A DNA stretch of 64,000 nucleotides. Origin: a virus. The DNA is taken from IMG/VR virus record IMGVR_UViG_3300022661_000003; one strand, written 5' to 3'. Below are positions 1 to 64,000 of this stretch, piece by piece (positions within the stretch are counted from its first letter, which is position 1; each line of letters starts with the position of its first letter). The notes beneath the pieces were generated by a model. It searched no databases, was not told where the DNA came from, and saw nothing but the letters and a program-made list of their open reading frames with translations. The position numbers and the translations under genes are program-made.

Positions 1-3000
1 TAGAATGCAGAGTAGTTAGTGTCGAAAAAAAAGAATTTGGCATTTACATGGTTGAATCTGATGAAGCTAAATTCGAAGCATATGCAACTGGCACTAATAC
101 TTATTATGCAAATGATATAGTTTATGTCACAATTCCAGGTGGAGATTTTAAACGACAAAAATTTATTATAGGTCGTAAAACTGATGAAAATGATGCAAGT
201 TCAGTTTATAATTTGAAATTTCCATTTGATGATTTTATTAAACTAACACAAATTGATTTAACTACTATTGAAGAAGCGAAAGCTTTAGCAGAATTAAATT
301 ATAATAATACTGTTGATAATATTAATAGTAAATCTCATATTATGGATTTTGGCTAGGCTCAAGAAGCATTAAAAAAAGCAGAAGAAGACTATAAGGCTTA
401 GCTAGAATATATTGATAAAACGTATGAAGTACAATCTCCTGTAGATACTGGTTTTTTGGCGAATTATAGTCAAGATAATAATATTCATATTTATGGAGTA
501 AATTTTGTACAACCTATTGTAGGAATGTCTAAACTTGGTATTGAATTAGAAGTATAGACATTGTTAGGAGATTTCCATCCTATTAATGGTTTATATGGAT
601 TATAGATTGATGTACATGGTATTATAGGTCCTACAGAAGAAGTGGAATCTTATGAACTTACTGAATCTTTTTTATTTTCTAATAAAGATATGTATGGTAA
701 TTCATATGCATATTATAATCCTTATATTCAGTAGAAAGTATTAGATATTTCTAATTTTAAAGAAGTTCATTCTGTAAATATTTTCTTTGTATAGGATTGC
801 ATGTTTTATGATGAAGAAGGTAAATTAATCCCTTATGAAAAAGATGAAATTGATGAAGTTACAGGAGAACATGAGAGAGGTTTCTTACCGAAAAATATTT
901 TCTTAACTAATTTTAAGGCTTATTTTGGTTTAGCTGGTTCAGAACTTAATGAAGAAAAATTATATCTTTATACTTATGATCCATTATGGTTTAATAAAGA
1001 TAGTGAAGGATATAATGAAAAAACTTTACGTTTTCAGTGGGTTCATATTAAAGACGATAAGAGCGGCACTATATTGTTTAGTAAACCAGAAGATATTGAT
1101 ACTTTTAATAATGCATTAAGAAAAGAAATTTTCGGTGAAAATAATGATCATCCAACTAATGAGCAATTAATTGCTTATGAGAATAGAAAATTATAGATTT
1201 GTTGGTATATTGAAGATTTAGATGAAATTGCTTCAGCGGATGAAATAGCTGAGAGTTTAGGTTCTTTATATGCTGGCAATAGATGGAAAGTAATTACTGA
1301 TAATAAGGCTGAAGCTTTAGATGAATATGGCAATCCAAAAGTTGGTTATTATTATGATAGTGGTTTCCCTAAAGGCTCTAATTCTTCAGTCTTTGAATAT
1401 AGTATTAATTTTAATAATTTTAATCGCGACGAAAAAAATCCCACGATTTATACATATGCAAGATGTAAATATAAAGTAGCAGTTATTTTTGGTACTAATA
1501 AATATTTTTCATCTGAATTAACTTTCAAAAATTTTGCATCTTTAAATGGAACGGTTGAAGAGGGGCATACTGAAAATGCCGATATTATTTTTAGATGTTT
1601 TTCTGGTAGACGCTCTGAAGATGGTAAATATACAATTGAATGGGACGATAATTCTTCTATTGGTCGTTTTTATGTTTATGACGAAAATGACAATATTTTA
1701 ATGGACAGTGATGGAAGACGTTTTTCTGACATTACTTATTATATGCAACTTTGGCATAGAGATCCAGATTATCCGCAGAATTATATTCCATTAATGTATG
1801 AAAAATATGATAATTCTGAAGATGCTGAAGATGGACATCAAATTACTAATATTAATTTTACTACAAAATGGTCTTTCTTTGATAATAGTACAATGTTGCG
1901 CAGTAGCAATACTCCTAATCTTACCGACGAAGAAGTTTAGGCTTTTGTTGAATTGCTCGGAATGCCAAATGTTGTAAAGAAAGAAGTTACCACTGAAAAC
2001 GGTACTGAATTAATAATAGATTTTGATGACCCAGATATTAAAGCTTTACGAGAAATTACTCGAAGTTTTACGATTGAAGATCATTTATATTCTTATAAAA
2101 AGAATAATGAAGTAGTAGCAATTGTAGACAAAAATCATCAAAAATATTATGCGCATAAAGATTTTCAGTTTGGTCGAGCAAATTCTCAAGGTACTGAATA
2201 TACAGCTACAATTGTTTTGAAAAAAGTCGGCAATATTGAAGGTGCTGATACACAATTAGTTTCTGGAAAAAGATTTAGCTTAGAATGTTAGATTTATGAC
2301 AAAGATCATAAATTAGCTAGATTTGACCATGAGATACAATACGATTGGCAATTATTGAATGAAGAACAATGTTATATTAAAGTCGATAATAATAATGCTG
2401 GAGCTATTTATTCAGGTACTTGGTATAATTTTAAAGAAGACAAAAAAACACCAAATGCGGCACCTGCTTTTAAAGTAACAATTAAGAAAGCAGGAGAGCA
2501 TGATATTTATGCAAAACGTGGTTTCTTGGCAGGACCTGAAAAACTTAATAATGTTCCATATGTCGCTATTATACCAGAGCGAGTAGAATATCGATCTGAC
2601 GGCAGTCATCCTTATTATTATAATAACTGGTTCACTGTTTATGAAGCAGGAACCAATAAACAATTATATACTGATTGGACTATCAATAAGGATTTAAGCA
2701 CTCCACATAGTTATATTACTCAAAAGGACGATAAATTAGTTGTAGTTCATACTGATATTATACCAGATGGAGCGATAATTCCAAAACATATTCCTGCAAA
2801 AACAGTTACTGAAAATAATGAAGAAGATACTGAAATTTCAGCAGAACATAATGATTATAAATTTGAAATGCAAGAATGGGGCAGTATTGGATTCTTGTGG
2901 GATAACCGTTTTGAAAATACAGTTTTATAGCTAGAAGGTAATTGTAAAGGATAGGTAATACGGCAAGCAATTGTCTTTGATTAGAATGTATATCCTTCAT

Positions 3001-6000
3001 CTCTTGTTAATACTTGGGATGGAGTTGCTCTTTCTGTTGATGAAGCTACTGGCTCTATTTTAGCAAATCGTATTGCGACAGGTACTAAAGATAATAGCGG
3101 TAGATTTACTGGTATTATGATGGGTGATTGGTCAGCATATGGTGATGAGTCTGTTGATATTGCTGGTATTTATGGTTTTGAAAATGGTCAAGAGACTTTT
3201 GGATTTTTGAAAGATGGTTCTGGATTTATTGGTGCTGCTGGCGCAGGTTAGATTCGATTTGATGGCCGAAATGCCATGATTGCCAGCGCATTAAAAAATG
3301 AATTTGGAACTCCCTCTTGTTATATTAATCTTAATCCTGCTAGAGTTGGTAATCCTAATTCTGTTTTAAATAGTGATAGTCAATATTTCTTATATTGTGA
3401 AACTGATAGAGCAAAAGATGCAGAAGTGGGATTAGATTAGTCTTGGGTTAATAAATTTTTTAAGAAAAAACGCAAAGTCGATGCTGATGGTAATTATATT
3501 ACAGATGAATTTGATCAGTATGTTTACGAAGAAAATGATAAAGATTATTTCATTGTTGACCCTACTCGTGGTGTATTAACTACTGGTGGTATTATTGCCA
3601 GATACGGTTATATTGGTGACTGGCTTATTGATAAAGGTGGTTTATCATGGTATTCAGAATAGGGCTTGACAAAAGAAAATTTTTATGATACAATATATTT
3701 TGGAAATTGGACTAGAAATCCTTATTGTATTATGTATCGTGAAGAATACGAAAAAGAAAAAGAAGATACTTATAAATCAATAAAAAATACTTATGATAAA
3801 AAACGAGAAGAATTAACTAAATAGTATGAAGAAGATTTAAAGAAAATTAAAATGACTGGTACAATTAAAGATGCTTAGGAGCTAGAAAAATAGTATAAAA
3901 AATCTTTAGATGAATTAAATACAGAAGAGAATAATGAGTAGAGTGCTGCATTAGAAGCTTTTACTAAAGAGAGTAAATATCAACAATATTTAATGTCTGC
4001 TGGACGATTAAATTAGAATCGATTTAATTATGCTAATAAAGGTGTAATGAATTTTGGTGTAACTGCAGATGGATATTTATTTAGCCAGTCTGGTCGCATC
4101 GGTGGTTGGATTATTGGTGCAGACACTTTAACTTCTGCTAAAACAAGTGAAATTGTTGATGATTAGGGAAATATTATATCTGTTCCTGCGGTTGAATTGA
4201 ATGGTGTTGAAGGAACCGCGACATTTGGAGTTATTAACTCTGCAGGTCAAATGCAAGGTCAAGTTAATTTGGCGGGCTATTAGATGATTGGATAGAGTGA
4301 TAATACTTCTTATGCTAATTTATTAAGTACTACCTCTATTAGAACCTTAGATAATAGCAAAGCAGATTCTTTTAACTTTAAAATGACGTTAATTAGTAAC
4401 GGTAATGTAGATGAAGATTAGTTTGTAATTTCTGAGAAATATGCTGTTACAGCCGTAGAATATTAGTATGGAGAAAGTGATAACGAAACTATTTCTCCTA
4501 CAGCTTGGGTTTAGGATTATATTGGAAACTCATTAAATAATATTGCAGTAAGAGGAAATCCTAAAAAATTCTTATGGGTGAAACAAATTTTTACGATATA
4601 GCCTATGGAAGGAAAATCTTTTCCGTTAGAAACTGATGCAATTTGTCTTGGAGAAAAAGTTAATGAAGAAATTTATTATAATGGGAAAGTAGAGCAATGT
4701 TATTTAAAATTAAAAGCTATTGAAATGTAGTATAATATTGTTGCAGAAAATGAATCGATTGATGTAAATTCTACTTCTTGGAAAACAATTGATGAACTTA
4801 AAAATAAAGATGAGAAAATTGCAATCACTAAAACAACACCAAAAATTATTACTAAATTAATTATATCATCTGTAGAGCATACTGTTGTCGATGAATCTAG
4901 TAAAGAACAATCTAAATTAGATTTTACTTATAATATTGGCATTACAAGTGCAACATTTGAATTATTTAATACTGATAATGCTTCTGGAAATATTGGCAAA
5001 ACAGAGGATATTGCAATAAAGGGTGACACTTCAACTTTATCAGGAGAGACAGGACAAACTTTTCAAATAGGACATTTTATGGCCAATAGTAAAGTAAAAT
5101 TTGAATAGTTACACACTTGGTCTCTTCTTGAAGAACAAAAAGGTTATTCATTAGGAATGTCCTTACAAACAGGAGAAGGAAATTCTTATATTGTTAAAAC
5201 TGATGAATCCACTGGCGACACTACGGAAGAATATAATACAACTAAATTTTATATTTTCCTTGCTCCAACAATGGCACGATTAGCGAATAGATTTGCTTCA
5301 CTTGGCACATATGCAAATCCATGGGATTATATATATGCTGGTACCTCAATATTTATTAATGGCGATGCAGCTGCAACTTAGCGATGGGCAGAAGATAATA
5401 TTAGATAGCCTTTGTGGAATAAAATTGTTGCAGTAAACAATTTGGCATCTACAGCTTATAAGAAAGCAAAAGACGCTGCGAGCAGAGCTCATTAGGCGGC
5501 AAACACTGCAAATGAAGCATTGAAATAGACTTTTGTTAGTGCTAAATTTAATATGACTGGCGGAGGATATGGAAAACAATTAGTATTAATTCGAAAAAAT
5601 GGAGCGACTTTAACCCTCGCTCCTGTCGCATCGCTTATACATAAACATACTCCCACTGTAACATGTTCTGAATCTAATGGCGAGATTACAATTAAAGTTT
5701 CTTTAAGCAATACTTCAATGAATGGTGAGGGCTCTGATTCTTTTAATATGGCCAGTACCGCTTTTTTCAGGAAACATGCATATGCTTCAGGAGGTAAACT
5801 TGATAAAGGCGGTCTCAATGGAGGATATACTGAAAGATATCGTAATATTACTGTTTCTGCGATACTGGCCGAAGATGGAACTACATTGGTTGAAAAATAG
5901 ACTTATGATTGCCCAGATTATGGTAATGGATATAATAAAGGTTATGAGACAGGCTACGAAGCAGGAAAAAAAGCTGGCTATAGTTTAGGGTATTCCGATG

Positions 6001-6026
6001 GACTCGCTGATGCTCGCGGAGCTTAA
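1..6026 (+). CDS. Giant virion/tail structural protein, 5' partial (>2000 aa), putative tape-measure-like; read through many in-frame TAG codons
   Basis: All track ORFs 48, 801, 1701, 1953, 2355, 5157, 5553 share frame 0 and end at TAG. Frame 0 is open from nt 3 and ends only at TAA TAA (6024-6026). An AGGAGA RBS plus ATG of the next gene follows at 6054. The protein has long coiled-coil-like Lys/Glu-rich stretches. Position upstream of Dit/Tal-like genes suggests a tape-measure protein. Confidence 0.6.
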
Positions 6027-6053
6027 TAATATATTATAAAGGAGAAAAAGGAT

Positions 6054-6440
6054 ATGACTTTAACTTATATGCAACTTTCATCTATTCTTGAGGCTCTTAA
6101 AGAGCTTCAAGAAATGAAGATGTCATTTAAACTTAGTTTAATTATTGCTAAGAATATTGAAATGCTTGAAAAAGAAGAAGAATTTTATATTCGTCAAGAG
6201 CAAGAATTTGCAACGAAATATTTGCAGAAAGATGAACAAGGAAATTTTATTCAAAGTTCTGCGAATACTTTTCAAATTATTCCAGAATTACTAGATGAAT
6301 GCATGGAAGCTCGTAAAGAACTTGACAGTTTTACAGTAGATGTAAATTTGCATTTAATTCCAGTAAGTTTAATTGAGAATATGGATTTTACTCCTGCTCA
6401 AGTGAAAGGATTAACTTTAATTATTAACGAGGAGGAATAA
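6054..6440 (+). CDS. Hypothetical protein (128 aa), no in-frame TAG
   Basis: Intact track ORF preceded by AAAGGAGAAAAAGGAT RBS. It sits between the giant gene and the next tail gene. Confidence 0.6.
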   Translation: MTLTYMQLSSILEALKELQEMKMSFKLSLIIAKNIEMLEKEEEFYIRQEQEFATKYLQKDEQGNFIQSSANTFQIIPELLDECMEARKELDSFTVDVNLHLIPVSLIENMDFTPAQVKGLTLIINEEE

Positions 6441-6441
6441 T

Positions 6442-9400
6442 ATGGCTCGTTTATATCCACCTAGCGTGGCGGGCACATTACCATCTTGTTATAATTATCC
6501 AGAGGGGATTGTCACTTTGACAATCCCCTTTTCTATGAATAAGACGGTAGCGGCACGCGCAATTAGTAGTTTTAGAGTAAGAATTAAAACAACTTCGACT
6601 GATAGAGTAATTGCTGATTGGCCTGAAAGTAGAGGTGCGGCAACACTTGATGATATTAATCCAGTATTAACAACTCAAATACCAACTGCATATATTCCTC
6701 AACTACGAGTCGGCAATTATTATAAAGTATAGATTGCTTATGTTGATAGTGAAGGAGTTATTGGGTATTATTCTTCTCTAAGTATTATTAAATATACAGG
6801 TAAACCAACAGTTCGTATTGCCGATTTATCTATTTCATATACTAATTTAGATATGACGGCGTATGTTGGTGAATATTTTAATCAAGAAGATCCAACTGAA
6901 ATTGTATATCAATATAAGTTTTTATTATATAATGATGCAGGAGCGATTATTGAAAATTCTGGTTGGCGTATTCATAATAGTTATGAAGATGAACAGGCTG
7001 GTCAATCACGAGATACTTATGTTCTCAAAACTGCTCTTGAATTAACTAAAACTTACAGAATTCAATATTGTATTATTACAAATAATAATTTAGAATTACA
7101 TTCACCTCGTTATATGATTTGCCAATCAGATTCAATTGAACCATAGCTTAAAGCTAAAATTTTTACAACGACTGATTATGATAATGGTTCAGTAACAATT
7201 ACTTTATTAGGTGATTTAATTGATGAGGACGGCAAAGAAGAAGTAGCAACAGGTACTTTCTTAATTTAGCGTTCATCTTCTTCTGATAATTTTACATCTT
7301 GGGTAGATGTATTAAATTTTAAATTAACAGGTGAATTCCCTTCAAATTTTGTCTTTCATGATTTTACTGTTGAGTAGGGAGAAACTTATCGATATTCATT
7401 ATAGCAATACAATGATTATGGTATTTATTCTCGCCGAATTTTAGCAGAAGATATTTATGTTGCTTTTGAAGATGCATTTTTATTTGACGGCAAACGGCAA
7501 TTAAGAATTCGTTATAATCCTAAAATTGCTTCTTTTAAAACTACATTATTAGATTCTAAAAAGAATACAATTGGCGGAAAATTTCCTACCTTTTTTAGAA
7601 ACGGTAATGTTGAATATAAAGAATTTTCTATTTCGGGTTTAGTTACTTATTTTATGGATAATGATGAATTCTTTTTTAAGAAAGATGAAATAGGATTTGG
7701 TGGCTGGGAAAATACTACCGATATTATTGACGCCAATATTTATCTTGAGCGACAATTTAAATTAGCAGTATTAGATTGGCTTAATAATGGAGAAGTAAAA
7801 CTTTTTAGGTCCCCGCAAGAAGGTAATTATATTGTTCGTTTAATGAATACGACTTTAGCTCCAAATGATTCTTTAAGTCGTATGCTTCATACTTTTACCT
7901 GCTAGGCTAGTGAAATTGCAGATTTTAATACAGAAAATCTGACTAAATATAATTTAATTCAAACTGTTCTTGAGCCTGTACCTGAAATGAGATGGCGTTC
8001 TATTAATCTTGCTTAGTGGTTAAATGAACGTATTACTCTTCTTTCAAAAGATCCTAATTATAAAGGTGTAGGTCGCAATGAATTAGTACAGTAGGCTCGT
8101 AGAGATATACGAAATGGCACTCATGATTTAGCAGAAGGTAAACCTATTTATTATATTAAAGTTGAAGATGTTCCGTCTGGCACTAAACTTTTATTGGGGC
8201 ATCAAGAAATTTTAATTGGCGCGACAGGTTATTATGAAGCTTTTTATGAAGAGCCAATGTATAATTTGCGAGTAAGTTCTATTAATGTAGATGAGTCAAA
8301 TGAATCGGCGGTTCCTGAATCTGTGTATGAGGGAATGAATGGTACTATTACATATGGTACTATGTCTACAGCCACTAATACTTTTGATACAGTTACTTCT
8401 GTAAAAGTAAGAGACGTTCCTTGCAGACAATTCTTTGGCCCGCAAGAAAATCTATTGGCAGAATGGAACGATATTCGCTTAGAAGTTTAGCGTGTTTATT
8501 ATGCTCGTTTCGTCGCACGGCATTTAGAAGAATTAGTATTACCTCTTGATACTACTATTGAAACTTTAAATGCAGTAATAGAATTATTTTCAAAACCTGA
8601 TGCAAAAAATAAAGTATATTATTATACTGAAGATATTATAACAACACCTACTCAAGAATATGATACAAATAAAGATCCAATTGTAGTTGAGCCACAGACT
8701 TTAAAAGTATATTATTTATATTATTATAATGGCCATTATTTGGTTCCTGTTGGGCCTGGATAGACTCAATTTACTGATGAATTTGGTAGCCGGATAGATG
8801 AAGAAGGTAATGTTATACAGACTTATGCGGGAAAAGATTTAATTTTGTTAACTTCTGCTCAAGCAAAATATGCAGAAAGATATGCGGAAGGTTTGTGGAA
8901 TTCTTTAACTCCATATTATGTATATTATACGAAAGAAGTTAATAAAGATAATTCTCCTGAAGGGAAAGAACCTAATTTATCTGACGGCTTAATTGATTGG
9001 AAATATACATATTATATGTTGGGTGAGACCGAAAATGGAACTAGTTTAATTCAATTAGAAAATTATGATACTACAGTAAAATATCATAAGTCTATAATTA
9101 ACGTTGCTGATATTGATGAATATTATATTCCAGATTTGGATTATGTTCCAGATGATATTAGTATTGGCAGTGGTGTATATGCCGAAATTGGTTTACAATA
9201 TCGAATGATTAGTTATTATTATGAACAATATCTTAGTGATCCTAAAGTTAATGACAGTAAATTGCAATGGTTAGAGGCAGAAGAAGCATATAGAACTGGT
9301 GTATTAAAAATGATTTAGGCTACTAATTAGACTGAACCATCTCGAAATACTGTTCTAGAAACCGTTAGTCCTTGTTATTATTTTGACACAGAAGAAGTTG

Positions 9401-9618
9401 ATTTAAGACTAATCGAAGATATAGACAGACCCGAATATAAGAATCGTTCTGTCCCAATTTATTATTATTCTTCTCAAGTTGGAGAAGCTCCTAATTATAG
9501 TATTATAGAACCCAATTATAATATTGCTGATTTAAAAGCAAGACGTGATGAAACTTATGCAATTTTTGTTGCAGAACTTGAAGCATATAAAGAACATGAG
9601 GAGGCTGACTTAGTATGA
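6442..9618 (+). CDS. Large tail structural protein (~1058 aa), putative extended distal-tail (Dit)-like protein; TAG recoded
   Basis: Track ORFs 6442, 6853, 7654, 8194, 8845 all lie in frame 1, separated by TAG only. The first non-TAG stop is TGA at ~9616, overlapping the ATG of the next gene (ATGA). The Dit call rests on position between the TMP-like and Tal-like genes and is weak. Confidence 0.5.
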
Positions 9619-12098
9619 TATATGATAATCATTTCTTAAAACAACTTGATGAATGGCCTCAACGTGAAGTATTTGCTAAAATTGTTTCTTTAAGTTGGGA
9701 TGAAAGTCCAAGAGAAGAAATTGAAGGTTATATTACAGGAGGATCCATTAATGTAGATGGATCCTCCGCTCTACGTCGAACTTGCAGTCTGACTATGATA
9801 ACAGACACTCCTCGTATTAATGAATTATATTGGGCATTAGAAACTAAATTTCAAGTTTTTATTGGATTAAAGAATTTTGTTAATTCTGATTACGATGATA
9901 TTATTTGGTTTCCTCAAGGTATCTATGTTATTACTTCATATAGCCAAACTTTAAATACTCAAGGTTATACTATTCAAATTTAGGGTAAAGATAAAATGTG
10001 TCTACTCGATGGCTCAATCGGTGGAAATATTCCTGCCGACCACGATTTTGGAAAAATTGATACGTTAACTGGCTATGATGAAAATGGTAATGCAATTATT
10101 GAAACTGAAGATATTTTAATTTATGATATAGTTCGAGAAGCAGTACATGTATATGCCAAAGAACCTTATGAAAAAATTATTATAAATGATTTAGAAGATT
10201 GTTCCGTTATGCTTTTAGCATATAAAGCAAAAAATATTAAATTATTTATTTATAATGTTTATAAGACAGAAGGTGCAGATGATTATATTACCAATATGAC
10301 ATTTGAAGGTCATTCTAGTTTGGCGACTGAACTAGCGAAATATTTAGATGGACAAGATTTTGAATATAATGGTAAATGGTATAAATTAATTAAAACTGTA
10401 GGCTTTAATGATACTGCTGGTTATCAATTAACTGATCTTACATATGCAGGTGATTTAATTTGCGCAGCAGGAAGTTCTATAACTTCTATGTTAGATAAAG
10501 TCGCAGGCATGCTCGGTGAATTTGAATATTTTTATGATTTAGACGGCAGATTTGTTTTTTAGCGCAAGAAAATTTACGCAAATATTACTTGGACAAATTA
10601 GATGAAAACGGCAGATTCTGAAATTTATTATGATACTCTTGCTAATTCGTCTGCAAATATGTATGAGTTTACAAGTGGTCAATTAGTTGAATCTTTTGCC
10701 AATAAACCTCAAGTAAATATGATTAAAAATGATTTTACTATTTGGGGCGAAAGAGTTGCTTCCAGCGGTGTAACAATACCTATTCATATGCGTTATGCTA
10801 TTGATGTAAAACCTGATAAATATTTTTCTTTAATTGATGGTTTATGGTATTATGCAATGACTGAATAGCAATGTCAAGACACTCATTTTTTACCTGTGTT
10901 TCCTGAAGGAAAAGCACCATCTTTAACTTATGAAGAAACTCGTAATGGAGAAAAAGTATAGGTTAAAAAAGAATGGTATGATAATTCTTATTACACTACA
11001 CATCCTTTTGGTACCCCTACTTGGTCAGATTATAATAAAGATGCTATTTATACTGATTGGCGTGAATTAATTTATAAAATGGCATTAGATTATATGAAAC
11101 GAGATACATATTTAAAAAATATAGAAAAATATGATATTCTTGAAAAAAAATTAACAGATTAGAAAACTGATATTGAGGCTTATAAAAAAGAATTATAGGC
11201 TTTAAGTAATTTATGTGATATATATGCAGATACTATTACCGATGAAAAAATTCGTGAATAGAATGGTGTTAAATTACCTGATTGGATATAGACTTTAACA
11301 GATACTGCAGTATATAAACAAGATAAATTAAATGAATTATAGTGGTTAAATGAAACAGAAATTATTAAGTAGAATTATATAATTTGGGAACAAGATAATC
11401 ATATTGACATTAGTAATTATATGACTTATTTTTATGATATGCTTGAATATTGGCCTCGTATTTATAGTTTAGGTAATTATGGTTAGTTTATAGATCACGA
11501 GACAGAAAAATATTTCGTAGGATGGCATCCAGATTATTTTTCTATTGCTGAATAGTCTATGAAAAAAGCAGATGAATCTATGTATACTTATTATTATCTA
11601 TTTATGAATTAGCCAGAAGCAATTGTTTTTTGGATTGATTTCCAAGATACAGAGTCTTATCTCGGCAAGTATTCAGTAGAATTAATAGGTAGACGGACTA
11701 ATACCGTTAAAGATACCAATATAAAAGCGATATTTTTTAGAGAGACTCCAAATGTGTTATTTACAAATCCTTATGATGAAGAAACATATAGACCTACTAA
11801 TATGAGTTATGAAAAATTAAACTTATCTGTTGGTATGGCAAATTATTTTGTTATGAGTTTTCAAGGTAAAAGCGCAGAAGAAACTATGAATGAAAAAATT
11901 TATAATCATACTTACTATCAAGAAAGTATTACTGTAAATGTAGTTCCTGTATATTATCTTGAGCCGAATAGACGTATTCGTGTATTTGATGCTTCATCAG
12001 GAATTAATGGAGAATATATAATTAAATCATTTTCTTTATAGCTTGCGCATGATGGCATGATGTCTATTAATGCGACGAAAGCAGAAGAAAATATCTTA
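9615..12098 (+). CDS. Tail-associated lysin / Prophage_tail (Tal)-like protein (~827 aa); unusually TAG-dense C-terminal half
   Basis: Track ORFs 9615, 9996, 10602, 11754 lie in frame 0 joined by TAG. The gene ends at TAA ~12096. The N-terminus MIYDNHFLKQLDEWPQ... and the C-terminal IRVFDASSGINGEYIIKSF resemble Tal/phage tail endopeptidase proteins. A GGAGG RBS precedes the ATG. Confidence 0.55.
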
Positions 12099-12115
12099 TA
12101 AGGAGGAAAAGGAGT

Positions 12116-12454
12116 ATGGCTAAAACTGTAGGACAGCTTAGATATTATGGAGAAAAAGATCCTCGTAATTTTCCTGCTGGGTTAGGTTCAGTGCATTTGT
12201 ATAATGGTAATGCTCTAAAAGATTATTATCCGATTACTCAATTAGGTATTTAGACTGTGCCAGGAGCAAAATTAACTCTTAATAAAGATAAAATTCCTGT
12301 TATCATAGGAGTAACAGGTATTTATGAGTTAAATATTGATGGTTTAGCTCAAATTACTGATGTTAGTTTTGCTGCTGAAACTTTAAATTTAATTAAAGAC
12401 CCAAGCAATAATTTTTATTTAATTATTGATTTTATTTCAGATAAGGAGGGCTAA
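12116..12454 (+). CDS. Small conserved protein (~112 aa), paralogue of 17069..17374 (shared IGxTGIYELxIDG motif)
   Basis: TAAGGAGGAAAAGGAGT RBS then ATG. One in-frame TAG at ~12251. In frame with track ORF 12257. Confidence 0.55.
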
Positions 12455-12456
12455 TT

Positions 12457-15400
12457 ATGGGATTTTATGGTAATATATAGAACTCTAATAAAACAGCCTT
12501 CACTTTTGATTTAATCTATCATTCTCGTTTGACTATGGTAAATCATGCAAATGATGATGGTGTATTTTTAGGTCGTTATGTTTTAGTTGATTATGATGAA
12601 ACTGCTGTGCTCGCTTATTACAACAGTACAGATAAATGGTTTTACAATGATAAAAGTTTATTGCTGCCCCATAAAATTTTAAACCCAAAATTTAATATTA
12701 TTTATGAAGTAGCTAACGAAGATTATCCTGTAGACCAACCACGGTTTTTCTATTATCGTCCAAAAGGATTTTATGAAGAAAATTCTCCTGCTCAATTTGA
12801 GCCTATTTCTATAAAAATTACCGACGGCACAGGTGATGCAATAGATGCAGTATCTATCTCTCCATATGCTGTTAGTCATACATTAGATGTACGTGAATTC
12901 GGTCGTGGTTATGATTCTACTGTATGGTAGAAAGTATTTGATAATGGAAAATATAAATATGTTTTAGTAGCAGAATTAAATGCTAAAGTACCTAACTTTA
13001 GATTAATTGCCGATCATCCTACTGAAACTCCTGTGGCACCATATTTTGATCGAGATTCAACGACCATGGATTATTATTTGCATCTATCTTCTTCTTATGG
13101 CAATCGAGTAAAAGCTGTTAAAGATAATAATTTAAAAGATCGTTCAGACGAGAAAATGACTCGTTATGATATTTCTTATGATTATACAGATGAATCTAAT
13201 CCAACCTGGTCTGAAAAATCTAATGAGTATGATGCAGATATTTATTATAATAAAGCTGGTTTTAATCCTAAACTTCGCACTTATGTTGAAGGAGATAAAA
13301 GTTTAAACACTATTAATTATGATAGAGTTAGTAGTGAAAAACGTTATGGATATCAAGATGGTCCTATTTATCAAGAAGGAAAAACTTATCCTGATACTTA
13401 TGAATGGTATTTTAGATTACCAGTTATTGGAAATGCTATTTGTTCTTTGTGGGATAGTATTTATGGATATAATCCTAAAGGCATCCGCTATCATAATCTT
13501 GCTCAAAAAGATAGTGATTCTCTTAATAATTTAGTAACATATGATACTGAAACATTATATGGTACTTTAAATAGAGTTAGAGATTTAATGGGTCATGAAT
13601 TTTTACCTGTTTCAGTAGCTCAATAGTTAGCAGAATCAGAAACTGTTGAAGGTAAAATAATATATTACTTAGCTGAGGGTAAAGGCAATACTACTTATAA
13701 TCCAAATAATCAATATCAAGTTACAGATATTGAAACAGTTGGTAGTTTGGCTATTGATACTAAGTTAAAAGTTGATACAGTCACCGATACTCAATTATAG
13801 TATATCGCAAAAGATGTATTATATTATGATGCAGAAGACAAGGGTCCAATTAAATCTTATTATTATTTTGCTTATAGTCCTATTTTTAAATCTATTAAAG
13901 ATGATAATATTGAACTAAAAGATGGAAAACTCCCAGATGGTGAATATTATTTTAAAATGGGTGAAGAATATATTTATGCTAATCCAGAATTATATAATTC
14001 TACAGATGCGAATGGTGTAATTGTATCGCCAAATTATGATCATTACTATAGACGCGTAGATCGTTGGGTGTTAACAGAATTAGAACAAGGGATCCCAGAA
14101 GATACAATCCATGGTTTAATTCTTAAATTGCATAAATTAATTGGTACTGGTGATGTAGACACGAGAGATAAAAATACTTTAATTGGTGCAATGCATCGTA
14201 TTGAAGATATTGTATCTAATATTAATTTACGTTTAGCTCCTGGCCGTATGCTTCATACCAACTCTGATACTGGTGTAATTGAAACCACAGATACTTATTT
14301 CCCAAGTGCAGATTGGGATAAAGATGAATTATTAGCTGGAGATGGTTCTTGGGTTAGTCGTTTTGCTTCTGTAAAAGTTCGAGAGAATTCTACAAATGCG
14401 AACAGAAAAATACCCAAGGTTGTTGAATTCCAGACGACGGGTGCCGCGACCGGTGACGCGCCGGCGGTTTTAAAGAATTTACAAGCTGAATTGGTGTCTG
14501 ATAATCAACGTACCAATGACGGCACTAATCTTGTCTATAACCAAAATCATGACCCCAATACTCTTATATTGGCCACTCGTGATAAATGGATTAAGCTTCA
14601 CCCAGATGCTAATGATGATAGTATTGAATTTGAACATACTCAGTCTCCTCTTGTAACAAGATTGAGTTATGAAGTATTAAATACTCCCGGTTCAATGAGT
14701 GTTATTACGGCTCCTGAGGCAGATGTAAATAGTTCTGTAAATACTGCTAATTTTAAAGCAGGAGTTTCTGGCACTGAATTATCATTAATTCCAGATAGTG
14801 ATACATCTATTATTTATGATGGAGACGATGCAGATAAAAATGATAATCGTTTAACCATTCCATATATTACTGTAGATAACGCTGGTCATATAATTGCGGC
14901 GAGCACTAAGAATTATAATATTCCTCATGGTTTTAAGAAGGTTAGAACTACAGAGATTCTTGATACTAATGAATCTGTTTCTCTTGATTAGGCTGGCATT
15001 TCAATTGCAGAATCTATCGTAGATACTTTAAATATTGCACCACGCAATCGATGGATTGATATTGCAACTGAAAATACTAATGATGCAGAGGGTGCAGCAG
15101 AAGATAAAATTACTTTTAGCCATAGATTAGTTCCAACTGATCCAGAAGATGATACCATAATTCCTACTTTAAATACTACTGTAACTTTAAATGGTGAACG
15201 TAGAACTAAAAGTTCTGATATTCCTACAGTTTATCGTTATGGTTTACCGTAGGATAAAACTGTAACAGATCTTGATGGGGAGTTTAATGGTGGTAGTGGT
15301 GCAGCGAATGAAGTAGCGAATACTTTTAATGTTCCATATATTGAAGTCGATAGAGCAGGACACGTTGTAGCAGCTGAAACTCATATTGTAACTTTACCAG

Positions 15401-17028
15401 AAAATTTTGAAACTATTACAGTAATAAAACAGAATGAAAGTACATCAACAGAAGCAGATGTTTTAGAAAATGATGCTATTATTACTGCAGATTCTTTAGC
15501 AGATAATTTAACACTAAAAACTGTCAACAGATGGATTGGTATTGGTTTAACTGATCAGAATAATGACGATATTCTTACTTTCGGTCATAGGTTATCAGAT
15601 ATTAAAAATGATACACCTCGTGTATTAAATGGCGCTCGTAAAGCACATAGTAAATATACTAATGTACAGCGTTATGGTTTGCCTTAGAGCAAATCTGTTA
15701 CATTATTAGATCAAGACAATGGACAAGAGCTTGCAAATACATTTAATGTTCCATATTTTGAAATCGATGAAGCTGGACATATGGTATATGCAGAAACAAA
15801 TACTGTAACATTACCAGAAAATTTTGAAACTATTACAATAGCAAAAGCATCAGATAATTTAAGTGAAGAATATGCCACTGAAGATACAAACACAAAAGCT
15901 GGCGCCACGATGGATGAATATGCTACTGCGAATATTATTAAAGCAGATAGTTTAAGTGACAATCTTACTTTTAATACTGGGAATAAATGGATTCGTTTAG
16001 CAGGAACAGATGAAAACGCAACGGATGATATTATAACAATTAGTCATGAAATACATAATATCCGCTCTTCTACTAGCGAAGAAGATATGGATACAGAAGC
16101 TAATAAAAAAGATCAATTTACTACTTAGGTTGTAGAATGGGACAATGCTGGACATATTATTTCACATGACACCAAGACTTGGACTCTACCGAATAGTATT
16201 CGTAATATTACAGTTGGTATAAATTCTGATAACTCCTCTAACGCTGAAGTTAACGATTCTACAGTAACTGTTCAAGCAGACACAACTTTTGATACAGTTA
16301 ATTTTAATGCTTCTAATAAATGGATTAGACTTACCGCAAATGATACTAATAATACTATTACAGTAGGTCATCTTGCTCAAAGTACAGCTGGTTCTTATCC
16401 GAAGAAAGACACGGAAATAGAATTTTCTGAATTTGGCAGTAAAGTAACTTTATAGGGATATGCCATTGATGAGGCCGGTCATATTATTGACTATCCTACT
16501 TATACATTAGCAATACCCAAAGGTTCTTATAGTGAAAATGGAGGCACTGAAGGGGCGAATGTGCTTACTTCTCTCGCTTTTGTTGATACAACTGGAACTT
16601 TAACTGGCACTAAAGTAAATATTGGCACTTTAAAATTAGCAGAATATGAATTAGGTACTGATGTTAGTGCTATTGCAGCAACAGATTAGTTAAATAAAGC
16701 ATTAAGTAAATTACAAGCCTAGATTAATGCTCATAAAACAAATACTGATAATCCTCATAATGTTACTGCAGAACAAGTTGGTTTAGGAAATGTTACTAAT
16801 GAAAGTAAAGCTACTATGTTTGCAAGTGCTGCTTTAACAGGAGAACCTACGGCTCCAACAGCTGCAGCAGGTACAGATACAATGTAGATTGCTACTACAG
16901 CTTTTGTAACAACCGCAGTAACAACATTAAGTAGTAATGTTTATACACAACAACAAGTCGATGAAAAAATCGCAAGTGCTCTTAGAGAATTTGCTGAAAC
17001 TTATGGACTTACCGTTCCTACAACTTAA
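12457..17028 (+). CDS. Tail fibre / receptor-binding protein (~1520 aa) with tandem repeated DxAGH-containing modules; TAG recoded
   Basis: Track ORFs 12529, 13033, 13957, 15781 lie in frame 1, and frame 1 continues through TAGs to TAA at 17026. Repeated modules include NVPYIEVDRAGHVVAAETHIVTLPENFETITV, NVPYFEIDEAGHMVYAETNTVTLPENFETITI, YITVDNAGHIIAAS and VEWDNAGHIISHD. A stem-loop terminator follows. Confidence 0.6.
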
Positions 17029-17037
17029 TACATAAAC

Positions 17038-17070
17038 AAAAGGGCAGATTTATTCTGCCCTTTATTTTTT
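17038..17070 (+). terminator. Rho-independent terminator
   Basis: GGGCAGATTTATTCTGCCC hairpin followed by a T-run. Confidence 0.7.
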
Positions 17071-17374
17071 GAGTAAAGGAGAAATAACAATGGTTAATAG
17101 TCATGGTTATTATTCTGGCCATGTTGGTCAGCTTGACGCAGAATTTGCTGCTAATCAAGATCTTATTACACTAATTCGTGAAAAGCATAAGCTTTATGAC
17201 TTTAAAGGTTTGGTAAAGCTTGGCATTCAAGCTCCTATCGGCACAAAGTTTGTTATCAATGGACAGACTTTGCGTATTGGCGCAACCGGTATTTACGAAT
17301 TAGACCGCACTGTTAGCGTTAAAGAACTTTATTTCGTTGAAGATACTGAAGCTTTAGTGGACTATGTTTATTAA
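17069..17374 (+). CDS. Small conserved protein (101 aa), paralogue of 12116..12454
   Basis: Intact track ORF with an AAGGAG RBS. Shares the LRIGATGIYELDRT motif with the 12116 gene. Confidence 0.6.
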   Translation: MSKGEITMVNSHGYYSGHVGQLDAEFAANQDLITLIREKHKLYDFKGLVKLGIQAPIGTKFVINGQTLRIGATGIYELDRTVSVKELYFVEDTEALVDYVY

Positions 17375-17430
17375 TCTACTCGAACTTCTTTTGAAATTAT
17401 AAGACGACCACAGGAAGGAGTTTGTTGAGT

Positions 17431-17760
17431 ATGGCAAGCTTTTATGGAGGCGTTGGCATATCAGGTGGCTCCGGTGGAGGTTCCTCAGGAGTTGGAATCG
17501 CAACCATTGAATTTGATGAAAATCGCAACTTAATTATCTATCTTTCTGATGGAACCAAGAAAAATCTTGGTATTATTGATGGTGCGACTTATACACCAAA
17601 AGTGGTTGACGGAGTAATTTCCTGGACCAACGATTAGGATTTAGAGAATCCTGATTCATATGATATCACCGCAGGACTCGATGGAGGAGAATACTGGGAA
17701 GGTGTTACTTCTGAATCAGAACAACCCGCGGATGATAATCAATATTGGGAATCAATATAA
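17431..17760 (+). CDS. Small Gly-rich protein (~109 aa), one in-frame TAG
   Basis: GGAAGGAG RBS then ATG. Track ORF 17422..17637 continues through TAG to TAA at ~17758. Confidence 0.5.
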
Positions 17761-17783
17761 TTATTTGAAGGGGTGAAAAATAA

Positions 17784-19016
17784 ATGGCTAAAATTCCTGT
17801 AGTATTTAAGTACGGTACTAGAGCTCAATATGACGCTTTAGCTACTAAGGATGAACATGCTCTTTATTTCTTAACTGACACTGGCGAAATTTATCGTGGT
17901 GCTGTTAATCTTGCCCGCGGCAGTCACTTTGAAGGTGAACTTACTGTTGATGACGCAGATGATATGGCCGTTATCGCACGTGTATTGAACGGTCAACCCG
18001 CAGTCCAAGATGATATTTTTGTCGTAAAATCTCTTATCGCAGATGGTAAGTATTCATATACTTCCTATATCTATGATGAGAATGGAAATTGGAAGGCCAT
18101 GGACGGCAATTATAGTGCCAAAAATGTTTATTTCCACAATGACTTAACTGCTACTGCTCCTATTGGTGTTGTAACCATTCCGGAGACTGGTAGTGCTACT
18201 ATTAAAGCTGAAGGCAAGAGCCTTCATGATGTTCTTGTAAGCATTCTCGCTGAAGAGCTTCAGCCCGAAGCTACTGCTCCAACAGTATCTGTTACTTCTT
18301 CCACTAGAGGTTCTTATGAAGTTGGTAGTGTTATTACTCCAAAATGGAGCGCAACTTTAAATCCAGGTTCTTATACTTATGGACCTGAAACTGGTATTGT
18401 AGCTACCTCTTGGACTATTACTGATAACGCAAGTACTCCTCATGCTTCTAGCGAAGCATCTGGATCTTTTGCTGATGTAACAGCTGAAGATGGTAAGAGT
18501 TATGTTATTAGCGCAACTGCTACATATGATGCTGGTGCAGAGCCTGTGACCAATATGGGTAATCCAGCGGAAGAGGGAATTCAAATTCCTGAGGGTGCAG
18601 CAACAGGTAAAGTAACTGTTGTTAGTTCTTACCGCAATTCTTTCTATGGTGTATATACATCTAAGGAAGTAGATGGTGTACAAACTGGTTCCACTTCTGA
18701 TTCTATCCGTACACTTAAAGCAAGTAATAAAGCATTGGCTAATGGCGGTAGCTTTGATATCGCAATTCCTGCTGATGCACAGCGTGTTGTGATTGCTTAT
18801 CCAGCAACCTTGAAAGACTTAGATCAAGTATTAGATGTTAATGACTCTAATGCTAATATCGTTAGTGCTTTCACCAAAGAAGATGGTACAGCAAAAGCTA
18901 CAATTCAAGTTGCTGGCGCTAATGGATATAATCCTATTGATTATAAAGTATTTAGCACAGACTTTGCTGGCGCTTATGGCGCAACAAATACTTTCAAAGT
19001 AAAAATTAAGGCGTAA
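17784..19016 (+). CDS. Tail fibre-like protein (410 aa), TAG-free
   Basis: Intact track ORF. The N-terminus KYGTRAQYDALATKDEHALYFLTDTGEIYRG is the phage tail-fibre N-terminal motif recurring in several genes of this window. Confidence 0.65.
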   Translation: MAKIPVVFKYGTRAQYDALATKDEHALYFLTDTGEIYRGAVNLARGSHFEGELTVDDADDMAVIARVLNGQPAVQDDIFVVKSLIADGKYSYTSYIYDENGNWKAMDGNYSAKNVYFHNDLTATAPIGVVTIPETGSATIKAEGKSLHDVLVSILAEELQPEATAPTVSVTSSTRGSYEVGSVITPKWSATLNPGSYTYGPETGIVATSWTITDNASTPHASSEASGSFADVTAEDGKSYVISATATYDAGAEPVTNMGNPAEEGIQIPEGAATGKVTVVSSYRNSFYGVYTSKEVDGVQTGSTSDSIRTLKASNKALANGGSFDIAIPADAQRVVIAYPATLKDLDQVLDVNDSNANIVSAFTKEDGTAKATIQVAGANGYNPIDYKVFSTDFAGAYGATNTFKVKIKA

Positions 19017-19030
19017 GGAGGAAGAGAGTT

Positions 19031-20626
19031 ATGGCTTTAAACTTTGGTAAAGGTAATAGAAGTATAGCTTTCGCCCCGACTGCGGCATTCCCGCTTAACG
19101 CGAATAGCTATTTTGAAAGTTATGACCTCGCTCTTGCTGCTGCGTTAACCGCAAAGCCAGCAGGCGACACTACTACTAAATATTATTTCGGCCAAGAAAT
19201 TGCTGTTGCCGAAATGGTAGATAACGTACCTTAGAGTGCGAAATTATATATCATCGCTCCTGAAGCTCAAGAAGATGGTTCTGTTGTAGGAACTCTTCAA
19301 GAGGTTGGCTCTGCCACTGACGGCGATGGTAAATCTATTGAACTTGTCGAAGGCGTTCTTTCTGTAAAGGATTTCGGCAAGCGTTTTTATAAATACATCG
19401 CAGCTACAGAAACTGAAGAAGCTAAATATGAACTTGTTGAAGTTTCTGAAAGCAACCCTTGGAAATCCGGTTTACAACCTCGCATTGATGCCGAAGGTAA
19501 TATCGCTTGGTACGAACCCAATCCTACTACTATTGAAGGAGTACAAGATTAGGTAACTGGTATTCAAGGCGATGTCGAATAGGCTCAACAAGATATTGAC
19601 GCAGTTGAAGAAAACCTCGTAAAAGCTGAAGAGAAAATTGATTCTATCAATGATACTCTTTATGGCACCGACGGTGAAGAAGCTGTCGAAGGTCTTGTTG
19701 ATAAAGTAGCAACTCTTGAAAGTGAAATGGATGCTGTTCAAGGAGCTATTGAAAATACCTATACAAAAGAAGAAGTTGATGGTCTTGTAAGTGGAGTATT
19801 CCATTTTAAGGGCGAAGCCGAAAGTGTTGATGCACTTCCTGCTGCTTCTGCTGAAAATGTAGGTCATGTATATCAAGTTGGTGATCTTGAATATGCTAGC
19901 AATGGTGAAGAGTGGGTTGAACTTGGTTTCGTTGTTGATTTAAGTTCTTATGCGACTAAGACTTATGTTGATGATGAAGTTAAAGAAGTTCAAGATGCTC
20001 TTGATATTGCTGAAGGTATTATTGAAGGACATACTTCTGATATCGAAGAAATTAATGGTGCTATCGAGCGTATCGATGGCGAAATTGATGTTCTTGAAGA
20101 AGCTGATAGAGGATTTACTTCTCAATTTGAAACCGTAAATGGCAAGATTGAAGCCCTTGAAACTGCGGATGAAACATTTACTTCTCAATTTGAAACTGTA
20201 AATGGTAAAATTGAGGCTCTTGAAGCTGCAGATATTGCTTTTGATACTAAAGTTGGTTCTCTTGAAACTACACTTGGTAATATAAATTCTAGAGTTGGCG
20301 CTCCTTCTGAAGGTTCTACAATTACTGTATTGTTCCCAGCTGTTGAATCTTTACAGAATAGAATTAATGATTTAGAAATTAATTCTGGCGCTGGCGAATT
20401 AAATATTATTAATGGTATTACCATTAATGGAACTGCTCTTACTCCAGACGGTTCAAAAAATGTTGCTCTTCCAATTTTTGATGGCTCCAATATTGGTCTT
20501 GTACCTGTTGTTGGTGATGATATTGTTACTGCCACTTCTTTCTTGTCCGCAGAAGGCGCATGGATTGATGTCGCTTCTATGATTGATAATAAGATCGATG
20601 AGGCATTAACTTGGGAAGAAATTTAA
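19031..20626 (+). CDS. Coiled-coil tail fibre protein (~531 aa) with an internal 63-nt tandem duplication
   Basis: Track ORF 19727..20626 is in frame 2 with ATG 19031 (GGAGGAAGAGAGTT RBS) and is joined by three TAGs. Heptad-like Glu/Ala repeats. C-terminus ...ALTWEEI. Confidence 0.6.
20098..20223 (+). repeat. Imperfect 63-nt tandem repeat (2 copies) inside the fibre gene
   Basis: Encodes DRGFTSQFETVNGKIEALETA / DETFTSQFETVNGKIEALEAA. Confidence 0.7.
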
Positions 20627-20656
20627 AAATAAAAAAGAAAAAGGGGATATTTAACT

Positions 20657-22330
20657 ATGGCTTTAACTGATAGCATTCGTTTTAGATAGGGTAGTTTAGC
20701 CTCCCTCGTTAATCAGTCTGTTGTTAATGGTTCTTTATGGTTCACCACTGACGAAGGTGCAATTTATTTAGACGTTAATGGTAGCCGTGTTCGCTTCGGT
20801 GATTTTGTAACTGTTGCTAACGTTGCTTCTCTTCCTACTGCAGGTCATGCTTATGAATCTGCTCTTTACTATGCAAAAGCTGAAAATGTTCTTGCTCGTT
20901 GGGATAAAGCCTCTAGCAAGTGGGTTCAGCTTAATGCTGCTGGCTTAACCAAGGTTAATGTTACTGGTGGTGGCAATGTTCTTGCTGGTGCCACTACAAC
21001 TGTTGACCCTGAAACTGGTGCAAAGGTTCTTACCTTTACCACTCAGAATGTTGCAACTTCTGAAGAACTCGGCACTATGCAGACTCGCGTTTCCACTCTT
21101 GAAACCAAGATGGAAGGCGTTCAGGCTGACATTACAACTTTAAAGGGCACAGGCGAAGGTTCTGTTGCTAAGGCTGTTGCTGATGCTAAGGCAGACCTTC
21201 AGGCAAAAATTGATGCAGTTGATGCTCTTGCTGATCAAGGTATCGCAGATGCTGCTGCTGCAAAAACTTATGCAGAAGGCGTTCAGAGCAACTTAAATGC
21301 TACTAATCTTCGCATGGATACTGCTGAAGCTGATATTGATGCTTTACAGACAGCTATTGGCGAAGGTGGCAGTGTTGACGAGAGGATTGAAGATCTAAAA
21401 GAAGAAATCCTTGGTGATGCTAATAGTGCAGCAGGCTCTGCGACTGTTTCTGGTGCTAATAAAGCCGCCGCAGCCGCACAAGCCGCCGCAGATGCTGCAC
21501 AACAAGCTGCTGATGATGCTCAGGCAGATGCCGATGCTAACGCAGGTGAAATCAGCGGTCTTAAGACTCGTATGGACGGAGCAGAAGCTGATATCGACGA
21601 TCTTCAGGCTGCTGTTAATACCTTAAATGGTGATGACAAGACTGAAGGTTCTGTAGATTATAAAGTAGCTCAGGAAGTTGCTAAAATCTTAAATGATAAC
21701 GACGCTTCTGATATTGACACTCTTGAAGAAATTGCTGCTTGGATTAAGAATGATACCGCAGGTGTTGGTTCTCTTGTAAGCCGTCTTGATGCCGTTGAAT
21801 CTAAGAACAATTCTCAAGATACTTTAATTGAAGGCTTAGATGCTGAAATCGATGCTAACAAACAGGCTGCCGAAAAGGCCGTTTCTGATCTTGAAGAAGC
21901 ACTTATTGGTGATGCTGAGACCTATACCGATCTTGGCAAGGCTGAAGATGCTATTATCGCAGCTAAGGCTCAGGCTGATAAAGGCGTTGCTGACGCAGCT
22001 GCTGCTTCTGCAGCCGCCGCCCAGGTTCAGACTAATTTAAATGCAACTAATGGTCGTGTAGAAGGCGCAGAAGCTGATATCGATGACCTTCAGGCCCGCA
22101 TGACTCAGGCAGAAGCTGATATTGACGCTCTTGAAGCTGCTGATACTACTATCCGTGGCGAATTCGCAGCTGCTGATACTGCACTTAAGAATGAACTTAA
22201 AGGCGATGCCACCACTTATACCGATCTTGGCAAAGCAGAAGACGCTATCCAGGCTAACACTGGTTCTATCAATACTATCAATACCAACATTGAAGCTATC
22301 AATGCTGTTTTGACTTGGGATACTTTTTAA
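20657..22330 (+). CDS. Ala-rich coiled-coil tail fibre protein (~557 aa), one TAG near the N-terminus
   Basis: GGGGATATTTAACT then ATG 20657, in frame with track ORF 21077..22330. N-terminal SLWFTTDEGAIYLDVNG fibre motif. Repeated ADIDALQ / GDATTYTDLGKAEDAI units. C-terminus LTWDTF resembles the preceding fibre. Confidence 0.6.
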
Positions 22331-22339
22331 TTAATAAGA

Positions 22340-22378
22340 AAGGCGGATATTAACTAATAATATCCGCCTTTATTTTTA
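22340..22378 (+). terminator. Rho-independent terminator
   Basis: AAGGCGGATATTAACTAATAATATCCGCCTT hairpin plus a T-run. Confidence 0.7.
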
Positions 22379-22407
22379 TATAAATAAGAAAAAAAGGAGG
22401 ACTCTAA

Positions 22408-25400
22408 ATGGGCATTATGGATTCTCCAGTAAGATTTTTCAAAGGCTCTAAATCTGCCATTGACAATTTTTAGGGAATTGAAGATGGAAGATTGTTTTTT
22501 GCGACAGATACAAAATAGATAATGCTTGACTGTAATTTTACAGACAGCGAAGCAAATAACTATAATAAGAGAATTACTTTTGGTGGGTCTACTGGTATTC
22601 ACTATGCAAATCGCACTTTCACAGAAGATGAAATTGCAGCTGATTTGTATGTCTTTTCCATTTTAGATGGTCATATCGATCAAGAAGGAGAAGAACTTCC
22701 TGAGATTGATGATCTAATTTTGAACGTAAAAGATGGCTCATTTTATCGTGTCACAAGACGAGATGAAACAGAGCTTACTGTAGAAGCTACTAAATTGACA
22801 ATTTCCGGTTCTGGTGGCGGCGGTGGAACCGATGGTGGCGGTGGATATATTTCACGTACGCTATTATCTGATCGTACCTTATATGCCACTAAAACTTCTG
22901 CGAATATTCAAATGAAATATACTTGTTATTCTACTGCAGATGGCGCAAGTATTCGTGCTACAGTGTATGTTGGTACGGGCAGTGGCAGAAAACAAGTTGA
23001 TTATTTCCCAGAAGTTAGCCAAGAAGAACCCAATATCGTTAACATTGCGGAATATATGTCTACTTTAAAATTGAATGCCGCCAACACAATTACCATTCAA
23101 TTAGAAGATGATTATGAAAATTCCATTTCAGTATCTTGTACTGTATATGTTTATGATATGTATGTTACTCTTGTTGGTAGTAGCATGATTTTACCCCAAG
23201 AGAACGATTTTACTTTCCAGGTTCGTCCATATGGAGGCCAAGAATTATCTAATCGCGCATTAGTATATGAATTGCGTCAAGCAGGTAGTGATTCTGTTAT
23301 TGCGAAAGAAATTGAATATACCACTGCTGACAATGGCTCTTCTGCGAATAAAACTATTAAAAAGCAAGAGCATGGCGAATATACTTTAACTGTATATTTA
23401 CAAGGTTAGATTCCTAAATCTGAAGAGTATTTAACTTCTCCTCCTATTCAAATCGAAATTCCATTTTATAATGCGAATGCTTCTTCTCCTCTAATTACTG
23501 CCACTTCAGGTATTACTTCTGCCACACAGTACGATAAAATTAAAATCGATTACATGATTACATATGGAGCAACAAGTACTTCATACGTTAAATTGTTAGC
23601 AGAATATGATGAAGGCTTTGGCTCTCGCGTAGTCGGAGAAGAAATGATTGTTGAAATCAATAATAAGGAATTCTATAATTGGAATGTAACTTTTGATAAA
23701 GCTGCAACTTATTATTTATCAATTATTTATTTGGATTCAAACCAAAATGAAACCGATTATGCCAAAATCTTTACTCCAATTATTGTTGAATCTTTTGATG
23801 AAGAAGTTCCAGTAATCAATACTGCTGATCCATCATTAATGTTATACTTCACCTCTAAAGGTAAGTCTAATAATAGCCAAGATAAAGATACTTGGGTTTC
23901 TAAGTATTATGGTGGAGAAGTAAAAGCACAATTTTCTAACTTTAACTGGAACACTAATGGTTGGATTGAAGGCCCAGACGGTTTAGGTTTACATCTTACC
24001 AATGGCGCAAAAGTAGTTATTCCTTATTCTCCATTTAAACCTGATAGTAACGGTTTGGGTGCAGAAAATTTAGGTCGTACTATTGAATTAGATTTCAAGA
24101 TTTCTAATGTGCGCGATGAAATGGCTCCTGGTATTCAATGCCGTTCTTACTATACAGCTGAATTAGATGATGGCACCAAAGAAGAAATTACCCAAGTAGG
24201 TTTTTAGATTTATGGTAATAAGAGTCAGATGAACTCTGCTTAGGTAAAATCTAAAATTACTGATATGAGTGGATGGACTACGATGTTCAAAGCAGGAACA
24301 CGTATTCATTTAACCTATGTTATTAATAGTGTAAATGATACTCCTCCTCGTATTTTTTATACTTTCTTAAATGGTGTTACTTCTTCTCTATCTGCTTATA
24401 CAGAAACAGACCAATTTATTGACTTATCTGAAGATAAAGATAAAAATATTTTCGATTCTGAATTTATTTTTGATTCTTCATATATGGATATTGATATTTA
24501 TTCAATTAGAGTTTATCAATCTTCATTGAGACCAAATGATGTTCTTCGTAACTGCATCGCAGATAAATCTTCTGCTACTGACGCAGCAGCAGAATGGAAA
24601 TAGAATGATGTTTTAACTACCTTCGAAGATAGAACAACTGGTATTGACCTTGAAGAAGTTATAAAGCTTGGCAATATTCCTTATATGGTATTTTATGATG
24701 GTCGTGATACCGGTAGTAAGAAAGATGAAGGCTGGGAAGACCCTGATTTTGAAGACGGCGAATTCCCGACTTCTGATGAATCTAGATTGCCAACTGGTAA
24801 AAAGGACTTCCGTCACATGGAAATGTATTATGTTGACCCAATTCGTGGTGAAAAATATAATATTGGTACTCCTGATAGTCCAGTAATTGTTACTTGCTAC
24901 GCTCAAGGTACTTCCTCTCTGGAATATCCTGTCAAGAACTTGCGTATTTATTTCCGCAAGAAGGATGACGGCAATCACCCGAATCAAATTGCTAAATATT
25001 CTTTAGAAGATAAACTTCCCGCTGTTAACTTGTTTACTTTAAAAGCAGACTACATGGAATCTGCTAGTGCTCATAATACTGGTACTGCTAATATTTTGGA
25101 TGAACTTTATAATTCAATTGGATTAAAGAGTCCTGCTGCGGCAGCTTATCCAGATAATAGAATTGTAACTGCGATTTTGGGACATCCTATTGTTTGTTTC
25201 TATAAGCCATATAAAGCAAGTGCAGAATTCCCGGATCGTTATCAATATATAGGTCGTTATAATTTTAATTTAGATAAAGCTACTCATGAATTATTCGGTT
25301 TTGAATCCGAAATGGAGGCATATGGTTCCCAGAAGAAACCTTGGGGCTATTTACAGAATGCGGATGGCTCTTTAAGAGACGGTTTTAATACAGCTCTTGA

Positions 25401-28400
25401 ATTTACCGATGGAAAAGTATATTATTCTGAACCTAACTTAGAATCCACTAAAATTGAATTCACTCAAGCTACAGAAGAAGACCGCGAAAAGGCATTTGGT
25501 AAGCAAGCTGCTATTGGCCCAATGTATGAATATAAGAGCGCAGAAGAAGGCGTTACTTGTGTTCAATGTTGGGAGTTCTTAAATAATACTAGTCCATTAG
25601 TTGGATTTAGAGAATATTGGGATGAAGAAGTAGATAAAGTTGAAATAACTCATAAAGATGATACCGGAAAAACTGTAGTAGATCATGCTCCTTATGCTGA
25701 CTGGACAGGCGCTTTTGAATCTCGTTATCCAGAACATGAAGAGGAAGCTTCAACTGATAAACGTACTTTAGCAAGAATGTTAAACTGGGTTGCATCTACT
25801 AATAGACATCCTGACGTTGTAGCAAAAGAATTAGCAGAACAGGGAAAAGATACTTCTCCTGAAGCTATTAAAGCAGAACAAGAAGCCAGATTAAATAAAT
25901 TTAATTTAGAATTTGCTGAATATTTTGTTCCAGATTTTGTTGCTTTCTATTATGTCATTACAGAGTTTCTTCTTATGATTGACTCTCGTGCTAAGAACAT
26001 GATGATGGCATGTTTTGATGCCGATCCAGAAAATAATACTGGACATTGGATGCCTATTTTCTATGATATGGACACAATGCTTGGTGTTGATAACTCTGGT
26101 AACTTACGTTTCCCATATAGCCAAGAGGATAATCAACTTGATACTTTTAATGCCGCAGGTACTTATGATGCTACTCAATATAGTGTATTGTGGTGTAATT
26201 ATCGAGATGCTCGTTTTGGCGATATTAAAGCTATGTATCAAAAATTACGCAAAGGTGGAGTATTTAATTATAATCGTCTTTTAAGAGCTTATAACGCTGA
26301 TCAAGCAGACGCTTGGCAAGAAGTTTATATTAACGAAGACGCCGATTATAAATACATTGATCCTCTTGTTAGCGGATATGAAGTTTGGTTCGATCCAGAA
26401 GGCAATATTATTACTGCTGAAGAAGCAGCAAAAATTGAAGGCGCTAAGAAGAAGAGTGCTGCAAACTATTTATATGCCGCTCAAGGTACTCGTTCGCAGC
26501 ATCGTAATTATTGGTTAGAAAAGCGCTTTAATTATTTAGATTCTAAATATAATTATTCTCAAGAGGTATTAGGCTCTTCTGCAGGTTCTGGTTTGAACTT
26601 CCGTTTGAATTCTGACCTAGCACAAGGCGCAGGTAAGCCCAAGTTCTCTGGTGACTTTGATTTCATTTCATTAGCAGACCAATATGTAACTGTTGACTAT
26701 GCTCAAGGAAATATTGTTGGTCCTGTTCGAATTTATGCAAATCAGCCTTATCATGTTGATAGTCCTTTTGAGACATCGACTGACCAAGAAATGTATATCT
26801 ATGGTCTTGATGATATTGTTGAACTGGGTGACCTTTCTACCAAATACTTTAATAAGTTCCAGTTAAATAAGGCAACAAAATTACGTAAATTAATTCTTGG
26901 TTCTCACGAAGGTAATTTCAGTAATCCGAACCTTGGTACGGCAAATATTTTTAATATTGGTGAGAAGGGAGCAAATGTTCCATTCCTAGAGGAAATTAAT
27001 ATTGAAAATTGTTCCGGTATTAAAGATGCTTTGGATTTGTCTGCTTGTCCTTATTTACAAAAAGTATATGCAAAAGGCTCAGCAATTACTACTGTAAATT
27101 TCTATCCCGGTGGAAACTTATAGCACATAGAATTGCCATCTTCCACTACTGCTCTCTCCTTGAACGGCCAATTGTTCTTTAATACTAAAGATCATCCTGA
27201 AAATTTGAGCATTGAGAGCTATCGTAGATTAGCAAAAATGCATATTACTAATTGTCCTCTTGTTGATTCTAAGACTTTGTTTAAGAATACTATTTATACT
27301 GCTAGTTCAGGTAATGATGTTAGCTCTCTTTTAAATATTCGCTTAGATGATTTAGATTGGACTTTTGACGTAGATGAATGCGTATTTAAAGATAATGTTT
27401 TAACTAATATTCCACTATTAGATATTTTGGTCACTTTAAATGGTCTAAATACTGCAGGTAACAATATTACAAGAGCAGATATGAATAATGACTATTTGGC
27501 AGGAACTATCACTATTCTTAATGGCAATAATTATGGTATTAATGAATTGACACTATATGAAAAGTATAGTATTTTATTCCCTAATTTACAATTTAAGTAT
27601 ACAGAAAATAATTATTGTACAAAAGCCTATTCTATTAATATTAATAATGCTCAATCACAAATTCTTTATTCTTATTCAAAGAAAATTAAAGCTACTGATA
27701 TTGCTACATATAGTGAGAATTTAGAATCTTGGTTCACTCCAGTTGTTTTAGAGTATAATGAGATTGTAGATGAAGTAACAGGTGAAGTTTCTCGTGTTCC
27801 AAAAAATTATGACGAAACAAATCATTTGCCTCCTCTTGTAAAACAATCTACAGCACAGTATATTTATGATTTCCGTGGCTGGGGATTAGAGAAGCCATTA
27901 GATTTCTCTGAACGTGATTATACTTCTGACGAGAGAGAACAAGCTATTGCAGATTCTCTCGCAATTAAAGTATCTTATACTATTGATGAAGATAATAATT
28001 ATACCTATACCGCAGAAAAAGTTAATGGTTTTGAATTGAACATAGATGCATTTGGTACTGACCAAGAAATTAATTTTTATCCAGTTTACGCCGCAGATTT
28101 GAACACTCATATTGTTCGTTTCTACGATGGTATAAATAGTGAGCCATTAAAGGTTGAGCGTGTAAAATATGGTTAGTCAGCGACTCCTCCTCAGAATCCG
28201 CAGAAACTTGAATTGCCCGAAAACGATAAGACAGTTGCTTACTCTTATCCTTTTATTGGTTATAATCTTCCTTACGACAATATTGTTATGGAGCTTAATA
28301 CCATCGCCCAATATGGTACAAAGAAACCTTTATCCAAAATGACAGGCGATGAAATTAGTCGAGATTACTTCAAACCTGCGAGTGTTAGTGAAGGTGTAGA

Positions 28401-29405
28401 TTATCTTACCAGTGATGAAATCGCTATTGGTATTAAACCTGACTTTGCAGACGAGGCTATTATTATTCCTTCTACTTATGACGGAAAACCTGTTGGTCTA
28501 GTTAGAGTAGAGTATGGCGACTAGCAACCTAAGAACTTACGTCGTATTTTCTTCGAAGAAGGAAATACAATTAAGGTTATCGGCAATAATTTTATGGCAG
28601 AAAACAAGAATATTGAATTCTGTGATTTGTCTGCTCTTGGCTCATTATCACTTATCGGTATTCAAGCTTTTATGAATTGTTTTAATTTAACATTTAAGTC
28701 ACTGCCGAATAGCGTTACAAAAATTGACACTAATGCTTTTGCTTATTGCTCTTCAATTAATTTTTCTGCTTTACCTGATAAGTTAGAATCATTAGGTCCT
28801 AATGCATTTAGGTCTTGTGAATCTTTAGGAGAAATTACAATTAATAATACTTAGCTCACACAAATCCCTGATTACGCTTTTGAACGTTGTACTAATCTTA
28901 AGATCAAGGGCGAAACTATCAATTGTTTAGTTACTACAATTGGTTAGTATTCATTTGATTATTGTAGTAATTTAGTTTTGAATTTTGATATTGATTCTAC
29001 TAATAGACTATCTACAATTAAAGATTTTGGCTTCGGTCATACTCCAATGTTAAATATCAATAATTTCCCAAGCAATCTTACTTCTATCGGCACTTCAGGT
29101 ATGAGTTCTGTAAATGGTGCTGGAGGCTTGTTGACAGCTAATGTAATTCCTAAGACTGTTACCTCAATCGGTGGTGGCGCATTTATGTTTAGAAAATTGG
29201 CAGATGAAAATCTTGGTATCCTTATTATCGAAAATCCAAATATTATTTTAGCAGATAGTGCTTTCTCATATTTGTCAGGGGTAAAGGAAATTTGGGTTCC
29301 AAAATCTGTTGATTTAAATAGTGCTCCTTGGAATTCTGAAACTTGTTTTGGATGTACTCAATCCTCTCCTGGTGTTATTATAAAACACAATCCTAATGGC
29401 TAATG
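22408..29405 (+). CDS. Giant mosaic receptor-binding protein (~2330 aa): fibre N-terminal domain, TAG-free CotH-like core (24685-27123), then BspA-type leucine-rich repeats; TAG recoded
   Basis: Track ORFs 22522, 23554, 24265, 24685, 27133, 28213, 28594, 28978 are all in frame 1. No TAA or TGA occurs in that frame until TAA at ~29403. The RBS AAAAAGGAGGACTCTAA precedes the ATG. A CotH-like motif SRAKNMMMACFDADPENNTGHWMPIFYDMDTMLGVDNSGNL is present. C-terminal repeats have the BspA-LRR pattern (IPKTVTSIGGGAF, NAFAYCSSIN). Confidence 0.55.
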
Positions 29406-29418
29406 AAGAGGTATTATT

Positions 29419-29625
29419 ATGAAAAAAGTTATATTATATCAATATGTAAATGATAACAATGAAGTGGTAGTAACTACTGAGCCGATGTCAGAAACATCGG
29501 CTCAGATCTTCTATCTTTTAACTGCGGACGAAGGTTATTATTTATATAATAAAAAATTACATCATAAAAGGAAGTCTACAATTACTTCCGATTATCTTGC
29601 AGATAATTGGGAAGAATTAAAATAG
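29419..29625 (+). CDS. Hypothetical small protein (68 aa)
   Basis: Intact track ORF with a GAAGAGG RBS. Confidence 0.45.
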   Translation: MKKVILYQYVNDNNEVVVTTEPMSETSAQIFYLLTADEGYYLYNKKLHHKRKSTITSDYLADNWEELK

Positions 29626-29642
29626 AAAGAAGGAAATGAGTA

Positions 29643-30992
29643 ATGGCTATTATAGCTTCTGAACATGTATTAGGTCTTGCGATGGGCCAAGAGGCGAAAT
29701 TAACTACGCCTGGCACTACGGGTTATTTAACCCCCAAGGCTGGTATGATGTACATTACAACAGATACTCATAAATTATTTGTTGATACTGTTGATGGTAC
29801 TCGTATTGCGATTAAATCTCCTGAAGCTGCGAAAGTAACTAATGCTTTTACTATTAAGGTTGGAGGCACTGCTTTAGGATCTGCCTTTAATGGTTCTGCT
29901 GCTAAAACAGTTAATTTTGTTGCTGGTACAAACATGCAGCTTGTTCCATCTAATAATAATACAATTACAATTAATAATACTTTGTCTATTCCAACCTCTT
30001 TGAAAAATCCTTATGCTTTAACATGGGGAAATAAATCTTATGATGGTTCTGCTGCGAAAGAAATTACTTTAGAAGATTTCGGTATTACCAATGTTCTTCA
30101 CTTCTTGGGAACTACTACTGATACTAATGTTGTAGACAACGGTACCACCAAGACTATTACTATTGGTGGCGCTTCTGTTACTGCAGTTTCTGGTGATATC
30201 GTAATTAGAGACAATGTTGAATATATCTGGACGGGAACCGCTTGGGAAAAGCTTGGAGACGAAAATCTTTGGGTTCCAAATACTCGCACTGTTAGTGCTG
30301 GTTCTGGATTAACTGGTGGCGGAGCATTATCTGGCAATCTTACTATTTCTCACGCTACTTATAATTGCACCCATCCAACCAGTGGCGATTTTGTGTCAAG
30401 TATTGCTGAAACCAATGGTCATGTTACAGGATATACCAAGACTAGCTGGTCTAGCGTAAGAAAAACTTTAGCTTTAAAAATTAATGGCACTGCTCAAACT
30501 ACTTATGATCCATTTGGCTCAGCAAATCAAAGCTTTAATGTTCCTGTAATGACTGCAGGAGATTCTTCCAAGGCAAGTACAATTGGTTTAGTTCCAGCCG
30601 CAGCTGCAGGAGCGACTACTCGTTTCTTATGCGCCGATGCTACTTGGCACTCTCTTGTAGCGGGTACCGGTATTAGTGTTAATGGATTAACTATTAGTAA
30701 TGCTGGCGTACGTAGTATCACTAAAAAGTCTAATGGTGTACTTACAATTGCTACTGGAGAGGCTTCTGGTGATATTACAGTTTATAGCTTACCAGCAGCA
30801 ACTACTAGCGCTCTTGGTGGTGTAAAAGTTGGTAACAATATTTCTGTAGATAGTGGTGTAATCAGCCTTACCGCAAATAATGTGAAAAATGCATTGGGTG
30901 TTGCTACAGCTAGCGCAGATGGTTATTTACAAAAAACTGATTTTGCTCTATTCACAGAAGCTCATGATTCTATTGTTTGGGGTACTTTCTAA
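29643..30992 (+). CDS. Tail fibre-like protein (449 aa), TAG-free
   Basis: Intact track ORF. N-terminal MYITTDTHKLFVDTVDG fibre motif. Gly/Thr/Ser-rich beta-repeat body. Followed by a terminator. Confidence 0.6.
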   Translation: MAIIASEHVLGLAMGQEAKLTTPGTTGYLTPKAGMMYITTDTHKLFVDTVDGTRIAIKSPEAAKVTNAFTIKVGGTALGSAFNGSAAKTVNFVAGTNMQLVPSNNNTITINNTLSIPTSLKNPYALTWGNKSYDGSAAKEITLEDFGITNVLHFLGTTTDTNVVDNGTTKTITIGGASVTAVSGDIVIRDNVEYIWTGTAWEKLGDENLWVPNTRTVSAGSGLTGGGALSGNLTISHATYNCTHPTSGDFVSSIAETNGHVTGYTKTSWSSVRKTLALKINGTAQTTYDPFGSANQSFNVPVMTAGDSSKASTIGLVPAAAAGATTRFLCADATWHSLVAGTGISVNGLTISNAGVRSITKKSNGVLTIATGEASGDITVYSLPAATTSALGGVKVGNNISVDSGVISLTANNVKNALGVATASADGYLQKTDFALFTEAHDSIVWGTF

Positions 30993-31045
30993 TTGGTCCG
31001 TCTAAATTAAATAATCTAAATTGCTTTCTATATTATTTAGAGCAT

Positions 31046-31085
31046 CGGGAGGAGTCTATTTCTGGGCTCCTCCCATTTTTTTATT
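31046..31085 (+). terminator. Rho-independent terminator
   Basis: GGGAGGAG...CTCCTCCC hairpin then TTTTTTTATT. Confidence 0.75.
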
Positions 31086-31351
31086 ATAAAGGAGATTTGA
31101 TTATGCCAAACATTATTTTTGAGAATGGCGGTCATTTAAGAACGACTCAATGTTCTGCAGATGAAGTATATGGTATTGAATCTCTTCAAATTTACATTCC
31201 TACTATTTATAATAATTCTCAAATTTTCCTTATGCTCAAGAATAAGTAGAATTTATATGAAATAGTAGAATTAGTAAAAAGCAAAAGAGAAAAAAACCAT
31301 ATCATTTGTAAGATTGCCGCAGGTTAGAATTTTAGAGTTTCTAATGATTTA

Positions 31352-31570
31352 ATGACTTTGGCAATCTTAATTCTTGATCCAGTAAAAAATATATTTGAAT
31401 TTAGTAAGGAAATTGAAATTAATCTTACAACTGATAAATATATTATGGCGCGGCAAATTCAATTAGCGGCGCAATTAGGATCACAAGTTTAGGCTTATTA
31501 TCAAAAGATAGTAGAGCTTACTGAAGAAAATAAAAAAATATATGAATAGATGAAAGGGGTACATATATAA
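31352..31570 (+). CDS. Small hypothetical protein (~72 aa, 2 TAG)
   Basis: Frame-2 ORF ending in TAA overlapping the ATG of the 31570 gene (TAATG). Confidence 0.3.
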
Positions 31571-33270
31571 TGATAGTAAGAGTTCCTTCTTATACTGAAG
31601 ATGCTATCTTGCATGGTGAATATCAAAAATTATTTGCCGCAGCAGAAAAGAAAACAGACCCAGGTACAACTATTACTAGTTTACCAGAATATTTTAATGC
31701 CCTTCAAAAAGATGCCAATTTGCGTGGTATTGGACGTTTTGCTCGTATTCCTCTTGATGAAGATTTATTTTTAGTAAATTTAAATGATCGTTCTATTACT
31801 GTTCCTCCACATTTCCAAAAATATGGTGTTGCAGTTAATGGAGATCATCTTGCTGAATTCTTATTCTTCCGTGTTGATAGATATTTTGATCAAATGGATT
31901 TATCTGAATGTGAATGTCGTATTGAATGGATGACTGCAGGAAATAAACCATTGGCGGCTTATACACCAGCACATGCTATTGATTTAGTGTTTGAAGCTCC
32001 AATTGATCCTTCCATTAATCCCAAGCCTACTCATGGCGATATTATTTATGCTGATGATAGTGAAAATGAAGAAGACCGTGAAAATGGAGATAGAAGTGCA
32101 ATTATTTTTGGATGGCCTTTAGATAATCAATTTACTTCTGAAGTTGGCGATGCTAAATTTGCAATTCGTTTTGTTTAGTATGATGTCAATGAAAAAGATG
32201 GAACTAAAGAAATTGTTTTCAATCTTTTAACTTCTCCTGCTACTGTGAAAATTCTTCCAAAACTTCCTATTGATTCTGAAATGCTAGAAATGGTAGATTA
32301 TAGTGCTACTTTGGCTTCTCGTCCTGTATATTCTGGTTTAATTAATAGCACTGGTCTTAAACCTGTTATTACTTCTTATAGCTGGGCTGAAAAAGCTTAT
32401 GAAAATTTGGAAGAAAATGGTCAAGTAACATTAAGTGTTACGGCGACTGACCCAGATCCTTCTAAACATCCTTTAACTTATCAGTGGTTTAAAGATTCAA
32501 AATCACTTTCAGGAGAGACACAATCTTCATATGTTGCCACTGAGGCTGGATTGTATCATGTTGTTGTTATGAATGCCGTAGAGGATGAAGAAGGCAATCA
32601 AATCAGTACGACTAGTATTGCTACTAATCCTTGTTTAATTCCTAGTGCAGGCAAAATTGCTATTGATTATGAAGGTTATCCATTACAGCTATTTTCTAGC
32701 GGTGAATATGCAACTTCTGAAATTAAAGTTAAATTTGTTCCTGCTCTTGAGGCAGATCATAATCTTGGAAAGATTAATTATTCTTGGGCCGAAGATGGTA
32801 TTGAGATAAATACTGGTGCAGTTGAAAAAGCAGGAGATTTCTATTGGGAAGTTCCATTGACAATTGAAAATATGGCTCATGGTAATTTTGTTTTAAATGC
32901 TACTCATGTATTAAATAAAACAGAATCTGCTACGGTAGAGAGTAAAATGATTGAAATTCGTCCTGCCGCACAACAACCAGAAGAAGTTGTAATTAGTGCA
33001 AATGAAGACCGTTCTATTTTTGAATGTTCTTGCGTTGTACCTGGCAATGATGATTTACAGTATACTTGGTCTTATACTAAATCTGAAGGTACTTTGATTT
33101 CTATTTCTTCCGGTTGGGGAAATGAAAAAACTATTTCTATAGAAGCTATTGAAGCAAAACTTGGACGTGAAATAAAAGCTAAAGAAGCTTTACATGTTGC
33201 AGTGCGTCAAATTCGTTTTAATAATGAAGCAAATGCAAGTACAACTGCTAGCGCCAGTTTTAATCTTTAA
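31570..33270 (+). CDS. Structural protein (~566 aa, one TAG); N-terminal domain paralogous to the 33300 gene
   Basis: Track ORFs 31570 and 32245 are both in frame 1, joined by TAG at 32176. Contains Ig-like repeat segments. Confidence 0.55.
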
Positions 33271-33299
33271 GATTAGTTTCATAAAACAGGAGGTATAAT

Positions 33300-33926
33300 A
33301 TGAGTTATTATCTCGCTAATTCTTATTATAATGCTCTGTTGGATATATAGAATAATTCAGGTACATAGCTTTTAAAGTTTGATTTAACAGACGAAGAAGA
33401 TATGATAAAACCTCTTATTGAAATTGATCTAAATAAACGCTTAATTATTTTACCTCCTGAATATGATCCTGAGCAAGGTGGTTTTTTAAGCCTAGAAAGT
33501 GATCATTTAGCAGAGTATTTATATTTTGTAGTAGATCGTTATTACGAAGATATGGATTTATTTCAAACTGCTATTGTGGTAGAATATATTAATGCTGCAG
33601 ATAAGCCGGAATCTCGAATATTTCCGGTCATGTTAAAAGATATTACTACTATGCCAGGCAAAATTATTTTTGCCTGGCATATCGGCAATGAAGCTACAAA
33701 AGCGGCTGGCATGATTAAATTTGCAGTACGTTTTTATTTAGTTCATCCGACAGAGGCTAAATTTGAATATAATTTAAATATTTAGTCTTCACAGAGTGAA
33801 ATTAAAAAAAGTTTAGGGCATATAGACTGGGAAGAAGAATATGCCGATATTTTTGATCCTTCTACTCTTGAGATTATTTTATCTGGTATTGAAATGGCCA
33901 GACATGTATATTGGACAGATGTTTAA
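33300..33926 (+). CDS. Hypothetical protein (~208 aa, 3 TAG), paralogue of the 31570 N-terminal domain
   Basis: GGAGGT RBS. Frame 0 contains track ORF 33402..33785. Shares HLAEYLYFVVDRYYEDMDL / FAVRFY motifs with the 31570 gene. Confidence 0.5.
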
Positions 33927-33953
33927 TTTTTAGAGAAAAAGGAGTTTTTTTAT

Positions 33954-34214
33954 ATGGCTCATAAAATATTGATAGGTAATGATGGAACTTACGGGTCTCC
34001 TGTTACACATTCAGATTTTGTATTTTTTGATGATGGTGAAAGCCTTACTGAAAAAATGGATGTGTATAATATTTATATTAATGATTTAATGTATCCTGTG
34101 GGTCGTATTCTTGAAACCACAGGAAATTTTAATCCAAATGGGCATTATCCTGGTGTGTGGCGTTTATTAGAAAAAAATCATACTGTCATTAGTGCGGGTT
34201 CAATTGCATTATAG
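33954..34214 (+). CDS. Small protein (86 aa), likely N-terminal partner of the collar-domain proteins
   Basis: Intact track ORF with an AAAAGGAG RBS. Confidence 0.45.
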   Translation: MAHKILIGNDGTYGSPVTHSDFVFFDDGESLTEKMDVYNIYINDLMYPVGRILETTGNFNPNGHYPGVWRLLEKNHTVISAGSIAL

Positions 34215-34232
34215 GGGAAGAAAGAAAGTCCT

Positions 34233-35066
34233 ATGGAATTATTTCTTCCTGATGGATCAGTATGGGATTTAATTTATCATCATGAAATTGCAGGTGGATA
34301 TTGGGCATCCACTGCCGATTGCTTAGATTTTGATTTAAATGCTACAAAACAAAAATTTGGAAAAATGAAATATGTAAATAATTATTATAATGCCAATGAT
34401 ACATTAGAATTTTTAATGGTATATAATGTTCCTTATGGAGGCGGAGTCTCTGGTGCAGTAACTAATATGGGGCGTTGGGTACAGCATGCTTCTCCTTTTT
34501 CGGCAGGTAATGCCCATAGGTCCGCGGCATGGGATAAACCTGCTACTGTTGATGGTTATAATGCAACAACCACATTTACGGCGGCAGATGGTACGATTGT
34601 TACAAATACCGATATTAATGCTGGTTTATATGTACCATGGACGGCACATAATTGGACTGGTTTAAGTCTTTCTCGTCCTAGTAATGCATATTTTGCAGGT
34701 AATCACTATGGGACTGGATGGTTTTATGCTATTGGTTCAAAAGCTGCTTATGAAGGTGGTATACCTGCACACATTACGGCAACTGCTTGTACTTTGTATG
34801 TCAGAAAAGATAATGCGGTATTAGCAAATTTAGAAAATGGTGGTTATGAGTATGGTGAAGAGCAACATCTTTTGACAGTAGATGAAATGGCTTATCACGA
34901 TCATCGTTTATATTATACAAAAACTGGTAATTTTACTAATTCGGCATCTGATAATGGGTAGCATTAGGCTCCTGATAATTATTATACTGGTCCTCGTGGT
35001 GGTTCACAAGCTCATAATAATATGTAGCCTTCAATTTATGTAAATTTATGGGAAAGAATATCATAA
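34233..35066 (+). CDS. Phage tail-collar-domain protein (HxH motif), TAG recoded
   Basis: Track ORF 34233..34961 continues through three TAGs to TAA. Carries LTVDEMAYHDHRL and a C-terminal GGSQAHNNM motif typical of Phage_tail_collar proteins. Confidence 0.5.
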
Positions 35067-35080
35067 AGGGGGTATATTAA

Positions 35081-35593
35081 ATGGAGTATGTACCAGTAGT
35101 AGAATTAGAACAAACTGATTTAACAGTTTTACCAGATAGTATTAGCTATTATGAAAATTATATTTTAAAATAGTTAGATGATGTATTATTACAATATACA
35201 AACTCATCTAATTTATTAAATTATCATTATCCAGTAGGCTCTATTATTGAAGTGCTTAAAGCAGATTATGATCCTAATGGACAATTGCCAGGAGTATGGA
35301 CAAGATTTGGAGAAGGCCGTACTATGATTAGCACTGGTGGAGATAATTCATTATTAGAAACTTCTATTGGAACTTTTAAGCATTTATTAACTATAGATCA
35401 AATACCTTCTCATACTCATAGATTAGGATGGAATAATGAAGAATCTCGTTAGCGTCGTGCTTCTTCTTGGACTGAAATTTGCTAGGGTTCAGGCTATAAT
35501 GAAAGTTATATTACTATGTCTACTGGTGGAGGCGCAGCGCATAATAATGTTTAGCCGTACATTGTAACATTTAGTTGGAAGAGGGTGTCTTAA
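35081..35593 (+). CDS. Phage tail-collar-domain protein paralogue
   Basis: Frame 2 with track ORF 35252..35452. Carries LTIDQIPSHTHRL and GGGAAHNNV. The TAA overlaps the next ATG. Confidence 0.5.
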
Positions 35594-36162
35594 TGGCCAC
35601 CGTAAAAAATTATATTTTAAATGTTAATGATCAAAAAGTATATCCTAAAATTAAAGCGTCTCAAGTTTATATTCCTAGTTTAAATATGTCTTTAGAAGAG
35701 TATTATGGCAATGAGACTTTAACATTTTAGGACTATATTGATTTAATTTTGCCTATTGGTTTTATTTATAAAACTACTCGAGAAATTGATTTAAATAATT
35801 TTAATTTTGATAATTAGTCAGTGCATTGGTTTTGGGAACAATTGGAAGCAGGACATATTTTAGTTGGAGAGGGTTCTTATACTGATAGTAACAGCGAAAC
35901 AGCGACTTTTTATCCTCTTGGTACTGAAACTGAAAATGCACTAACAGGTGAATGGCGTCATACATTAACCGTAGATGAAATTCCTTCTCATAATCATGGT
36001 TTGCCTAAAGATGGTTCTGATGATGGAGAAAATTATTATGACGTAGGAGATTCTCGGACTTCAGCAGTATCAGCTTTTTATACAGGAGGTACTGGTGGTT
36101 CCACCCCTCATAATAATATGATGCCAGCAAAAACAGTTTATATGTATCGAAGGGTGGTATAA
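35593..36162 (+). CDS. Phage tail-collar-domain protein paralogue
   Basis: Frame 1 with track ORF 35821..36162. Carries LTVDEIPSHNHGL and GGSTPHNNMMPAKTVYMY. Confidence 0.5.
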
Positions 36163-36377
36163 CATATGGCAGCAAGTACAATCACACAAGATGAATTGCA
36201 AAAATTTTGGAATGCTTTTAAATTAGAATTGGAAGCTTCTGCCCTAAAACCTTATGATACAATTTTATTTAAAGATTAGGGTAATAATGCAATTCATAGT
36301 ATGTAGTTTATTGATGGAGTAGTTACTTCTCAAGAGCAAACTACAAATTAAAATAATGGTAGAAAAGAGGCTTCAAT

Positions 36378-36908
36378 ATGGTTTTAAATCAAGATGGTTT
36401 AAGATTATTGTGGCAAATAATTTAGGCTGAAATTGATAAATCTAAAAATTCTTCTATTGTAGACGGAATTTATTTTAGAGATCAAGAAAATGGATATACA
36501 TATTTATTAGAATTTATCAATGGAAATTTAGTATCTAGTGGTAAAGCAGTTTCTATTTATGTGACTTTAACCATACCTAGCGATGTTTTATTTATCAAGG
36601 GAGAAATAGTGGATCCATCTTATTATTAGATTATTGCTCGTTGTGAAGATGGAAGTGAAAAAATTCTTAAAGGATGTGATATAAGTACAATTCAAAGTAA
36701 TGGTACTGTTTCAGTCTCTTATGAAGAAATGGGTACAATTTATACTGATACCATTAATCTTTCATCTTATAATTTTGTGGATAGTATTACTACCGCTTTA
36801 AAAGATTTTACTTATAATACTAATGCAGATGGTACATATACATTAAAAGATTACATAGGAACAAGTACGACCTTGACAATTCCAAATAATTATGCTATAA
36901 TTTTATAA
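36378..36908 (+). CDS. Hypothetical structural protein (~176 aa, 2 TAG)
   Basis: AAAAGAGG RBS then ATG. Frame 0 ends at TAA ~36906. Confidence 0.4.
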
Positions 36909-36921
36909 AGGAGGGTAAAAA

Positions 36922-39528
36922 GTGGCTAGACTATTAAATTTTAGAAATGAACCATAGGTTACAGCGATTACTATTCCTAATCGTATTTAGTTATCAGATA
37001 CAAATTTTGCTCAAGCTTTTCGAAATATGGCTAATTTACAATCAGTTACTATTACTCATCCTAATATTACAATTTTAGATTAGGCATTTGAAAATGACAA
37101 AGCATTACAAACATGTACATTTCCAGAACATAATAAAATTACATCTATGTATCGTGCATTTAATGGGTGTTCTAATATGACTAGTGCTCCTTAGAGTGGA
37201 GCAGAAGTTATTAATATGGCTTATGCATATTATAATTGCTATTCTATGACTGGTAATGCTCAATGTGGTCCTAAAGTTTTTAGTATGTCTCATGCATATA
37301 CTAATTGTAGTAATATTTCAGGCCCAGCAGCTTGTTCTAATAGTGTTCGCAATTTTGATTATGCTTATCATAATTGTACTAAATTAACTGCTGCGGCATG
37401 TGGCGCAAATGTTACTAATATGGATTATGCTTATTATAATTGTACTAATTTAACTACTGCGGTGTGTGGATTAAATGTACCAACTATGAATTATACATAT
37501 TATAAATGTTCTAAATTAACTGATGCTGTATGTGATCGTAATGTTGTAAGTATGAATTATACATATGCTTATTGCACTAATCTTACTACAGCTAACGTAG
37601 GACGTAATGTTACAGAATTAAAATCAACATATAGAAATTGTATTAAATTAACTGATGCTGTTTGCGGTCCTAATGTTATAGAGATGGTTAATACATATGA
37701 AAACTGCACTAATTTAACTACAGCCGCATGTGGAAATTAGGTTACTTATATGAATGGTACATATGCTAATTGTCATAAATTAGTTACTCCTATATGTGGA
37801 CCAATGGTAACTTTAATGGATCACACTTATAGTAGTATGAGTTAGAGCTCATTATAGACGAATAGTGGTTCATATATATATATAAATAAGCGTTATTATC
37901 ATGGTACAGGTTGTAAAAATTTAACTACTGCAGTATGTGGTGAACGAGTAACAAATATGTATTATACATATGCTAGTTGTGCAAATATTACAACAGCAAT
38001 TTGTGGAGACCAAGTTACTGAAATGATTGGTACTTATGGTAATTGTGTTAATTTAACAACTGCTGCTTGTGGACCATCTGTAACCTTGATGGATTCTACA
38101 TATTCTATTCCTTATGGTTTTTATGCTAGTGGCCGTTATAAAAATAATAATGGCATTCCAGGAATTTTATATTCAGAAGAAACTGGTACAATCGGTGATA
38201 CCTGGTATGGATGTTCAAGTTTAACCGAAGCAGTTTGTGGAGATTCAGTAGTAATGATGGTTAATACATATCGTGAATGTACTAATTTAACCACTGCAGC
38301 AAGTGGTCCTGTTGTTACTTTAATGGATAACACTTATACTAATTGTTTTGTTCCCGCAGTTGTTCCTGATAATAGTCTAACAGCGTATAATCTTTACTCT
38401 GATGGATTAGGTTTAGTAACACCTATTTGTGGACCATTAGTTCAAGAAATGAGATATACTTATGCTAATTGTCAATCTTTAACATCATTTGTTTGTGGAG
38501 CAGAAGTAAAAATAATGGATCATACTTATGCTTTGGCCGAATCAGACTACTCTGATTGGTTCCTTGGCGATGAAACATATACCATAACTGAAAATAGAAC
38601 TGCAAAATGGAGACAATCGGTTAGTGCAAAACGTGGGCCAACTACTCCAGTATGTGGCGCAAATGTTACAGATATGATAGGTACATATAAAGGCCGACAT
38701 AGTTTAACTTCTGCGGTATGTGGTGCTAATGTAGTAAATATGATTGAAACTTATGCTGGATGCGCATATTATATTTCTAAAATGATAGAATATTATAATG
38801 CAACTTGGGCTTCAGGCGAAGATCCAGATTATGACACATATAATTATTCAATGGATTATCTGAATTATTCTTCTGGCATTACTACTGCAGTATGTGGAGC
38901 AAATGTAATAAATATGCATGGTGCATATATGTATTGTAGCGGTATTACAAATAAAGCAGCTTGTGGAGCAAACGTAGTGGATATGTCTTATGCTTATGCT
39001 TATTGCGGAAGAGAAAATTATTTCTTTAACGGCAAATCTGGCGTAGATACATATGGTTATGGTGGTTTGAACACTCCAGTTGTTGGTGCGAATGTAGTTA
39101 ATATGCAAGGTGCATATATGGATTGTTATCCTATTGGTACCGCAAAATGTGGTGCAAATGTTGAAGATATGTCTTGGGCCTATTATAATTGTAGAAGTTT
39201 AACGACTGGTGTATCAGGCGCAAATGTTACTAATATGAGTTATACTTATGGTTATTGTCTAAGCTTGAAGGGTAATTTAAATATTGCATCTGAATATGTA
39301 TATGATGCTTATGGTATTTTTGAAGGTCGAGGATATAATATTGCTGGAGATGAAATTACTCCAACCTTATTAAACATTCGAGTGCCTTATGGTTCTACTA
39401 CTTTTGATTCTTTTTATAATGAAGATTTATGCGGAGAAGGTAGAATTGTTTGGGACACAGAAGATGATACAGGAACAACTTGGACCTGTACAAATACTCG
39501 TTATAATTTAAAATTAATCGGAGCTTAA
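36922..39528 (+). CDS. Cys-rich LRR-like repeat protein (~869 aa): BspA-like N-terminus then >20 tandem ~22-aa repeats with consensus NVxxMxxTYxxCxNLTxAxCG
   Basis: Track ORFs 37216 and 37957 are in frame 1 with GTG 36922 (AGGAGGGTAAAAA RBS), joined by TAGs. The repeats are obvious at nucleotide level. A (TA)6 microsatellite sits inside the gene at ~37872-37885. Confidence 0.55.
37872..37885 (+). repeat. (TA)n dinucleotide microsatellite inside a coding region
   Basis: catatatatatataaa lies within the repeat-protein gene. Confidence 0.6.
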
Positions 39529-39554
39529 GACAATAGAGAAAAAGGAGATTTTTT

Positions 39555-40604
39555 ATGAAAAAATATAATCGTAATATTGATATTATTATTCCTGCTTATA
39601 ATGTAGCAGATAATATTTTGTTTAGATGTCTGGCTAGTATCGCTTGCCAAGATATTATTTCTGAATTAGAGGTTACTATTGTTGATGATGCTTCTACAGA
39701 ATAGAATTATCAAAATGTAATTAATTAGTTTTCTTCAATGTTAAAAATTAATATTTTACGCTACGAAACTAATGGTGGACCAGGAGTAGCTCGTCAATAT
39801 GGTTTAGATCACACTTCTAATGGATATATTACTTTTATTGACGCTGATGATACTTTCAATGGTGCTTTTGCTCTTAAAGCTTTGCGCAATGCTATTGAAA
39901 TGAATAATGGTTTATATCAAATGTCAGTTGGAGTTTTTGATGAAGTACATGAAACAGACATTCCTGAAGGAACTGGACCAATGTTAATGAGCCACGAAAA
40001 AGATTTAGTATGGATGTTCGGTAAAATGTATCGTCGTAGCTTTATTGACAAATATGGTATTCATTTTCATGAGACTTCAAGAGCCAATGAAGATAATGGA
40101 TTTAATACTTGGTGCCGCCTTTGCATGAATGATAAAGAGTAGATTAACTTTATTGCTGCACATGTTTATTATTGGCATGAAAATTTAAATAGTATTACGA
40201 GAATTAATGATCATCAATATAGTTATGGTAGTTCAGATCGAGATAGTTTTTACGGTTATGTTGAAAATATGATTTTTGCAATTCAAGAGGCAAAAAAGAA
40301 AAATCCTTACAATGGTTTTATTACTATGTGGGCTGTAACTTGTATGATACATTTATATCAATATTATATTGAATGTGCTGCAAGAGCTCCGCAACATGCT
40401 CCAGGTAATTTAAAACAATGTAAAAAATATTATGATGCAATTTTTAAAGAACTTGAACCTACAATTTCAAAAGAAATTATGGCATAGCATTATAATGATA
40501 TAATGAAAAATGCTTATATGGGAGATAAGTTAAATAATATTATTCCTTGTATAGGTTTATATGAGTTTTTAGATAAATTAAAGGAGGAAAATACAGATGG
40601 CTGA
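39555..40604 (+). CDS. Family-2 glycosyltransferase (~349 aa), TAG recoded
   Basis: AAGGAG RBS. Carries IIIPAYN...VDDAST and FIDADD motifs (GT2 DxD). Track ORFs 39738 and 40269 are in frame 0 joined by TAGs. The TGA overlaps the next ATG. Confidence 0.7.
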
Positions 40605-41277
40605 CGCTTATAAAATTTATACTTCTAGCTTAGTTGGTATTCAAGATGGTGGTACTGACGGCAGTACTGCAGCAGAAGCTAGAGAAAATTTAAATGTAGT
40701 TGGTTATACTGTTGTTCCCGAACTCAGTGGAGGCTCAGATTTTGCCTCCACTGAATTTTTACCAATAGCTGGTGGAACGATGACAGGACCGCTTACTTTA
40801 GAAGCTGATTTAATTGGTATTGACGGTGACTTTTCTGGTACTTTAAGCGCTTCAAGTGTAAAAGGTGCGGTATGGAATGATTATGCCGAATATCGTATTT
40901 TAAATGGTAAAAATGAAGCTGGCAGATGCGTAATTGAAACAGGCAATGATGATTTAATTTGGTCTCATGAACGCATGTTACCAGGAGCTATGATTATTTC
41001 CGATACTTTTGGATTTTCTATAGGAGAGACAGAAAAAGCTACTGCTCCAATTGCTGTGGCTGGTAGAGTATTAGCATATCCTAATGAAGATCGTTCTACA
41101 TATAAAGCGGGCGACGCAGTATGTTCTGGTCCTTATGGTACTGTTTCTAAAATGTCTAGAAAAGAAATTATGATGTATCCAGAACGTATTATTGGTATCG
41201 TTTCTTGCGTTCCTACTTATGAAATTTGGAATGATAAAATTCAAGTTAATGGTCGCATTTGGATAAAAATAAAATAA
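40597..41277 (+). CDS. Tail fibre-like protein (226 aa), TAG-free
   Basis: Intact track ORF. Fibre-like segments TAAEARENLNVVGY and GGTMTGPLTL. Confidence 0.55.
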   Translation: MADAYKIYTSSLVGIQDGGTDGSTAAEARENLNVVGYTVVPELSGGSDFASTEFLPIAGGTMTGPLTLEADLIGIDGDFSGTLSASSVKGAVWNDYAEYRILNGKNEAGRCVIETGNDDLIWSHERMLPGAMIISDTFGFSIGETEKATAPIAVAGRVLAYPNEDRSTYKAGDAVCSGPYGTVSKMSRKEIMMYPERIIGIVSCVPTYEIWNDKIQVNGRIWIKIK

Positions 41278-41291
41278 AGGAGGTATTTATT

Positions 41292-41630
41292 ATGAAATTA
41301 ATTATTCAAGGACAAGAGCAATATCCAATTAAAATTAATAAATATCATCGTAATTTTATGAAAGTACATACTTATGCAGGCGCAGTTAATTTTGAATTAG
41401 AAATAGATAATGAACTTGAAAAAAATATATAGTTTTTGCAAGCATTATATGGTTAGAGTAAATAGATTGAGCAAATTCAGGTATTTAGTGATAAAGACAT
41501 GTTAATTGCATTTTTAGTTTTTGAAAATGGTTATATTAGTAATTTGACTGATTCAATTAACGAAAAAGGCAAGCGAACTGTTTTGTTTACTATTACTTTT
41601 GAAAGTCTTAATCCTATGATTTTTTCTTGA
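41292..41630 (+). CDS. Hypothetical protein (~112 aa, 3 TAG)
   Basis: AAGGAGG RBS. Ends at TGA. Confidence 0.4.
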
Positions 41631-41660
41631 CTTTTAAAAAAAAATATGGTATTATTTTAA
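41626..41660 (+). promoter_or_regulatory. Sigma-70/SigA-like promoter (TTGACT-17-TATTAT with an upstream TG) driving the radical-SAM operon
   Basis: TTGACTtttaaaaaaaaatatggTATTAT lies ~20 nt upstream of the AAAAGGAGGG RBS of gene 41678. Confidence 0.5.
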
Positions 41661-41677
41661 AGAAAAGGAGGGTTATA

Positions 41678-42193
41678 ATGGCTCAAATACTTTTCGATGA
41701 TTACCTTGCTGCAAAAACAGCGGTATATAATATGTGGGATGAAGTGTTTGGAATTAAAATTAATTGGAATTTATTTGCTACTGACACTTAGGCCAATAGT
41801 CGTAGATCAGAAAATACATATGATGAAGCAGATAAAGAAGAACATACAGTACCATCTGAAGTTGCTGTATTTCCAGACGAGCGTACCGAAACAAATATTA
41901 AGCCGCTAAATTAGGCATATCGTTTTAACGAAATTAATAGTGCAGAAAAAAATGGTAAAATTACTGCCGACGCAGTAAATGCTTTATATAATTTAATGCA
42001 GGTTGCAGAAGAAGAAGCTCATAGTGGCGCTGGTTATGGAGCAGATAAAACTACACACTGGTAGACTTATAATAGCTCTAAAAATACTTCAGTAAAAACA
42101 TCTTAGTATAGTGGTTATGACTCATATAATAGTAATCGACATTCTGGTTGGTGTACCGGTCGTAATTCTAGTAATATGGGAACCAACTGGTAA
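41678..42193 (+). CDS. Precursor-like protein A1 (~171 aa) with a Tyr/Ser/Asn-rich C-terminal tail
   Basis: Strong AAAAGGAGGG RBS. Four in-frame TAG. The C-terminus ...HW(Q)TYNSSKNTSVKTS(Q)YSGYDSYNSNRHSGWCTGRNSSNMGTNW is paralogous to that of the 42208 gene. Confidence 0.5.
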
Positions 42194-42207
42194 GGAGAGT
42201 ATTAATA

Positions 42208-42507
42208 ATGGCGTATAATTGGAATAATATGTTTGGAACTATAGTTGAAAAAGATTAGTCAATAAAGCATGAAAATAGTTTAAACCATATTATAGAAACA
42301 GCTACAGAGTATCTAGAATACCATTGTTCAGCTCATAATACAGAAAAATTTGCTTCTTGGGATGTAACTTATAATGGTACATTGAAGTCTAGTCATGATT
42401 CAACTTATAAAAGTTATAATTCTTATAATAGCGGCAAGTTAAGTACAAATTATTCTGGATATAATAGTAGTCATAGGTATTCTTATTTTGGAGGAAATGT
42501 AGGATAA
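42208..42507 (+). CDS. Precursor-like protein A2 (~99 aa), shortened paralogue of A1 with a Tyr/Ser/Asn-rich tail
   Basis: The N-terminus YNWNNMFG matches YNMWDEVFG in A1. The tail is SWDVTYNGTLKSSHDSTYKSYNSYNSGKLSTNYSGYNSSHRYSYFGG. The TAA overlaps the ATG of the next gene. Confidence 0.5.
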
Positions 42508-43883
42508 TGGATTACGAGAAAAAGGCGTTAGAACATTGTGTATCACTTTCATTGCATTGGTCTTCTGATTGTAATATGGCATGTTAGTATTGTTATATTG
42601 AAAAAGATAAAAAAGCAATGGCAACCTATAATAAAGCATTACGAGAAGCTTTAGAAAATGGTACATATGTTAATAATATAAAAAATAAATTTGAACATAT
42701 TAAAGATAATATTGAAAATTTAAGTTTGTGGGGTGCAGAACCTACAATTAATGGTATATATTTTAAAGATACTATTTATCAATGCTTAGATTTTTTTCCA
42801 AATGTACATTCTTTAATGTTTTCGACAAATGCATTGTTAGGTGCAGATATTATTTACGAACAATTTTATTTACCTTTATTAAGTTATGCAGAAACTAATT
42901 CACGTCCTCTTACTTTTGAATTACAGCTAAGTTTAGATGGTCCTCCTGAATTTAATGATAAATCACGTCATGAAGGAGCCACTAAAAATACTTTAAATAC
43001 TTTATATACTTTACTTGAAAGAACTCCATTTAATTGTAAATATTTTAAATTTAGCGTTTCTACTAAAGCCACTCTTGATATTAGTTATATGAGAGAAATG
43101 GTTGAAGGTGGAATAGAAAAATTTTAGTGGTATTATGATTTCATGAATGAAATTCATGGAAAAGCACATGATATTATTAAAAATAATTCTACAGTTAGTG
43201 ATTGTCATGTATTTGGAATACCTACATTAGTAGATCCAGGATATTATACAGTTGAAGATGGTAAAATATTTGCAAAATGGATATCAATGTTAAAATATGT
43301 AGACCGTAGTAAATGGCATGAGGCAAGTCAACATGTACCATTGTTTTATTAGTGTTTAAATACTGTTCTCGAAGCAGAAAACATACACAATCCTATTGCT
43401 TAGGGATATAATTATTTTTCTTGTTCTTCCGGAAAATATAATTATAGTGTTGATTATGATGGTACAATATATACTTGTAATCGTTTATGTCGAAATGCAG
43501 CTTTATCAGATAATTTAAAATATAAAGGATCTATGCTTTCTAACTCTAATGTGGATCATCCTGCTGGCTCAAAATGGTTAAAACGTAATTATGCTAATTG
43601 GGTTTTTCATGAAGATATTGTAGCTCGAAAAAATTTTTTAGATGCATTAATTTTTATGATGGCTAAAGCTGGCTAGATTGATAAATTATATATTGAAAAT
43701 GATGAAGCTCGATTAATAATGTTTTATATGATGAGCGGTATTTATTGTCATATAGGAGCAGAAGAAGATTATACAAGTAATCCTTTTATTCCTCCTGCTA
43801 GTTATTTGCGCTTATTGGGAAATGGAGCTCAATAGGAGTTGGAAAATTATTTTAAATTAGAAAGAGTAAGAGGAGTTTTGTAA
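42507..43883 (+). CDS. Radical SAM / SPASM-domain enzyme B1 (~459 aa, 5-6 in-frame TAG)
   Basis: N-terminal CNMAC(Q)YC matches the CxxxCxxC radical-SAM cluster motif. LWGAEPT is GGEP-like. C-terminal Cys cluster CSSGKYNYSVDYDGTIYTCNRLCRN is SPASM/twitch-like. Track ORFs 42618 and 43143 share frame 0. Confidence 0.6.
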
Positions 43884-45253
43884 TGGAAAATTGTATTATT
43901 AATACTACTGGTTTAGAAGCTTATCAATATGAAAATTAGAAATTGGCAGACAATTTTTTAGAAACATATTTTTTCTCTAATTTTAAATATAGTCATACAG
44001 CTTCTAAAAAATCTTTAGAGTTAATTATTTCTCCCAAATGTAATTTAGGATGTAAATATTGCTATATTCATAAACATAAAAAACATATTTTTAATGAAGA
44101 TATTTTTAATGAAGAATTAACATTAAAAAATTTAACTTTAATTTTAAAATGGCTTGAAAAAAATGAATTTAATCCAGATTTAGATATTTTTTCAGGAGAA
44201 TTATTTGCTTAGGAAATTGGTCTAAAAATTTTACAAGTAATTTATGATCATGAGTTACATTTGCCTGAACATTTAAGATGCAAAGTTATAACAATTCCTA
44301 CAAATTTTACTTTTTTAAATTCTGATACATTGACAGAAAAAATCACTAATTTTCAAAAATAGTTTGAACAAATTAATATCCATTTATTTTTAAGTGCGAG
44401 TTTTGATGGAGCTCATATGGAACAAAATCGTCCTTATACCAAGACATTAGATTTTGATATTAATACCTCTCGCGATGATGAATATTATAATAAAGTTTTT
44501 CAATATTGTAGTGAACATCAATATGGATTACATCCAATGATTTACAGTAAAAATATTGCTAAATGGAAAGAAAATTTCTTATGGTTCCAAGAAAAAATGG
44601 AACAATTTAATATTCCTTGGGAAAATTTATATTTACTTAATGTTCGCAATGAAGAATGGGACGATGTCAGTTTAAAAGAATATTATAATTTTATTTTGTT
44701 CTTATATGATTGGGTATACCAAAAAGTTGGATGTAACACAGAATATTTAGTAAATTTTATTCTAAAAGCACACGGTTTTAATATAATGGCTAGTCCTTTA
44801 ACTCGAGTAGGAAGAGGCTTAACTTGTGGTTTATAGAATACTTTATGCGTTCGACTTAGTGATTTAATGGTTTATCCTTGCCACAGGACAGGATATGAAC
44901 ATTATTATTGTGGATAGTTCATAGAAGATGAGGATAAAATTTTAACATATAAAAATAAAAATGCTGAATTGCTAATTACAGTATATTCTGTTAACAAAGA
45001 AGGAATGCCCATGTGCTCTCAATGTCCTATTAATAAATTATGTGTAGGACAATGTTTAGGAGCTTGTCATGAAAGTAATAACAATTTATTTGTACCAATT
45101 CCTTCCGTTTGTGCTACCGTATATACATTATTAGCAGCAACTATTGAAGGTCTAACTAAATATCAAGCTTATGATTTACTGTTATCTCAAGTTGATGCTT
45201 CAATAGCAAAGCAATTAGAGTTTGTGAAAAAGGAGTTAAATAATGTTAAATAA
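43883..45253 (+). CDS. Radical SAM / SPASM-domain enzyme B2 (~456 aa, ~6 in-frame TAG)
   Basis: SPKCNLGCKYCY matches the CxxxCxxC motif. The C-terminal CSQCPINKLCVGQCLGAC matches SPASM. Track ORFs 43943, 44417, 44969 are in frame 2. The start overlaps the B1 stop (TAATG). Confidence 0.6.
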
Positions 45254-45821
45254 TTTTGTAAAAATGACTTATGGCGAAGCTCGTCATGAAGTATTAAAAG
45301 AATTAGATAATAGAGGTCCAATTGGTAGTTTTTTATTATCTCGCCATCCAGACTTGACAAATATAATTGAATATGTTTGTCGTTATTTAGAAAAAGCAAT
45401 GACTCCTGATAGTGATCCTAAAGATTTAGGAAATTTTCCGAGTAATATTAAAACTAGTTTGGAATTTTTAACTTTAAGATTTCCATCTTATTTAATTTTA
45501 TATTCAGAACATGATTGGAATTGCTTTTGCAGCGCATTATTCTTATTGTTAGATAATTTTTTAAATGCTGGTGAAACTTTCATTAATTCTGTTGCCGAAG
45601 ATGATTGGTCTAAAGAAGAAAAAAAATATATCAATCGTATTCGAGAATAGCTCAGTGCGATATTAAGAATTATCGATATCGGTGCTGGTTATAGTGAATT
45701 ATGTAAAGCTTCTGCTTAGATTGTAGAAGAATTAAAAACTTGGTCTCAATCTCGTCCTGCGGCGTTTAAATTATCTGAAGCATATTTAAAATCTCTTGGA
45801 ATCGGAGGAACAGAGGAATGA
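45243..45821 (+). CDS. Hypothetical protein (~192 aa, 2 TAG), rSAM operon member
   Basis: Track ORF 45243..45650 is extended through TAG to TGA ~45819, overlapping the next ATG. Confidence 0.4.
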
Positions 45822-46117
45822 CTTTATATTTTAATAATGAACGTGAACATCCTATTGAGGTTCAAAATGTATCTCGTGAATTAATTGCAGATGCTAACGG
45901 AAAATATTAGATTTTTGTACGCATTATTGTAAATGAAAGATTTAATGACGTTATTGCTTATTGTAATTCTTATGCATCACAAGATATTGTAAGTATGGAG
46001 CTATATAATGGAGAAGAATTAACTAATCATTATACACTAAATGCTGGTAGAGTAAATTCTATTCATGAAGTTGTAGAAAGTACTTCTCAAGAAGTCACAA
46101 TGATTATTGAATATTAA
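45818..46117 (+). CDS. Hypothetical protein (~99 aa, 1 TAG), last gene of the rSAM operon
   Basis: ATGA overlap with the previous gene. Followed by a hairpin at ~46122-46150. Confidence 0.4.
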
Positions 46118-46121
46118 TAAT

Positions 46122-46150
46122 TAGGCGATGTTTTTTAACATCGCCTAAAT
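46122..46150 (+). terminator. Stem-loop, putative operon terminator
   Basis: AGGCGATGTTTTTTAACATCGCCT perfect hairpin. The downstream U-run is weak. Confidence 0.45.
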
Positions 46151-46176
46151 TAATATTGAAAGGAGTTATTTAATAT

Positions 46177-46966
46177 GGCTTTATTTAAACCAATGTCCGG
46201 TTTAAGCACATCACTTAATAATTAGTCTTTAAAAGAAGGTTATGCATATTTTACTACAGATGATGCTAAATTTTATATTGATTATAAAGATGGCAGTACT
46301 TTAAAAAGAAAAGCAATTAATGCAGATTTATATGCTACTTGTGCAACTGCTGCAGCAACCGCAGCGAAAGTTGCAACATTAACAACAACTGGTAATTTTG
46401 GACTTTTCACTGGCGTACATGTTACAGTAAGATTTACTTATGCTAATAATGTAGAGAATGCTACTTTAAATGTAAATAGTACTGGCGCAAAAGCTATTAG
46501 ATATAAAAATGCTGCAATTACAAAAAATTATCTTAAAGCCAATGGTACTTATACTTTCGTTTATGATGGTTCTTATTGGCAGCTAGTGGGAGAAATTGAT
46601 ACTAATACTAATACTCAAATGAGAGTATATCGACAGACTTCAGGATATAATAGTGCAGATTATCCTATTCTAGTAAGTCGAACTGCAACAACTGATATCG
46701 GTACTGCTGGCACCAATAGTTCATATTCAGGAGTATATGCAGTTATAGGACAAAATGGTACATATACTCCAACCATTAATCCTCATACAGGATTGATAGT
46801 TGCTAAAGGTAATGTAAAATTTCCTGCTGGTGTAGGTTCAACTACAAATCCAGTATATATTAATGCTTCTACTGGTTTAATTACTGCTACTGGATTAGAC
46901 TTATCTCCAATTACTGATGCAATGATTTATGAAATTACTGGTTATACTGCTGCCGATTTAGCATAA
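46177..46966 (+). CDS. Tail fibre-like protein (~263 aa, one TAG)
   Basis: AAAGGAG RBS. N-terminal YAYFTTDDAKFYIDYKDG fibre motif. Contains track ORF 46586..46966. Confidence 0.55.
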
Positions 46967-46983
46967 TAAGGAGGTAATTATAA

Positions 46984-47109
46984 ATGTCTATCTTTAAAAA
47001 GAAAAAAATTGATGAAGAATTAGAATTTGAAACTGCTGATACAACAGAAAATGATGAGCAGGTTTGGATTCGAAAGGATGGAAAATTAGTTTTAGTTGAG
47101 GAGGATTAA
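46984..47109 (+). CDS. Small acidic protein (~41 aa)
   Basis: AAGGAGG RBS then ATG. Ends immediately before the endolysin RBS. Confidence 0.3.
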   Translation: MSIFKKKKIDEELEFETADTTENDEQVWIRKDGKLVLVEED

Positions 47110-47111
47110 AA

Positions 47112-48014
47112 ATGGTTACAATTAAATTGAATACTCAAGATAAAATGGTAACTATGTTACAATACACCTTCAATACTAAAGTAAGTGGAACCGCAGATGC
47201 AGAATTTGTATCTGCGGTTAAATCTTATCAAAAAACCAAGAAACTTACTGCTGATGGTATTGTTGGTAAAAATACATATAAGGCTCTTCTTGATGATTTC
47301 CCAACTCTTAAAAAGGGTAAGAATAAAAAAAGTAATTGGAATAGAGCTTGGCAGTCATTTCTTGGAGTAAAAATTGATGGTATCTTTGGTTCTGATACCA
47401 AGAAAGCCACTAAAGATTGGCAAAAGGCTAATGGTCTTACCGTTGATGGCGTTGTAGGAGATGCCACTCTTTCTAAGGCTTTTGGCATTACCGTTTCCGT
47501 TTCCGCGCCGAGCACCTCTAACGGCACTTCTGTTGTAAATAAACAGCCTGTAAATTATAAGCAGTATGATTCTCGCTGGGGTAAAATCGTTTACACCAAG
47601 AATAATACCTATGACAAGAAACAGACTATTAGTAATTCTGGATGCGGTCCTACCGCCGCGGCAAATATTGTTGCTACTTGGTGGGATAGTTCCGTTACTC
47701 CTGCTACTCTTGCCGCTTTATCTGTAAAGCATGGCTATCGCACTTCTAATAGTGGTACTGCTTGGGGATTCTTTAAATTTATTGCTGAAAAATATGGCGC
47801 CTCTAAATTCGTTCAGACTAGCTCATATGCTACTGCTGAAGCCGCAATTAAAGAAGGCGCTTATGTTGTATGTTCCGTTGGTCCTGGTGTTTGGACTAAA
47901 GGTGGTCACTTTATTACTTGGTGGAAAGTTGATAATACTTATGTATATATTAATGACCCAGCAAGTGCTAGCTCTTCTCGCGCTAAATCTAAGAAGAGTA
48001 ATCTAAAAAATTAG
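47112..48014 (+). CDS. Endolysin: tandem peptidoglycan-binding (PG_binding_1-like) repeats plus a C-terminal C39-like cysteine peptidase/amidase domain
   Basis: Intact 300-aa track ORF. Repeats TADGIVGKNTYKALL and IDGIFGSDTKKATKDWQKANGLTVDGVVGDATL. Catalytic-Cys motif NSGCGPTAAANIVATWW. GAGGAGG RBS. Confidence 0.75.
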   Translation: MVTIKLNTQDKMVTMLQYTFNTKVSGTADAEFVSAVKSYQKTKKLTADGIVGKNTYKALLDDFPTLKKGKNKKSNWNRAWQSFLGVKIDGIFGSDTKKATKDWQKANGLTVDGVVGDATLSKAFGITVSVSAPSTSNGTSVVNKQPVNYKQYDSRWGKIVYTKNNTYDKKQTISNSGCGPTAAANIVATWWDSSVTPATLAALSVKHGYRTSNSGTAWGFFKFIAEKYGASKFVQTSSYATAEAAIKEGAYVVCSVGPGVWTKGGHFITWWKVDNTYVYINDPASASSSRAKSKKSNLKN

Positions 48015-48056
48015 AAAAAACAATTCTTTATTTTTTATAAGTAAGGAGAGAGTCAA

Positions 48057-48362
48057 ATGGATCCAAAATTAGAAAAAAGAACGCTTAATAAAATATATTC
48101 TTTATTAGGTGGAGTAGATAAAAAATGGTCTTTTTCAAAGATTATGTTTTTATTAATCTTTCTTCTAAGTGTTGGTATCGCTGTCTACTCTTGTATTACT
48201 ATGTGGATATTCCAAGATTTGTCAATGTTGGAATGGTTAATTCCCGCAGTTTTTGCCGAATGTGCTGTTGTGTCAGGCTTTTATTCATATAAAGCTAAAA
48301 CAGAAAACCAATTAAAAATTCAAACACAACAAATGCTCATTCGGCATTTTTTGTCTGAATAG
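48057..48362 (+). CDS. Holin-like membrane protein (101 aa, two TM helices)
   Basis: Intact track ORF with a GTAAGGAGAGAG RBS directly downstream of the endolysin. Hydrophobic segments IMFLLIFLLSVGIAVYSCITMWIF and WLIPAVFAECAVVSGFYSY. Confidence 0.6.
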   Translation: MDPKLEKRTLNKIYSLLGGVDKKWSFSKIMFLLIFLLSVGIAVYSCITMWIFQDLSMLEWLIPAVFAECAVVSGFYSYKAKTENQLKIQTQQMLIRHFLSE

Positions 48363-48424
48363 GGAGTAGATACAGAAGATGCCTATCCTTAGGAAGTAAA
48401 TTATGAATCGGAGGAAGAAGAATA

Positions 48425-48826
48425 ATGGATTGGATTCAGGTTTTACAAGAAGTTTTTAATTTAGTTTTGATTCCTCTCTTGGGTATTGTGGCTAAGTATT
48501 TTATTCAATTTGTGTCAATTAAAATTGAAGAAATTAAAGCTAAACAAACCAATGAAGAGGCTATTAAATATCTCGAATAGATTGATAAGGCTGTAACAAA
48601 TTGTGTTATTGCTACCAATCAAACTTATGTAGAGTCAATGAAAAATAAGAATGCTTTTGATGGAGAAGCTCAGAAGGTAGCTTTCCAAATGACTTATGAT
48701 GCACTTATGGCTACATTAACTGCTGAAGCTAAGAATTTCTTGGTTATGGCCTATGGCGATATAGAAGTTTATCTTCGTACGCTCATTGAGGCAAAAGTTA
48801 ATACCAATAAAATTGTGCAATCTTAA
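48425..48826 (+). CDS. Second holin/antiholin-like protein (N-terminal TM helix plus coiled-coil), one TAG
   Basis: ATG ~48425 is in frame with track ORF 48638..48826. TM segment VLIPLLGIVAKYFIQFV. Confidence 0.45.
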
Positions 48827-48832
48827 CAAAAA

Positions 48833-48880
48833 ATCGGCGATTGTTTTGTGCAAACAGTACAATCGCCCTTTTTTTATTTT
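48833..48880 (+). terminator. Rho-independent terminator ending the lysis cassette
   Basis: GGCGATTGT...ACAATCGCC hairpin then CTTTTTTTATTTT. Confidence 0.75.
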
Positions 48881-48991
48881 ACAGAAAATTAAAGGACTTT
48901 GACTGTAAATTTTTTGTTAAGAAAAATCAATATATAATGAAAGGGCAGGGGACAAACCCAAAACGAAGTCCTTTTAGAAAAGAGGGGCGAA

Positions 48992-49357
48992 ATGCAATAT
49001 CCTAATTATCCAAATTACTATTAGACCCAATAGCAATCGACTCCCCGTTATATTGGTTTAAAGGGGAGACCCGTAGCCTCACTTGATGAAGTGAGAGGAA
49101 CCACAATTGATTTTGATGGTTCAGTATTTTTCTTTCCGGACTTGGCAAATAAACGAATTTACACTAAACAAATTAACATGGATGGCACAGCAAGTCTAAA
49201 TGTTTACGAATTAAAAAATATGCCAATTGAAACATCTAATAATTATGTGACAAGAGAAGAGTTCGAAATGGCATTAGGGCAAATATAGAGTCTATTGAAT
49301 ACGACCCCGACGGCAAATCCTGAAAAGAGTTCTCACTCTATTTCCGCTCAATTTTAA
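48992..49357 (+). CDS. Hypothetical protein (~121 aa, 4 TAG)
   Basis: AGAGGGG RBS then ATG. Frame 2 contains track ORF 49091..49288 and continues to TAA ~49355. Confidence 0.4.
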
Positions 49358-49373
49358 GGAGGAATGAAGACAA

Positions 49374-49607
49374 ATGAATAGACAAATACAAGGTATAGTA
49401 CAATAGATAAGAAGAGGTCAAAATCCATAGCAAGTAATGTTAAATATGCTATCTCGGCAAACTTCACCAATGAGCGCTAATTTATATAATTTAATACAAT
49501 AGGGCAGAACAGGAGAAATAGAACAAATCGCCCGAAATATTATGAAACAGTAGGGCAAAGATTTCGATACGGAATTTAAAGCTTTTAGAGATTCTCTTGG
49601 GCTTTAA
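49374..49607 (+). CDS. Small Gln-rich protein (~77 aa, 4 TAG)
   Basis: GGAGGA RBS. Reads MNRQIQGIVQ(Q)IRRGQNP(Q)QVML... Ends at TAA. Confidence 0.4.
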
Positions 49608-49649
49608 ATAAATAAATTTCAAAGGTCTAATTTAAGGAGGAATTGTCTA

Positions 49650-50441
49650 ATGTTTAATCAAAGCAACGGATACTCTTTGGCCGATATTGCGGCCGCAACT
49701 ACTGGCACAAATGGCAACGGTGGCTTCGGCAACTGGGGCGATGGCTGGTGGATTATTCTTTTGTTCCTATTCGCTAATGGAAATGGTGGATGGGGTGGAA
49801 ATGGAACCCAAAGCGAAATATCTTATGGCTTTGACATGAACGGTTTAGAGAATGGCATCCGCGGCATTCAGAACGGCCTATGTGATGGCTTCTATGCTAT
49901 GAATACTGGTATGTTAAATTCAACCGCTCAGCTACAAAGCACAATGGCCCAGGGATTTGGCGGTATTAATACTGCTATCGCTGGACTCGACGCAAATTCA
50001 CAGAGAAGCTTCTACGAAGGTACAATCGCAGATATGCAAAATCACAATAGTCTTATGGCTCAGCTTACTAATATGCAGGCAGATTCTGCCGCATGTTGCT
50101 GCGAGACCCAGAGAACACTTGAAAGAAATTTTGCTGATTTGAGTTATCGTTTAGCGACTCAAGATTGTGCTACCCGACAGGTGATTAGTGATTCTACTAG
50201 AGACATTATTGATAATCAGAATGCTGGTGTTCGCTCTATCCTTGAATTCTTAACTTAGGATAAGATTGCCGCACTTCAGGCTGAAAATCAGACTCTCAAG
50301 TTTGCCGCATCACAGTCTAACCAGAATGCCTTCTTACTTAGTCAGTTGGCTCCAAAAGCAATTCCGGCATATTTGGCACCTAATCCATACACTGGAACTT
50401 GCTACTCTTTTGGATACAACGCCATGAATACTTGTGGATGA
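49650..50441 (+). CDS. Gly/Asn-rich membrane protein (~263 aa, one TAG)
   Basis: AAGGAGG RBS. Track ORF 49650..50258 is extended through TAG to TGA. TM segment WWIILLFLFANG. Cys cluster CCCETQ. Confidence 0.5.
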
Positions 50442-50883
50442 TAAATAAAGGAGGTCGCATATATGGAAATAACTGCTAATGCTTTACAAACTGTCTTAGA
50501 GGATCAAAATGTGCTATTCACTGAAACTCCTGTTTCGGGGAATTGTTCCATAATGCATCGTGACGGTAGCGGCCTAACCGCATTGCGCGGAATGACTCAA
50601 TAGTGTAGAGCCCGTTATAAAGTTACCTTTGGAGGCAACATTGCTCTACCTGCCGACGGTGCCGCAGGACCAATTAGTCTTGCTATTGCTCTCAATGGAG
50701 AGCCCGTCAATACAACTTTAATGACCGTAACGCCTACTGCTACTGAAGCATTTTTTAATGTCTTCAGTGCCATTTTTGTAGATGTTCCTGCTGGTTGTTG
50801 CGCTTAGTTAAGTGTCAAAAATACTTCTGGCGTCACCATTGAAGTCCAAAATGCTAATTTAATTGTAGAAAGGGTGGCGTGAT

Positions 50884-51522
50884 ATGAAATAGCTAAAAAT
50901 GATTAAAGGCTGTCTTGAAAGTGCGGTTGCCGCACAAGCTACAGACTTGTCTAACGTAAATGCGCAGGAACTTGGCTTAGTAGTCGATATGATTAAAGAT
51001 TTATCTGAAGCAATTTATTATTGTAAGAAAATCGAACATATGGACGAAGAGGAAGAATTATTAGAAAAAATGGCTAAACAGGGTGGGGAAACTTATCAGC
51101 GAGATATGGACCGGCAGCAAAAGAGGATGTATTACACTGAGCCTGGAATGGTTCATGGTCATAATCCTTGGAATCGCCAAGAACCTCATTGGGAAGACCG
51201 TATGTATTATGATGGAGGCCGTTCGAGTGGCGGCAACACTAATAATGGGAGTAATACTGGTTCTTCGAATGGAGGGAGTCGAAATTACACAGAGCCAATG
51301 ATGAGAGACGATAGAGAAGGACGTAGCGGCTCTCAGCGCCGGACCTATATGGAGTCTAAACAAGGACATCACGATAAAGCAATTACAATGTAGAAATTAG
51401 AGTTATACGCTCAAGATTTAGTAACGGATGTTCTTGAAATGCTTTAGGATGCGACTCCAGAAGAAAAGTCTTTGTTACATAAAAAATTAGTTGCTTTATC
51501 TGAGAAAGTGAAGACTTTATAA
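50884..51522 (+). CDS. Low-complexity Gly/Ser/Asn/Arg-rich protein (~210 aa, 3 TAG)
   Basis: Contains track ORF 50899..51393, extended in frame through TAGs to TAA overlapping the next ATG. Confidence 0.4.
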
Positions 51523-51836
51523 TGTTGATAAATGGGGAGGAATGGCAAATTGAATTTGTTCCACCCGACCATTACATGCTTTATACAAGTGCAGGTAATT
51601 ATACTCTAGGTGTTTGTGATGATAGATTAAAAACTATATATATAAATAATAAATTATCACGACAAAAATTACGCAAAGTACTTTGCCACGAAATTACTCA
51701 CGCGGCAATGTTTAGTTACAATGTAGAAATGTCCCTCGCATAGGAGGAATTGGTTGCAGACCTAATCGCTACCTTTGGCAGGGAGATTGTATCTCAAACA
51801 AATAAGGTGCTAAGAGATCTAATAATAGTTGAGTAA
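51522..51836 (+). CDS. Small HExxH zinc-metallopeptidase-motif protein (~104 aa, one TAG)
   Basis: Track ORF 51522..51743 contains VLCHEITHAAMF (HExxH). Extended through TAG to TAA ~51834, immediately before the convergent terminator. Confidence 0.45.
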
Positions 51837-51839
51837 AAA

Positions 51840-51885
51840 AAAATAAGGGGAGACCAGAATATTCTGGTCTCCCCATTTTTTTTAT
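51840..51885. terminator. Bidirectional rho-independent terminator between the convergent late (+) and replication (-) modules
   Basis: GGGGAGACCAGAATATTCTGGTCTCCCC perfect hairpin flanked by an A-run upstream and a T-run downstream. Confidence 0.8.
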
Positions 51886-52377
51886 TTATTCATGATGTTC
51901 TTCATGCTCAAGTTCAGCTTGAGTCTTAATAGGTAACTCACGAATCTTTACAATCCACGAGTCTACGTGCCCGTTACCGCCCAAATCTTTGTAAGTTACA
52001 AACCGTTCATTGTAATCGGCAAGTTGTTCAGGCGTTATATAATGTTGTTTTAGGTAATTTTTACCATCAACAATTAATTCTCGCAGATGACTTGATAAAA
52101 TAGCTTTGCGAATGCCGTGAGTATTTTCTTCAATTTTATTCAAAACGTTATCCTGTAAATAATCTATTTTCTTTTCAAGCTTGTCTTCTTTTGCTTGCAT
52201 ATTTTGGATAACTTTACTTTCTGCGAGGTGTGCATCCCACTCCTCTTGGTCTTGAACTTTTTTTCCTGATTTAAAAGTTTTTACAAGAGGGGTTACTAAT
52301 AGAGAAAAGGCTCCCGCGCAACAAAATGGGACAGCCCATTTTATTACATATTCTAAGATATTCAATTCCTCCATCAA
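51886..52377 (-). CDS. Membrane-anchored coiled-coil protein (163 aa)
   Basis: Intact track ORF. N-terminal TM segment WAVPFCCAGAFSLLV. Function unknown. Confidence 0.5.
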   Translation of the reverse strand: MMEELNILEYVIKWAVPFCCAGAFSLLVTPLVKTFKSGKKVQDQEEWDAHLAESKVIQNMQAKEDKLEKKIDYLQDNVLNKIEENTHGIRKAILSSHLRELIVDGKNYLKQHYITPEQLADYNERFVTYKDLGGNGHVDSWIVKIRELPIKTQAELEHEEHHE

Positions 52378-52440
52378 AAGTCATCTCCCCTTTCTATATA
52401 TAAGAAAATAGGGGGAAGATGATGACCCTGAGTTGGCCTC

Positions 52441-52974
52441 TTAATCCCATTCGATGGCATTATTTTGTTGAATTACCTCACTATATCCAATACAAATAGC
52501 ATCTGCTTCATCCTAAATACATTTAACGCCATAAGTATCAAGCACCCATTGCTAAGCAACTTTCTTTTGATTTTCTCTATGCTTGTCGTTGCCGGCGAGG
52601 AATTTACAATTTTTACGCCATTCACTTGGATATACTAATTTATATGGAACTTGCTTTTGAATACAAACTCTCATAATAGCACCTTGAACTTGTGCTAGTT
52701 TCTAAAAGGTTTGAACATTGCCTTCTCGGTTGCCGATTTGCTGTAGCTAAATATTTTCAATAAGGACGATGTCTGGCTCGTCATCATCTATTTTGTTCTC
52801 AATTTCCTAACAAAGGTTATTGATACGAATAGCTACGTCGTCAGCCGTGTGCGACCAATGCCCAAAAGATTTTAATTCTCCATTCTCAAAAAAAGACCAG
52901 CCACTCACACGAGTGGACTGGTCTAATGCTAAAATTTTATTTTTCTTATTCACTTGTCGAACCAAATCCGCCAT
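52441..52974 (-). CDS. ruvC: RuvC-like Holliday-junction resolvase (~175 aa) with 5 in-frame TAG
   Basis: Hand translation of the minus strand gives KILALDQSTRVSGWSFF... and a C-terminal (Q)DEADAICIGY motif. The TAG in that motif sits at a position where Gln is typical in RuvC (QADAADAL, recalled from memory). No TAG-free ORF exists here in the track. Confidence 0.6.
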
Positions 52975-53530
52975 CGCGTTCAGCAGTTACTTCTGCTTCA
53001 TCGGCGCAGACTCCATACGGAAGGAGGATACCCTGACCGAAACATTCGCCTCGTTGGATTTTGATTGGGAATGGAGCCAGATTAATAATCTGGAAATAAA
53101 TATGACCCTCATTATCGGGATTGTTATAATAATCAGCATCAATGATGCCTACGCCATTGCCAAGAATAAGCCAGTGCTTCAACGGCAATGAGCTACGGAC
53201 ACTTAACTGAAGATAATGTCCGTTGGGAATTTTGCACTTAATGCCAGTCGGCACAAGATTTACCTTACAATTACCATACTTAAAAACCGCAGCCGCATCA
53301 GCAAGAGAAAGCGGCAAGGCTTCATCATAAGCTTCAAGACTATCATAACAACGAGTAATTCCTCTTGCTACATTATCCTGCCATTCGTCCCCATTGTAAG
53401 GATAAATTACTACGTCTTCAGCGGCACAAAAGTCATAACCAGCAGATTCCTTAGTCTTACGAGTAGGAATTATAATAGTAGGATCTTCAGCATACTTGCT
53501 GATTTTCTCAAATTTAGCATTAATATTCAT
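52946..53530 (-). CDS. dut: dUTPase (194 aa), TAG-free
   Basis: Intact track ORF. Carries the SAGYDF and GVGIIDADY motifs of the dUTPase/dCTP deaminase family. Confidence 0.8.
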   Translation of the reverse strand: MNINAKFEKISKYAEDPTIIIPTRKTKESAGYDFCAAEDVVIYPYNGDEWQDNVARGITRCYDSLEAYDEALPLSLADAAAVFKYGNCKVNLVPTGIKCKIPNGHYLQLSVRSSLPLKHWLILGNGVGIIDADYYNNPDNEGHIYFQIINLAPFPIKIQRGECFGQGILLPYGVCADEAEVTAERDGGFGSTSE

Positions 53531-53750
53531 AAATCACTCTTACCTGACTAGTAGGTTCCTTCTCTTGATTTACAATTTTCTTTACCTTAACAACCTGATA
53601 TTCTTCTTCGGTTTTCTTGTTAAATTTAGTAGTATAAGAGAAACTCTGAAGCTCATATTCCATAGCCTCGTTCATTTCGTCTCGCATTGCGAGAGCTTCT
53701 TCAACAGTGTCTACACGATAAGTTTCTACAACATTCAAAAGACTCTTCAT
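53520..53750 (-). CDS. Small hypothetical protein (76 aa)
   Basis: Intact track ORF, translationally coupled (overlaps) with dut and the upstream gene. Confidence 0.45.
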   Translation of the reverse strand: MKSLLNVVETYRVDTVEEALAMRDEMNEAMEYELQSFSYTTKFNKKTEEEYQVVKVKKIVNQEKEPTSQVRVIYEY

Positions 53751-53753
53751 TCG

Positions 53754-53997
53754 GCAAGTTCCATCCTTACTTCAGTACTATAATGTAAATTAGAGGTTAG
53801 GTAATTATTAAGAATATCGGCTAAACCAATACCCATTTCAGTAGTTTTAATACAGGTAATATTGTGTGCCATTACAATAGTGGCGAGTTCTCTAATCTAT
53901 TCTTCGGCAGTTTCTCCTGTAAGAGTATAATAAGTCTCCTCTGGAATAAATACAGAAGAATGACGAGTAAACTAATTATTCATCCAAAATGCTGTCA
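53754..53997 (-). CDS. Small hypothetical protein (~81 aa, 2 TAG)
   Basis: ATGA overlap with the stop of the upstream gene. Minus-strand translation MTAFWMNN(Q)FTRHSS... Confidence 0.3.
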
Positions 53998-54498
53998 TCG
54001 CACCTCTACAACTCCTTCATCATATGGGAATAAGTAGAAGCAATGATAAACACCTTTGTCTTGCCAATTAGCCCAAATGGAGAAAGCACCATTAGTATCT
54101 TCTTCCATCATTTTTACTGGGCCAACACATTCAAATACGTCACACAAATCCCGCCAGAAGAATTCGTCATATTCAGAACCATCCCAGTCCAAATGGAATA
54201 AAGTATAATAATTATTCTGATTACAAAGTAACATAAAATAATTAGCATATCTATAACCATCGCCATCTTTTCCATTGAACCAATTCAAGAAATTTTCTTT
54301 CATTTGTTCTAGAGGCATATCGGGCATCTGCGCGACCATCATCTAATTAAGTTCATACAAAGATACTTCTACTTTTGGAGCTTCTTCACCTTCCGGCACT
54401 TCAAATGCTTTTTCCATGTTTCCTCGCTCTTTTAGTAGCTCCAGTAAATTTTCGTACTCTTCGGGCTCAACATAGTAAGCGCCATTTTCTTCTCTCAT
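53995..54498 (-). CDS. Hypothetical acidic protein (~167 aa, one TAG)
   Basis: Track ORF 53995..54342 is extended upstream through TAG to ATG ~54498, preceded by an AAAAAGGAG RBS. Confidence 0.45.
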
Positions 54499-54533
54499 AA
54501 AGAATACTCCTTTTTCTCATTTTCTACATTATA

Positions 54534-55022
54534 TCATAATTTTTTTTCTCTGTCAAATTTGTGGATGCGCTGATTAGAACTTCCACGAAGATATAATGTG
54601 ACATCTCTTAACTCTTCTTCATATCGACCATCAATAAGATAATCAATATTCTTCAAGATATAATCCATATGCGGATTACACATATCTTGTAATTCTTCTA
54701 AAGTATAACCACTCCAAATGTAAATTGGAGTATTTGGAGATTTTTCTGCTACTGTTTTTACCAAAAGAGTAGTAAGAAATAAATTCTCCTGACAAAGAGG
54801 TTCCCCGCCCAAGATACATAATGATCTATCAATATCTTGGGCGTGAAGCTTAACAATTAATTCATCTAGCAAAGTGGAGGGAAACTCCTTGCCTCCTTTA
54901 AAGTCCCAAGTTCCTGGATTATGACATCCAGGGCATCTATGAGGACATCCTTGTGTGTAGAATGATACGCATAAGCCATCACCGGCGGCAATATCATTCC
55001 ATAATACATCAGCATATCTCAT
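54534..55022 (-). CDS. nrdG: Anaerobic ribonucleotide reductase activating protein NrdG (radical SAM)
   Basis: Intact 162-aa ORF. Carries FYTQGCPHRCPGCHNP, the NrdG Cys cluster. Immediately downstream of nrdD. Confidence 0.85.
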   Translation of the reverse strand: MRYADVLWNDIAAGDGLCVSFYTQGCPHRCPGCHNPGTWDFKGGKEFPSTLLDELIVKLHAQDIDRSLCILGGEPLCQENLFLTTLLVKTVAEKSPNTPIYIWSGYTLEELQDMCNPHMDYILKNIDYLIDGRYEEELRDVTLYLRGSSNQRIHKFDREKKL

Positions 55023-55053
55023 GTTTCTTTCTCCTTTAAAGAAGGCTAATTTC

Positions 55054-57264
55054 TTAATAACGTGAATGCTTTACTCTTTCTCTTGTTTCTGCTCTCTTGC
55101 CTTCATTGAATTTACGGTAATCAGTAGTCAAATATCCAGTAACACGACGCAACTGTTCAATATTGGTACTGCCGCACTCAGGGCAAGCATTATTAAATTC
55201 TGCAGTATATCCACATTCTAAGCAAGTATCAATTGGGAAATTGAAAGCAAGATATGGGATATCAAGTGTATCAAAAGCATATTCAATAATCTGCTTAATT
55301 GCTTTTGTATTCTTTACAAAAGTAGAATCAAGTTCAACATATGTAATACATCCACCAGTGGGATATTTACAGAAAGGTGCTTCGATTTCGAGTTTCTCGA
55401 AGATGCCAACTTCTTCCCAAACAGGAACATGATGGCTATTAGTAAGATATTCTCTATCAGTAATATTCTTAATTACTCCATGCTGTTTTCTAAGGGCTTT
55501 TAGAGCAGTAGAGCATAAGCCTTCAGCAGGAGTCGCATAGCAAGAGAAGTTCAAATCATTTCTCTCACTTGCTTCTTTAGCGAACTCATTGATTCGCTGA
55601 ACGACAGAAAGAGCGAAAGCGTGTGCCTTCTTATTTCTGGCATGATTTTCACCAAATAGTGCCTGACACATTTCGGCAATACCGATGTAACCAATAGCCA
55701 GTGTATTATGTCTTAAAGATTGATATACACTATCTTTACACTTTTGGCCTTCTAGGATAGTGCCGTTTTGATACATAAAGGGCGCTGCGATTGCGGTTTG
55801 ATTTACCATTACGTCAAAACGTTCAAGAAGTGCCTGTTCGGCAAGCTTCAATAATTCTTCAAAGTCAGCCCAGAAACCTTCCAAATCAGCTTCGTCACGT
55901 TCACCAAGACAAATGCCGTGTTTAATGCCAAGCTGGGGAAGAATCATAGTGACAGGAACATTGTTTCCTCTGCCGACCCTCTTGTAACCGTAGCCGTGCC
56001 GATCAAATCCTAGCATTGTGCGGCATCCCATTGTGCTGAAATAAGTATCAGGGTCATTTTCATCTTCATGAGCTTGAGACCAATCGCAATTACAGAAATT
56101 AGGATAAATACGCTTGCTCAAAGATTCAACTGCCAATTCACTTAAATCATAATTGGGGTCATTTAGTTTTGCATTACATCCCTTTTTGTATTGGAAAATA
56201 CTGATTGGGAAGATAGAAGTTCTGTGGTGCTTACCGATTCCTGCGAGTGAAGCGTTGAGCATAGCTCGTGAAACCATTCTTCCTTCAGGGGAGGTATCTC
56301 GTCCGAAGTTAATAGAGGTAAACGGGACCTGAGACCCGGCACGGGATTCTAAAGTATTAAGATTGTGGTAAAGTGCTTCTGCACTTTGCTTCATCTCCTT
56401 CTCAAGCATATCCATAGCATAGCGATAAATATTGCGCTCGCCAAAATTATCTTTTGGATAATCTTCAATGGACATATCAGGAGCACCCTGGAATACATCT
56501 ACATCATCAGGGATAGAAACCTGACCGATATATTTCACGCCATCTTGCCAATGCTTGTAAAAACTCATTTTTACAAAAGGAGCAAGGTCATAGTCAATAT
56601 GAACGGTGCCAACGCCACCAAACTGAACCTAAGACTGACACTGGAAAATTACTGCCATTTGCTGACAAGCAGTAGAGAAACTCGTCGGTGGGCGAATGTC
56701 ACCATTACGAGTGGCAAAACCTTCTTCGAAGATTTTTCCAAAGTCAATATTCAAACAGTTATGTTCTCCAATAGGAGCTTTTTCAAGGTCATGCTGATAA
56801 ATCCACATATTACGATGCGCATCAGATACTTCTTTACTGAGAATATCTTCAAGAGCATAAACTTTTTGAATATCAGCAGATGCTTCTTTTTCACGACCAG
56901 AGAAACTACGTTCATCGACATTGGCATTAGCATTTTGAACTGAAACAGCGTTCAGCCTACGACGCATTGCTTCAATGATTTTACTTTTCTTTTCTCTTGC
57001 TTTAGTTCTCTAGTCTCTATATAAAATATACGCCTTAGCGACGTCAGGTTCGACTTTCATTAATTCTTTTTCTACAAGGTCTTGAATGCCTTCTACTGTC
57101 ATATCCTTGTCGAGAGCCTGAATTTTTAATGCAATATCGGCGGCGACAGGGTGAATACCACTGTCTTCAGTATAATTGCCCTGATAGAATGCTCTTGTAA
57201 TAGCAACTTCAATTTTGTTTAGGTCAAATGGGACTTTACGACCATCACGTTTAGTAACTTGCAT
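55054..57264 (-). CDS. nrdD: Anaerobic (class III) ribonucleotide reductase NrdD (~736 aa) with 2 in-frame TAG
   Basis: Track ORFs 55054..56568, 56629..56967 and 57010..57264 are all in the same frame, joined by TAG. N-terminal ATP-cone (MQVTKRDGRKVPFDLNKIEVAI). C-terminal glycyl-radical region and Cys-x2-Cys zinc ribbon (CLECGY...CPECGS). GGAGGT RBS. Confidence 0.85.
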
Positions 57265-57307
57265 GTATTTTACCTCCGATAATAAAAAGTGGATAATCCA
57301 TAATATT

Positions 57308-57958
57308 TCAATTTACTGGCTTATGTTCTATCGAAAGTCGCCCACGTGCTACTAGATGTTCGATATCATCCTCAATGGCCCACACAACATCTTGTTTATC
57401 GGATTCTTTTTCATTCCGATATTTACACATATTGCGATGTAAGATAAAGTCTCGGATTATCTCTTCATTAAAATCTTCTTCGTCGGCGAAATACCGACGG
57501 CAGATTTCAGATACATTAGGTTTATTTTCTCTATTAAGCTAACGAAGCATACGCTCTTTATCAGAACAGGCAATATAATAACCGTAAACAATAACATCTT
57601 CAAGAGGAGAACTAGTCAGACAATCAAATCCTTCTGGATTAAATACTCCAATATTGACACCCTCTTTAAGACTTGATTCCATTGTACCGTAATGCCATTC
57701 ATTGAAATAAGTTGCCTCAAGCATATCGCCATTTAAAACTTTTTCGGCAAACTATTCATTCGTTAAAAAGTAATAACTTTCACCTTCTACTTCATTATTT
57801 CGCATTGGGCGAGTGGTACAAGATACAATCATATTCCAATTTGGATTTCTGCGGGCAAGGTCGCGGGCAATTGTATCCTTACCCGCGCCAGCCTTTCCAA
57901 TTAACGCGATAATTACCTTCATATTATTCCTCACTAGCTTCTCCTTTAGCACGCTCAA
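57308..57958 (-). CDS. Deoxynucleoside-monophosphate kinase-like P-loop protein (~215 aa, 2 in-frame TAG)
   Basis: Track ORFs 57539..57724 and 57752..57958 share a frame and continue through TAGs to TGA ~57308. Walker A GKAGAGKDT. The real start is probably the internal ATG (MKVIIALIG...) immediately after the dnaE stop. Confidence 0.55.
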
Positions 57959-60900
57959 ACTGAAGATTCAATGTTCCTCTTGGGCCAACACCATTGATTT
58001 TATACAACTGATGACCTGCGGTTGAAGCGTACTTTTTCGGCACAAATTCATCTCCACGACGAATACCTGTTACCATAATCATACTACCTCTATTGAACCA
58101 AGATTTTTCAACTACGTGCTTAACTCCATCTTCTCCTCGTTCAGAAATCTGTTTATCAAACATACTGAAATATTCATTTCTAAACTTAACGGTTACTACA
58201 CCACTAGGAGTTAGAAGAGAAACTGTGCCTTTCGTTTTATTTTTAGCGATACAAGTTCCGCAAATACGATTAAGTCTATAAATCGGAATATCTACTCCGC
58301 CACGTCGGAATGTTTTTTCCACGATTGGCTCTTCAGGAAGCTCAAAGAAATCACTAATACCATACTTTTTAGTATCAATATCTTTCAATTCGTGTTCATG
58401 GCTATAGAAACACAATACTTCCATTTCCCAAGCGGAATAATTTGCATCGCCAGCATATTTTTTCCATTCTTCGGAGAAAATCATTTTATTCATGGCATAC
58501 AATGCTTCTTCTTGATTATCTTTCATCCAAGTTCGCACCGCATCCATTTCTTGCTTATAGACTTTCTCCCACATTTTCTTATTTAGAGCATAAGTGTTAT
58601 TATATACTTCCAAAGGAAGATTATAATGACTGTCAACAAATGCTAATGCTCTTTCATCGAGAATATAATAATCTCCATCAGATTTCAAAGCATTTTTCAG
58701 ATAACGAGTAAATTCATATACCGCTCTCTGATGACTCAAATGCTTCGGCAATAAATCTCTCTGAATAAGACCATTCATATTCTGAAGTGTGATACGTTGT
58801 TTCTTATCGCAAGTCATCCAAAGATATTCTGCCATAATATCTTTTCTCTCGCCAAATGAATCAAATGCTCCACCCTTGATAAGAGATACAACTGCTTGCT
58901 TGCCACATTTTACGCGTCCAAGAAAGTCTCCAAAACTGCTGAAGGGTCGAGACTCAATAATAGATTGTACCACATCGTCGCCGACGTTGAGTAGTCCTTT
59001 GAGTCCGAAAATAATCCGTCCGGTCGCCGCGTCGGGGCGGAAGCCAAAGCTAGATAGGTTGATATCTGCTGGAGTGACTTCGATTCCGGCAGATTTAATG
59101 TCTCCAATTGCTTTTGCAATTTTTCCATAATCAGTAGTTCCTTTCAATTCTGGGTCAACTGCGCCACTATTTACAATCAAACAGGCAGTATTCCAATAAA
59201 TTGGATTGAATTTAGATGCTAATAACAAAGTCTGCATTCCTACAAAAGAATATGGAAGTGAATGGTTCATACTAAAAGCATAGCCTAACTGCGGCGCCAC
59301 GGCGACCTTCCATACATAATCCGCACAAATGAATGGCATTGCTTCATATACTTTTCTCTTGAGTTCTGGAATACGAGACATCTGTTTTTTCGCAACAATC
59401 TTACGAGCATCATTTGCTTCTGCCAATGTAAAATGTGCGATACGTTCATCCATGAGAATTTCCATCATTTGCTCTTGAATTGCGCAACAACCATAATATG
59501 TATCACAATATTGATGCATTGCTTCAATCATCGGCTCAGGAAGTTTTGATTTTTCCATTTCTCTCTGGAAAGTCTCAAGACCATTCGTTTTAATTCTCAT
59601 ATATCTATCTTGCTGAGACTCTTGACCTCTCTCTGTCATAAGTCTCATCATAGCATTCGCCGCAGTCATTTCCAACGGATTACTCGGCTGAAGTCTTTTT
59701 GCTATCGCAAGACCAACACCACTATTGAACTGGAATACATCCAATACAGAACCTTCGGCAAGTTTCTGCCAAATTACTGGATCTTTTGTATCCATTATCT
59801 CAGGATGTAAATAAGTGTTATATGCTTGTCTTAAACTCATGGGTAAGATTACTTTATCTTCCATCATAAGATTCAGACAAATAATTTCCTTATCAGAAAT
59901 TTCAGTTACAAGGAAGTCATACTTCGTATCTCCAGCGGCTTCAGCCATATGAAGGTCATAACAAGTAATTAAATCTCCAGAAGGAGTTCTCATAATTGCC
60001 GCGGTATCAAAAATATTTTCATCATACATAATGACACCAGAAGCATGACATCCACGTTGTTTTACTACACCTTCAAGAGTAAAGATAATATCCAACAAAC
60101 CAGGATATTTATTTACTTCTCGAATGAATGCCGTTACAGGTCTTCGACCTTTCTCTTCACTACCATATACTACTTCATTCATAGACCACAAGAAACCACG
60201 TTCCTGAGGAATGAGAGAAGACATATACTGAGCAGCGTCAACATCAATACCGTCTTTATATTCTTCCTCTTCACCTGTTGGGCCTCTATATCCACGACAA
60301 GCTGTAAGAATAGCAGATTTTGTACCTTCAGTACCAAAAGTCGCAACCTGAATTAAACCAAGCTCTCCACGCTCTTCTCTAATCTTTTCAAAAATCAAAG
60401 GTCGCTTAGAAGGAGCCAAGTCAATATCAATATCAGGCAACTCAGCACGTTCTTTATTTAGAAAACGCCACCACGGCAAATTCCATTTTATAGGATCCAA
60501 CTGAGTAATACCAAGCAAATAATTGGAGAGGAAACCAGTAGCAGAACCGCGGCCAGGACCGACAATACTACCGCAATCCCAAAACAGATCAATATAATGC
60601 TTAAAGGTATTGAAATAAGCAAATAGACAAGTCCCAAGACGATCTCCAATATATCGGATAACGTCTGCTTCAATTTCAAGTCTTTCAATATATTCATCTT
60701 TGACTAATTTCTTATTAAACAGTTCTTTTAAACAACAATCTAACCAATATCGTTCTTGGTCAGTTCCTTGTTTATTAATGTAATCTAAAGTGGGATAATC
60801 TGTTTCAAAATCCCAACCTGTAATTGTAATCGTATGCTTTGGCACTTCAACAACTGGAATTTGTTGAGGTCTTTCTAAAGAATACCATTCAATTTTTTGA

Positions 60901-61775
60901 CGCATATCTTCAGATGCTCTTAAAACTGAATCAATATCTTTAGGCTCAAAAGAATAAGACAATAATTCTCTTACTTCATTTTCATCCATTAAACGAGCAA
61001 ATTCATAGAAGCTATCAATTTCTCGTTCTCCGCCTTTTGAGTTCAAATATGCTTTATGAGCAAAACGAGTTTCTTTACTCAAATAATGAGAGTCTGTGGC
61101 AGGCAAAATTTTGAGTTGAAAATGTATTGCTGTATCCATCAAATACTTATTGATTATAATTTGATCTTCAGTAGTTGATGGAGCACATTCAATATAAAAA
61201 TCATCTTGTCCAAATACTCCAACACAGAAATTGATAAAATTCCAAGCTTCTTGTAAATAAACTTGAGCTTCATCATAATTCTGAGATTCTTTCGCTACAT
61301 GATAAGCAGTTAACTTTTTAGAAAGTTCTCCACCCATACATGCTGTAGTTCCCATTACATGACCTTTATATTTACTCATAATATTCGCCAATTCTGTTTT
61401 TAGAAGTGGCACTCTTTCCATACCTCTATCAAAGTATGAATTATACCATGCAATAGAACTCAACTCACGAAGTGCTTTATGACCGATTGCATCTTTTGCA
61501 ACAAGAATAAAGTGATAATAAGGCTGACCCTTATCTCTGGTATCAGTTAAATAAATTTCATTCCCAAAAGCGATCGTAAAATCAGGATGCTTTTCACGAA
61601 TTTTCTTCGCATACATATTAATTTCCATATGACCGCTCAACGCTTCGTGGTCTGTAATAGCTACGCCAGAAAGACCTAGTTCAATCGCTTTATCAACTAG
61701 GTCTTTCGGTTTTATAATACAGTCGAGAAGTCGTAGATTGCTATAATGAGTGTGATTATGACAATTAAAAAACAT
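57924..61775 (-). CDS. dnaE: DNA polymerase III alpha subunit (DnaE-type, PHP domain N-terminus), 1283 aa, completely TAG-free
   Basis: Intact track ORF. The N-terminus HNHTHYSNLRLLDCIIKPKDLVDKAIELGLSGVAITDHEALSG is a PHP domain. Length and motifs are typical of PolIII alpha. Ends at TAA. Confidence 0.85.
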   Translation of the reverse strand: MFFNCHNHTHYSNLRLLDCIIKPKDLVDKAIELGLSGVAITDHEALSGHMEINMYAKKIREKHPDFTIAFGNEIYLTDTRDKGQPYYHFILVAKDAIGHKALRELSSIAWYNSYFDRGMERVPLLKTELANIMSKYKGHVMGTTACMGGELSKKLTAYHVAKESQNYDEAQVYLQEAWNFINFCVGVFGQDDFYIECAPSTTEDQIIINKYLMDTAIHFQLKILPATDSHYLSKETRFAHKAYLNSKGGEREIDSFYEFARLMDENEVRELLSYSFEPKDIDSVLRASEDMRQKIEWYSLERPQQIPVVEVPKHTITITGWDFETDYPTLDYINKQGTDQERYWLDCCLKELFNKKLVKDEYIERLEIEADVIRYIGDRLGTCLFAYFNTFKHYIDLFWDCGSIVGPGRGSATGFLSNYLLGITQLDPIKWNLPWWRFLNKERAELPDIDIDLAPSKRPLIFEKIREERGELGLIQVATFGTEGTKSAILTACRGYRGPTGEEEEYKDGIDVDAAQYMSSLIPQERGFLWSMNEVVYGSEEKGRRPVTAFIREVNKYPGLLDIIFTLEGVVKQRGCHASGVIMYDENIFDTAAIMRTPSGDLITCYDLHMAEAAGDTKYDFLVTEISDKEIICLNLMMEDKVILPMSLRQAYNTYLHPEIMDTKDPVIWQKLAEGSVLDVFQFNSGVGLAIAKRLQPSNPLEMTAANAMMRLMTERGQESQQDRYMRIKTNGLETFQREMEKSKLPEPMIEAMHQYCDTYYGCCAIQEQMMEILMDERIAHFTLAEANDARKIVAKKQMSRIPELKRKVYEAMPFICADYVWKVAVAPQLGYAFSMNHSLPYSFVGMQTLLLASKFNPIYWNTACLIVNSGAVDPELKGTTDYGKIAKAIGDIKSAGIEVTPADINLSSFGFRPDAATGRIIFGLKGLLNVGDDVVQSIIESRPFSSFGDFLGRVKCGKQAVVSLIKGGAFDSFGERKDIMAEYLWMTCDKKQRITLQNMNGLIQRDLLPKHLSHQRAVYEFTRYLKNALKSDGDYYILDERALAFVDSHYNLPLEVYNNTYALNKKMWEKVYKQEMDAVRTWMKDNQEEALYAMNKMIFSEEWKKYAGDANYSAWEMEVLCFYSHEHELKDIDTKKYGISDFFELPEEPIVEKTFRRGGVDIPIYRLNRICGTCIAKNKTKGTVSLLTPSGVVTVKFRNEYFSMFDKQISERGEDGVKHVVEKSWFNRGSMIMVTGIRRGDEFVPKKYASTAGHQLYKINGVGPRGTLNLQFERAKGEASEE

Positions 61776-61814
61776 CTACTCGTTCCTCTCTTTACATTTC
61801 CTGTATATATTATA

Positions 61815-62627
61815 TCATAAATTTTTAACTTTTTCAAGTTCAAGCGCCGTTTTTATAGCCAAACATTTTTCAATAAGGGCAGGCAATTTATCTAAAGGTA
61901 ATGCTTGCGCTTTATCACAGCAAGCTCCATATGGAGTATTTTGAGTTTCAATCATTAATCCATCTGCACCCACAGCAACGGCAGCCAAAGCAAGAGGTTC
62001 TACATGAGGAGTATAGCCGGCGGCATGTGATGGATCAACAATTACTGGAATCATATTTGCCTCTTGATGAATTTTAGGAATTGCCGCAAGATCAAGAGTA
62101 AATCGTGAAGAATCTGAGAAAGTACGAATACCACGCTCACAACCATATACCATTGCTTTTGGCATATAATTACGAGCAGCGATAAATTCTTCAACAGTAT
62201 TGCCAAATCCTCGTTTGAGAAGGATAAGATTATCACTTTCATTTAATGTGCGCAATAAGCTAAAATTTTGCATATTACGTGAACCAATTTGAAATATTAC
62301 TTCCACTTTTTCCTCTTCACAACGCTCTTTCACATAATGATATTGCTCTTCATCCATAACTTCTACGCAAATACCACTAATAATATTATCATCTGTAGAA
62401 CAGTTATTTACACAGTTTTGATATTCTCTTAACATTTTTTCAAAGCCTAATTTTCCTGCTCCTTGATAAGAGAATGTGCTTGTGCGAGGTTTCCAACAGC
62501 CGCCTCTTAACCAAAATTCTTCATGAGGAAATCGATTTGCAACTTTTTGGATTTCTTCAGTCACATATTTTATATCATTAAAACCTGGGTCTCGTGAAAT
62601 TGCACAAGGGCCAAGAATAAAAATCAT
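61815..62627 (-). CDS. DAHP synthase / KDO8P synthase family (class I-beta) aldolase, 270 aa, TAG-free
   Basis: Intact track ORF. Carries ILGPCAIS... and VIVDPSHAAG motifs of the KdsA/AroG-like family. Confidence 0.65.
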   Translation of the reverse strand: MIFILGPCAISRDPGFNDIKYVTEEIQKVANRFPHEEFWLRGGCWKPRTSTFSYQGAGKLGFEKMLREYQNCVNNCSTDDNIISGICVEVMDEEQYHYVKERCEEEKVEVIFQIGSRNMQNFSLLRTLNESDNLILLKRGFGNTVEEFIAARNYMPKAMVYGCERGIRTFSDSSRFTLDLAAIPKIHQEANMIPVIVDPSHAAGYTPHVEPLALAAVAVGADGLMIETQNTPYGACCDKAQALPLDKLPALIEKCLAIKTALELEKVKNL

Positions 62628-63262
62628 TGTAATGTTGCCTTTCCTGGATTTTCTACTAAAATGTTAAATAATGGACGATATTTTAATGGTACCCAATCAT
62701 AAGAAGAACAAATAAAAATTAAATCATAATGATCATTAGTGTTCAAATCTTTTAAATCAGTTAATGTAATATATTCATGATTCTTAGGAAGCTCATGATA
62801 TAACTACATTTCAGAATTTTTATTACGGACCCATATATATTTATTTACCTAATAGTATTTAGTTAAATAATAAAGCCAATTAGTACAGTCATAAGGTCGT
62901 TCTTTAAATTCTTCTATGTCATTGTGATGATATCCTCGATCATGATGATGATCAATATTTATAATCTCTAAAGAGCCACCAATTTCATGATGAACTTTTT
63001 TTATTGCTGGAACAATTTCATTATGATTTTGACCTATTAGTATATAAGATTTAGGATTATGCTTACAAACTTCCCTTAAGAAAAAATATAAATTAGCATA
63101 TTTTTCATAATCCATTTCAAGGTTACAATTATATTTTAATGCAGGAATTTCTGTTTCTATTATTTTCCAAGTCTCATCAGGTCCAGATTTACTTACGCGA
63201 CTATACTAATTATACGCCTAAATAAAAGGCTCCATAACCCAATCAAAATCTATACTTAATAC
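62624..63262 (-). CDS. Hypothetical protein (~212 aa, 4 TAG) with possible DHH-like phosphoesterase motifs (IDFD, DHHHD)
   Basis: Track ORF 62849..63115 is extended both ways through TAGs. ATGA overlaps occur at both ends (helicase stop, kdsA-like start). Confidence 0.4.
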
Positions 63263-63264
63263 TT

Positions 63265-64000
63265 TCATGGTCGATAATTCCTCACAATAATTAATTTCTT
63301 AGAGGCTCGTGTCGCAGCGGTATATAACCAACGCATATGGTCTTCCTTACTTTCGCCTCTTAAAAATTCTTCCAAGACAATAACTTTATCATACTCACTA
63401 CCTTGTGCTTTATGACAAGTAATAGCATATCCATAATCAAACTGTTTAGGATGATACCATTTAGGGATATTTTTAAAAGTCAATTTATTTACAGTTGCTT
63501 CATTTTCTGTAAAGATTTTATAATCTGCTTCTAATTCAGGGAATGCTCCAGCACCTTCAAAATCAGGTTGAAAAGTAATGATAGGAGTTTTTCTCATAAA
63601 TGGATTTTCATCGGTCCAGTCCAATTCAGTAATTGTTCCACTTAATCCATTTACTAAAGCATCATTAGTATCATTAATACATTCCCATTCGTTATGAAGG
63701 CAAATAACTCGATCGCCAACTACAGGTTCCATATCGTCAATTCCAAGTAAAGTTTGACGAAGATTGGCATTAATAGCACGACGAGTATTATTTTTTCCAA
63801 CCAAAATTTGATCGGCCCAAGCCAAAAAACCATCTTGAAATAATTCATCTCTATCGACAATCCGCACTTCATTACCAGAAAATTTTTCTAAAGCCTTTCC
63901 GGCACGAATATCCATAGTGAGACGAATAATTTCACTTTCTTCCTCTTGTCTCATAATTTCATCTAAGAAAATATGAGGTTTATCCAATACTTCATGTTGT
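63265..64000 (-). CDS. SF1 (Dda/RecD-like) helicase, 3' portion; gene continues beyond the window end
   Basis: The C-terminal YAITCHKAQGSEYDKVIVLEEF and TAATRASKKL motifs are helicase motifs V/VI. The ORF is open to the window edge. Confidence 0.7.
   Translation of the reverse strand, partial: QHEVLDKPHIFLDEIMRQEEESEIIRLTMDIRAGKALEKFSGNEVRIVDRDELFQDGFLAWADQILVGKNNTRRAINANLRQTLLGIDDMEPVVGDRVICLHNEWECINDTNDALVNGLSGTITELDWTDENPFMRKTPIITFQPDFEGAGAFPELEADYKIFTENEATVNKLTFKNIPKWYHPKQFDYGYAITCHKAQGSEYDKVIVLEEFLRGESKEDHMRWLYTAATRASKKLIIVRNYRP

Follow-up and report, generated by a model that had tools for sequence, protein, structure and literature searches.

A 64-kb segment of a tailed phage genome in genetic code 15, with a gene-specific TAG load consistent with translational timing

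When the genes of a phage are interrupted on both strands by TAG, is that codon read as an amino acid, and if so, why do some genes carry many TAGs and others none? We addressed these questions in a 64,000-nucleotide stretch of viral DNA with a low GC content of 34% (hereafter the window; IMG/VR record IMGVR_UViG_3300022661_000003). Our preferred reading, to which we assign a probability of about 0.85, is that the window is part of a tailed phage genome of ~168.6 kb that uses genetic code 15, that UAG is decoded by a tRNA(CUA), and that recoding acts as a translational timer. The source phage is present as 168,640-168,658-bp contigs in ENA and JGI and was recovered from dozens of metagenome samples.

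Gene content with TAG as a sense codon

An earlier note on this DNA, made from the sequence alone, proposed that TAG had been reassigned throughout, citing same-frame fragments separated by TAG, gene ends at TAA or TGA, and coupled overlaps or ribosome-binding sites between genes. All of these features were borne out. With TAG read as sense, ORFs of at least 300 aa rose from 12 (6,368 aa) to 18 (15,209 aa), the longest spanning 2,331 codons. The note had suggested re-predicting the genes under code 15 with codes 4 and 25 as controls, and the gain was specific to TAG; reassignment of TGA was ruled out, as reading it as sense gave 12 such ORFs (6,413 aa), no gain. The resulting set comprises 51 tightly packed genes with 20,651 codons and a coding density of 97%. 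In-frame TAGs (n=175) occur in 40 of the 51 genes, and the genes end in TAA (38) or TGA (13) and never in TAG. Neighboring genes overlap by four bases in six cases and by one base in five, and a Shine-Dalgarno motif precedes 35 of the 51 starts, compared to a background of 7%. As expected for code 15, the in-frame TAGs lie in intact, conserved genes whose coding density is restored when TAG is sense, and TAA and TGA are the sole terminators, with none in frame.

The genes do look fragmented in the JGI calls, which follow the standard code, and this appearance is all that speaks for pseudogenization of a degraded element or for an assembly or sequencing artefact, readings to which we attach practically no credence. 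Frequent in-frame TAA or TGA had been named in advance as a sign of pseudogenization; among the codons aligned in relatives, only 6 of 144,421 were TAA or TGA, which excludes it. In the window the genes are interrupted by TAG alone, never by TAA or TGA, and TAG sites are kept as CAA, CAG, or TAG in relatives. The same proteins are found on 168.6-kb contigs from independent assemblies in 36-46 sample blocks. These data refute the artefact and pseudogene explanations. The main practical point concerns annotation: ENA gene calls on this phage are full length, whereas the JGI calls are shredded at TAGs, and under the standard code only 30% of residues can be reached from predicted starts before the first TAG.

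The genes fall into two modules, a late module on the + strand (159 in-frame TAGs in 16,746 codons) and a replication module on the - strand (16 in 3,905 codons). Domain matches in the late module were to Phage_tail_C, Gp10_C (three), GT2, radical SAM (two), and PG_binding_1 with Peptidase_C39_2.

1-64000, unstranded: phage genome segment in genetic code 15 (TAG = Gln; TAA, TGA = stop), from ORF and codon statistics
48-51836, + strand: late module of 39 ORFs with tail, baseplate, and fibre genes, a modification cassette, and a lysis cassette
48-6026, + strand: 1,992-aa tail-region protein, 3' of the gene for a 3,795-aa protein
9615-12101, + strand: 828-aa structural protein; 15 TAG, 18 CAA, and 0 CAG by codon counts
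22408-29403, + strand: 2,331-aa protein with 11 TAG and a TAG-free stretch of 839 codons at 24604-27120
33954-36162, + strand: three paralogous baseplate/fibre proteins with Gp10_C domains (Pfam matches)
39555-40604, + strand: family-2 glycosyltransferase (GT2), 4 TAG
42507-45253, + strand: two radical-SAM enzymes (Pfam matches), one of 458 aa with 6 TAG and one of 456 aa with 5 TAG
47112-48044, + strand: endolysin (PG_binding_1 + Peptidase_C39_2) with a single TAG at 48012-48014, codon 301 of 310
48057-48826, + strand: two small membrane proteins, candidate holins from a hydropathy scan
51886-63987, - strand: replication and nucleotide-metabolism module of 12 ORFs
52441-52974, - strand: RuvC-like resolvase, 5 TAG (28 per 1000 codons), the densest on this strand
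52946-53530, - strand: dUTPase, 0 TAG
54534-55022, - strand: NrdG activase, 0 TAG
55054-57264, - strand: NrdD anaerobic ribonucleotide reductase, 2 TAG vs 30 CAA/CAG
57308-57958, - strand: guanylate kinase, 2 TAG, both sites mostly CAA/CAG in relatives
57924-61775, - strand: DNA polymerase III alpha (DnaE; SPbeta YorL-like), 1,283 aa, 0 TAG among 42 Gln codons
61815-62627, - strand: DAHP_synth_1 family (KdsA-like) protein, 0 TAG
62624-63268, - strand: 214-aa protein, 4 TAG vs 2 CAA/CAG
63265-64000, - strand: C-terminal part of a superfamily-1 helicase (UvrD_C_2) that starts at ~64,209, past the window end; TAG is absent from the part in the window

Assignment of TAG to glutamine and the suppressor tRNA

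Several independent lines of evidence support the reassignment of TAG to glutamine. The earlier note had placed one TAG of RuvC, in the motif xDEADAICIGY, at a position typically occupied by Gln and had proposed aligning RuvC, the radical-SAM proteins, and NrdD to homologues. In each of the three, some of the TAGs align to Q. Four of the five RuvC sites are Gln-majority, with Q in 110, 71, 119, and 113 of 120 homologues, the last being the motif site; by comparison, none of the 159 non-Gln columns of the same alignment has a Q majority. A PDB sequence search with the window RuvC gave no match. In a radical-SAM gene, 110 of 150 representatives have Q at TAG390, and Q is the commonest residue at TAG282 (31 of 73 non-gap residues), while none of the 447 non-Gln columns reaches 30% Q. 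TAG85 of NrdD is aligned to Q in PDB 8p23. Two of the three Gp10_C paralogues have a TAG within the motif N-[MV]-x-P, and in the paralogue at 35081-35593 the TAG of NNVxPY lies opposite the Q of NIQPY in T4 gp10, in an alignment that is below threshold on its own. Finally, across 42 relatives the TAG sites of the window are occupied by CAA (27%), CAG (6%), or TAG (7%), a distribution that resembles that of the window's CAA sites.

Could TAG instead specify Lys, Glu, or Ser? Several TAG sites align mostly to K or E, and Ser is among the candidates because the tRNA(CUA) found in this clade has a long variable arm, as in class II tRNAs. Specifically, the suppressor tRNA of a relative measures 91 nt, has a long extra arm, and, in global alignment, scores best against the tRNA-Leu(UAG) of the same array. 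However, in an empirical-profile likelihood analysis of 28 TAG sites against relatives, Gln was the best residue, exceeding Lys by 66.6 log units, Glu by 126, and Ser by 203 (bootstrap 980/1000). The best-conserved TAG columns are almost pure Q. Gln is usually replaced by K, E, or R, and the window's CAA sites show these replacements as well. Moreover, the relative's suppressor has G73, G2-C71, G3-C70, and an unpaired 1-72 position. By the textbook identity rules of E. coli these features would point to Gln rather than to Leu or Tyr, both of which require A73. Gln was also the assignment made for phage phAss-1 by its authors (PMC10607447) and was confirmed by metaproteomics in other code-15 phages (PMC9523058). 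Collectively, these data make a different amino acid very improbable.

The relative in question, IMGVR_UViG_3300024270_001991 (168,738 bp), encodes a DnaE 75% identical to that of the window. Its tRNA(CUA) (L064:7506-7596) lies within an array of 31 tRNAs about 46 kb upstream of dnaE, in a TAG-poor region and co-oriented with early genes. A tRNA(CUA) is also present in phAss-1, and that of the relative is homologous, including the extra arm, to phAss-1 sup1. Neither the window nor its flanks (13.7 kb on the right and 3.9 kb on the left, about 17.6 kb of the phage's own sequence) yielded a tRNA; none was found around dnaE in any relative examined, and Rfam scans of the window and flanks gave no match. 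A pattern built from the two homologous suppressors matched 7 contigs in IMG/VR, none from this phage; an exact 48-mer scan of IMG/VR for this phage returned two short fragments only, its GyrA C-terminal fragment matched only itself, and a metagenome scan for its tRNA region identified only a 29% relative. Followed rightward through close relatives, the genome led to the tRNA array in the 75% relative alone. By analogy to the relative, UAG is probably decoded by a phage-encoded tRNA(CUA), which probably resides in a large tRNA array ~44 kb past the right end of the window. No code-change module with a release factor or an aminoacyl-tRNA synthetase was seen in the parts of the genome examined.

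Uneven TAG load among genes: composition, import, or timing

The earlier note had described TAG usage as strongly bimodal. The heterogeneity is real: given their content of Gln codons, the genes differ in TAG use (chi2 131, df 50, p=4e-9). The division into two classes did not hold, as 11 TAG-free genes were observed and 8.0 expected (P=0.14). TAG load is a gradient, highest in the tail genes, low in nrdD, and zero in dnaE, and dnaE is the sole TAG-free gene that is individually significant, with none among its Gln codons (20 CAG, 22 CAA; P=6e-6). The high TAG counts that the note gave were confirmed. The 1,992-aa protein is the most TAG-loaded (34 TAG vs 40 CAA/CAG), with 12 per 300 codons in its C-terminal half (aa 1190-1489), and the counts for the radical-SAM genes and RuvC are as listed above. 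Its list of TAG-free genes was correct for dnaE, nrdG, dut, and the kdsA-like gene and wrong for three others: the endolysin has its one TAG, the fibre-like gene at 46175-46966 has a TAG at codon 17, and the "812-aa CotH-like core" is the 839-codon TAG-free stretch of the 2,331-codon ORF. This ORF matched phrog_14959; when the giant tail proteins were compared with Pfam and PHROG, no CotH domain and almost no annotation resulted. The TAG-free genes are mostly small or Gln-poor, and their zero counts are not significant. A 5' bias of TAG within genes was rejected, since the positions are uniform along genes (KS p=0.31).

One explanation for this gradient is that TAG does encode Gln but that its distribution reflects mutation pressure and evolutionary rate, without a regulatory role. 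Under code 15 a C->T change that turns CAG into TAG is synonymous, and such changes would accumulate in AT-rich, fast-evolving tail genes while GC-richer, slowly evolving enzymes keep CAG. Consistent with this idea, the TAG share is lower in genes of higher GC (rho -0.54, p=3e-4) and in those with a higher CAG share (rho -0.57, p=0.002), making a component of compositional drift likely. TAG-rich genes have almost no CAG, and the number of TAG-free genes, the even placement of TAG within genes, and the nearly unaffected lysis genes fit as well. So does RecJ, with 11 TAGs in this phage, 0 in its closest relatives, and 0 to 14 among relatives, indicating that part of the pattern is lineage noise. 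By contrast, dnaE lacks TAG despite its 20 CAG and 22 CAA codons, and among the 42 relatives it has 0-2 TAGs, with zero in 36, at protein identities (59-75%) for which synonymous sites are presumably saturated. RuvC, with an intermediate GC content (0.37), carries 2-8 TAGs, at partly different sites, in 17 of the 18 relatives in which it aligned. Furthermore, TAG accounts for 30-55% of the Gln codons in AT-rich genes, whereas G-ending codons account for only 6-14% of Lys and Glu codons, indicating that TAG does not merely follow G at third positions. We consider a wholly neutral origin possible but rather unlikely.

The note had also raised the possibility that TAG-free genes are modules newly imported from standard-code genomes that have yet to acquire TAG. 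GC content tends to be higher in TAG-poor genes than in their neighbors (0.37-0.45 vs 0.26-0.33), and the fibre-like genes at 29643-30992 and 40597-41277 were not traced in relatives; fibre genes are commonly exchanged between phages, which we counted in favor of import. The core genes argue otherwise: the synteny of dnaE, nrdD, nrdG, dut, and the helicase extends to the 42 relatives (59-75% identity), where these genes again have few or no TAGs, and recent import is not supported for them. Similarly, the 410-aa tail gene at 17784-19016 lacks TAG both here and in a 73% relative, and most TAG-free genes hold so few Gln codons that a count of zero is expected by chance. That dnaE is TAG-poor and RuvC TAG-rich across relatives favors selection over recent import, which we judge quite improbable as a general account. 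The relatives at these identities provide a natural series in which the gene-by-gene spread of TAG can be followed.

A temporal switch, the remaining possibility named in the note, would match the published model in which recoding regulates late and lytic genes (Borges et al., bioRxiv 10.1101/2021.08.26.457843) and fits the window data. Genes with few or no TAGs (polymerase, gyrase, helicases, NrdD/G) would be translated by the unmodified host upon DNA entry, and TAG-loaded genes (tail, the radical-SAM/GT2 cassette, RuvC, RecJ) would yield full-length products only after enough suppressor tRNA has accumulated; recoding would thereby time translation in the way that model proposes. In support of this reading, the late strand has 9.5 TAGs per 1000 codons vs 4.1 on the replication strand, and dnaE and RuvC keep their contrasting loads across the clade. 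A close relative encodes gyrase A/B, ligase, and a Band_7 protein, all early genes, with no TAG, and the tRNA(CUA) of the 75% relative lies, as noted, in a TAG-poor region co-oriented with early genes. As the model describes, structural genes are recoded and replication genes are compatible with the standard code, the exceptions being RuvC, RecJ, guanylate kinase, and the 214-aa protein. The lysis genes, however, are not preferentially recoded and are almost unaffected by TAG. The single endolysin TAG lies so close to the 3' end that translation under the standard code gives a virtually full-size protein (a 300-aa product in the JGI call), and the one or two TAGs in each candidate holin (codons 102 and 112; codon 52) are all 3' of the hydrophobic segments. 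Against our overall reading we counted the number of TAG-free genes, the GC and CAG correlations, the uniform placement of TAG, the lysis genes, RecJ, and the lack of a tRNA in the window and the flanks examined.

Relation to known recoded phages and the nuclease genes

The best match among GenBank phages is phAss-1, whose DnaE is 39% identical and which is listed by NCBI in its "Caudoviricetes code 15 clade". phAss-1 reads TAG as Gln, has 3 tRNA-Sup, and is linked to a proposed group, Phassvirus (Babkin et al. 2023, PMC10607447; GenBank OQ749652). Like the phage studied here, it uses TAG in part of its genes (41 of 147 ORFs), has a genome that is large and siphovirus-like and encodes a giant protein of the tape-measure type (3,149 aa vs 3,795 aa here), and places a late + strand module before a - strand module with PolIII-alpha, NrdD, and NrdG. 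It also shares large tRNA arrays that include tRNA(CUA) with this clade, in which they were seen in the 75% relative. In contrast, our phage's genome is larger (168.6 kb vs 136 kb), and no tRNA adjoins its nrdD, where phAss-1 has two Sup tRNAs. Membership in Phassvirus is proposed for phages with ~80% or more nucleotide identity to phAss-1, BK046881, or BK025033 together with synteny; gene order here is only broadly similar, the similarity falls short of that definition, and a 12-kb megablast query matched no GenBank phage. Judged by sequence comparison, this phage is a lineage of genus level or higher that is distinct from phAss-1.

Several features recall the recoded gut phage clades of Borges et al.: low GC, TAG mainly in structural genes, replication genes that can mostly be read in the standard code, and a suppressor tRNA in a TAG-poor region (seen here in the relative). 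A recoded homing-type nuclease (GIY-YIG-like, 7 TAG) in the early region parallels the recoded intron endonuclease of those clades. Unlike those clades, this phage has shown no release factor or aminoacyl-tRNA synthetase of a code-change module in the parts examined, and the preferential recoding of lysis genes in published crAss-like and Agate cases differs from the almost unaffected endolysin and candidate holins here. crAss-like code-15 phages have been validated by metaproteomics (Peters et al., PMC9523058). The lineage seems closer to SPbeta-like and Enterococcus phages than to the named gemstone or crAss clades: it shares a replication module, with a YorL-type PolIII-alpha (37-38% identity), YorF, YorH, AAA_24, and DnaB, with SPbeta-like and large Enterococcus phages, which are annotated with full-length genes in the standard code, in contrast to the 40 TAG-bearing genes of the window. 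The phage is a genuine but ordinary further case of the documented TAG->Gln recoding in gut-type phages. It adds a common 168-kb lineage, distant from phAss-1, to the known code-15 phages and leaves the current understanding of recoding unchanged.

A more speculative idea concerns the enzymes that cut DNA. TAG occurs in the RuvC of 17 of the 18 relatives in which it aligned and, in some lineages only, in RecJ and the GIY-YIG nuclease. It is conceivable, though doubtful, that this clade loads such enzymes with TAG, in an otherwise standard-code early operon, as a safety catch that operates with an unusual long-arm, Gln-like suppressor; if so, UAG suppression would hold the nucleases back until replication is under way. 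From its sequence, the suppressor used in decoding may be unusual in combining a Gln-like acceptor stem with a class II-type long variable arm, a combination that would be conserved between the suppressors of this clade and of phAss-1.

TAG as a sense codon and the residue it encodes

The earlier note had proposed that TAG is a sense codon throughout the window and that genes always end in TAA or TGA, and both claims held. When only TAA and TGA were treated as stops, the ORFs of at least 300 aa rose from 12 (6,368 aa) to 18 (15,209 aa), the longest with TAG as sense reaching 2,331 codons. Unlike TAG, TGA read as sense, a control suggested by the note, gained nothing in the ORF statistics of the window. 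Since TAA and TGA make up ~6% of codons in off-frame reading, a chance origin of a 2,000-codon stretch lacking both would be impossible. We built a non-overlapping set of 51 genes that covers 97% of the window (34% GC), 39 on the plus strand and 12 on the minus strand:

48-51836, plus strand: tail, baseplate and fibre proteins; GT2; two radical-SAM (rSAM) genes; endolysin; small membrane proteins
51886-63987, minus strand: RuvC, dUTPase, NrdG, NrdD, guanylate kinase, PolIII-alpha, DAHP_synth_1 protein, helicase

An SD motif precedes 35 of the 51 starts (background, 7%), and neighbouring genes show 11 overlaps of four or one base. The genes end in TAA (38) or TGA (13), and 40 of them contain a total of 175 in-frame TAG (8.5 per 1000 codons), which amounts to 25% of all putative Gln codons. 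Translation from the predicted starts would cover only 29.7% of residues before meeting a TAG. In-frame TAA or TGA, the sign of decay against which the note had warned, occurred at just 6 of 144,421 aligned codons in relatives. The use of TAG as a sense codon is thus real.

Tabulating the residues aligned to TAG favoured Gln, as the note had claimed. Four of the five TAG in RuvC align with Q in 110, 71, 119 and 113 of 120 database homologues; the fifth is N in 58 and Q in 26. The site from which the note had argued, xDEADAICIGY, is the one with Q in 113 homologues. Q was the majority in 0 of 159 columns opposite non-Gln query residues, and the pattern persisted among homologues below 45% identity. 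A late radical-SAM gene has six TAG and was compared with 150 cluster representatives: 110 of them have Q at TAG390, Q is the most frequent residue at TAG282, and TAG443 is E in 81 and Q in 24; none of the 447 other columns has at least 30% Q. NrdD TAG85 lies opposite Q in PDB 8p23, and TAG213 falls at a variable position. In a Gp10_C paralogue (Pfam domain match 4e-15), the TAG of NNVxPY lies opposite the Q of T4 gp10 NIQPY, in an alignment that alone is sub-threshold. Among 42 relatives from IMG/VR (DnaE identity 36-75%; several 160-200 kb long), window TAG sites are occupied by CAA (27%), CAG (6%), TAG (7%), K (22%) and E (10%), the same profile as at window CAA sites. Finally, a likelihood test, for which substitution profiles were derived empirically from these alignments with subject TAG codons left out, placed Gln best, 66.6 log units above Lys and in 980 of 1000 bootstraps (28 sites). 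Collectively, these alignments argue that the TAG-to-Gln assignment is right.

Spread of TAG among genes

The note had described TAG use as strongly bimodal. TAG is indeed heterogeneous among genes, both per codon (chi2 113, p=8e-7) and given Gln-codon counts (chi2 131, df 50, p=4e-9; Monte Carlo p<5e-5). The implied excess of TAG-free genes did not materialise: 11 were observed and 8.0 expected (P=0.14, not unusual), and in most of the genes that the note had named as TAG-free, Gln codons number just 2-9. Instead of a distinct "TAG-free subset" there is a gradient, in which dnaE is the sole TAG-free gene that is individually significant.

Genes that avoid or accumulate TAG (TAG of Gln-type codons; each individually significant, P<0.05)
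Avoider: dnaE, 0/42 (P=6e-6)
Avoider: nrdD, 2/32
Avoider: coiled-coil protein, 1/24
Avoider: 263-aa protein, 1/20
Avoider: 2,331-aa protein, 11/73
Accumulator: 1,992-aa protein, 34/74
Accumulator: 828-aa protein, 15/33
Accumulator: one rSAM gene, 6/11
Accumulator: 188-aa protein, 4/6
Accumulator: 214-aa protein, 4/6

Some genes had been listed as TAG-free in error. A TAG is present at codon 301 of 310 in the endolysin and at codon 17 in one fibre-like gene, and the CotH-like core is a TAG-free stretch inside an 11-TAG gene, with no CotH match in that stretch. Across window genes, the TAG share of Gln codons correlates negatively with gene GC (rho -0.54) and with CAG share (rho -0.57). CAG is nearly absent from TAG-rich genes, as if it had been replaced by TAG through C-to-T change. 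Placement of TAG along genes is even.

Comparison with relatives settles part of the question of selection versus drift. Of the 42 relatives, 36 have a dnaE without any TAG and six have one with 1-2, and RuvC has 2-8 TAG in 17 of the 18 relatives where it was aligned, at partly different sites. A close relative, whose GyrA matches at 91% identity over a 477-residue C-terminal fragment, lacks TAG in GyrA, GyrB, ligase, a Band_7 protein and others; 4 TAG are present in its GIY-YIG nuclease and 6 in a 290-aa protein. On the right flank of the window phage, RecJ has 11 TAG and a GIY-YIG-like gene 7 (L002:5471-7276 and L007:3516-4472), with none in DnaB (as called), a 368-aa protein or the C-terminal part of GyrA. 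RecJ ranges from 0 TAG in the closest relatives to 14 in another lineage. We read the replisome genes as probably under selection against TAG, and late proteins and some nucleases as apparently tolerating or favouring it, with a drift component that is also substantial. Recent import of TAG-free modules, which the note had offered as an alternative, is unlikely because the core TAG-free genes occupy syntenic positions throughout the clade, where their TAG status is maintained. Within the largely TAG-poor replication strand, the DNA-cutting enzymes RecJ, GIY-YIG-like and RuvC (5 TAG; 52441-52974) are TAG-rich.

In the model of Borges and colleagues, recoded stops delay late genes and early genes remain compatible with the standard code (bioRxiv 10.1101/2021.08.26.457843). 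A temporal switch of this kind would be a plausible reading of the TAG distribution. The window phage differs from the model, however, in that its lysis genes are hardly recoded. The sole TAG of the endolysin (47112-48044) lies 9 codons ahead of the TAA stop, so that the standard code would yield a 300-aa form and suppression of UAG a 310-aa form.

Relatives and a candidate suppressor tRNA

The window DnaE and a small tail-region protein have identical sequences on circularly permuted contigs of 168,640-168,658 bp, which come from assemblies in ENA, JGI and Logan (36-46 sample blocks); gene calls on these contigs are full length in ENA and broken at every TAG in JGI. No GenBank phage matched the window at the nucleotide level. 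At the protein level, the best match is to phAss-1 (OQ749652; DnaE identity 39%), filed at NCBI under "Caudoviricetes code 15 clade" and published as a TAG-to-Gln phage with three tRNA-Sup(CTA) genes (PMC10607447). SPbeta-like and Enterococcus phages follow (37-38%), and the replication module resembles SPbeta-like phages in its YorF-, YorH- and YorL-type genes. TAG-to-Gln recoding is already well documented: metaproteomics has confirmed it in other lineages of phages (PMC9523058), block-wise dual coding is on record (Mgcod preprint 10.1101/2022.06.29.495998), and both the timer model and a related phage group (PMC10607447) have been described. The window phage is therefore new as a fairly distant addition.

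The search for a tRNA(CUA) proposed in the note failed in the window and its flanks and succeeded in a relative. ARAGORN and Rfam found no tRNA in the window, 13.7 kb rightward or 3.9 kb leftward, nor within 10 kb either side of dnaE in all 42 relatives. Stepping rightward through relatives, we found a 31-tRNA array in IMGVR_UViG_3300024270_001991 (168,738-bp contig; DnaE 75% identical), part of which is L064:

L064:7506-7596, co-oriented with early genes: tRNA, anticodon CUA, ~46 kb upstream of dnaE

The larger ORFs surrounding it are TAG-free. By synteny, the tRNA(CUA) of the window phage should lie ~44 kb past the window's right end. At 91 nt, the relative's tRNA carries a long, class II-like variable arm, G73, G2-C71, G3-C70 and an unpaired position 1-72; these acceptor features look Gln-like. 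It is homologous to sup1 of phAss-1 (62,442-62,532), with the extra arm conserved in both. In a full-text literature search, no paper on suppressor tRNAs of phages and code 15 also mentioned a "variable arm". The parts examined showed neither a release factor, for which the note had also suggested a search, nor a tRNA synthetase. Just downstream of the array, relatives encode three unusual proteins (L060:209-2659, 6467-6916, 7119-8570): one of 816 aa that has a major-vault-protein shoulder domain, one with a YqeY (GatB-like) domain, and an RNA ligase. YqeY domains associate with tRNA in other systems.

Neighbouring genes

At 41627-45253, two radical-SAM enzymes lie directly 3' of two small ORFs with a very high content of Ser, Tyr and Asn in their C-terminal parts (e.g. 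YNSYNSGKLSTNYSGYNSS), adjoined by the GT2 gene and fibre-like genes. The arrangement resembles a cassette for modifying peptides or proteins, set within the tail-fibre region. Adjoining the tRNA array, the 75% relative has an S-adenosylmethionine synthetase (L064:14414-15646), which would suit radical-SAM enzymes. The replication module includes a DAHP_synth_1 (KdsA-like) gene at 61815-62627. To the left of the window (L009:1-3765), its first gene is preceded by one for a presumed tape measure of 3,795 aa, with 21 TAG in the 1,255 codons seen.

Follow-up and report, generated by a model that had tools for sequence, protein, structure and literature searches.

The window analysed in this study is a stretch of 64,000 nucleotides from the IMG/VR virus record IMGVR_UViG_3300022661_000003, the source of which is a large gut phage with a genome of probably 130–150 kb. 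One gene, in which TAG is read as glutamine (genetic code 15), occupies 22408-29403, and its features are listed in Table 1. Frame 1 of this interval holds 11 in-frame TAG codons and neither TAA nor TGA before the TAA at 29401-29403; the remaining two frames contain 125 and 328 stops. The TAGs cut frame 1 into 12 pieces, and the eight pieces longer than 100 aa are the open reading frames that a preliminary description of the locus had joined into one product of about 2,330 aa from an open frame of about 7 kb. This joining was borne out by a check for overlooked in-frame TAA or TGA codons, of which none lies before the TAA at 29401, and by the ribosome-binding sites: a perfect site is present at 22408 only, and the candidate starts downstream of TAGs, including ATG 24685, match the Shine-Dalgarno sequence at no more than four of six positions. 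Terminator-like hairpins flank the gene on both sides.

Table 1. Features of the giant fibre gene and its surroundings (window coordinates; aa, residues of the predicted protein)
Feature	Position	Strand	Basis or remark
Terminator-like hairpin	22339..22371	+	14-bp stem with a T-rich run behind it; lies between the gene at 22408 and the fibre gene that precedes it
Shine-Dalgarno sequence AGGAGG	22395..22400	+	Perfect match, 7 nt 5' of ATG 22408; sequence reading
Single gene for a 2,331-aa giant tail-fibre/receptor-binding protein (predicted function)	22408..29403	+	TAG = Gln
N-terminal fibre motif, aa 7-45, PVRFFKGSKSAIDNFQGIEDGRLFFATDTKQIMLD	22426..22542	+	Alignment of paralog N-termini; presumed attachment module
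Gly-rich linker SGSGGGGGTDGGGG, aa 133-146	22804..22845	+	Translation
Family-conserved N-part, aa 147-789: beta-rich repeats, then a LamG/ConA-like lectin region (proposed) at about aa 470-720	22846..24774	+	
CotH kinase-fold domain (predicted), about aa 790-1395; an insertion near aa 994-1046 is poorly predicted	24775..26592	+	
Putative catalytic loop and metal-binding motif, D1192-SRAK-N1197 ... Y-D1220-M-D1222	25981..26073	+	
Beta-sandwich and internal LRR-like region, about aa 1396-1760	26593..27687	+	Closes the family-conserved collinear block
Middle region, fold without assignment, about aa 1761-1990	27688..28377	+	69% identity to the ortholog
Divergent distal tip with BspA-type LRR (LRR_5), aa 1991-2331	28378..29400	+	Presumed receptor-binding part
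Terminator-like hairpin	29477..29505	+	12-bp stem with 7 GC pairs; 74 nt 3' of the stop codon

Several lines of comparative evidence show that TAG is translated in this gene. The alignment to PHROG 14959 is unbroken over aa 274-1651 and spans five TAGs, and the Pfam LRR_5 match spans the TAG at aa 2149. In the closest ortholog, L001 (73% identical), the same frame is open for 2,380 aa; six of the 11 TAGs in the window gene stand opposite CAA or CAG in L001, and two of the three TAGs in L001 stand opposite glutamine codons of the window. Across 13 relatives, the columns of the TAG positions hold glutamine in 23 of 141 aligned cells, an approximately five-fold enrichment over the background of 3.1%. 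In two Gp10_C paralogs, TAG occupies the glutamine of the HNN(M/V)-Q-P motif. Read with the standard code, the open reading frames of at least 150 aa in the whole window add up to 11,713 aa, against 20,441 aa when TAG is read through and 13,104 aa when TGA is; this total is close to doubled by TAG read-through only, which counts for code 15 and for a single gene.

The alternative that the interval consists of several adjacent standard-code genes, with TAG as a true stop, is very unlikely. Standard-code gene callers do split the interval (the 1,341-aa fragment P0001 is an example), and a search with ARAGORN found no tRNA, and hence no suppressor tRNA(CUA), in the 64-kb window, which is part of the genome. 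Suppressor tRNAs are absent from some recoded phages (PMC10607447). The case for TAG decoding is thus purely comparative. The profile matches that cross TAGs, the interchange of TAG and CAA/CAG at orthologous sites, the lack of a ribosome-binding site downstream of any TAG and the growth of the open reading frame total all argue against separate genes, as does the presence of the same collinear sequence in relatives as single proteins of 2,000-2,900 aa.

The distribution of TAG in the window, where it is common in the late genes of the plus strand and rare in the replication genes of the minus strand, resembles that of the gut phages known to have recoded TAG to glutamine, namely, phAss-1/Phassvirus (PMC10607447) and crAss-like phages (PMC9523058; Borges et al., bioRxiv 10.1101/2021.08.26.457843). 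In these phages too, most in-frame TAGs fall in late and structural genes, those for tail fibres among them, and the replication genes are largely free of TAG. The DnaE-type polymerase of the window is closest to that of phAss-1 (39% identity). Nevertheless, the known code-15 phages are distant: Megablast of the gene against the 50,697 phage records of the collection gave no match at the nucleotide level, and the suppressor tRNA genes described in phAss-1 are absent from the 64-kb window.

The gene is predicted to encode a tail-fibre or receptor-binding protein of the virion, as judged from its sequence relations and its neighbourhood. Neighbouring genes match tail-fibre PHROGs, Gp10_C and PF24243; for the large upstream open reading frames (1-12 kb), TAG-free pieces scanned against PHROG yielded no informative annotation. 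The N-terminal motif is common to four adjacent genes, the other three being fibre paralogs that lie at 17784, 20657 and 29643. The FFATDTK motif named in the preliminary description is genuine; aa 9-31 of the paralog at 17784 match PF24243 ('Phage tail tip domain'), and most full-length relatives begin with the same motif. P0005, P0034 and NatCom_3357 have similar Gly runs at the position of the linker. The N-part is supported by matches to PHROG 24896 and PHROG 14959 and by a Laminin_G_3 match in one family member, and BLASTP showed it to be collinear with the target protein of Hankyphage (window aa 470-972) and with NatCom_3357 (window aa 225-972). The LamG/ConA-like lectin region is proposed from these sequence relations, and a Laminin_G_3 region in such proteins is also described in the literature (PMC5758913). 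A Pfam scan of the middle region (about aa 1761-1990) gave no match. The homologous genes lie after a minor tail protein gene in Hankyphage, where the gene adjoins tail genes, and after TMP-Dit in NatCom_3357; the Hankyphage homolog has been handled as a tail fibre (PMC12135933). The previously described layout of a fibre N-terminus, a CotH-like core and a BspA-type LRR array is therefore supported, together with the predicted role as an adhesion or enzymatic protein carried on the fibre.

The assignment of the core to the CotH kinases held in part. A scan with Pfam CotH (PF08757) gave no hit in the window protein at a cut-off as loose as E ≤ 10, and hits in 2 of 24 family members (best E 7e-13). 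A phmmer search of PDB sequences with the core, P0031 and P0034 as queries recovered no CotH match, and the profile of alignment A1 matched LRR proteins only among PDB entries. Comparison by hhalign of the family profile with the single sequence of 5jd9, the PDB record found with a B. subtilis CotH sequence as query, was non-significant (probability 0.16%, E 0.37). Membership thus depends on three things: the fold, a short motif and transitive hits. For the core, the AF2 model, which is of moderate quality (pLDDT 69.6, 24-sequence alignment), points to the CotH atypical-kinase fold, and in Foldseek this model matched giant CotH-fold phage proteins at E 4e-23 to 2e-13. The pattern D-x3-[KH]-N...[FWY]DxD is present in every relative that covers the region, in 143 of the top 146 representatives of the family and also in B. 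cereus CotH (5jd9). Its columns are near-invariant in alignment A1, and no other segment is as well conserved; it is also one of the best predicted in the AF2 model. By the motif alone, we infer that its Asp residues correspond to D228 and D251, the catalytic Asp and the metal-binding Asp of B. subtilis CotH (PMC7821199).

The conservation of this motif suggests an active kinase. We tentatively consider that the CotH-fold domain may be an active virion-borne phosphotransferase that has been kept in about 1,800 giant-fibre clusters. The substrates of such an enzyme would be either proteins of the fibre or virion during assembly, much as CotH patterns the spore coat, or a protein or glycan of the host surface on contact. 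If this is true, a phosphotransferase fibre would represent a new enzymatic class of receptor-binding protein. The domain could instead be catalytically inert, with a purely structural or adhesive function like that suggested for the CotH invasins of Mucorales, a reading that we regard as somewhat doubtful. A virion fibre acts outside the cell, where ATP is scarce; the domain is placed between lectin-like and LRR binding modules, and Pfam CotH leaves it unmatched, all of which would suit an inert module. However, D-x3-K-N and DxD are kept in the 143 representatives at an overall identity of 27-46%; the segment outranks all others in conservation and is one of the best predicted, and conservation of this kind is typical of active sites.

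The distal tip differs in its evolution from the remainder of the protein. Pfam LRR_5 (PF13306) matched aa 2058-2189 and a second stretch with 90.9-94.8 bits against a cut-off of 27.7 (E-value 7.5e-26 to 5e-27). The PDB profile matches to the BspA-like LRR proteins 4fs7 and 4gt6 come from the C-terminal LRR tips of relatives in alignment A1, because the window row of this alignment stops at aa 1571. Over the last approximately 340 residues, identity to L001 falls to 33% and four-fold-site identity to 0.26, against a protein identity of 70-88% upstream. The actual discontinuity in the gene is hence the LRR tip, not the core, and the sharp loss of identity makes the tip a likely host-range determinant. 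The best database matches of the tip are fragments of 61% and 50% identity on tiny contigs, followed by generic LRR_5 proteins of about 30% identity from many phyla; capture of the tip from a host is unsupported by these matches.

The preliminary description had considered the segment 24685-27123 (2,439 nt, 812 aa) to be free of TAG and higher in GC than its flanks, and had proposed that recombination brought it in from a standard-code source, for instance a host gene for a surface protein. The absence of TAG was confirmed, the TAG-free stretch extending over 24604-27123 (839 codons), but the gap is non-significant: 11 randomly placed TAGs leave 839 or more consecutive codons free with a probability of 0.088, or of 0.068 when TAGs are confined to glutamine codons. 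Treated as a pre-specified region, the core has TAG at 0 of 26 glutamine codons versus 11 of 47 in the flanks (P 0.005), and a mild genuine depletion of TAG in the core of this lineage is conceivable. In L001, a TAG lies inside the core, at the site of Gln860 (CAA) of the window, and in L001, L007, L008 and L009 together 8 of 27 TAGs fall in the core-equivalent, which makes up 37% of the length (P 0.55). The lack of TAG in the core is a chance gap among merely 11 TAGs.

The difference in GC was likewise real in total but not at synonymous positions. GC is 0.364 in the core, 0.343 on its left and 0.327 on its right, and the core ranks at the 72nd percentile among all stretches of 2,439 nt. In synonymous composition, the core and its flanks are equal. 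GC3 is 0.228 in the core versus 0.219 and 0.218 in the flanks, and GC1 is 0.496 versus 0.426 and 0.404; relative to the flanks, the core is enriched in Ala and Glu and poorer in Ile, Ser, Thr and Asn. The excess of 2-4 points therefore arises at first codon positions, that is, from amino-acid composition. Four-fold-site identity to L001 is 0.46 in the N-part, 0.50 in the core and 0.43 in the middle region, which indicates that the core and its flanks have been diverging equally long; purifying selection accounts for the greater protein identity in the core (88%).

Recent capture of the core is consequently highly improbable. In its favour stand the missing TAGs, the total GC, the pre-specified test and the fact that CotH and BspA domains are known from bacteria. 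Against it stand the scan-corrected probabilities (0.07-0.09), the equal GC3 and synonymous divergence, the TAG within the core of the ortholog and the four relatives without depletion. The database search for host CotH or BspA genes resembling the core also failed to support capture: the best non-orthologous matches of the core reach at most 46% identity, and no close bacterial homolog was found in a search that included 185,579 species-representative genomes. Furthermore, hundreds of relatives of 2,000-2,900 aa have the core in the same place, together with the same N-terminal motif and an LRR tip. The core is the most constrained part of the family rather than a recent insertion.

A low TAG density may still be real for the fibre cluster as a whole (17.8-31 kb), if this cluster was exchanged with, or evolves like, a higher-GC and TAG-poor recoded lineage resembling L001, and the TAG-poor stretch of the gene would then belong to it. 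The cluster has a GC of 0.372, a GC3 of 0.21-0.27 and TAG at 15 of 128 glutamine codons, compared with a GC3 of about 0.15-0.16 and TAG at 73 of 186 glutamine codons in the four large upstream late genes (3-17028) and a GC of about 0.315 in the remaining late region; L001 has a GC of 0.395 and just six TAGs across the syntenic 18 kb. We consider this explanation unlikely. Nucleotide identity to L001 is only 70-80% and four-fold sites are near saturation, which speaks against a recent exchange with that lineage. The GC excess of the coiled-coil fibre genes is partly a matter of amino-acid composition (rich in Ala, Asp and Glu), GC3 is high in the late genes at 47-51.5 kb too, and an effect specific to the core would be left unexplained.

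The reading of the locus as a single code-15 fibre gene of ancestral architecture, in which the core was not recently captured, is the best explanation of these results, with a probability of approximately 0.85. In relatives of 27-46% identity, the N-part, the core and the LRR tip are collinear, and the core always lies at about aa 730-1700 of proteins of 2,000-2,900 aa. A search with the core matched 1,826 protein clusters, 599 of them at E ≤ 1e-30, and the median length of the top 146 representatives is 2,156 aa. The clusters that share the architecture are mostly of 2,000-2,900 aa and include the Hankyphage target of a diversity-generating retroelement (DGR). A locus search with the single window protein returned one IMG/VR locus (L009) and none in genome_contigs. 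A very large family of giant phage fibres inherited the whole architecture from its ancestor, and the window gene is an ordinary member of this large and already known family, which is characterised by a CotH kinase-fold domain. Such giant CotH-bearing fibres have been labelled 'unstudied' in the literature (PMC8008677).

Among the closest known systems is Hankyphage (Bacteroides phage p00, BK010646), whose DGR variable protein has 2,245 aa. Targets of this type correspond to 'category f1' of Wu et al. 2018 (PMC5758913) and to 'domain group 3' of Macadangdang et al. 2024 (bioRxiv 10.1101/2024.11.15.621889). Both tail-fibre proteins are giant (>2,000 aa) and combine LamG-like, CotH-kinase-like and LRR modules; aa 470-1625 of the window protein align by BLASTP with aa 661-1608 of the Hankyphage protein at 26-27% identity, and the two share one catalytic motif. 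By contrast, the Hankyphage protein begins with an Ala-rich coiled coil instead of the fibre motif, and it ends in a C-type-lectin variable region that is diversified by the DGR (VR, TR and RT are annotated), whereas the window protein ends in the BspA-type LRR, with no CLec-type Pfam match at its C-terminus. Direct repeats of at least 40 nt touching the 3' end of the gene, as expected of a TR/VR pair, were not found, and the gene was therefore rejected as a DGR target. Hankyphage is a Mu-like temperate Bacteroides phage; the window derives from a TAG-recoded, SPbeta/phAss-like large phage.

Annotated giant proteins with the CotH fold are also known from other phages, both of gut viromes and of the jumbo type, including the 'Spore coat protein H kinase fold' entries (Siphoviridae and Myoviridae sp. 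ct...), gp353 of Bacillus phage G, which was matched by tblastn as well, and the 'internalin-like' or 'spore coat protein-like' proteins of the crAss-like phages cr52_1 and cr124_1. These proteins, which are those matched by Foldseek, are similarly large and multidomain, and several carry LRRs, but their identity is 12-22% and they have other neighbouring domains and belong to other phage groups. The Bacillus CotH spore-coat protein kinase (PDB 5jd9/5jda, PF08757) is a stand-alone enzyme of 360 aa with about 10% sequence identity, unlike the domain studied here, which has large insertions and lies inside a predicted virion protein of 2,331 aa.

In the proposed working of the fibre, the short N-terminal motif would dock the protein onto the tail tip, followed by the Gly-rich linker, the beta-rich repeats and the LamG-like lectin region. 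The CotH atypical-kinase-fold domain would come next, with an intact motif of catalytic Asp/Asn and metal-binding Asp that may confer catalytic competence. After the internal LRR and the region without an assigned fold, the fast-diverging BspA-type LRR tip would presumably contact the host surface and bind the receptor.

These results have implications for the reading of recoded phage genes: a long TAG-free stretch in a gene with about ten TAGs is no evidence of foreign origin, and synonymous sites are the place to assess contrasts in GC. With this gene, the family of giant CotH fibres gains a non-DGR member that has a BspA-type tip and uses code 15, and the near-universal catalytic motif of this family raises the concrete question of whether an active kinase is carried on phage fibres and which substrate it would phosphorylate.

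The 2,331-aa tail-fibre or receptor-binding protein at 22408-29403 is encoded by one read-through ORF. Its frame contained 11 TAG codons and zero TAA or TGA codons before the TAA at 29401; the remaining two frames contained 125 and 328 stops. Cut at its TAGs, the frame gave 12 pieces; the 8 that exceeded 100 aa were the eight ORFs that the preliminary description had joined into an open frame of ~7 kb. This joining was borne out, and an in-frame TAA or TGA overlooked by hand was sought but absent. A perfect AGGAGG lay 7 nt upstream of the ATG at 22408. All candidate starts after TAGs, including the core start first proposed (ATG 24685), showed a Shine-Dalgarno match of at most 4/6, and no hairpin inside the gene was as strong as the two bracketing it.

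Under the standard code, ORFs of at least 150 aa in the whole window added up to 11,713 aa; the sum was 20,441 aa with TAG read through and 13,104 aa with TGA read through. In-frame TAGs were numerous on the plus strand (1-51.5 kb; tail-fibre, baseplate-like and endolysin genes) and nearly absent on the minus strand (52-64 kb; polymerase, NrdD/NrdG and dUTPase), and a TAG-rich late strand versus a TAG-poor replication strand is the code-15 phage pattern (bioRxiv 10.1101/2021.08.26.457843; PMC9523058; PMC10607447). A 73%-identical ortholog on an 18-kb Logan contig (L001) had an equivalent frame of 2,380 aa with just 3 TAGs. CAA or CAG stood in L001 opposite 6 of the 11 window TAGs, and CAG or CAA stood in the window opposite two of the three L001 TAGs. 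Among full-length relatives (14 aligned sequences), Gln made up 23 of 141 cells at TAG columns, compared with 3.1% in the background. Because of this exchange and enrichment, TAG is, on sequence evidence, Gln in this phage. The Gp10_C-type C-terminal domain (PF21939) occurred in three tandem paralogs, and TAG preceded Pro in the motif HNN(M/V)-Q-P in two of them, with Met there in the third. These TAGs agree with a sense codon, and Gln is presumably the residue of the domain motif at this site. No tRNA or tmRNA gene was detected in the 64-kb window; a suppressor tRNA, if one exists, must lie elsewhere in the genome.

A strand switch set the near-TAG-free replication and nucleotide-metabolism module (51.6-64 kb, minus strand) against the TAG-rich late genes. 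The nearest relatives of its polymerase were phAss-1 and SPbeta/Enterococcus phages of 130-140 kb (38-39% identity).

LRR_5 (BspA type) was the sole Pfam match on the fibre protein (aa 2058-2189, E 7.5e-26). Pfam CotH did not match the TAG-free core (aa 733-1571; 24604-27123) even at E<=10, and it matched 2 of 24 family members. A structural prediction, as the preliminary description had proposed, was obtained for aa 733-1571 using AF2 (pLDDT 69.6, pTM 0.75), and Foldseek against PDB was significant for B. cereus CotH only (5jd9/5jda, E 2e-6). In BFVD, the model resembled many phage proteins whose existing labels read 'Spore coat protein H kinase fold' or 'CotH kinase', as well as Bacillus phage G gp353 and crAss-like cr52_1 and cr124_1. 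The earlier domain calls were good, the LRR by Pfam and the CotH-like core by fold, with a Pfam CotH match absent. The core motif D1192-SRAK-N1197 ... Y-D1220-M-D1222 followed the 5jd9 pattern (FDGFVHN ... WDYD), and D1192/N1197 ... D1220/D1222 was retained in 143 of the 146 best family representatives. Mutating D228 or D251 inactivates B. subtilis CotH (PMC7821199), and the window residues would, by motif, be equivalent to these.

Capture of the core by recombination from a host or other standard-code gene had been proposed from its lack of TAG and higher GC. Both observations held, but neither was a significant signal of foreign origin. At random, 11 TAGs would leave a run of 839 or more codons free of TAG with P 0.088, or 0.068 with TAGs placed on Gln codons only. 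GC was 0.364 versus 0.343 and 0.327 in the flanks, at the 72nd percentile of all same-size windows, but GC3 was level (0.228 versus 0.219 and 0.218); the excess sat in GC1 and in Ala/Glu content relative to Ile, Ser, Thr and Asn. L001 carried a TAG within the core, opposite window Gln860. In L001 and three further TAG-recoded relatives (L007, L008 and L009; 2,156-2,573 aa), the core-equivalent (36.8% of length) held 8 of 27 TAGs (P 0.55), and L009 had its own TAG-free run of 955 codons located elsewhere. Identity between the window and L001 at four-fold degenerate sites was 0.46, 0.50 and 0.43 in the N-part, core and middle, and protein identity was 0.76, 0.88 and 0.70; therefore, core and flanks are equally old, with the core under stronger constraint. 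Window aa 7-1749 matched L007 and L008 collinearly at 27-28% identity; both of these also had an LRR tip.

PHROG 14959 aligned unbroken from aa 274 to aa 1651 (E 6e-100), and aa 128-968 matched PHROG 24896; therefore, an existing phage family bridges the supposed junction of flank and core. An exhaustive search gave 1,826 representatives of 50%-identity clusters (599 at E<=1e-30). Top matches were mostly 2,000-2,900 aa long, and in these the core occupied about aa 730-1700. The N-terminal motif of the fibre protein opened most representatives, LRR_5 ended all four checked, and the core was the best conserved region in every relative. By the preliminary description, top matches to bacterial CotH/BspA genes in a search with the core alone would have supported capture, but matches beyond orthologs reached at most 46% identity, and 185,579 species-representative genomes yielded no match in a search that detects close relatives only. 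Capture was rejected on the TAG gap, GC3, relatives' TAGs, four-fold sites, collinearity and donor search.

The variation lay at the tip. Across the last ~340 residues, identity to L001 fell from 60-95% to 25-39%, and four-fold-site identity was at random level (0.26). Judged by these identities, the BspA-LRR tip either was exchanged for another or has lost all recognisable similarity, which is what a host-range determinant would be expected to show; no close cellular relative of it was found. The fibre cluster (17784-30992) also differed in GC (0.372 versus about 0.315 in 1-17783 and 30993-46966), GC3 (0.21-0.27 versus about 0.15) and TAG share of Gln codons (15/128 versus 73/186, about 39%, in four large upstream late genes). 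Module exchange, expression level and amino-acid bias are candidate causes. The N-terminal motif (...GRLFFATDTKQIMLD; pattern xVxFxxG...G.L[YFW]F.TD[TE]..I..D) was common to the four adjacent fibre genes, and in the paralog at 17784 it matched PF24243 'Phage tail tip domain', which suggests several alternative fibres with one docking site.

Among other late genes, the 869-aa product could represent a novel tail protein of repeat or LRR-like type; its TAG-free part scanned (37858-39525) had no Pfam or PHROG match. The ORF at the window start had no family match.

Features of the fibre gene and of other genes in the window
Feature	Position	Remarks
Giant late ORF	3-6026	>2,007 aa, 34 TAGs, extends past window start
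Giant late ORF	12445-17028	1,527 aa, about 140-aa internal repeats, tail-fibre-like C-terminus
Motif-sharing fibre genes	17784-19016, 20657-22330, 22408-29403, 29643-30992	four adjacent genes
Strong hairpin	22339-22371	just upstream of fibre gene
In-frame TAGs of fibre gene	aa 22, 37, 334, 600, 612, 732, 1572, 1923, 2039, 2149, 2180	
Strong hairpin	29477-29505	just downstream of fibre gene
Gp10_C-type paralogs	33954-35066, 35081-35593, 35593-36162	
Repeat protein	36919-39528	869 aa; ~22-aa units (66-nt period) with Cys, 'CGxNVxxMxxxYxxCxxLT'
dUTPase	52949-53533	minus strand
NrdG	54537-55070	minus strand
NrdD	55057-57312	minus strand
DnaE/YorL-type polymerase	57927-61775	minus strand

DGR targets have been described among giant phage proteins of ~2,000 aa that carry CotH and Laminin_G_3 motifs (PMC5758913), and in Bacteroides as proteins of >2,000 aa that combine CotH with carbohydrate-binding and LRR modules (bioRxiv 10.1101/2024.11.15.621889). 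The Hankyphage DGR target (BK010646 31489-38226), regarded as a tail fibre (PMC12135933), was collinear with window aa 470-1625, and the fibre homolog of phage NatCom_3357 comes after TMP-Dit. However, the window protein differed in its N-terminus and ended in a BspA LRR rather than a DGR-diversified CLec; a TR/VR repeat was looked for and none was present for its gene. Unlike Hankyphage, the window phage is TAG-recoded, with a polymerase near the phAss-1/SPbeta type. A distant core homolog (P0031; 1,343 aa, catalytic motif kept) lay beside DnaB, integrase, RNA ligase and HSP90-like genes on ENA scaffolds of 500-720 kb (L002-L004), which may be megaphage genomes.

Beside the established domain folds, family-wide collinearity, constrained core and variable tip, a working of the fibre can be proposed. 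The N-terminal motif would dock the fibre, likewise its three paralogs, onto the tail tip, and attachment to the host surface would fall to the LRR tip. The CotH domain is putatively catalytically competent; by analogy with spore-coat CotH, it may act on virion proteins at assembly, when ATP would be available, or alternatively on a host-surface component. Phage CotH kinase domains have been termed 'currently unstudied' (PMC8008677). The preliminary description was sound in its sequence-level observation and domain calls, but not in its evolutionary interpretation. The fibre gene falls within a family that is already known and widespread but functionally unstudied, and its point of interest is the conserved kinase motif, not mosaicism.

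Follow-up and report, generated by a model that had tools for sequence, protein, structure and literature searches.

A gene pair for an LRR protein and a GT2 glycosyltransferase, conserved among phages and found in a phage that reads TAG as glutamine

In a 64,000-nucleotide stretch of virus DNA (hereafter the window, 64 of the ~168 kb of the genome), a gene for a cysteine-rich LRR protein is directly followed by a gene for a GT2 glycosyltransferase. The locus raises the question of what the two products do, which acceptor the glycosyltransferase uses, and whether a (TA)6 tract inside the first gene acts as a switch, as the preliminary description of this DNA had proposed. The genes concerned are as follows.

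36378-36908, plus strand: small upstream gene, 176 aa, two in-frame TAG, an ORF under TAG-sense translation
36922-39528, plus strand: LRR protein gene, GTG start, TAA at 39526-39528, 868 aa under TAG-sense translation
39555-40604, plus strand: GT2 glycosyltransferase gene, ATG start, TGA at 40602-40604, 349 aa
40597-41277, plus strand: downstream gene, 226 aa, no TAG, its start overlapping the GT2 stop

TAG recoding and the setting of the locus

The phage of the window reads TAG as glutamine (code 15), which had been missed in the preliminary description. With TAG translated as sense, the summed ORF length rose from 17,773 to 25,723 aa while the ORF count stayed the same. The frames of the LRR and GT2 genes are intact solely under this reading; the standard code leaves seven in-frame TAG in the former (36955, 36988, 37081, 37192, 37738, 37843 and 37855) and four in the latter (39702, 39726, 40140 and 40485). 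Alignment placed a conserved glutamine of the standard-code orthologues from loci L001 and L002 opposite three of the four TAG of the GT2 gene, so that both marks of code 15, TAG opposite glutamine and restored ORFs, were found. The close relative L073 is likewise TAG-recoded. The block of structural and lysis genes has a higher density of in-frame TAG (9.5 per 1000 aa) than the replication block (3.7 per 1000 aa), and the same pattern has been described for gut phages with code 15 (10.1101/2021.08.26.457843; PMC9523058). Genes with in-frame TAG can be made only after the code switch, alongside the late genes (10.1101/2021.08.26.457843). Unlike those gut phages, the window has no suppressor tRNA within its 64 kb.

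No match for the window was found in the GenBank phage collection. Indirect pointers hint at a Gram-positive host: strong Shine-Dalgarno sites, TG-extended sigma-A-type consensus promoters, Bacilli or Clostridia as most of the MAG labels, and an endolysin with PG_binding_1 and a C39-like peptidase domain. The region would be a host-recognition cassette in a large TAG-to-glutamine phage of the animal gut. Two signals frame the transcription of the locus.

36873-36901, plus strand: sigma-70/sigma-A consensus promoter, TTGACA, 17 nt and TG-extended TATAAT, 12/12 match
46121-46148, plus strand: intrinsic-terminator-like hairpin, 12-bp stem, bidirectional

The first of these, a candidate promoter by consensus match, ends 20 nt before the GTG of the LRR gene. 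Two perfect promoter matches were found in the 64 kb against ~0.17 expected. The promoter stands at the same place in L073, though the coding sequence that it overlaps is only 48% identical there, and it is absent at this place from the standard-code phages. The hairpin at 46121-46148 is the first strong terminator-like structure after the promoter, with only weak 5-7-bp candidates between 36901 and 46121. The LRR gene has the ribosome-binding site AAGGAGGG upstream of its GTG at 36922; the GT2 gene, with the ribosome-binding site AAGGAG, begins 26 nt after the LRR gene without an intervening terminator. The TGA of the GT2 gene overlaps the ATG of the next gene by 8 nt, and the two genes are translationally coupled.

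The LRR protein, its cysteines and the (TA)6 tract

The first product had been called a BspA-like LRR protein, and both profile and structural searches bear this out. It matched Pfam LRR_5/BspA (PF13306; 67.6 bits, 1.3e-18, cut-off 27.7) in three stretches, the top one at aa 124-243, and an AF2 model of aa 346-868 (pLDDT 82.5) matched the BspA-type LRR structures 4FS7 (8e-6), 4H09, 4CP6, 4GT6 and 6MLX, with TM values held at 0.3-0.5 by loops and curvature. Judged by profile and predicted fold, the protein is a BspA-type LRR solenoid with the 22-23-residue period of BspA/TpLRR-type proteins (LRR_5; 4FS7, 4H09, PcpA 4CP6, TpLRR 6MLX). It shares the core V-x-x-(M/I)-x-x-x-(F/Y)-x-x-C-x-x-L with BspA/DUF285 (PF03382) repeats and carries the NVTNM motif typical of DUF285. 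Several of its 1,057 homologues match PF03382; the protein itself matched neither PF03382 at E<=0.01 nor any NCBIfam profile, and no annotated PHROG family was found for it or its homologues. Its repeat period is 22 residues, that of single-Cys phage relatives associated with GT2 is 23-24, and the named DUF285 repeat has a period of about 26. Unlike BspA/DUF285 surface proteins, the LRR protein is encoded by a phage, within a tail-fibre block, and lacks both signal peptide and lipobox; no TM segment was found in it either. The repeats and the features inside them are as follows.

37063-39288, plus strand: repeat array, 26 units, aa 48-789, from unit table, HMM segmentation and column conservation
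37357-37580, plus strand: DNA tandem repeat by TRF, 66-bp period, 2.7-3.4 copies, 76-81% matches
37834-37908, plus strand: 25-residue loop insertion SMSQSSLQTNSGSYIYINKRYYHGT within one repeat unit
37873-37884, plus strand: (TA)6 microsatellite, in frame, encoding YIYI

With units counted by the anchor V-x-x-M-x-x-x-Y, the array opens with two single-Cys BspA-like units and continues with double-Cys units of 22/23 aa. The consensus NVxxMxxxYxxCxNLTxAxCG is correct by column conservation. More than 20 consecutive 22-aa repeats had been reported, and 26 units are indeed present, but they are not all consecutive 22-mers: 14 have exactly 22 aa, five have 23-24 aa and seven carry loop insertions of 18-36 residues, with a perfect 22-aa run at aa 141-294. 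Cys at position 12 is conserved in 100% of the units and positions 2, 5 and 9 in 90-95%, and the array is far beyond chance. The 66-bp repeat at 37357-37580, visible in the DNA itself, indicates a recent duplication of the units there. The statement that each repeat carries two or three N-x-T was exaggerated; at least two occur in only three of the 26 units and at least one in 17.

Likewise, two Cys had been ascribed to every repeat, which is true of 17 of the 26 units and not of the others. Conservation of the cysteines among homologues, on which the earlier account hinged, was confirmed, the second Cys being kept at 90-98%. This second Cys occupies a core Ile/Leu/Phe position of the single-Cys relatives, so that 'I/L/F-P' of the latter corresponds to 'C-G' in the main array, and Phe at position 9 to Tyr. 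The main array thereby differs from BspA/DUF285 proteins in having two Cys per unit; the canonical BspA unit, with one Cys and 'IP' after the beta strand, was not found in it, and the signatures 'IP' and 'AF..C' are kept only in the N-terminal units. This second Cys is a family trait; because it takes a core Ile/Leu position, it looks like part of a buried, core-facing double Cys ladder rather than of the disulfide ladder suggested before. Listeria InlJ (3BZ5), whose PDB title names a cysteine ladder, likewise has a Cys at a consensus hydrophobic LRR position in successive repeats (Bublitz et al., 2008, the InlJ reference listed in PMC9525666). However, InlJ belongs to another LRR subtype and comes only at rank 19 of the structural matches, with E 0.076, and the window protein would have two ladders per repeat.

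The (TA)6 tract does lie within the coding region, as had been described. It is the sole (TA)n of at least six units and the longest dinucleotide tract of the window; an order-2 Markov model gives a chance expectation of ~0.1 per 64 kb, and its occurrence is mildly unexpected at most and not significant. The loop insertion at 37834-37908 holds two TAG codons besides the (TA)6, and the closest orthologues, P0004 and P0005, show an alignment gap exactly over its 25 residues. None of nine orthologous LRR genes, that of the closest relative among them, has (TA)n of at least five units or a long homopolymer, so a tract of slippage-prone length is not kept in relatives as at a contingency locus. Dinucleotide contingency loci are usually longer than six units. 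Most probably the tract is a by-product of the recently inserted loop and no switch. A phase-variable adhesin, with slippage switching production of the complete LRR protein on and off among the phages, would agree with the length and in-frame position of the tract, with the immediate TAA and 321-aa product of a ±1-unit slip, and with the ATG-initiated 523-aa ORF that begins 73 nt downstream, but against the loop missing from the closest orthologues, the tract-free orthologous genes, the chance expectation and the small number of units it is highly improbable.

The 523-aa downstream fragment (P0001) occurs as an exact copy in 26 collection blocks and is uninformative on tract length. The 24 contigs with P0001 have mostly the same neighbouring proteins and were collapsed to one place.

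The GT2 enzyme and its linkage to the LRR gene

The second product matched Pfam Glycos_transf_2 (PF00535; 68.9 bits, 6.7e-19, cut-off 23.3), and this profile together with PDB matches agrees with its earlier assignment to GT2. It carries the DxD and the acidic catalytic residue of the family.

39840-39851, plus strand: DxD-type metal/nucleotide-sugar motif D96-A-D98-D99, invariant in 47 orthologues
40089-40094, plus strand: E179-D180 in the invariant SRANEDNGFN segment of the orthologue alignment

The top PDB sequence matches were 5TZE/5TZ8 (titled S. aureus TarS), and chain 5TZE aligns its DSDD with D96-A-D98-D99 and its 'ED' with E179-D180. We take the aligned Asp of the TarS 'ED' to be its catalytic base, and by this alignment E179-D180 is the likely catalytic-base position. 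A structure model of the 81%-identical proxy P0121 (pLDDT 80.7) has a GT-A fold. Foldseek ranks 1-43 of this proxy model were all TarP, TarS or RmlT chains, matched over the full length (~345 columns, E 4e-15 to 1e-11, TM 0.55-0.62) at ~17% identity. No TM segment is present, the maximum 19-residue Kyte-Doolittle score being 1.38, and the pI is 5.3. On the modelled fold, GT2 is a soluble enzyme of the TarP/TarS/RmlT type with intact catalytic motifs: it shares the GT-A part, the helical C-terminal region, the DxD, the E-D pair and the solubility with S. aureus TarP/TarS and L. monocytogenes RmlT, and at 349 aa it is as long as the TarS 1-349 crystal construct. In contrast to these enzymes, to which identity is low, the window gene is TAG-recoded and lies within a late fibre operon.

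A GtrB-like bactoprenol glucosyltransferase of serotype conversion was also considered. The PHROG family 'GtrB-like O-antigen conversion' matched (6.7e-11) in the GT-A part only (aa 7-197). GtrB is a membrane protein whose C-terminal part forms TM helices and whose partners are GtrA and GtrC, whereas the window GT2 has no TM helices, no Gtr partner genes nearby and fibre genes as neighbours, and this candidate was rejected.

Among IMG/VR loci with a GT2 at least 74% identical, a double-Cys LRR gene lies directly upstream on the same strand in all 14 of 14, while in most loci with a GT2 at 44-49% identity the LRR, one to three genes upstream, is of the single-Cys DUF285 type. In the reverse direction, seven LRR homologues were chosen independently; five of the seven are directly followed by a GT2, and six of seven have one within 5 kb. 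In L001 and L002, no window gene was matched beyond the trio of small upstream gene, LRR and GT2. The LRR gene followed by GT2 is thus a conserved pair that recurs in many otherwise unrelated phages, a linkage which had escaped the preliminary description.

The small upstream gene matched no Pfam or PHROG family and has no similarity to the N-terminus of fused homologues. By tblastn it was found in 12 loci, with 48% identity in L073 and 32-37% in L001/L018, L002/L003/L011/L012 and L006-L010, and most members of the high-identity GT2 clade have a similar domain ahead of the LRR gene. The downstream gene at 40597-41277 is 54% identical in L073 and matched no Pfam or PHROG family; its N-terminus has what we take to be a fibre-like motif.

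Three upstream paralogues match Gp10_C and PHROG tail or tail-fibre families, and over the block 33954-41277 identity to L073 is 31-54%, against 81-97% in the flanks. The adhesin-like or receptor-binding role proposed earlier fits this position in a hypervariable tail-fibre block, and the LRR protein is most likely a distal fibre or receptor-binding part of the virion. It is fast-evolving, with lineage-specific loops. GT2, by comparison, stays at 75-82% identity where the neighbouring LRR and fibre genes have been exchanged or have fallen to 31-40%, and in L073, the closest relative, it reaches 82% against 31-54% for the fibre block.

Possible acceptors of the glycosyltransferase

Three acceptors are conceivable for GT2: a wall polymer of the host, the fibre protein or DNA. 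Our tentative proposal, to which we give a little less than even weight, is that a teichoic-acid-like polyol-phosphate polymer in the wall of a Gram-positive host receives a sugar from the enzyme; both this acceptor and the benefit to the phage are what we infer. The first gene would then yield a cytoplasmically made BspA/DUF285-type LRR solenoid whose repeat gained a second core-facing Cys, and the second a soluble TarP/TarS/RmlT-type GT2 co-inherited with it. The modified polymer would be the one used by the LRR fibre, or one neighbouring it, and the infected cell and its debris would cease to capture the same or related phages. Prophage TarP and seroconversion genes beside tailspike genes would be the models for this loss of capture. 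Such seroconversion genes beside tailspike genes are known from P22-like gtrABC and epsilon15, where a glycan-modifying enzyme is likewise linked to the gene of a receptor-binding protein. TarP, a WTA glycosyltransferase encoded by a prophage, changes the susceptibility to phages and shows that an enzyme of this type can be carried by a phage (PMC9650247); the altered susceptibility is also described in 10.1101/2023.12.21.572611.

Several observations speak against the wall-polymer proposal. The four TAG codons of the GT2 gene imply that it is made only after the code switch, with the late genes, and such late synthesis accords badly with lysogenic conversion and would allow the enzyme little time for wall remodelling; recoding and position in a late fibre operon also set the gene apart from lysogenic-conversion genes. 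GT2 stays steady while LRR and fibre genes change, and a receptor-matched enzyme might covary with them. The structures resemble each other only moderately (TM 0.55-0.62, 17% identity), and GT-A folds are acceptor-promiscuous. Neither family annotation nor proteomics places the LRR protein in the virion.

Alternatively, GT2 may be a dedicated cytoplasmic protein glycosyltransferase that, ahead of virion assembly, decorates the LRR protein or fibre proteins assembling with it, for instance for stability against gut proteases or for tuning of adhesion, which we consider possible though rather unlikely. The gene order accords with this: the GT2 gene always directly follows the LRR gene on the same strand, in many cases behind several LRR paralogues, and in the high-identity clade it is never found on the upstream side. 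The GT2 clade at >=74% goes with double-Cys repeats and that at 44-49% with single-Cys repeats, although simple co-inheritance would produce the same co-variation. A steady GT2 beside a variable LRR surface suits an enzyme recognising the invariant repeat scaffold. Since both genes are TAG-recoded and lie behind one consensus promoter with no strong terminator between them, enzyme and putative substrate would be made together late (10.1101/2021.08.26.457843). Both proteins are cytoplasmic, and in one locus a sugar-nucleotidyltransferase adjoins GT2. 'Virion glycosylation' recurs as a phrase in mycobacteriophage genome papers, and one of them infers from two phage glycosyltransferase genes that the capsid is glycosylated. 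N-x-S/T sequons are enriched in the LRR protein (26 observed, 14.6±3.1 in composition shuffles); however, no acceptor-like motif is specific to GT2-associated LRRs compared with bacterial DUF285 proteins, which undercuts the idea that the N-x-T are glycosylation sites. The conserved Thr and Asn are common to the bacterial relatives and probably structural, and S-glycosylation of the folded repeat is unlikely because both Cys stand at core positions. Furthermore, no known protein-acting GT2 ranks high in the structural search: WTA enzymes take the top 43 places, GalT1/CgT rank 49 and SunS-type enzymes are not in the top 50.

A third reading, in which GT2 glycosylates hydroxymethylated bases of the phage DNA and its adjacency to the LRR gene is a historical accident, is quite improbable. 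In 10.1101/2023.12.21.572611, TarP is given as the best PDB structural match of phage GT-A DNA glycosyltransferases, which carry R...DDD...ED motifs; GT2 has R80, D96-A-D98-D99 and E179-D180. Moreover, the phage is large, probably virulent and encodes nucleotide-metabolism genes, and in several loci the terminase lies 1-3 kb downstream of GT2. However, no 5mYOX/TET/JBP-like dioxygenase, thymidylate-synthase-like (ThyS-like) hydroxymethylase or C5-methyltransferase was found near GT2 or elsewhere within the 64-kb window, nor any 5mYOX/TET, ThyS-like or C5-methyltransferase among the Pfam-called neighbours in seven LRR-homologue loci. GT2 matches TarP at E 4e-15 over the full length, much more strongly than the 1e-5 to 1e-6 reported for the DNA enzymes, and it is acidic (pI 5.3). 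The deep conservation of the LRR-GT2 order is also left unexplained. Genes of such a pathway may lie in the remaining ~104 kb outside the window.

Beside the wall-polymer proposal, fibre glycosylation can also be put in a broader form, which we regard as unlikely: GT2 would be the founding member of a widespread phage system, a TarP-like GT-A enzyme glycosylating the LRR fibre repeat scaffold in the cytoplasm. If this were true, the double-Cys form of the repeat and its own GT2 clade would have evolved in step, and sugar-coated LRR fibres, the product of a dedicated two-gene module, would be found on many uncultured phages of gut and rumen.

TAG recoding of the LRR and GT2 genes

Translation of region 36922-40604 with the standard bacterial code gave only fragments of 174, 523, 134 and 72 aa, and reading through TAG restored two complete genes, whose limits agree exactly with those in the preliminary description:

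36922-39528 (+), LRR gene: GTG start with AAGGAGGG just upstream, TAA stop at 39526-39528, 868 aa, seven in-frame TAG codons

39555-40604 (+), GT2 gene: ATG start preceded by AAGGAG, TGA stop at 40602-40604, 349 aa, four in-frame TAG codons

The GT2 stop overlaps the next gene (ATG at 40597). The recoding is window-wide: with TAG as sense, summed ORF length rises from 17,773 to 25,723 aa at an unchanged ORF count, and a dense plus-strand gene array is exposed from 48 to 51836. Two giant ORFs also appear only with TAG as sense, at 48-6026 (+; 1,992 aa, 34 TAG) and 22408-29403 (+; 2,331 aa, 11 TAG). Invariant Gln residues in GT2 orthologues from the standard-code loci L001 and L002 are aligned with three of the four GT2 TAG codons, and on this alignment evidence TAG is read as Gln in the window. 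For every 1000 aa, the plus-strand block of structural, fibre and lysis genes contains 9.5 TAG codons and the minus-strand replication block 3.7; a higher density in structural and lysis genes than in replication genes has been reported for code-15 phages (10.1101/2021.08.26.457843; PMC9523058). There are also TAG-free genes, such as Pol III alpha (57924-61775) and the gene at 17784-19016. A tRNA scan of the 64-kb window detected no tRNA gene, hence no suppressor tRNA there.

Because standard-code calling fragments both genes, the module is invisible to routine annotation, and in the JGI annotation the LRR gene was called as pieces of 174, 31 and 523 aa. The preliminary description omitted the recoding, although all of its protein-level statements depend on it. 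Over 13.5 kb, the window is base-for-base identical to a 168,640-bp JGI contig (3300019378, Ga0187901_10000038); no match was obtained in the GenBank phage collection by megablast (18 kb) or by tblastn with the LRR protein.

The LRR protein, its cysteines and the (TA)6 tract

The LRR protein belongs to the BspA type of Pfam LRR_5 (67.6 bits, cut-off 27.7), with no match among PHROG or NCBIfam models. Structures were predicted on proxies, which for this protein was P0001, an exact fragment covering aa 346-868. The AF2 model has a mean pLDDT of 82.5 and a pTM of 0.83 (repeat cores >90, inserted loops <50), and its closest solved structures are the BspA/TpLRR-type solenoids 4FS7, 4H09, PcpA and TpLRR, so that profile and predicted fold both bear out the BspA-like assignment of the preliminary description. 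The genes, the repeat consensus, the cysteines and the (TA)6 tract that it reported are likewise real, but the regularity and the sequon content of the repeats are lower than it claimed. Units defined by the anchor V-x-x-M-x-x-x-Y number 26 across aa 48-789; the first two are single-Cys and BspA-like, followed by double-Cys units of 22-23 aa. They are not all consecutive 22-mers: 14 of the 26 are precisely 22 aa long, with those at aa 141-294 forming a perfect series, and seven carry loop insertions of 18-36 residues. Two cysteines, proposed for every repeat, are found in 17 of the 26 units, and the two or three N-x-T tripeptides per repeat do not hold up, since at least two occur in only three units and at least one in 17. 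Sequons are nevertheless enriched in the protein as a whole (26 observed versus 14.6±3.1 in shuffles). A DNA repeat with a 66-bp period at 37357-37580 indicates recent duplication of units.

Homologues of the LRR protein number 1,057 in a large protein database. The close ones (700-1,470 aa) consist of repeats of that protein's unit, which exists as a 22-mer ending in C-x-N-L-T-T-A-V-C-G and as a 23-mer ending in C-x-N-L-T-G-S-P-V-C-G; in each of these sub-variants, conservation is 90-98% for the second Cys and 93-94% for the Gly after it. The repeat cysteines are thus a conserved family trait, and the lack of Cys conservation in homologues that the preliminary description had named as grounds for refutation was not encountered. 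In distant single-Cys DUF285-type relatives, the second-Cys position is occupied by I/L/F (65/26/6%) and the Gly position by Pro (85%), and Phe stands where the double-Cys clade has Tyr. Since the second-Cys position is a core hydrophobic one in these relatives, the alignment suggests a second buried Cys ladder, which may be likened to InlJ (3BZ5), the PDB title of which mentions a cysteine ladder. An exposed or disulfide-forming second Cys appears less likely from the same comparison, and a disulfide ladder is doubtful. SunS-like S-glycosylation of the repeat cysteines is also unlikely, because they lie at core positions and no SunS-type enzyme ranks among the top structural matches. A large phage LRR subfamily with a second core-position Cys appears to be undescribed in the searchable literature.

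The in-frame (TA)6 tract (37873-37884) exceeds every other dinucleotide tract of the window in length; by computation, a slip of one unit in either direction leads to an immediate TAA and a 321-aa product. The preliminary description proposed a possible phase-variation switch of the LRR protein here, which we consider very improbable: the 25-residue loop around the tract (SMSQSSLQTNSGSYIYINKRYYHGT) is missing from the two closest LRR orthologues (P0004 and P0005), which have an ordinary 22-mer unit at that place; (TA)n≥5 and long homopolymers are absent from nine orthologous LRR genes; and about 0.1 (TA)6-like tracts are expected per 64 kb. Six units are also short for dinucleotide contingency loci. 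A pattern anchored on both flanks of the tract, with a variable gap between them, had no match in the viral and metagenome contig collections searched, which do not contain the source contig, and a 30-mer had none among the metagenome contigs.

The glycosyltransferase and its linkage to LRR genes

The identification of the neighbouring gene as a GT2 glycosyltransferase is confirmed by a Pfam GT2 match (68.9 bits). Its catalytic motifs are intact in the alignments: D96-A-D98-D99 and S-R-A-N-E-D-N-G-F-N (175-184) are invariant among 47 orthologues, and they align to DSDD and ED of chain 5TZE (S. aureus TarS by its PDB title). The protein has a pI of 5.3 and no TM segment, so the PHROG label 'GtrB-like' reflects the GT-A domain only. 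The model of its proxy P0121 (81% identical to GT2; pLDDT 80.7) consists of a GT-A domain and a five-helix C-terminal region, and every one of its best 43 PDB matches is a TarP or TarS chain from S. aureus or an RmlT chain from Listeria (about 345 aligned columns, E 4e-15 to 1e-11, TM 0.55-0.62). In predicted fold, GT2 therefore resembles the wall-teichoic-acid glycosyltransferases TarP (prophage-encoded), TarS and RmlT. A BFVD search with the GT2 fold returned unannotated phage glycosyltransferases only. The GT2 family comprises 2,207 proteins at E≤1e-10, and the best 120 of its 90%-identity clusters are all 75-81% identical.

A GT2 scan of IMG/VR yielded 52 loci. Where GT2 identity was at least 74%, a double-Cys LRR ORF lay directly upstream on the same strand in 14 of 14 loci (about six distinct architectures). 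Among the loci with GT2 of 44-49% identity, most had an upstream LRR gene of the single-Cys DUF285 type at a distance of one to three genes, and at 33-42% a DUF285-type LRR was present in many, several of them missed by regex; other low-identity loci had unrelated neighbours (collagen-like fibre, helicase, RNR activase). In the reverse direction, seven LRR homologues found independently were checked for a nearby GT2, which was immediately downstream in five, 3.1 kb upstream in one and absent within 5 kb in one. The linkage extends to phages with which the window has nothing else detectable in common: the standard-code loci L001 (70 kb) and L002/L003 (248 kb) have homologues of only three window genes, in the same order, namely a domain like that of g36378 (a 176-aa gene at 36378-36908, +), the LRR protein (35-40% identity) and GT2 (74-76%). 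The g36378-like domain usually recurs in the high-identity clade where there is enough upstream sequence (12 loci by tblastn); tblastn found none in L005 or L013-L017. We rejected the idea that g36378 is the N-terminal fibre domain of fused LRR homologues on a gene of its own (BLASTP E 0.99).

Compared with L073, a close TAG-recoded relative, the flanking genes are 81-97% identical and the fibre block 33954-41277 only 31-54% (LRR 31.5%), with GT2 as the exception within that block (82%). A divergent fibre block around a conserved GT2 is what marks a host-range module that is diversifying while one enzyme within it stays under constraint. In the related standard-code loci L080 (9274-11209), L074 and L079, a single GT2 comes after one to three LRR/DUF285 genes (up to 2,605 aa), and with the terminase large subunit 1-3 kb beyond it, the cassette closes the structural module; L080 also has an NTP_transferase (sugar-nucleotidyltransferase) behind GT2.

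Genomic context and candidate acceptors of GT2

The following features were identified around the pair and elsewhere in the window:

33954-36162 (+), three tandem paralogues of 370, 170 and 195 aa with a T4 Gp10_C-like end and a conserved H-x-H (MAYHDHRL, IPSHTHRL, IPSHNHGL)

36873-36901 (+), predicted promoter, TTGACA-17-TATAAT, TG-extended, perfect 12/12 sigma-70/sigma-A consensus, 20 nt before the LRR start

about 54556-54528 (-), second predicted promoter, perfect 12/12 TG-extended consensus, facing the gene at 53995-54498 (-)

The three paralogues upstream of the LRR gene have the T4 Gp10 C-terminal domain and PHROG tail/tail-fibre matches; at 40-46% identity to their L073 counterparts, they belong to the hypervariable fibre block. 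Further downstream are an endolysin (PG_binding_1 ×2 and Peptidase_C39_2) and holin-like small membrane proteins. From this context we infer that the LRR protein is a distal fibre or receptor-binding component, and the proposed adhesin-like role stands on the same context, without its phase-variation part. Context carries this assignment because PHROGs gives no annotated family even for multi-domain homologues, in which PHROG and Pfam scans gave no annotated tail-fibre match.

Perfect consensus promoters number two in the window versus about 0.17 expected per 64 kb, and that at 36873-36901, which would drive the LRR-GT2 operon, is kept in L073 although the overlapping coding sequence has diverged. 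A host-type consensus promoter before TAG-gated genes implies separate control of transcription and translation. No convincing terminator was found from this promoter up to a 12-bp hairpin at 46121-46148; the LRR and GT2 genes are 26 nt apart with no intervening terminator, both are TAG-recoded, and both products are cytoplasmic.

Between GT2 and the hairpin, a block of about 5 kb (41259-46117, +) contains two radical SAM/SPASM maturase-like genes (42507-43883 and 43883-45253) with weak NCBIfam matches to PapB ranthipeptide, SCIFF and anaerobic sulfatase maturases, preceded by two small ORFs (41627-42193 and 42208-42507) with Ser/Tyr/Asn-rich C-termini. The block appears to be a RiPP-like or protein-maturation cassette that was inserted into the fibre operon. 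As a conserved partner acting on the Cys-rich protein it was rejected, being absent from L073 and all 80 collected loci.

Strong SD sites, sigma-A-type promoters and MAG labels (mostly Bacilli/Clostridia, ruminant guts) hint at a Gram-positive host. GT2-bearing contigs of 94-245 kb (L057-L068) lie in MAGs from the guts of roe deer, buffalo, yak and goat that carry the labels Kiritimatiellae, Bacilli, Clostridia and Tenericutes, and the inconsistency of these labels suggests mis-binning of phage contigs into bacterial MAGs. An anaerobic gut host would agree with the nucleotide-metabolism cluster on the minus strand (52946-57958), which comprises a dUTPase (52946-53530), two genes resembling an anaerobic RNR activase (54534-55022) and an anaerobic RNR (55054-57264, 736 aa, by inspection only), and a guanylate-kinase-like gene (57308-57958). 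A DAHP-synthase family protein in the replication/nucleotide-metabolism module (61815-62627, -; Pfam DAHP_synth_1 1.4e-40; NCBIfam 3-deoxy-7-phosphoheptulonate synthase subfamily 1.1e-63, below cut-off) is an unusual auxiliary gene for a phage.

As to the acceptor, GT2 may, as a tentative reading from predicted fold and analogy, act on a teichoic-acid-like host wall polymer, with the LRR protein as part of a receptor-binding fibre. This acceptor is favoured because it has the best structural support and the precedents of prophage TarP and of seroconversion, the genes for which are placed beside tailspike genes. However, late TAG-gated expression and the indifference of GT2 to LRR turnover fit it poorly. 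Prophage TarP is the precedent for a phage-borne wall-polymer glycosyltransferase (PMC9650247).

Glycosylation of the LRR or fibre protein itself is a somewhat doubtful alternative: it best explains the strict gene order, the likely co-expression and the conservation pattern, but it has no structural precedent among the top matches of GT2, and a search for an acceptor motif specific to GT2-associated LRR proteins found none. Hydroxymethylated DNA is an improbable acceptor, since it leaves the LRR linkage unexplained and no 5mYOX, ThyS or methyltransferase genes lie near GT2, although phage GT-A DNA glycosyltransferases are reported to resemble TarP likewise (10.1101/2023.12.21.572611).

BspA-type LRR proteins, GT2 enzymes and code-15 phages are known classes; the new element is the association, across many uncultured phages of the gut, of a conserved TarP-like GT2 with a BspA/DUF285 LRR subfamily of the double-Cys kind, and such a deep and directional linkage appears to be undescribed in the searchable literature. 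Should the pair prove to be a host-recognition module, it would offer a handle on host binding by abundant uncultured ruminant-gut phages and would help explain either receptor masking or the decoration of their own fibres.

Follow-up and report, generated by a model that had tools for sequence, protein, structure and literature searches.

A phage tail-module cassette that pairs two putative radical-SAM enzymes and a partner protein with two repeat-tailed proteins

The window analysed here is a 64,000-nucleotide stretch of viral DNA (IMG/VR record IMGVR_UViG_3300022661_000003). It carries six contiguous genes, namely: A1 and A2, which encode repeat-tailed proteins; B1 and B2, which encode putative radical-SAM enzymes; and C1 and C2, which encode two smaller proteins. 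These genes, their upstream neighbours and the flanking signals are as follows:

39555..40604, + strand, GT2 glycosyltransferase (68.9 bits)
40597..41277, + strand, fibre-like protein with a C-terminal VWNDYAEY...GRIWI domain (context, by synteny)
41627..41655, + strand, promoter-like site TTGACT-17 nt-TATTAT with an upstream TG (10/12 positions match)
41678..42193, + strand, A1, long-form repeat-tailed protein (171 aa, 4 TAG)
42208..42507, + strand, A2, short-form repeat-tailed protein (99 aa, 1 TAG)
42507..43883, + strand, B1, putative radical-SAM enzyme (458 aa, 6 TAG; cluster Cys 22, 26, 29)
43883..45253, + strand, B2, putative radical-SAM/SPASM enzyme (456 aa, 5 TAG; cluster Cys 53, 57, 60)
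45243..45821, + strand, C1, partner protein (192 aa, apparently helical)
45818..46117, + strand, C2, small accessory protein (99 aa)
46121..46148, + strand, 12-bp stem-loop directly 3′ of the C2 stop codon, with a weak T tract

The six genes are found at these coordinates when TAG is read as Gln, and each contains TAG, in agreement with the original prediction that the whole operon needs TAG read-through. Treating TAG as sense raises the long-ORF coverage from 53.6 to 77.4 kb, and all 41 called genes on the + strand stop at TAA or TGA (in-frame TAG, n = 161). In addition, alignments place TAG of the window copies in invariant Gln columns of both B1 and B2. The A2/B1 and B1/B2 junctions are TAATG overlaps, B2 and C1 overlap by 11 nt, C1 and C2 overlap through ATGA, and a Shine-Dalgarno sequence lies 5′ of A1. 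The operon is thus tightly packed, and the stem-loop is a candidate terminator. Promoter-like sites are not enriched in this AT-rich DNA (64 found vs. 56 ± 8 expected in shuffled sequence), and the site at 41627..41655 is therefore a candidate only.

A1 and A2 are members of a new family of small proteins, in which an N-terminal helix module (consensus [F/Y]xW...G..I......E[IL]R..D) leads, usually through a junction Cys, into a repeat tail. Unit profiles define the repeat as four residues, [G/T/S]-x-[N/D, sometimes Y/K/R/H/C]-[S/T/A/G]; the tails have a period of 4 (also 8 and 12), with period-4 autocorrelation reaching 0.79. A2 has the MAYxW...G form of the module, a helix at residues 18–42, the junction Cys40 (YHC) and a tail that runs SWDV TYNG TLKS SHDS TYKS and onwards. 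The N-terminal region of A1, which the N-module HMM does not detect, is presumably helical as well, and its tail reads ...TYNS SKNT SVKT SQYS GYDS YNS..HSGWC. A1 has Ser in place of the junction Cys and its single Cys in the tail; its orthologues in loci L084–L086 keep SGYDSYNSxxHSGWC. Both tails are rich in Tyr, Ser and Asn, as noted at the outset. The similarity between A1 and A2 lies in the helix and tail (E 4e-4); the N-terminal match pointed out originally (YNMWDEVFG vs. YNWNNMFG) is not significant (E 0.48).

Across the family, lengths vary between 76 and over 580 aa, and a protein usually has one to three Cys. The forms of 364–585 aa consist of uniform repeats, and the long forms of one clade carry a conserved cap, GC..V..DH, at the C-terminus. 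A junction Cys occurs in 26 of 27 A proteins, in register with the repeats. The conserved Cys lies four residues ahead of a D/N/Y position. AlphaFold2 models the module as helices but gives the tails no confident fold and no solenoid. An exhaustive HMMER search for the family returned only 49 representative clusters, all of 61–187 aa. In two loci, L047 and L056, the same N-terminal module precedes a Cys-rich repeat tail, with radical-SAM genes adjoining. Among orthologues, identity is 84% in the tail of A2, compared with 55% in the N-terminal part; the tails are thus conserved in relatives, and the objection that they might not be fails.

B1 and B2 had been described as paralogues, each with CxxxCxxC near residue 20 and a C-terminal SPASM-type Cys cluster. 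The CxxxCxxC motif is indeed invariant in both, at residues 22–29 of B1 but at 53–60 of B2, and the two proteins can be aligned over only ~26 residues around it. They are separate lineages, i.e. distinct, anciently paired enzymes and not duplicates. B2 has the complete seven-Cys SPASM motif (C315, C333, C378, C381, C387, C391 and C410), whereas the only invariant residues in the auxiliary region of B1 are C306, C324, C414 and H368, a twitch-like arrangement.

We assign both proteins as putative radical-SAM enzymes from these motifs and from weak but consistent matches. The Pfam radical-SAM score (22.2 bits) is below the gathering cut-off of 29.5, and no score reaches a curated family threshold: in the subfamily searches that the original prediction called for, the triceptide, darobactin, ranthipeptide, SCIFF and anSME models are all far under their cut-offs, the curated RiPP-maturase models by roughly 7- to 35-fold. 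PapB, a ranthipeptide maturase, gives the best curated-model score for both enzymes (42 and 50 bits vs. a cut-off of 340), and CteB is their best PDB match. The nearest solved relatives, namely CteB (5wgg), ChlB (9gm3), 8vpo and anSME (4k37), all modify peptides or proteins, and B1 and B2 cluster with such SPASM enzymes and not with sugar or nucleotide radical-SAM enzymes. As had been stated, neither has an RRE domain: no RRE-type family matches them in a Pfam scan at E ≤ 1.

B2 shares the radical-SAM and seven-Cys SPASM layout of the ranthipeptide/SCIFF maturases PapB and CteB, and the spacing of the conserved Cys of the A proteins resembles the C-x3-D motif of PapB. However, apart from the scores and the lack of an RRE domain, the substrates here are not Cys-rich, and two enzymes plus C1 are required. 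The triceptide maturases (XyeB, YhhB, FxsB, AmcB, ChlB) likewise belong to the radical-SAM/SPASM enzymes and work on short motifs in tandem; the PDB matches include ChlB, and Tyr, His or Trp occurs in many units of the clade to which the window belongs. The tails had accordingly been read as triceptide-type Y-x-x repeats. We reject that reading: the unit has four residues, its conserved position is Asn/Asp while the aromatic position is variable, one clade is free of aromatic residues (G-E-D-V and G-A-N-T units), and the triceptide models score 12–25 bits vs. cut-offs of 362–450. QhpD, also a radical-SAM/SPASM enzyme, puts Cys-to-Asp/Glu thioethers into QhpC, a small protein that is retained as a structural subunit. 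The QhpD model, however, scores only ~20 bits against a cut-off of 453, the present loci lack a dehydrogenase context, and the QhpD system lacks a repeat array.

Anaerobic sulfatase-maturating enzymes (anSMEs), radical-SAM/SPASM enzymes as well, offer another precedent for protein modification. Chemistry of this type would oxidize the conserved Cys to formylglycine, yielding a reactive aldehyde. The anSME model gives weak matches to both enzymes (E 3e-9 and 1e-6), anSME structures are among the PDB matches of B1, and nearly every A protein has one positionally conserved Cys. Yet these matches amount to 36 and 28 bits vs. a cut-off of 349 and do not surpass those to CteB and PapB, there is neither a sulfatase nor a C/S-x-P/A-x-R target motif, and the junction Ser of the window A1 is not kept in its orthologues. 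Such chemistry would also leave the need for two enzymes and the conservation of the repeat array unexplained, and we regard it as very improbable.

The proposed search for the cassette elsewhere yielded 25 orthologous loci, spanning three genetic codes (standard, TAG-recoded and TGA-recoded). The order B1-B2-C1 is kept in all 25, with B2 identity down to 33%, and C1 is found in none of the distant radical-SAM loci. C1 has the motifs LLxxNW and a C-terminal PPAFxLSxxYLxxL, no conserved Cys or His, and no match to a known family. C2 is conserved only in the closer relatives; other loci lack it or have something else in its place. A genes are recognized in 22 of the 25 loci, of which an HMM identifies 19 and inspection a further three (L063, L064 and L084); in L034 and L067 the contigs hold too little upstream sequence, and L004 is a short duplicate of L003 that lay outside the by-eye check. 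The A and B genes are always neighbours on the same strand with coupled translation, and searches begun from either side recover the link: genes with the sizes of B1, B2 and C1 lie 3′ of the genes for all three A-like proteins that were picked out from sequence alone. This supports the original idea of radical-SAM/SPASM maturases with their own ribosomal substrates. The duplicated A-B cassette envisaged there does not hold, given that B1 is distinct from B2 and that C1 is obligatory as a third component.

The cassette recurs beside tail-fibre genes in very diverse uncultured phages, usually 3′ of tail-fibre or tail-tip genes. L082, for example, runs from the tail tube through a tape-measure-like protein and a 712-aa tail-tip protein to A-long, A-short, B1, B2 and C1. 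In most relatives with enough upstream sequence, a fibre protein with a VWND.AE domain precedes the cassette. The window neighbours have only weak tail matches in PHROGs, and the fibre-like protein at 40597..41277 has no Pfam or PHROG match, so that its link is by synteny only.

With a fibre gene so often upstream, A1 and A2 might themselves be small fibre or adaptor proteins that stay unmodified, perhaps as beta-helical trimers, while B1 and B2 target the adjacent tail fibre, another virion protein or a glycosylation sugar or nucleotide. Glycosyltransferase and sugar-biosynthesis genes do lie near some cassettes, and the A-long proteins of the GEDV clade match the T4 gp5 beta-helix domain weakly (E 1.6e-5, also among precomputed matches). 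That match is under the curated cut-off and within low-complexity sequence, however, and is not borne out by the AlphaFold2 models of the tails. The grouping of the enzymes with peptide and protein modifiers also argues against it, as does the coupling of A to B1; the A genes accompany B1-B2-C1 also in loci with a different neighbouring fibre gene, and in L007, where they lie downstream instead. We therefore consider this arrangement improbable.

A somewhat stronger competitor, although still unlikely, is a classical RiPP pathway. Here the N-terminal module would be a cleaved leader and the tail would become a small cross-linked peptide (daropeptide-, triceptide- or ranthipeptide-like), released on lysis as an antibacterial or signalling effector. 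The leader-like module followed by a core, the tails with no confident fold, as in RiPP cores, and the SPASM maturases whose nearest relatives modify RiPPs all suit this, and the module shared with the Cys-rich tails of L047 and L056 fits one that is recognized by enzymes. The window tails YNSNRHSGW and YNSSHRYSYF also appear to resemble the dynobactin core, WNSNVHSYRF, and B1 matches the DynA model (E 8.7e-10). Peptidase genes occur sporadically near a few cassettes (L006, L066, L003/L082) and would also fit leader removal. Nevertheless, leader peptidase, exporter and RRE are absent from the conserved core of the orthologous loci. Uniform repeats of up to 364–585 aa, the C-terminal cap, the aromatic-free clade, the distance of the RiPP-maturase models from their cut-offs and the conserved position in tail modules likewise weigh against it.

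We consider it probable, with some reserve, that the cassette is a phage-encoded protein-maturation system of four conserved components (A, B1, B2 and C1), with a product that is probably protein-sized and tail-associated. The lack of a core leader peptidase or exporter, the substrate sizes of 76 to more than 580 aa and the position after tail-fibre or tail-tip genes all make such a product, working with the tail or fibre, the most likely one. Modification of a virion-associated protein, which had been offered as an alternative, accords better with the conserved position in tail modules than does the release of a small peptide; its anSME-type form is very improbable.

From the observed gene content, motifs, repeat anatomy, co-occurrence and synteny we infer the following scheme. 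A1 and A2 would be the substrates, with the N-terminal helical module probably docking onto the enzymes, which could nonetheless act on a target other than A. A SAM-derived radical of B1 (twitch-like, one auxiliary cluster) and of B2 (full SPASM, two) would abstract a substrate hydrogen, each enzyme installing a different covalent modification. As a low-confidence guess, these may be a cross-link formed by the conserved Cys, such as a thioether or something related, and a modification at the periodic Asn/Asp. C1 would be a non-catalytic helical partner, and the product may be, for example, a stiffened, protease-resistant fibre or adhesin accessory.

We found no published description of such a cassette, which thus appears to be an undescribed four-part system pairing two radical-SAM enzymes and a helper with two repeat-tailed proteins. 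Its closest architectural analogue is the bacterial HXS system (HxsA, HxsB, HxsC and HxsD). There, a pair of unlike radical-SAM enzymes acts together with a small non-catalytic protein, which binds one of the two, to mature a substrate of protein size that carries short tandem repeats and is still a protein afterwards (PMC13128918). By analogy, the role of C1 may be comparable to that of HxsD. HXS, however, is bacterial, periplasmic and serves anti-phage defence, whereas the present cassette is encoded by phages within their tail modules, and its repeats are of the period-4 N/D type. Against the HxsC model the score is just 13.7 bits (cut-off 268), and HxsB and HxsD are absent among the NCBIfam matches listed at E ≤ 1.

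In some phages, glycosyltransferases may add further decoration to the product. A glycosyltransferase domain is fused to B1 in L034 and lies 3′ of C1 in L035, and the GT2 enzyme at 39555..40604 is a possible accessory modifier in the window.

Reading TAG as a sense codon raises the total of ORFs of at least 100 aa in the window (G+C 34%) from 53.6 kb to 77.4 kb, nearly all on the + strand, and yields an unbroken run of abutting genes. All 41 of the 41 called + strand genes stop at TAA (35) or TGA (6), and within them TAG occurs in frame 161 times, beside 91 CAG and 324 CAA codons. TAG encodes Gln, since it sits on invariant Gln columns in the alignments of the two radical-SAM enzymes of the cassette with their homologues, standard-code ones included (residues 110 and 318 of B2; residue 390 of B1). 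No tRNA genes were found in window 1-64000 and, thus, no suppressor tRNA is encoded there. Very long ORFs of the window are rich in TAG, among them 48-6026 (1992 aa, 34 TAG) and 22408-29403 (2331 aa, 11 TAG).

With TAG read as sense, six genes are recovered at exactly the coordinates of the original prediction, and TAG is found in each of them:

41678-42193, A1, repeat-tailed small protein and putative substrate
42208-42507, A2, repeat-tailed small protein and putative substrate
42507-43883, B1, radical-SAM enzyme
43883-45253, B2, radical-SAM enzyme
45243-45821, C1, conserved partner protein
45818-46117, C2, small accessory protein
46121-46148, hairpin of 12 bp, 3' of C2

The sequence AAGGAGG stands before A1, TAATG overlaps are present at A2/B1 and at B1/B2, B2 and C1 overlap by 11 nt, and C1 and C2 overlap at ATGA. 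As for the promoter that had been proposed, promoter-like hexamers are present at 41627-41655, but their frequency is not above chance in this AT-rich window. Codon 27 of B1 (42585-42587) is a recoded TAG that lies within the cluster motif itself (C-N-M-A-C-TAG-Y-C), so that B1 cannot be made without TAG read-through. Standard-code annotation pipelines fragment all six genes of the cassette.

Alignment of B1 with 12 homologues and of B2 with 22 homologues revealed an invariant CxxxCxxC motif in each enzyme (C22/C26/C29 in B1; C53/C57/C60 in B2). With this motif, which would bind [4Fe-4S] within a presumed partial TIM-barrel core, both are predicted members of the radical-SAM superfamily. Their database matches to it are weak but agree with one another. 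The PF04055 model scores 22.2 bits against a gathering cut-off of 29.5 (Pfam E 1.7e-4), profile matches of B1 and B2 to radical-SAM structures among the PDB sequences reach E values of 1e-9 to 1e-10, and both enzymes match phrog_1802 in PHROGs (E 9e-14 for B1 and 9e-10 for B2). The SPASM domain is recognized by a seven-Cys motif, Cx9-17Gx4C ... Cx2Cx5Cx3C ... C, and binds two auxiliary clusters. A SPASM-type Cys cluster had been ascribed to both enzymes: B2 carries the full seven-Cys motif, with C315, C333, C378, C381, C387, C391 and C410 all invariant among its 22 homologues, but B1 is without it. The TIGR04085 (SPASM) model gives 23.7 bits against a cut-off of 27. In B1, the only further residues invariant among the 12 homologues are C306, C324 and C414 plus H368, and the auxiliary region fits a putative twitch-like domain with a single auxiliary cluster.

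Between B1 and B2, alignment is limited to ~26 residues at the cluster motif; they are distinct lineages and not the products of a recent duplication. A duplicated cassette had been suggested. For both, the nearest profile matches among the PDB sequences are CteB, ChlB and 8vpo, with anSME in addition for B1; this places both enzymes nearest to peptide- or protein-modifying enzymes. The predicted lack of an RRE was borne out, since no RRE-type family is matched by B1 or B2 in the Pfam scan (E <= 1).

The maturation of ribosomal peptides by radical-SAM/SPASM enzymes is well known in bacteria. When B1 and B2 were scored as RiPP maturases against the curated NCBIfam models, every model remained below its cut-off and no family threshold was reached by either enzyme. 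The top model for both is that of the PapB ranthipeptide maturase (NF047865), on which B1 scores 42 bits and B2 50, against an equivalog cut-off of 340 that rejects a PapB-type enzyme; the models for DynA, anSME, SCIFF, QhpD, the triceptide maturases and HxsC all score below that of PapB. The darobactin/dynobactin maturase DynA (NF041298) is rejected, with B1 at 38 bits and B2 at 20 versus 450. The triceptide (3-CyFE) maturases XyeB, YhhB, FxsB and AmcB reach 12-25 bits versus cut-offs of 362-450, and the three-residue aromatic-x-x unit that had been read into the tails gives way to a period of 4, 8 or 12 in which N/D is conserved, one clade having no aromatics to speak of. An anaerobic sulfatase maturase, the alternative offered at the time, has anSME among the structural matches of B1 in its favour; TIGR03942 gives 36 bits for B1 and 28 bits for B2 versus 349, and the operon and the genes around it contain neither a sulfatase gene nor a C/S-x-P/A-x-R motif. 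SCIFF precursors contain six Cys within about 45 residues. The A proteins usually contain 1-3, and TIGR03974 scores 12 bits for B1 and 26 bits for B2 versus 425. The triceptide, darobactin, ranthipeptide, SCIFF and anSME systems therefore fail on curated scores, and on substrate features where these are testable. The RiPP-like enzyme-substrate idea holds in part, its triceptide and duplication details being wrong. The A proteins, with an N-terminal module plus a tail and always beside B1/B2, have a layout that fits a RiPP precursor with a putative leader and a putatively modified core next to its maturase. The conserved core of the cassette contains no leader peptidase, exporter or RRE domain, and peptidase genes occur only sporadically near cassettes.

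One to three repeat-tailed genes accompany B1, usually just upstream of it (in one locus, L007, downstream of C1), and their products range in size from 76 aa to beyond 585 aa. The long-repeat relatives include proteins of 566 aa in L036, 568 aa in L063 and 286 aa in L002. The A proteins have in common an N-terminal module, [F/Y]xW...G..I......E[IL]R..D, which is present twice in long forms. A junction Cys is found in 26 of 27 A proteins, often as HCPS[NH]Y; the repeat tail starts immediately past this Cys, which takes the N/D position of the first repeat unit. By autocorrelation, almost every A-family protein shows period 4 (and also 8 and 12), with values in the window of 0.39 at period 4 and 0.43 at period 8 for A1, and 0.60 at period 4 for A2. 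Position-specific profiles define the tail unit as [G/T/S]-x-[N/D, less often Y/R/K/H]-[S/T/A/G], with position 2 differing by clade: Tyr/His, Val, or Glu or Ala, the last in the clade with G-E-D-V / G-A-N-T units (the GEDV clade), whose tails contain almost no aromatics. A2 of the window fits the family in full. A1 is a divergent long form with Ser at the junction, and its sole Cys is in the tail motif SGYDSYNSxxHSGWC, which it shares with its orthologues. Conservation of the tails in related phages, on which the original prediction had staked its case, is seen for A2: among seven orthologues the tail is 84% identical versus 55% for the N-terminal part, making the tail the most constrained region of the protein.

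AlphaFold2 models A2 of the window with a helix at residues 18-42 (pLDDT about 65) and a pLDDT of 47.5 overall. No confident fold was obtained for the tail of A2 or for that of a 330-aa long-form relative (monomer, pLDDT 37, repeats as coil). A triple-stranded beta-helix fibre of the T4 gp5 C-terminal type was not supported, PF22178 giving 25.5 bits versus 30.9, in a relative only, and the monomer model of the long form showing no confident beta-helix. Acidic DNA mimicry, considered for the GEDV tails, was rejected as a general account, as net charge varies between clades, and N-glycosylation sequons are no universal tail feature, being absent from G-E-N-I-G units. Long A proteins of the GEDV clade (P0126, P0129, P0136, P0137, P0142, P0145 and L003 3276-4118) carry at their C-terminus a conserved cap, GC[PF]x[FYC]..V...DH-COOH, modelled by AlphaFold2 as a short beta-hairpin and with no counterpart in A1 of the window. 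When 1.84 billion representative proteins were searched exhaustively with HMMER, only 49 A-family clusters came back, all of 61-187 aa, and a word-indexed search with the 46-residue N-terminal module returned only four matches. The module has no meaningful match in the PDB. Its HMM found no further copy in the window and also missed A1.

At least 208 B2 homologues, none with an informative name, are present in metagenomic protein collections, some of them on contigs of 160-275 kb; gene neighbourhoods were covered for about 25. Neither DNA nor protein searches found a match in 50,697 deposited phage genomes, and the genomes of 185,579 species contain a single true orthologue, which lies on a contig of 11 kb in the bin of a CPR bacterium. 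Among viral contigs, a scan with the single B2 protein found no match and an alignment-based scan succeeded. In line with the metagenome search that had been proposed for the cassette, 25 orthologous loci with B1, B2 and C1 were examined (B2 identity 33-73%; G+C 27-50%), on standard-code, TAG- and TGA-recoded contigs. The code is standard in loci L003, L005 and L066, TAG is reassigned in the window, L001 and L002, and L008 (27% G+C) apparently reassigns TGA; a spread over three codes is unusually broad for one accessory module.

By family HMMs, C1 is present in every locus with true B1 and B2 (E < 1e-100), and in none of about 55 loci that have only distant radical-SAM/SPASM genes. In the reverse direction, three A-like proteins found by sequence alone are each directly followed by genes of B1, B2 and C1 size. 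C1 forms one family, apparently helical from its sequence, that is marked by LLxxNW and PPAFxLSxxYLxxL motifs and lacks conserved Cys/His; searches of Pfam, NCBIfam, PHROGs, PADLOC and the PDB sequences gave no match to it. C2 is kept only among closer relatives, and its paralogy with the small gene 41292-41630 is unsupported by BLAST.

The cassette is placed within the tail module. Locus L082 encodes, in this order, tail tube (Phage_tube_2), tape-measure-like protein, small protein, 712-aa tail-tip protein, long A, short A, B1, B2 and C1, and the PHROG matches of the window's neighbours are weak and of tail type. The cassette is preceded, in the window and in many relatives, by the gene of a fibre-like protein with a shared C-terminal VWND.AE...GR[IV]W domain. 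The following features are found in the neighbourhoods:

39555-40604, window, GT2 glycosyltransferase, three genes upstream of A1
40597-41277, window, fibre protein with a C-terminal VWNDYAEYR...SDTFGF.IGET...GRVL.YP...GRIWI domain of ~130 residues, shared by the fibre proteins L001 842-3565, L002 1280-2563, L064 1578-3491 and L066 2111-4015
46984-47109, window, conserved 40-aa ORF (MSIFKKKKIDEELEFETAD...), preceding the endolysin-like gene
47112-48044, window, endolysin-like protein with two PG_binding_1 domains and Peptidase_C39_2, downstream of the cassette
399-2894, L034, B1 with a GT1 glycosyltransferase domain fused to its C-terminus
6386-8239, L035, GT2+GT1 protein after C1

The ~130-residue domain has no Pfam or PHROG match and may represent a fibre-tip or autochaperone domain that lacks annotation. 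The pair of 40-aa ORF and endolysin-like gene is also found behind the cassettes of L001, L084 and L085. With its C39-like domain, the endolysin-like protein might be thought to process peptides, but its two peptidoglycan-binding domains make a role in lysis more likely. Given that glycosyltransferases recur at the window, L034 and L035, the Ser/Thr/Asn-rich tails, or the fibres, may also be glycosylated. Just upstream of the GT2 gene, 37027-39528 encodes an 833-aa protein made up of ~23-residue Cys-containing repeats (..C..LT.A.CG.NV..M...Y..C..), which resemble repeats of the leucine-rich or BspA type.

The simplest account of the cassette is a radical-SAM maturation system with the A proteins as substrates, in view of the invariable adjacency of the genes, their translational coupling, their co-occurrence in searches from both directions, and the relatedness of B1 and B2 to SPASM enzymes that modify peptides and proteins. 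Since the core lacks protease, exporter and RRE, the substrates can be very long, one clade has a C-terminal cap and the place in the tail module is constant, we infer a protein-sized product that works together with the tail apparatus, and not a small RiPP that is released. As a guess only, one reaction might turn the conserved Cys into a thioether, much as PapB, CteB or QhpD do, and a second might take place, equally conjecturally, at the periodic Asn/Asp positions of the tail. A bolder proposal, to which we give rather less than even credence, is that the dedicated enzyme pair staples or rewrites the four-residue Asn/Asp arrays of small tail-associated phage proteins, turning an unstructured tail into a rigid, protease-resistant fibre or adhesin. 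If true, a virion component would for the first time be the target of post-translational modification by radical-SAM enzymes, and the chemistry, directed at Asn/Asp or Cys within a repeat, would probably be new. Any modification of the A proteins would amount to new enzyme chemistry on a simple four-residue repeat and to a new virion or lysis-associated modification, with possible consequences for host range or for stability in anaerobic habitats, in a compact substrate-enzyme pair that is directly testable.

The cassette is apparently a well-defined and undescribed phage-specific system of radical-SAM protein maturation, in which the substrate family, the partner protein and both enzyme lineages are unannotated. 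Literature searches on phage radical-SAM/SPASM, RiPP, tail-fibre, triceptide, recoding and His-Xaa-Ser found no description of it, nor of a phage carrying both enzymes and substrates inside its tail module; the sole relevant paper (PMC13128918) concerns HXS. There, two radical-SAM enzymes and the small HxsD mature HxsA, which has five H-x-S repeats, by processing plus +8 Da in one repeat, and radical-SAM maturation is thereby shown for a bacterial defence protein (PMC13128918). HXS is the closest architectural analogue of the phage cassette, but the analogy ends at the four-part architecture: the score on the HxsC model is 13.7 bits versus 267.9, no HxsB or HxsD match is listed at E <= 1, and the phage tail repeats are not H-x-S.

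Two distant viral loci, L047 and L056, hold a related but distinct cassette. They encode ~180-aa proteins in which the N-terminal module of the A proteins, here of NELR type, is present three times and is followed by DDC and a Cys-rich CNYCTCN repeat. In L047 (167-4548), the protein has 187 aa, with W..G..I.A.H.NELR.AI as the module, and is accompanied by three radical-SAM genes and by small helical proteins; the counterpart in L056 lies around 7587. C1 is unrelated to the helical protein at the equivalent place in L047. These loci suggest that phages use the NELR-type module as a general means of docking radical-SAM enzymes, and slightly favour a recognition role over a purely structural one. 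If the stapling proposal holds, the N-terminal module would be such an element phage-wide. By eye, the gene after the 187-aa protein in L047 resembles a tail-fibre chaperone.

Follow-up and report, generated by a model that had tools for sequence, protein, structure and literature searches.

What would a phage do with a PF00793-family enzyme encoded among its replication genes, and which enzyme is it? The first step in the synthesis of aromatic compounds is carried out by DAHP synthase, which condenses phosphoenolpyruvate (PEP) and erythrose-4-phosphate (E4P) to DAHP. A preliminary description of this DNA assigned a 270-aa protein to the class I-beta DAHP/KDO8P-synthase family and left two choices: DAHP synthase, or KdsA (Kdo-8-phosphate synthase), which makes an LPS precursor and would imply a Gram-negative host. 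We analyzed the window (the whole stretch of 64,000 nt), and especially positions 52441-64000, a block of DNA-replication and nucleotide-supply genes from a gut-type tailed phage of ~168.7 kb. We consider it somewhat likely (probability about 0.6) that the block is a TAG-decoding replication operon with a competent, unregulated type I-beta DAHP synthase that boosts chorismate- and prephenate-derived products.

The replication and nucleotide-supply module as such is ordinary. Profile matches confirmed all the genes named in the preliminary description, at the same positions and on the minus strand (Table 1). A terminator-like hairpin separates this minus-strand block from the converging plus-strand virion and lysis genes, and the GC skew changes sign there. 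One flanking sequence, L018, shares 12,186 nt with the window at 100% identity; it was found on contigs of 168,658 bp. Together, the window and its flanks from the same genome (L018 and L102) made 82 kb visible; the remainder is ~87 kb.

The main peculiarity of the genome is that TAG is not a stop codon but encodes an amino acid, most likely Gln. Under this code, 96.7% of the window falls within 52 ORFs, every one of which stops at TAA or TGA. Six of the block's 13 genes (those for RuvC, the 83-aa and 167-aa ORFs, NrdD, the kinase and the 214-aa ORF) are interrupted unless TAG is read this way. TAG occurs 9.4 times per 1000 codons in the virion and lysis genes and 4.0 times in the replication block. 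The in-frame TAGs of NrdD are at 57010-57012 and 56629-56631; where the second lies, two homologues without TAG have Gln. The preliminary description mentioned neither this recoding nor the conserved 214-aa gene next to that of DAHP synthase.

Table 1. Features in and next to the block (window positions). RuvC scores were computed on a translation with TAG as Q; NrdD domain scores come from three in-frame pieces. L002 and L004 are related phages.
Feature	Position	Strand	In-frame TAG	Evidence
Bidirectional terminator-like hairpin	51847..51874	.		12-bp stem, 8 G-C pairs, T-runs on both strands
162-aa protein, last gene of minus-strand block	51886..52374	-	0	PHROG 4105 (function unknown) 1.1e-11
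RuvC-like Holliday junction resolvase, 177 aa	52441..52974	-	5	PHROG 159 5.2e-18, PHROG 827 1.3e-17, Pfam RuvC 1.1e-5
dUTPase, 194 aa	52946..53530	-	0	PF00692 8.7e-17
76-aa conserved protein	53520..53750	-		62-76% identity in L002 and L004; no family match in Pfam/PHROG-type profile searches
83-aa ORF	53747..53998	-	2	Code-15 ORF, called as gene in L018; family match not found
167-aa conserved protein	53995..54498	-	1	34-40% identity in L002 and L004; no match to any family searched
NrdG, radical-SAM activator of anaerobic RNR, 162 aa	54534..55022	-	0	Fer4_12 1.4e-37, Radical_SAM 1.4e-7
NrdD, class III ribonucleotide reductase, 736 aa	55054..57264	-	2	ATP-cone 3e-24; NRDD 9.1e-23 and 5.9e-122
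Guanylate-kinase-like (d)NMP kinase, 204 aa	57308..57922	-	2	PF00625 1.1e-18, PHROG 1815 1.4e-32
DnaE / SPbeta-YorL-type DNA polymerase III alpha, 1283 aa	57924..61775	-	0	PHP, DNA_pol3_alpha, finger, HHH_6 domains; PHROG 405 1e-217
Type I-beta DAHP synthase, 270 aa, bare catalytic barrel	61815..62627	-	0	PF00793 (DAHP_synth_1) 1.4e-40
214-aa arginase/UPF0489-fold protein	62624..63268	-	4	Invariant NIDHHHD motif; co-occurs with DAHP synthase gene
RecD/PIF1-like SF1 helicase, C-terminal 240 aa, continues past window end	63265..64000	-	0 (visible part)	UvrD_C_2 1.2e-17

For DnaE, NrdD and the SPbeta-type replisome genes, the closest relatives come from phages of Bacillota. Our reading is that the region forms the downstream half of a replication operon in a TAG-recoding tailed phage, with an SPbeta-type replisome (YorF, a YorG-like AAA_24 protein, YorH, DnaB, a 368-aa unannotated protein, a RecJ-like exonuclease and the YorL/DnaE polymerase) to which a RecD-like helicase, NrdD/NrdG, a guanylate-kinase-like kinase, dUTPase and RuvC are added. 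Bacillus phage SPbeta and phAss-1 (OQ749652; PMC10607447) have YorF, AAA_24, YorH, DnaB, RecJ-like and YorL-type DnaE genes in identical order, and phAss-1, a code-15 gut phage, also reads TAG as Gln and carries NrdD, NrdG and RuvC. In contrast, neither phage has nucleotide similarity to the window, and no phAss-1 or SPbeta-like record had a match to the window DAHP synthase. The 214-aa protein was not matched in the 22 kb examined around the phAss-1 DnaE, and for the gene upstream of that DnaE the sole resemblance to a helicase is a short match. In addition, phAss-1 carries suppressor tRNAs, whereas the visible 82 kb of the window phage yielded none.

DnaE is not truncated, a point the preliminary description had raised: it is 37-39% identical to YorL and the phAss-1 protein with 99% coverage, and its catalytic residues (D448, D450 and D620) and PHP ligands align with those of Taq Pol III alpha (2hpi). 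Full-length DnaE had also been called rare in phages. It is indeed uncommon, but it is well known (PHROG 405); 1,425 of 50,697 phage records matched, 117 of them over at least 80% of the length, and the matches include SPbeta YorL, Enterococcus phages and phAss-1. The adjacent reductase genes, with a CPHRCPGC cluster motif in NrdG and an RVTGY glycyl-radical motif and C-terminal Cys4 in NrdD (by direct reading), had been taken to mark a strict anaerobe. That was overstated: NrdD is present in 2,933 phage records, mostly from phages of facultative anaerobes (E. coli, Salmonella, Klebsiella, Vibrio). NrdD shows use of anaerobic conditions, not a strictly anaerobic host.

We found that the 270-aa protein is, as judged from sequence and modeled structure, a type I-beta DAHP synthase and not KdsA. 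Its PDB matches included DAHP synthases from P. furiosus (1zco, 5.5e-42) and T. maritima (3e-38), and KDO8P synthase scored about 30 orders of magnitude more weakly (6.6e-10). NCBIfam DAHP synthase models gave 215.5 and 193.2 bits, below their curated cut-offs of 335 and 267.75, and KDO8P_synth (TIGR01362) gave 51.7 bits, far below its cut-off of 314. An AF2 model (mean pLDDT 88.7) had a full barrel of eight beta/alpha units. In a Foldseek search of the PDB, the top 23 matches were all DAHP synthases (31-38% identity), followed by KDO8P synthases (24-25%). The two enzymes share the Pfam family, fold and metal-site architecture, and KDO8P synthases from Aquifex and Helicobacter superpose at TM 0.71-0.78, but the phage protein has KPRTS in place of the KANRS of KdsA. 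Together with these scores and identities, the Bacillota relatives of the replisome and NrdD effectively refute a KdsA that makes an LPS precursor. Because the gene encodes DAHP synthase and not KdsA, it gives no Gram-negative signal, and it does not constrain the host.

The active site is intact. We aligned the window protein with cellular enzymes and with 11 homologues from the phage clade, the most distant of which is 43% identical, and assigned roles of active-site residues from PMC6362186. The metal ligands C8, H201, E227 and D238 are invariant, as are R41, K46-P47-R48-T49, G115 and R117 of the G-S/A-R motif, K138 and R168. Thus the gene, for which decay had been considered, keeps all of its metal, PEP and E4P residues, and its product is predicted to be catalytically competent and metal-dependent. 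The protein is a bare (beta/alpha)8 barrel with no ferredoxin-like or chorismate-mutase regulatory domain, and the regulatory domain PF18152 was absent both from it and from the precomputed Pfam domains of close homologues. Barrel-only I-beta enzymes have been described as lacking feedback regulation (PMC6362186), and as a bare catalytic barrel the phage enzyme is therefore probably free of feedback control. It resembles the unregulated enzymes of P. furiosus (1ZCO), A. pernix (1VS1) and truncated T. maritima (3PG8, among the matches in both the PDB and Foldseek searches), with ~37% identity and TM 0.76-0.81. All have the barrel without a regulatory domain, the Cys/His/Glu/Asp metal site, and the KPRT(S), G-S/A-R-N, KRG and ERGIRT motifs. 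Unlike them, the phage protein is encoded in a phage replication operon, scores below the curated cut-offs, and has invariant C44-W45, S171-D172, S174 and C237 and a short insertion at about residues 66-84. In addition, the phage clade begins directly at beta-1 (MIxIxGPC), whereas the cellular sequences in the alignment all carry an N-terminal extension of ~20 residues. Given the missing extension and the low NCBIfam scores, activity or specificity may be altered.

DAHP synthases are already known as a kind of phage gene, and the window gene adds a member. It matched PHROG 5045 ('phospho-2-dehydro-3-deoxyheptonate aldolase', auxiliary metabolic gene category) at 4.1e-18, although the best-scoring stretch spans only residues 2-151. 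GenBank phage records with DAHP synthase are mostly short unannotated fragments that match the greater part of the protein at 34-37% identity (one fragment reaches 49% at 40% coverage), and none shares the gene context of the window gene. In related metagenomic phages of 110-190 kb, the gene lies between those for helicase and DnaE. The order helicase-(214 aa)-DAHP synthase-DnaE-kinase-NrdD-NrdG...dUTPase-RuvC recurs in L002, L004, L006, L009 and L021, in which DnaE is 67-75% identical to that of the window and DAHP synthase only 44-49%. The catalytic metal, PEP and E4P residues are kept in phage homologues that are only 43-50% identical.

In the reading we favor, DAHP synthase would be made together with the replication proteins, and would need no suppression because its gene has no TAG codons. 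From its operon position and lack of TAG codons only, we infer that it is expressed early. The condensation of PEP and E4P by the phage enzyme would open the host shikimate pathway at its entry step, which is under feedback control, and infected cells would have more chorismate- and prephenate-derived products, some of which the phage would presumably need. On its own, DAHP synthase is useful only in a host that provides the six remaining enzymes of the shikimate pathway; no other aromatic-pathway genes were found in the visible 82 kb. A plain role in amino-acid supply does not explain why the gene is inside a replication operon.

Several other explanations were considered. The protein could be a decaying or non-catalytic passenger, either a piece of captured host sequence or a subunit with a structural role, as its missing N-terminus and scores below family thresholds might indicate. 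This is very improbable: the ORF is intact, the start position is kept in 12 homologues, the catalytic residues are all invariant at 43-86% overall identity, gene position is kept across several diverged phage genomes, and the exact protein is on at least 24 contigs, mostly 50-200 kb (41 index blocks). It is also unlikely, to a lesser degree, that the enzyme is a PEP-aldolase derived from DAHP synthase that uses a different aldose and acts with the 214-aa protein in a short phage-specific pathway to a sugar acid or derivative. The window, L002, L009 and L021 all have the two genes side by side, in one order or the other, and the low NCBIfam scores and the clade-only invariant residues, absent from cellular enzymes, would fit a changed substrate. 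However, every residue to which E4P or PEP binding has been assigned in characterized DAHP synthases is unchanged, and L004 and L006 keep DAHP synthase without the partner gene. We know of no chemistry that joins a ureohydrolase-fold enzyme to DAHP.

A doubtful but slightly better candidate is that DAHP synthase supplies prephenate for DNA modification, from DAHP through chorismate to prephenate. CmoA takes prephenate as co-substrate to form carboxy-SAM, from which CmoX, a C5-methyltransferase homologue, produces 5-carboxymethylcytosine in phage DNA. The phage CmoA/CmoX system and its need for prephenate have been published (Synechococcus phage S-B43; PMC12783734); its authors list the availability of prephenate as unresolved and mention neither DAHP nor chorismate. 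Three unrelated phage contigs from IMG/VR place a DAHP synthase homologue next to CmoA (TIGR00740, 5.5e-37 to 7.2e-47) and a C5-methyltransferase of the dcm type. L015 has CmoA, methyltransferase and DAHP synthase. L016 has a methyltransferase with an SPPC motif, CmoA, and DAHP synthase inside a 488-aa ORF whose upstream part is chorismate-mutase-like by eye but matched no chorismate-mutase profile. In L014, CmoA, DAHP synthase and chorismate mutase follow a stretch that resembles the L016 methyltransferase. These arrangements, two with chorismate mutase (that of L016 by eye only), suggest prephenate supply, and a role in making DNA precursors would fit a location in the replication operon. 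In contrast, tblastn with CmoA, methyltransferase and chorismate-mutase queries found nothing in the window or its flanks (82 kb of ~168.7 kb), or within 8-10 kb of DAHP synthase in relatives L002-L010 and L021. CmoA of the host might stand in, but only in a host that has the enzyme.

The dUTPase is 55-58% identical to its counterparts in L002 and L004. The full helicase gene was called as 314 aa in L018 and 365 aa in L019, with AAA_30, AAA_19 and UvrD_C_2 domains.

Although divergent and N-terminally shorter than cellular enzymes, the 270-aa protein is predicted by every discriminating test to be a type I-beta DAHPS. The match to the PF00793 barrel (1.4e-40) covers residues 1-251, and the AF2 model (pLDDT 88.7) contains eight beta/alpha units, with a TM score of 0.78 to 1zco. 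The best matches in the PDB were the DAHPS enzymes of P. furiosus (5.5e-42), A. pernix (3.9e-40) and T. maritima (3e-38), compared to 6.6e-10 for the best KDO8PS. When the AF2 model was used in Foldseek, 23 DAHPS chains ranked first (31-38% identity), followed by KDO8PS chains (24-25%) with an equal TM score. That is, the fold alone has no power to separate DAHPS from KDO8PS; sequence does. The NCBIfam models for DAHPS scored below their curated cut-offs (NF006421, 215.5 bits vs 335; TIGR01361, 193.2 vs 267.75), as did the KDO8PS model TIGR01362 (51.7 bits vs 314), and DAHPS models scored ~4-fold above KDO8PS models. The protein contains the motif WLRGGCWKPRTS, which is of the LRGGxxKPRT type found in DAHPS. 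KDO8PS carries KANRS in place of the KPRT-type motif. We rejected the reading of this gene as KdsA based on the profile scores, the PDB E-values, the KPRT motif, and the 24-25% identity to KDO8PS. The preliminary description had kept KdsA as an alternative, in which case the host would be Gram-negative and make LPS. With the gene settled as type I-beta DAHPS, this alternative falls, and a false cue to a Gram-negative host is removed. Among the Pfam-labelled genes of L018 (a locus of the same genome that extends beyond the window), none was labelled KdsB, KdsC or KdsD.

We aligned the protein with six cellular enzymes, 11 homologues from the phage clade (the most distant 43% identical), and one short homologue from a metagenome. 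The metal ligands C8, H201, E227 and D238 (C36, H206, E232 and D243 in Aro1A; PMC6362186) were invariant. So were the PEP residues R41, K46, G115, R117, K138 and R168 and the E4P residues R48 and T49 (roles from PMC6362186), along with P47. Within the G-S/A-R motif, the central position held Ser (S116 in the window protein) or Ala. The LRGGxxKPRT motif is known to bind PEP and E4P in DAHPS (PMC6362186). A KdsA-like ORF that had lost its catalytic residues would be a decayed gene, a concern raised before this analysis; because the metal, PEP, and E4P residues are all kept, we ruled this out.

Proteins of the phage clade are short (232-270 aa) and all start at beta-1 (MIxIxGPC). Most bacterial I-beta enzymes have a ferredoxin-like (PF18152) or chorismate-mutase regulatory domain; the phage proteins have neither, and, in contrast to minimal archaeal-type enzymes, they are without the ~20-residue N-terminal extension. 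Barrel-only I-beta enzymes have been described as not feedback-regulated (PMC6362186). Residues C44-W45, S171-D172, S174 and C237 are invariant and specific to the clade. We ruled out a longer N-terminus: there is no in-frame upstream ATG, even with TAG read as sense, and the start is common to 12 homologues. The 180-aa version in L021, a locus from a related metagenomic phage, is a start-codon miscall, since the full ORF starts with GTG.

The clade was found only in metagenome sources, with no NCBI or UniRef accession; JGI labels some members 3-deoxy-7-phosphoheptulonate synthase. The best match among 185,579 species genomes was at most 48% identical, and matches were spread over many phyla. 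These matches are uninformative as to a cellular donor or host. A megablast search of the phage collection found no GenBank phage with this module, and the tblastn matches to DAHPS in GenBank phages were short unannotated fragments that are probably host DNA. Our literature search found no paper on a phage-encoded DAHPS. The protein adds a new member to the type I-beta kind described as unregulated, and its home in a replication operon is unusual and unexplained.

The module around DAHPS is otherwise an ordinary replication and nucleotide block of the SPbeta/phAss type in a TAG-recoded phage. Plus-strand genes end at 51,836 and minus-strand genes run from 51,886 to the end of the window, parted by a strong two-way terminator-like hairpin (51,847-51,874); the GC skew flips sign at ~52,000. 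We annotated the block on translations in which TAG was read as Q. Every gene named in the preliminary description was found at its place by Pfam, PHROG, and ORF calling. The ribonucleotide reductase is of class III: NrdD has ATP-cone and NRDD domains (Pfam) and the radical-SAM activase NrdG is alongside. The TAG-to-Q translation of NrdD contains RRVTGY (glycyl-radical) and CLECG...CPECG (C-terminal Cys4), and CPHRCPGC is present in NrdG.

Features of the replication block (window coordinates) and of three unrelated IMG/VR phage contigs with a DAHPS homologue (L014, L015, L016)
Feature	Position	Strand	Evidence or remark
RuvC-like resolvase	52441-52974	-	PHROG 159/827, about 1e-18
dUTPase	52946-53530	-	PF00692
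Three small unknown ORFs	53520-54498	-	no family match
NrdG	54534-55022	-	Fer4_12
NrdD, 736 aa	55054-57264	-	ATP-cone + NRDD
Guanylate-kinase-like kinase	57308-57922	-	PHROG 1815, 1.4e-32
DnaE-type polymerase, 1283 aa	57924-61775	-	four Pfam domains
PF00793 protein (DAHPS), 270 aa	61815-62627	-	1.4e-40
214-aa ORF, absent from the preliminary description	62624-63268	-	overlaps DAHPS start by 4 nt
SF1 helicase C-terminus	63265-64000	-	UvrD_C_2
Stretch similar to L016 methyltransferase, CmoA, DAHPS, chorismate mutase	L014:5400-9000		GC 0.66
CmoA, methyltransferase, DAHPS	L015:6062-8612		GC 0.26
Methyltransferase (SPPC motif), CmoA, DAHPS in 488-aa ORF	L016:6057-8699		GC 0.66

Two near-perfect matches to a sigma-70-type promoter, both with an extended -10 TG, are on the minus strand at 54528-54556 (12/12) and 61809-61837 (11/12). 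The first is just upstream of a 167-aa ORF and overlaps the nrdG 3' end; the second is just upstream of dnaE and overlaps that of the DAHPS gene. The total from the promoter scan was not above chance (54 vs 45.9 +/- 7.2 in shuffled sequence); only these two near-consensus sites stand out.

The block encodes a full-length DnaE-type polymerase, with the complete domain set (PHP, palm/NTPase, fingers, and HhH; Pfam), 99% coverage against YorL (SPBc2) and its counterparts in Enterococcus phages and phAss-1, and a match to PHROG 405 over residues 1-1259 (1e-217). The motifs PDIDTD and KMDFL of Taq Pol III alpha (2hpi), which hold the catalytic aspartate triad, line up with PDIDID (D448, D450) and KYDFL (D620) of the phage protein. 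A truncated dnaE is ruled out by the domain set, the coverage, and the catalytic motifs; the intactness of the active site had been raised as a point to check. All 9 ligand positions of the Taq PHP domain are occupied (H6, H8, D18, H43, E73, H88, C146, D228 and H230), a set that would be compatible with built-in proofreading. The gene is not the rarity among phages that it was said to be: a DnaE-type polymerase was found in 1,425 of 50,697 phage records, 117 of which match over at least 80% of its length.

We found the same arrangement in five loci of related metagenomic phages (L002, L004, L006, L009, and L021). In each, DAHPS is between a RecD-like helicase and DnaE, with the kinase, NrdD, NrdG, dUTPase, and RuvC downstream. 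Across the context loci, which were from contigs of about 21, 113, 128, 169, 173 and 189 kb, DnaE was 67-75% identical and DAHPS 44-49%. These loci show that a barrel-only DAHPS is a long-standing, conserved and selected part of the replication operon across a widespread phage clade with genomes of roughly 110-190 kb, which is partly TAG-recoded and absent from GenBank phage collections. Shikimate-pathway genes are unusual cargo for phages. In L002, L009 and L021 the 214-aa ORF is found with DAHPS, and the two may come in either order; it is missing from L004 and L006. Two insertions in relatives resemble mobile elements. In L006, a 334-aa ORF (8771-9775) with a DGKQRL motif (DUF262-like by eye only) is between DAHPS and DnaE, and in L002 a GIY-YIG endonuclease gene interrupts NrdD (15290-18432). 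The NrdD of a Thomasclavelia phage harbours an HNH endonuclease.

Made alongside the replisome, DAHPS would channel PEP and E4P into the shikimate pathway whatever the feedback control of the host, and the outcome would be more chorismate- and prephenate-derived products. The relevant product may be an aromatic amino acid, folate made via pABA, or another compound. A lead comes from L014, L015, and L016, in which DAHPS directly adjoins a CmoA homologue (TIGR00740, 5.5e-37 to 7.2e-47) and a dcm-type C5-methyltransferase. The upstream part of the 488-aa ORF in L016 resembles chorismate mutase by eye only, with no match to a chorismate-mutase profile. CmoA converts SAM and prephenate to carboxy-SAM, which CmoX uses to make 5-carboxymethylcytosine in phage DNA (PMC12783734). 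That work leaves the availability of prephenate open, and the DAHPS-CmoA-methyltransferase arrangement is unmentioned there. Most plausibly, DAHPS in these three phages secures prephenate for 5-carboxymethylcytosine. This side observation may outweigh our main finding, as it offers a testable answer to the prephenate question.

It is quite improbable that DAHPS in the present phage also supplies prephenate to DNA modification by the CmoA/CmoX route. Searches for CmoA, C5-methyltransferase, and chorismate mutase found none of them in the window, in the 17.8 kb of added flanks (L018 and L102, another locus of this genome), or near the DAHPS of its relatives; we keep the explanation at this low level because the search covered 82 kb of ~169 kb. 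The broader proposal that DAHPS serves DNA-precursor chemistry rather than amino-acid supply, either through prephenate for a carboxy-SAM-dependent cytosine modification whose genes lie elsewhere in the genome or in a new two-enzyme pathway with its 214-aa neighbour of arginase/UPF0489 fold, seems unlikely. On a more general version of this reading, phages with 5-carboxymethylcytosine would bring along genes for shikimate entry and chorismate mutase to secure prephenate.

TAG recoding, on which the preliminary description was silent, was found across the window. Standard-code ORF calling fragments several minus-strand genes. NrdD becomes three in-frame pieces (ATP-cone, NRDD N-terminus, and NRDD C-terminus) that are parted only by the TAG codons at 57,010-57,012 and 56,629-56,631. 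With TAG as sense, the window resolves into 52 tightly packed ORFs that take up 96.7% of its length; 172 TAGs are in frame within them, and all terminate in TAA or TGA, none in TAG. We examined two TAG codons of NrdD in all. Opposite codon 212, the TAG-free homologues in L006 and L009 have Q, and L004 has L; codon 85 is at a variable position (E, R or K in homologues). Based on the ORF packing, the TAA/TGA ends, and the one NrdD TAG opposite Gln, we take this to be a code-15-type recoded phage.

The density of TAG was 9.4 per 1000 codons in the virion/lysis genes vs 4.0 in the replication block, and no TAG occurs in DAHPS, DnaE, NrdG, dUTPase, or what is visible of the helicase. Recoding has been proposed to affect mainly late genes (PMC10607447), and the low density in the replication block fits this idea. 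The ORF at 48-6026 of the window (1,992 aa) has 34 TAGs. Giant ORFs of the virion block include L102:103-9018 (2,971 aa, 62 TAGs) and 22408-29403 of the window (2,331 aa, 11 TAGs). The window, L018 and L102 (82 kb of ~169 kb) contained no tRNA gene, hence no suppressor tRNA(CUA) either, and tRNAs gave no cue to the host there. In contrast, phAss-1 has 36 tRNAs and three suppressor tRNAs. A suppressor tRNA is absent from some recoded phages (PMC10607447).

The exact 270-aa protein recurs in 41 index blocks (24 contigs read), mostly on ~168.6-kb contigs. The complete genome is represented by ENA ERZ27248314 contig k141_3767000 (168,658 bp) and by IMG 3300019378 Ga0187901_10000038, in the latter of which the window is at about 69,998-133,997. 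L018 is identical to the window across 12,186 nt, and the view beyond the window extends 9.2 kb to the left, with the single 2,971-aa, 62-TAG protein, and 8.6 kb to the right. Upstream of the helicase, L018 encodes YorF, an AAA_24 protein, YorH, DnaB, a 368-aa unannotated protein, and a RecJ-like exonuclease. This is the replisome order of Bacillus phage SPbeta, down to the YorL-type polymerase.

At the nucleotide level, the phage collection yielded no relative. Among deposited sequences, DnaE was nearest to those of phAss-1, Enterococcus phages, and SPbeta-like phages (all 37-39% identity over 99% of the length), and NrdD was closest to that of Thomasclavelia phages (47%) and then phAss-1 (46%). 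phAss-1 belongs to the 'Caudoviricetes code 15 clade', with Clostridia as predicted host (PMC10607447). Judging only by these relatives, the host is probably an anaerobe belonging to the Bacillota. The earlier claim that NrdD/NrdG marks a strict anaerobe does not stand.

Several other genes were seen in the virion and lysis part of the window. The endolysin (47112-48044) combines two PG_binding_1 repeats with a C39-like cysteine peptidase domain. Among deposited sequences, its closest relatives come from gut-metagenome phages and one rodent-gut phage, in which this domain neighbours an r1t-type holin; they are too distant to be decisive about the host. A GT2 glycosyltransferase (39555-40604; 6.7e-19) and two weak radical-SAM-like proteins of ~457 aa (42507-43883 and 43883-45253) are within the virion/lysis block and are possibly a protein- or glycan-modifying set. 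An 833-aa protein of BspA-type leucine-rich repeats (37027-39528; LRR_5, 2.4e-16) is probably a host-recognition or adhesion protein.
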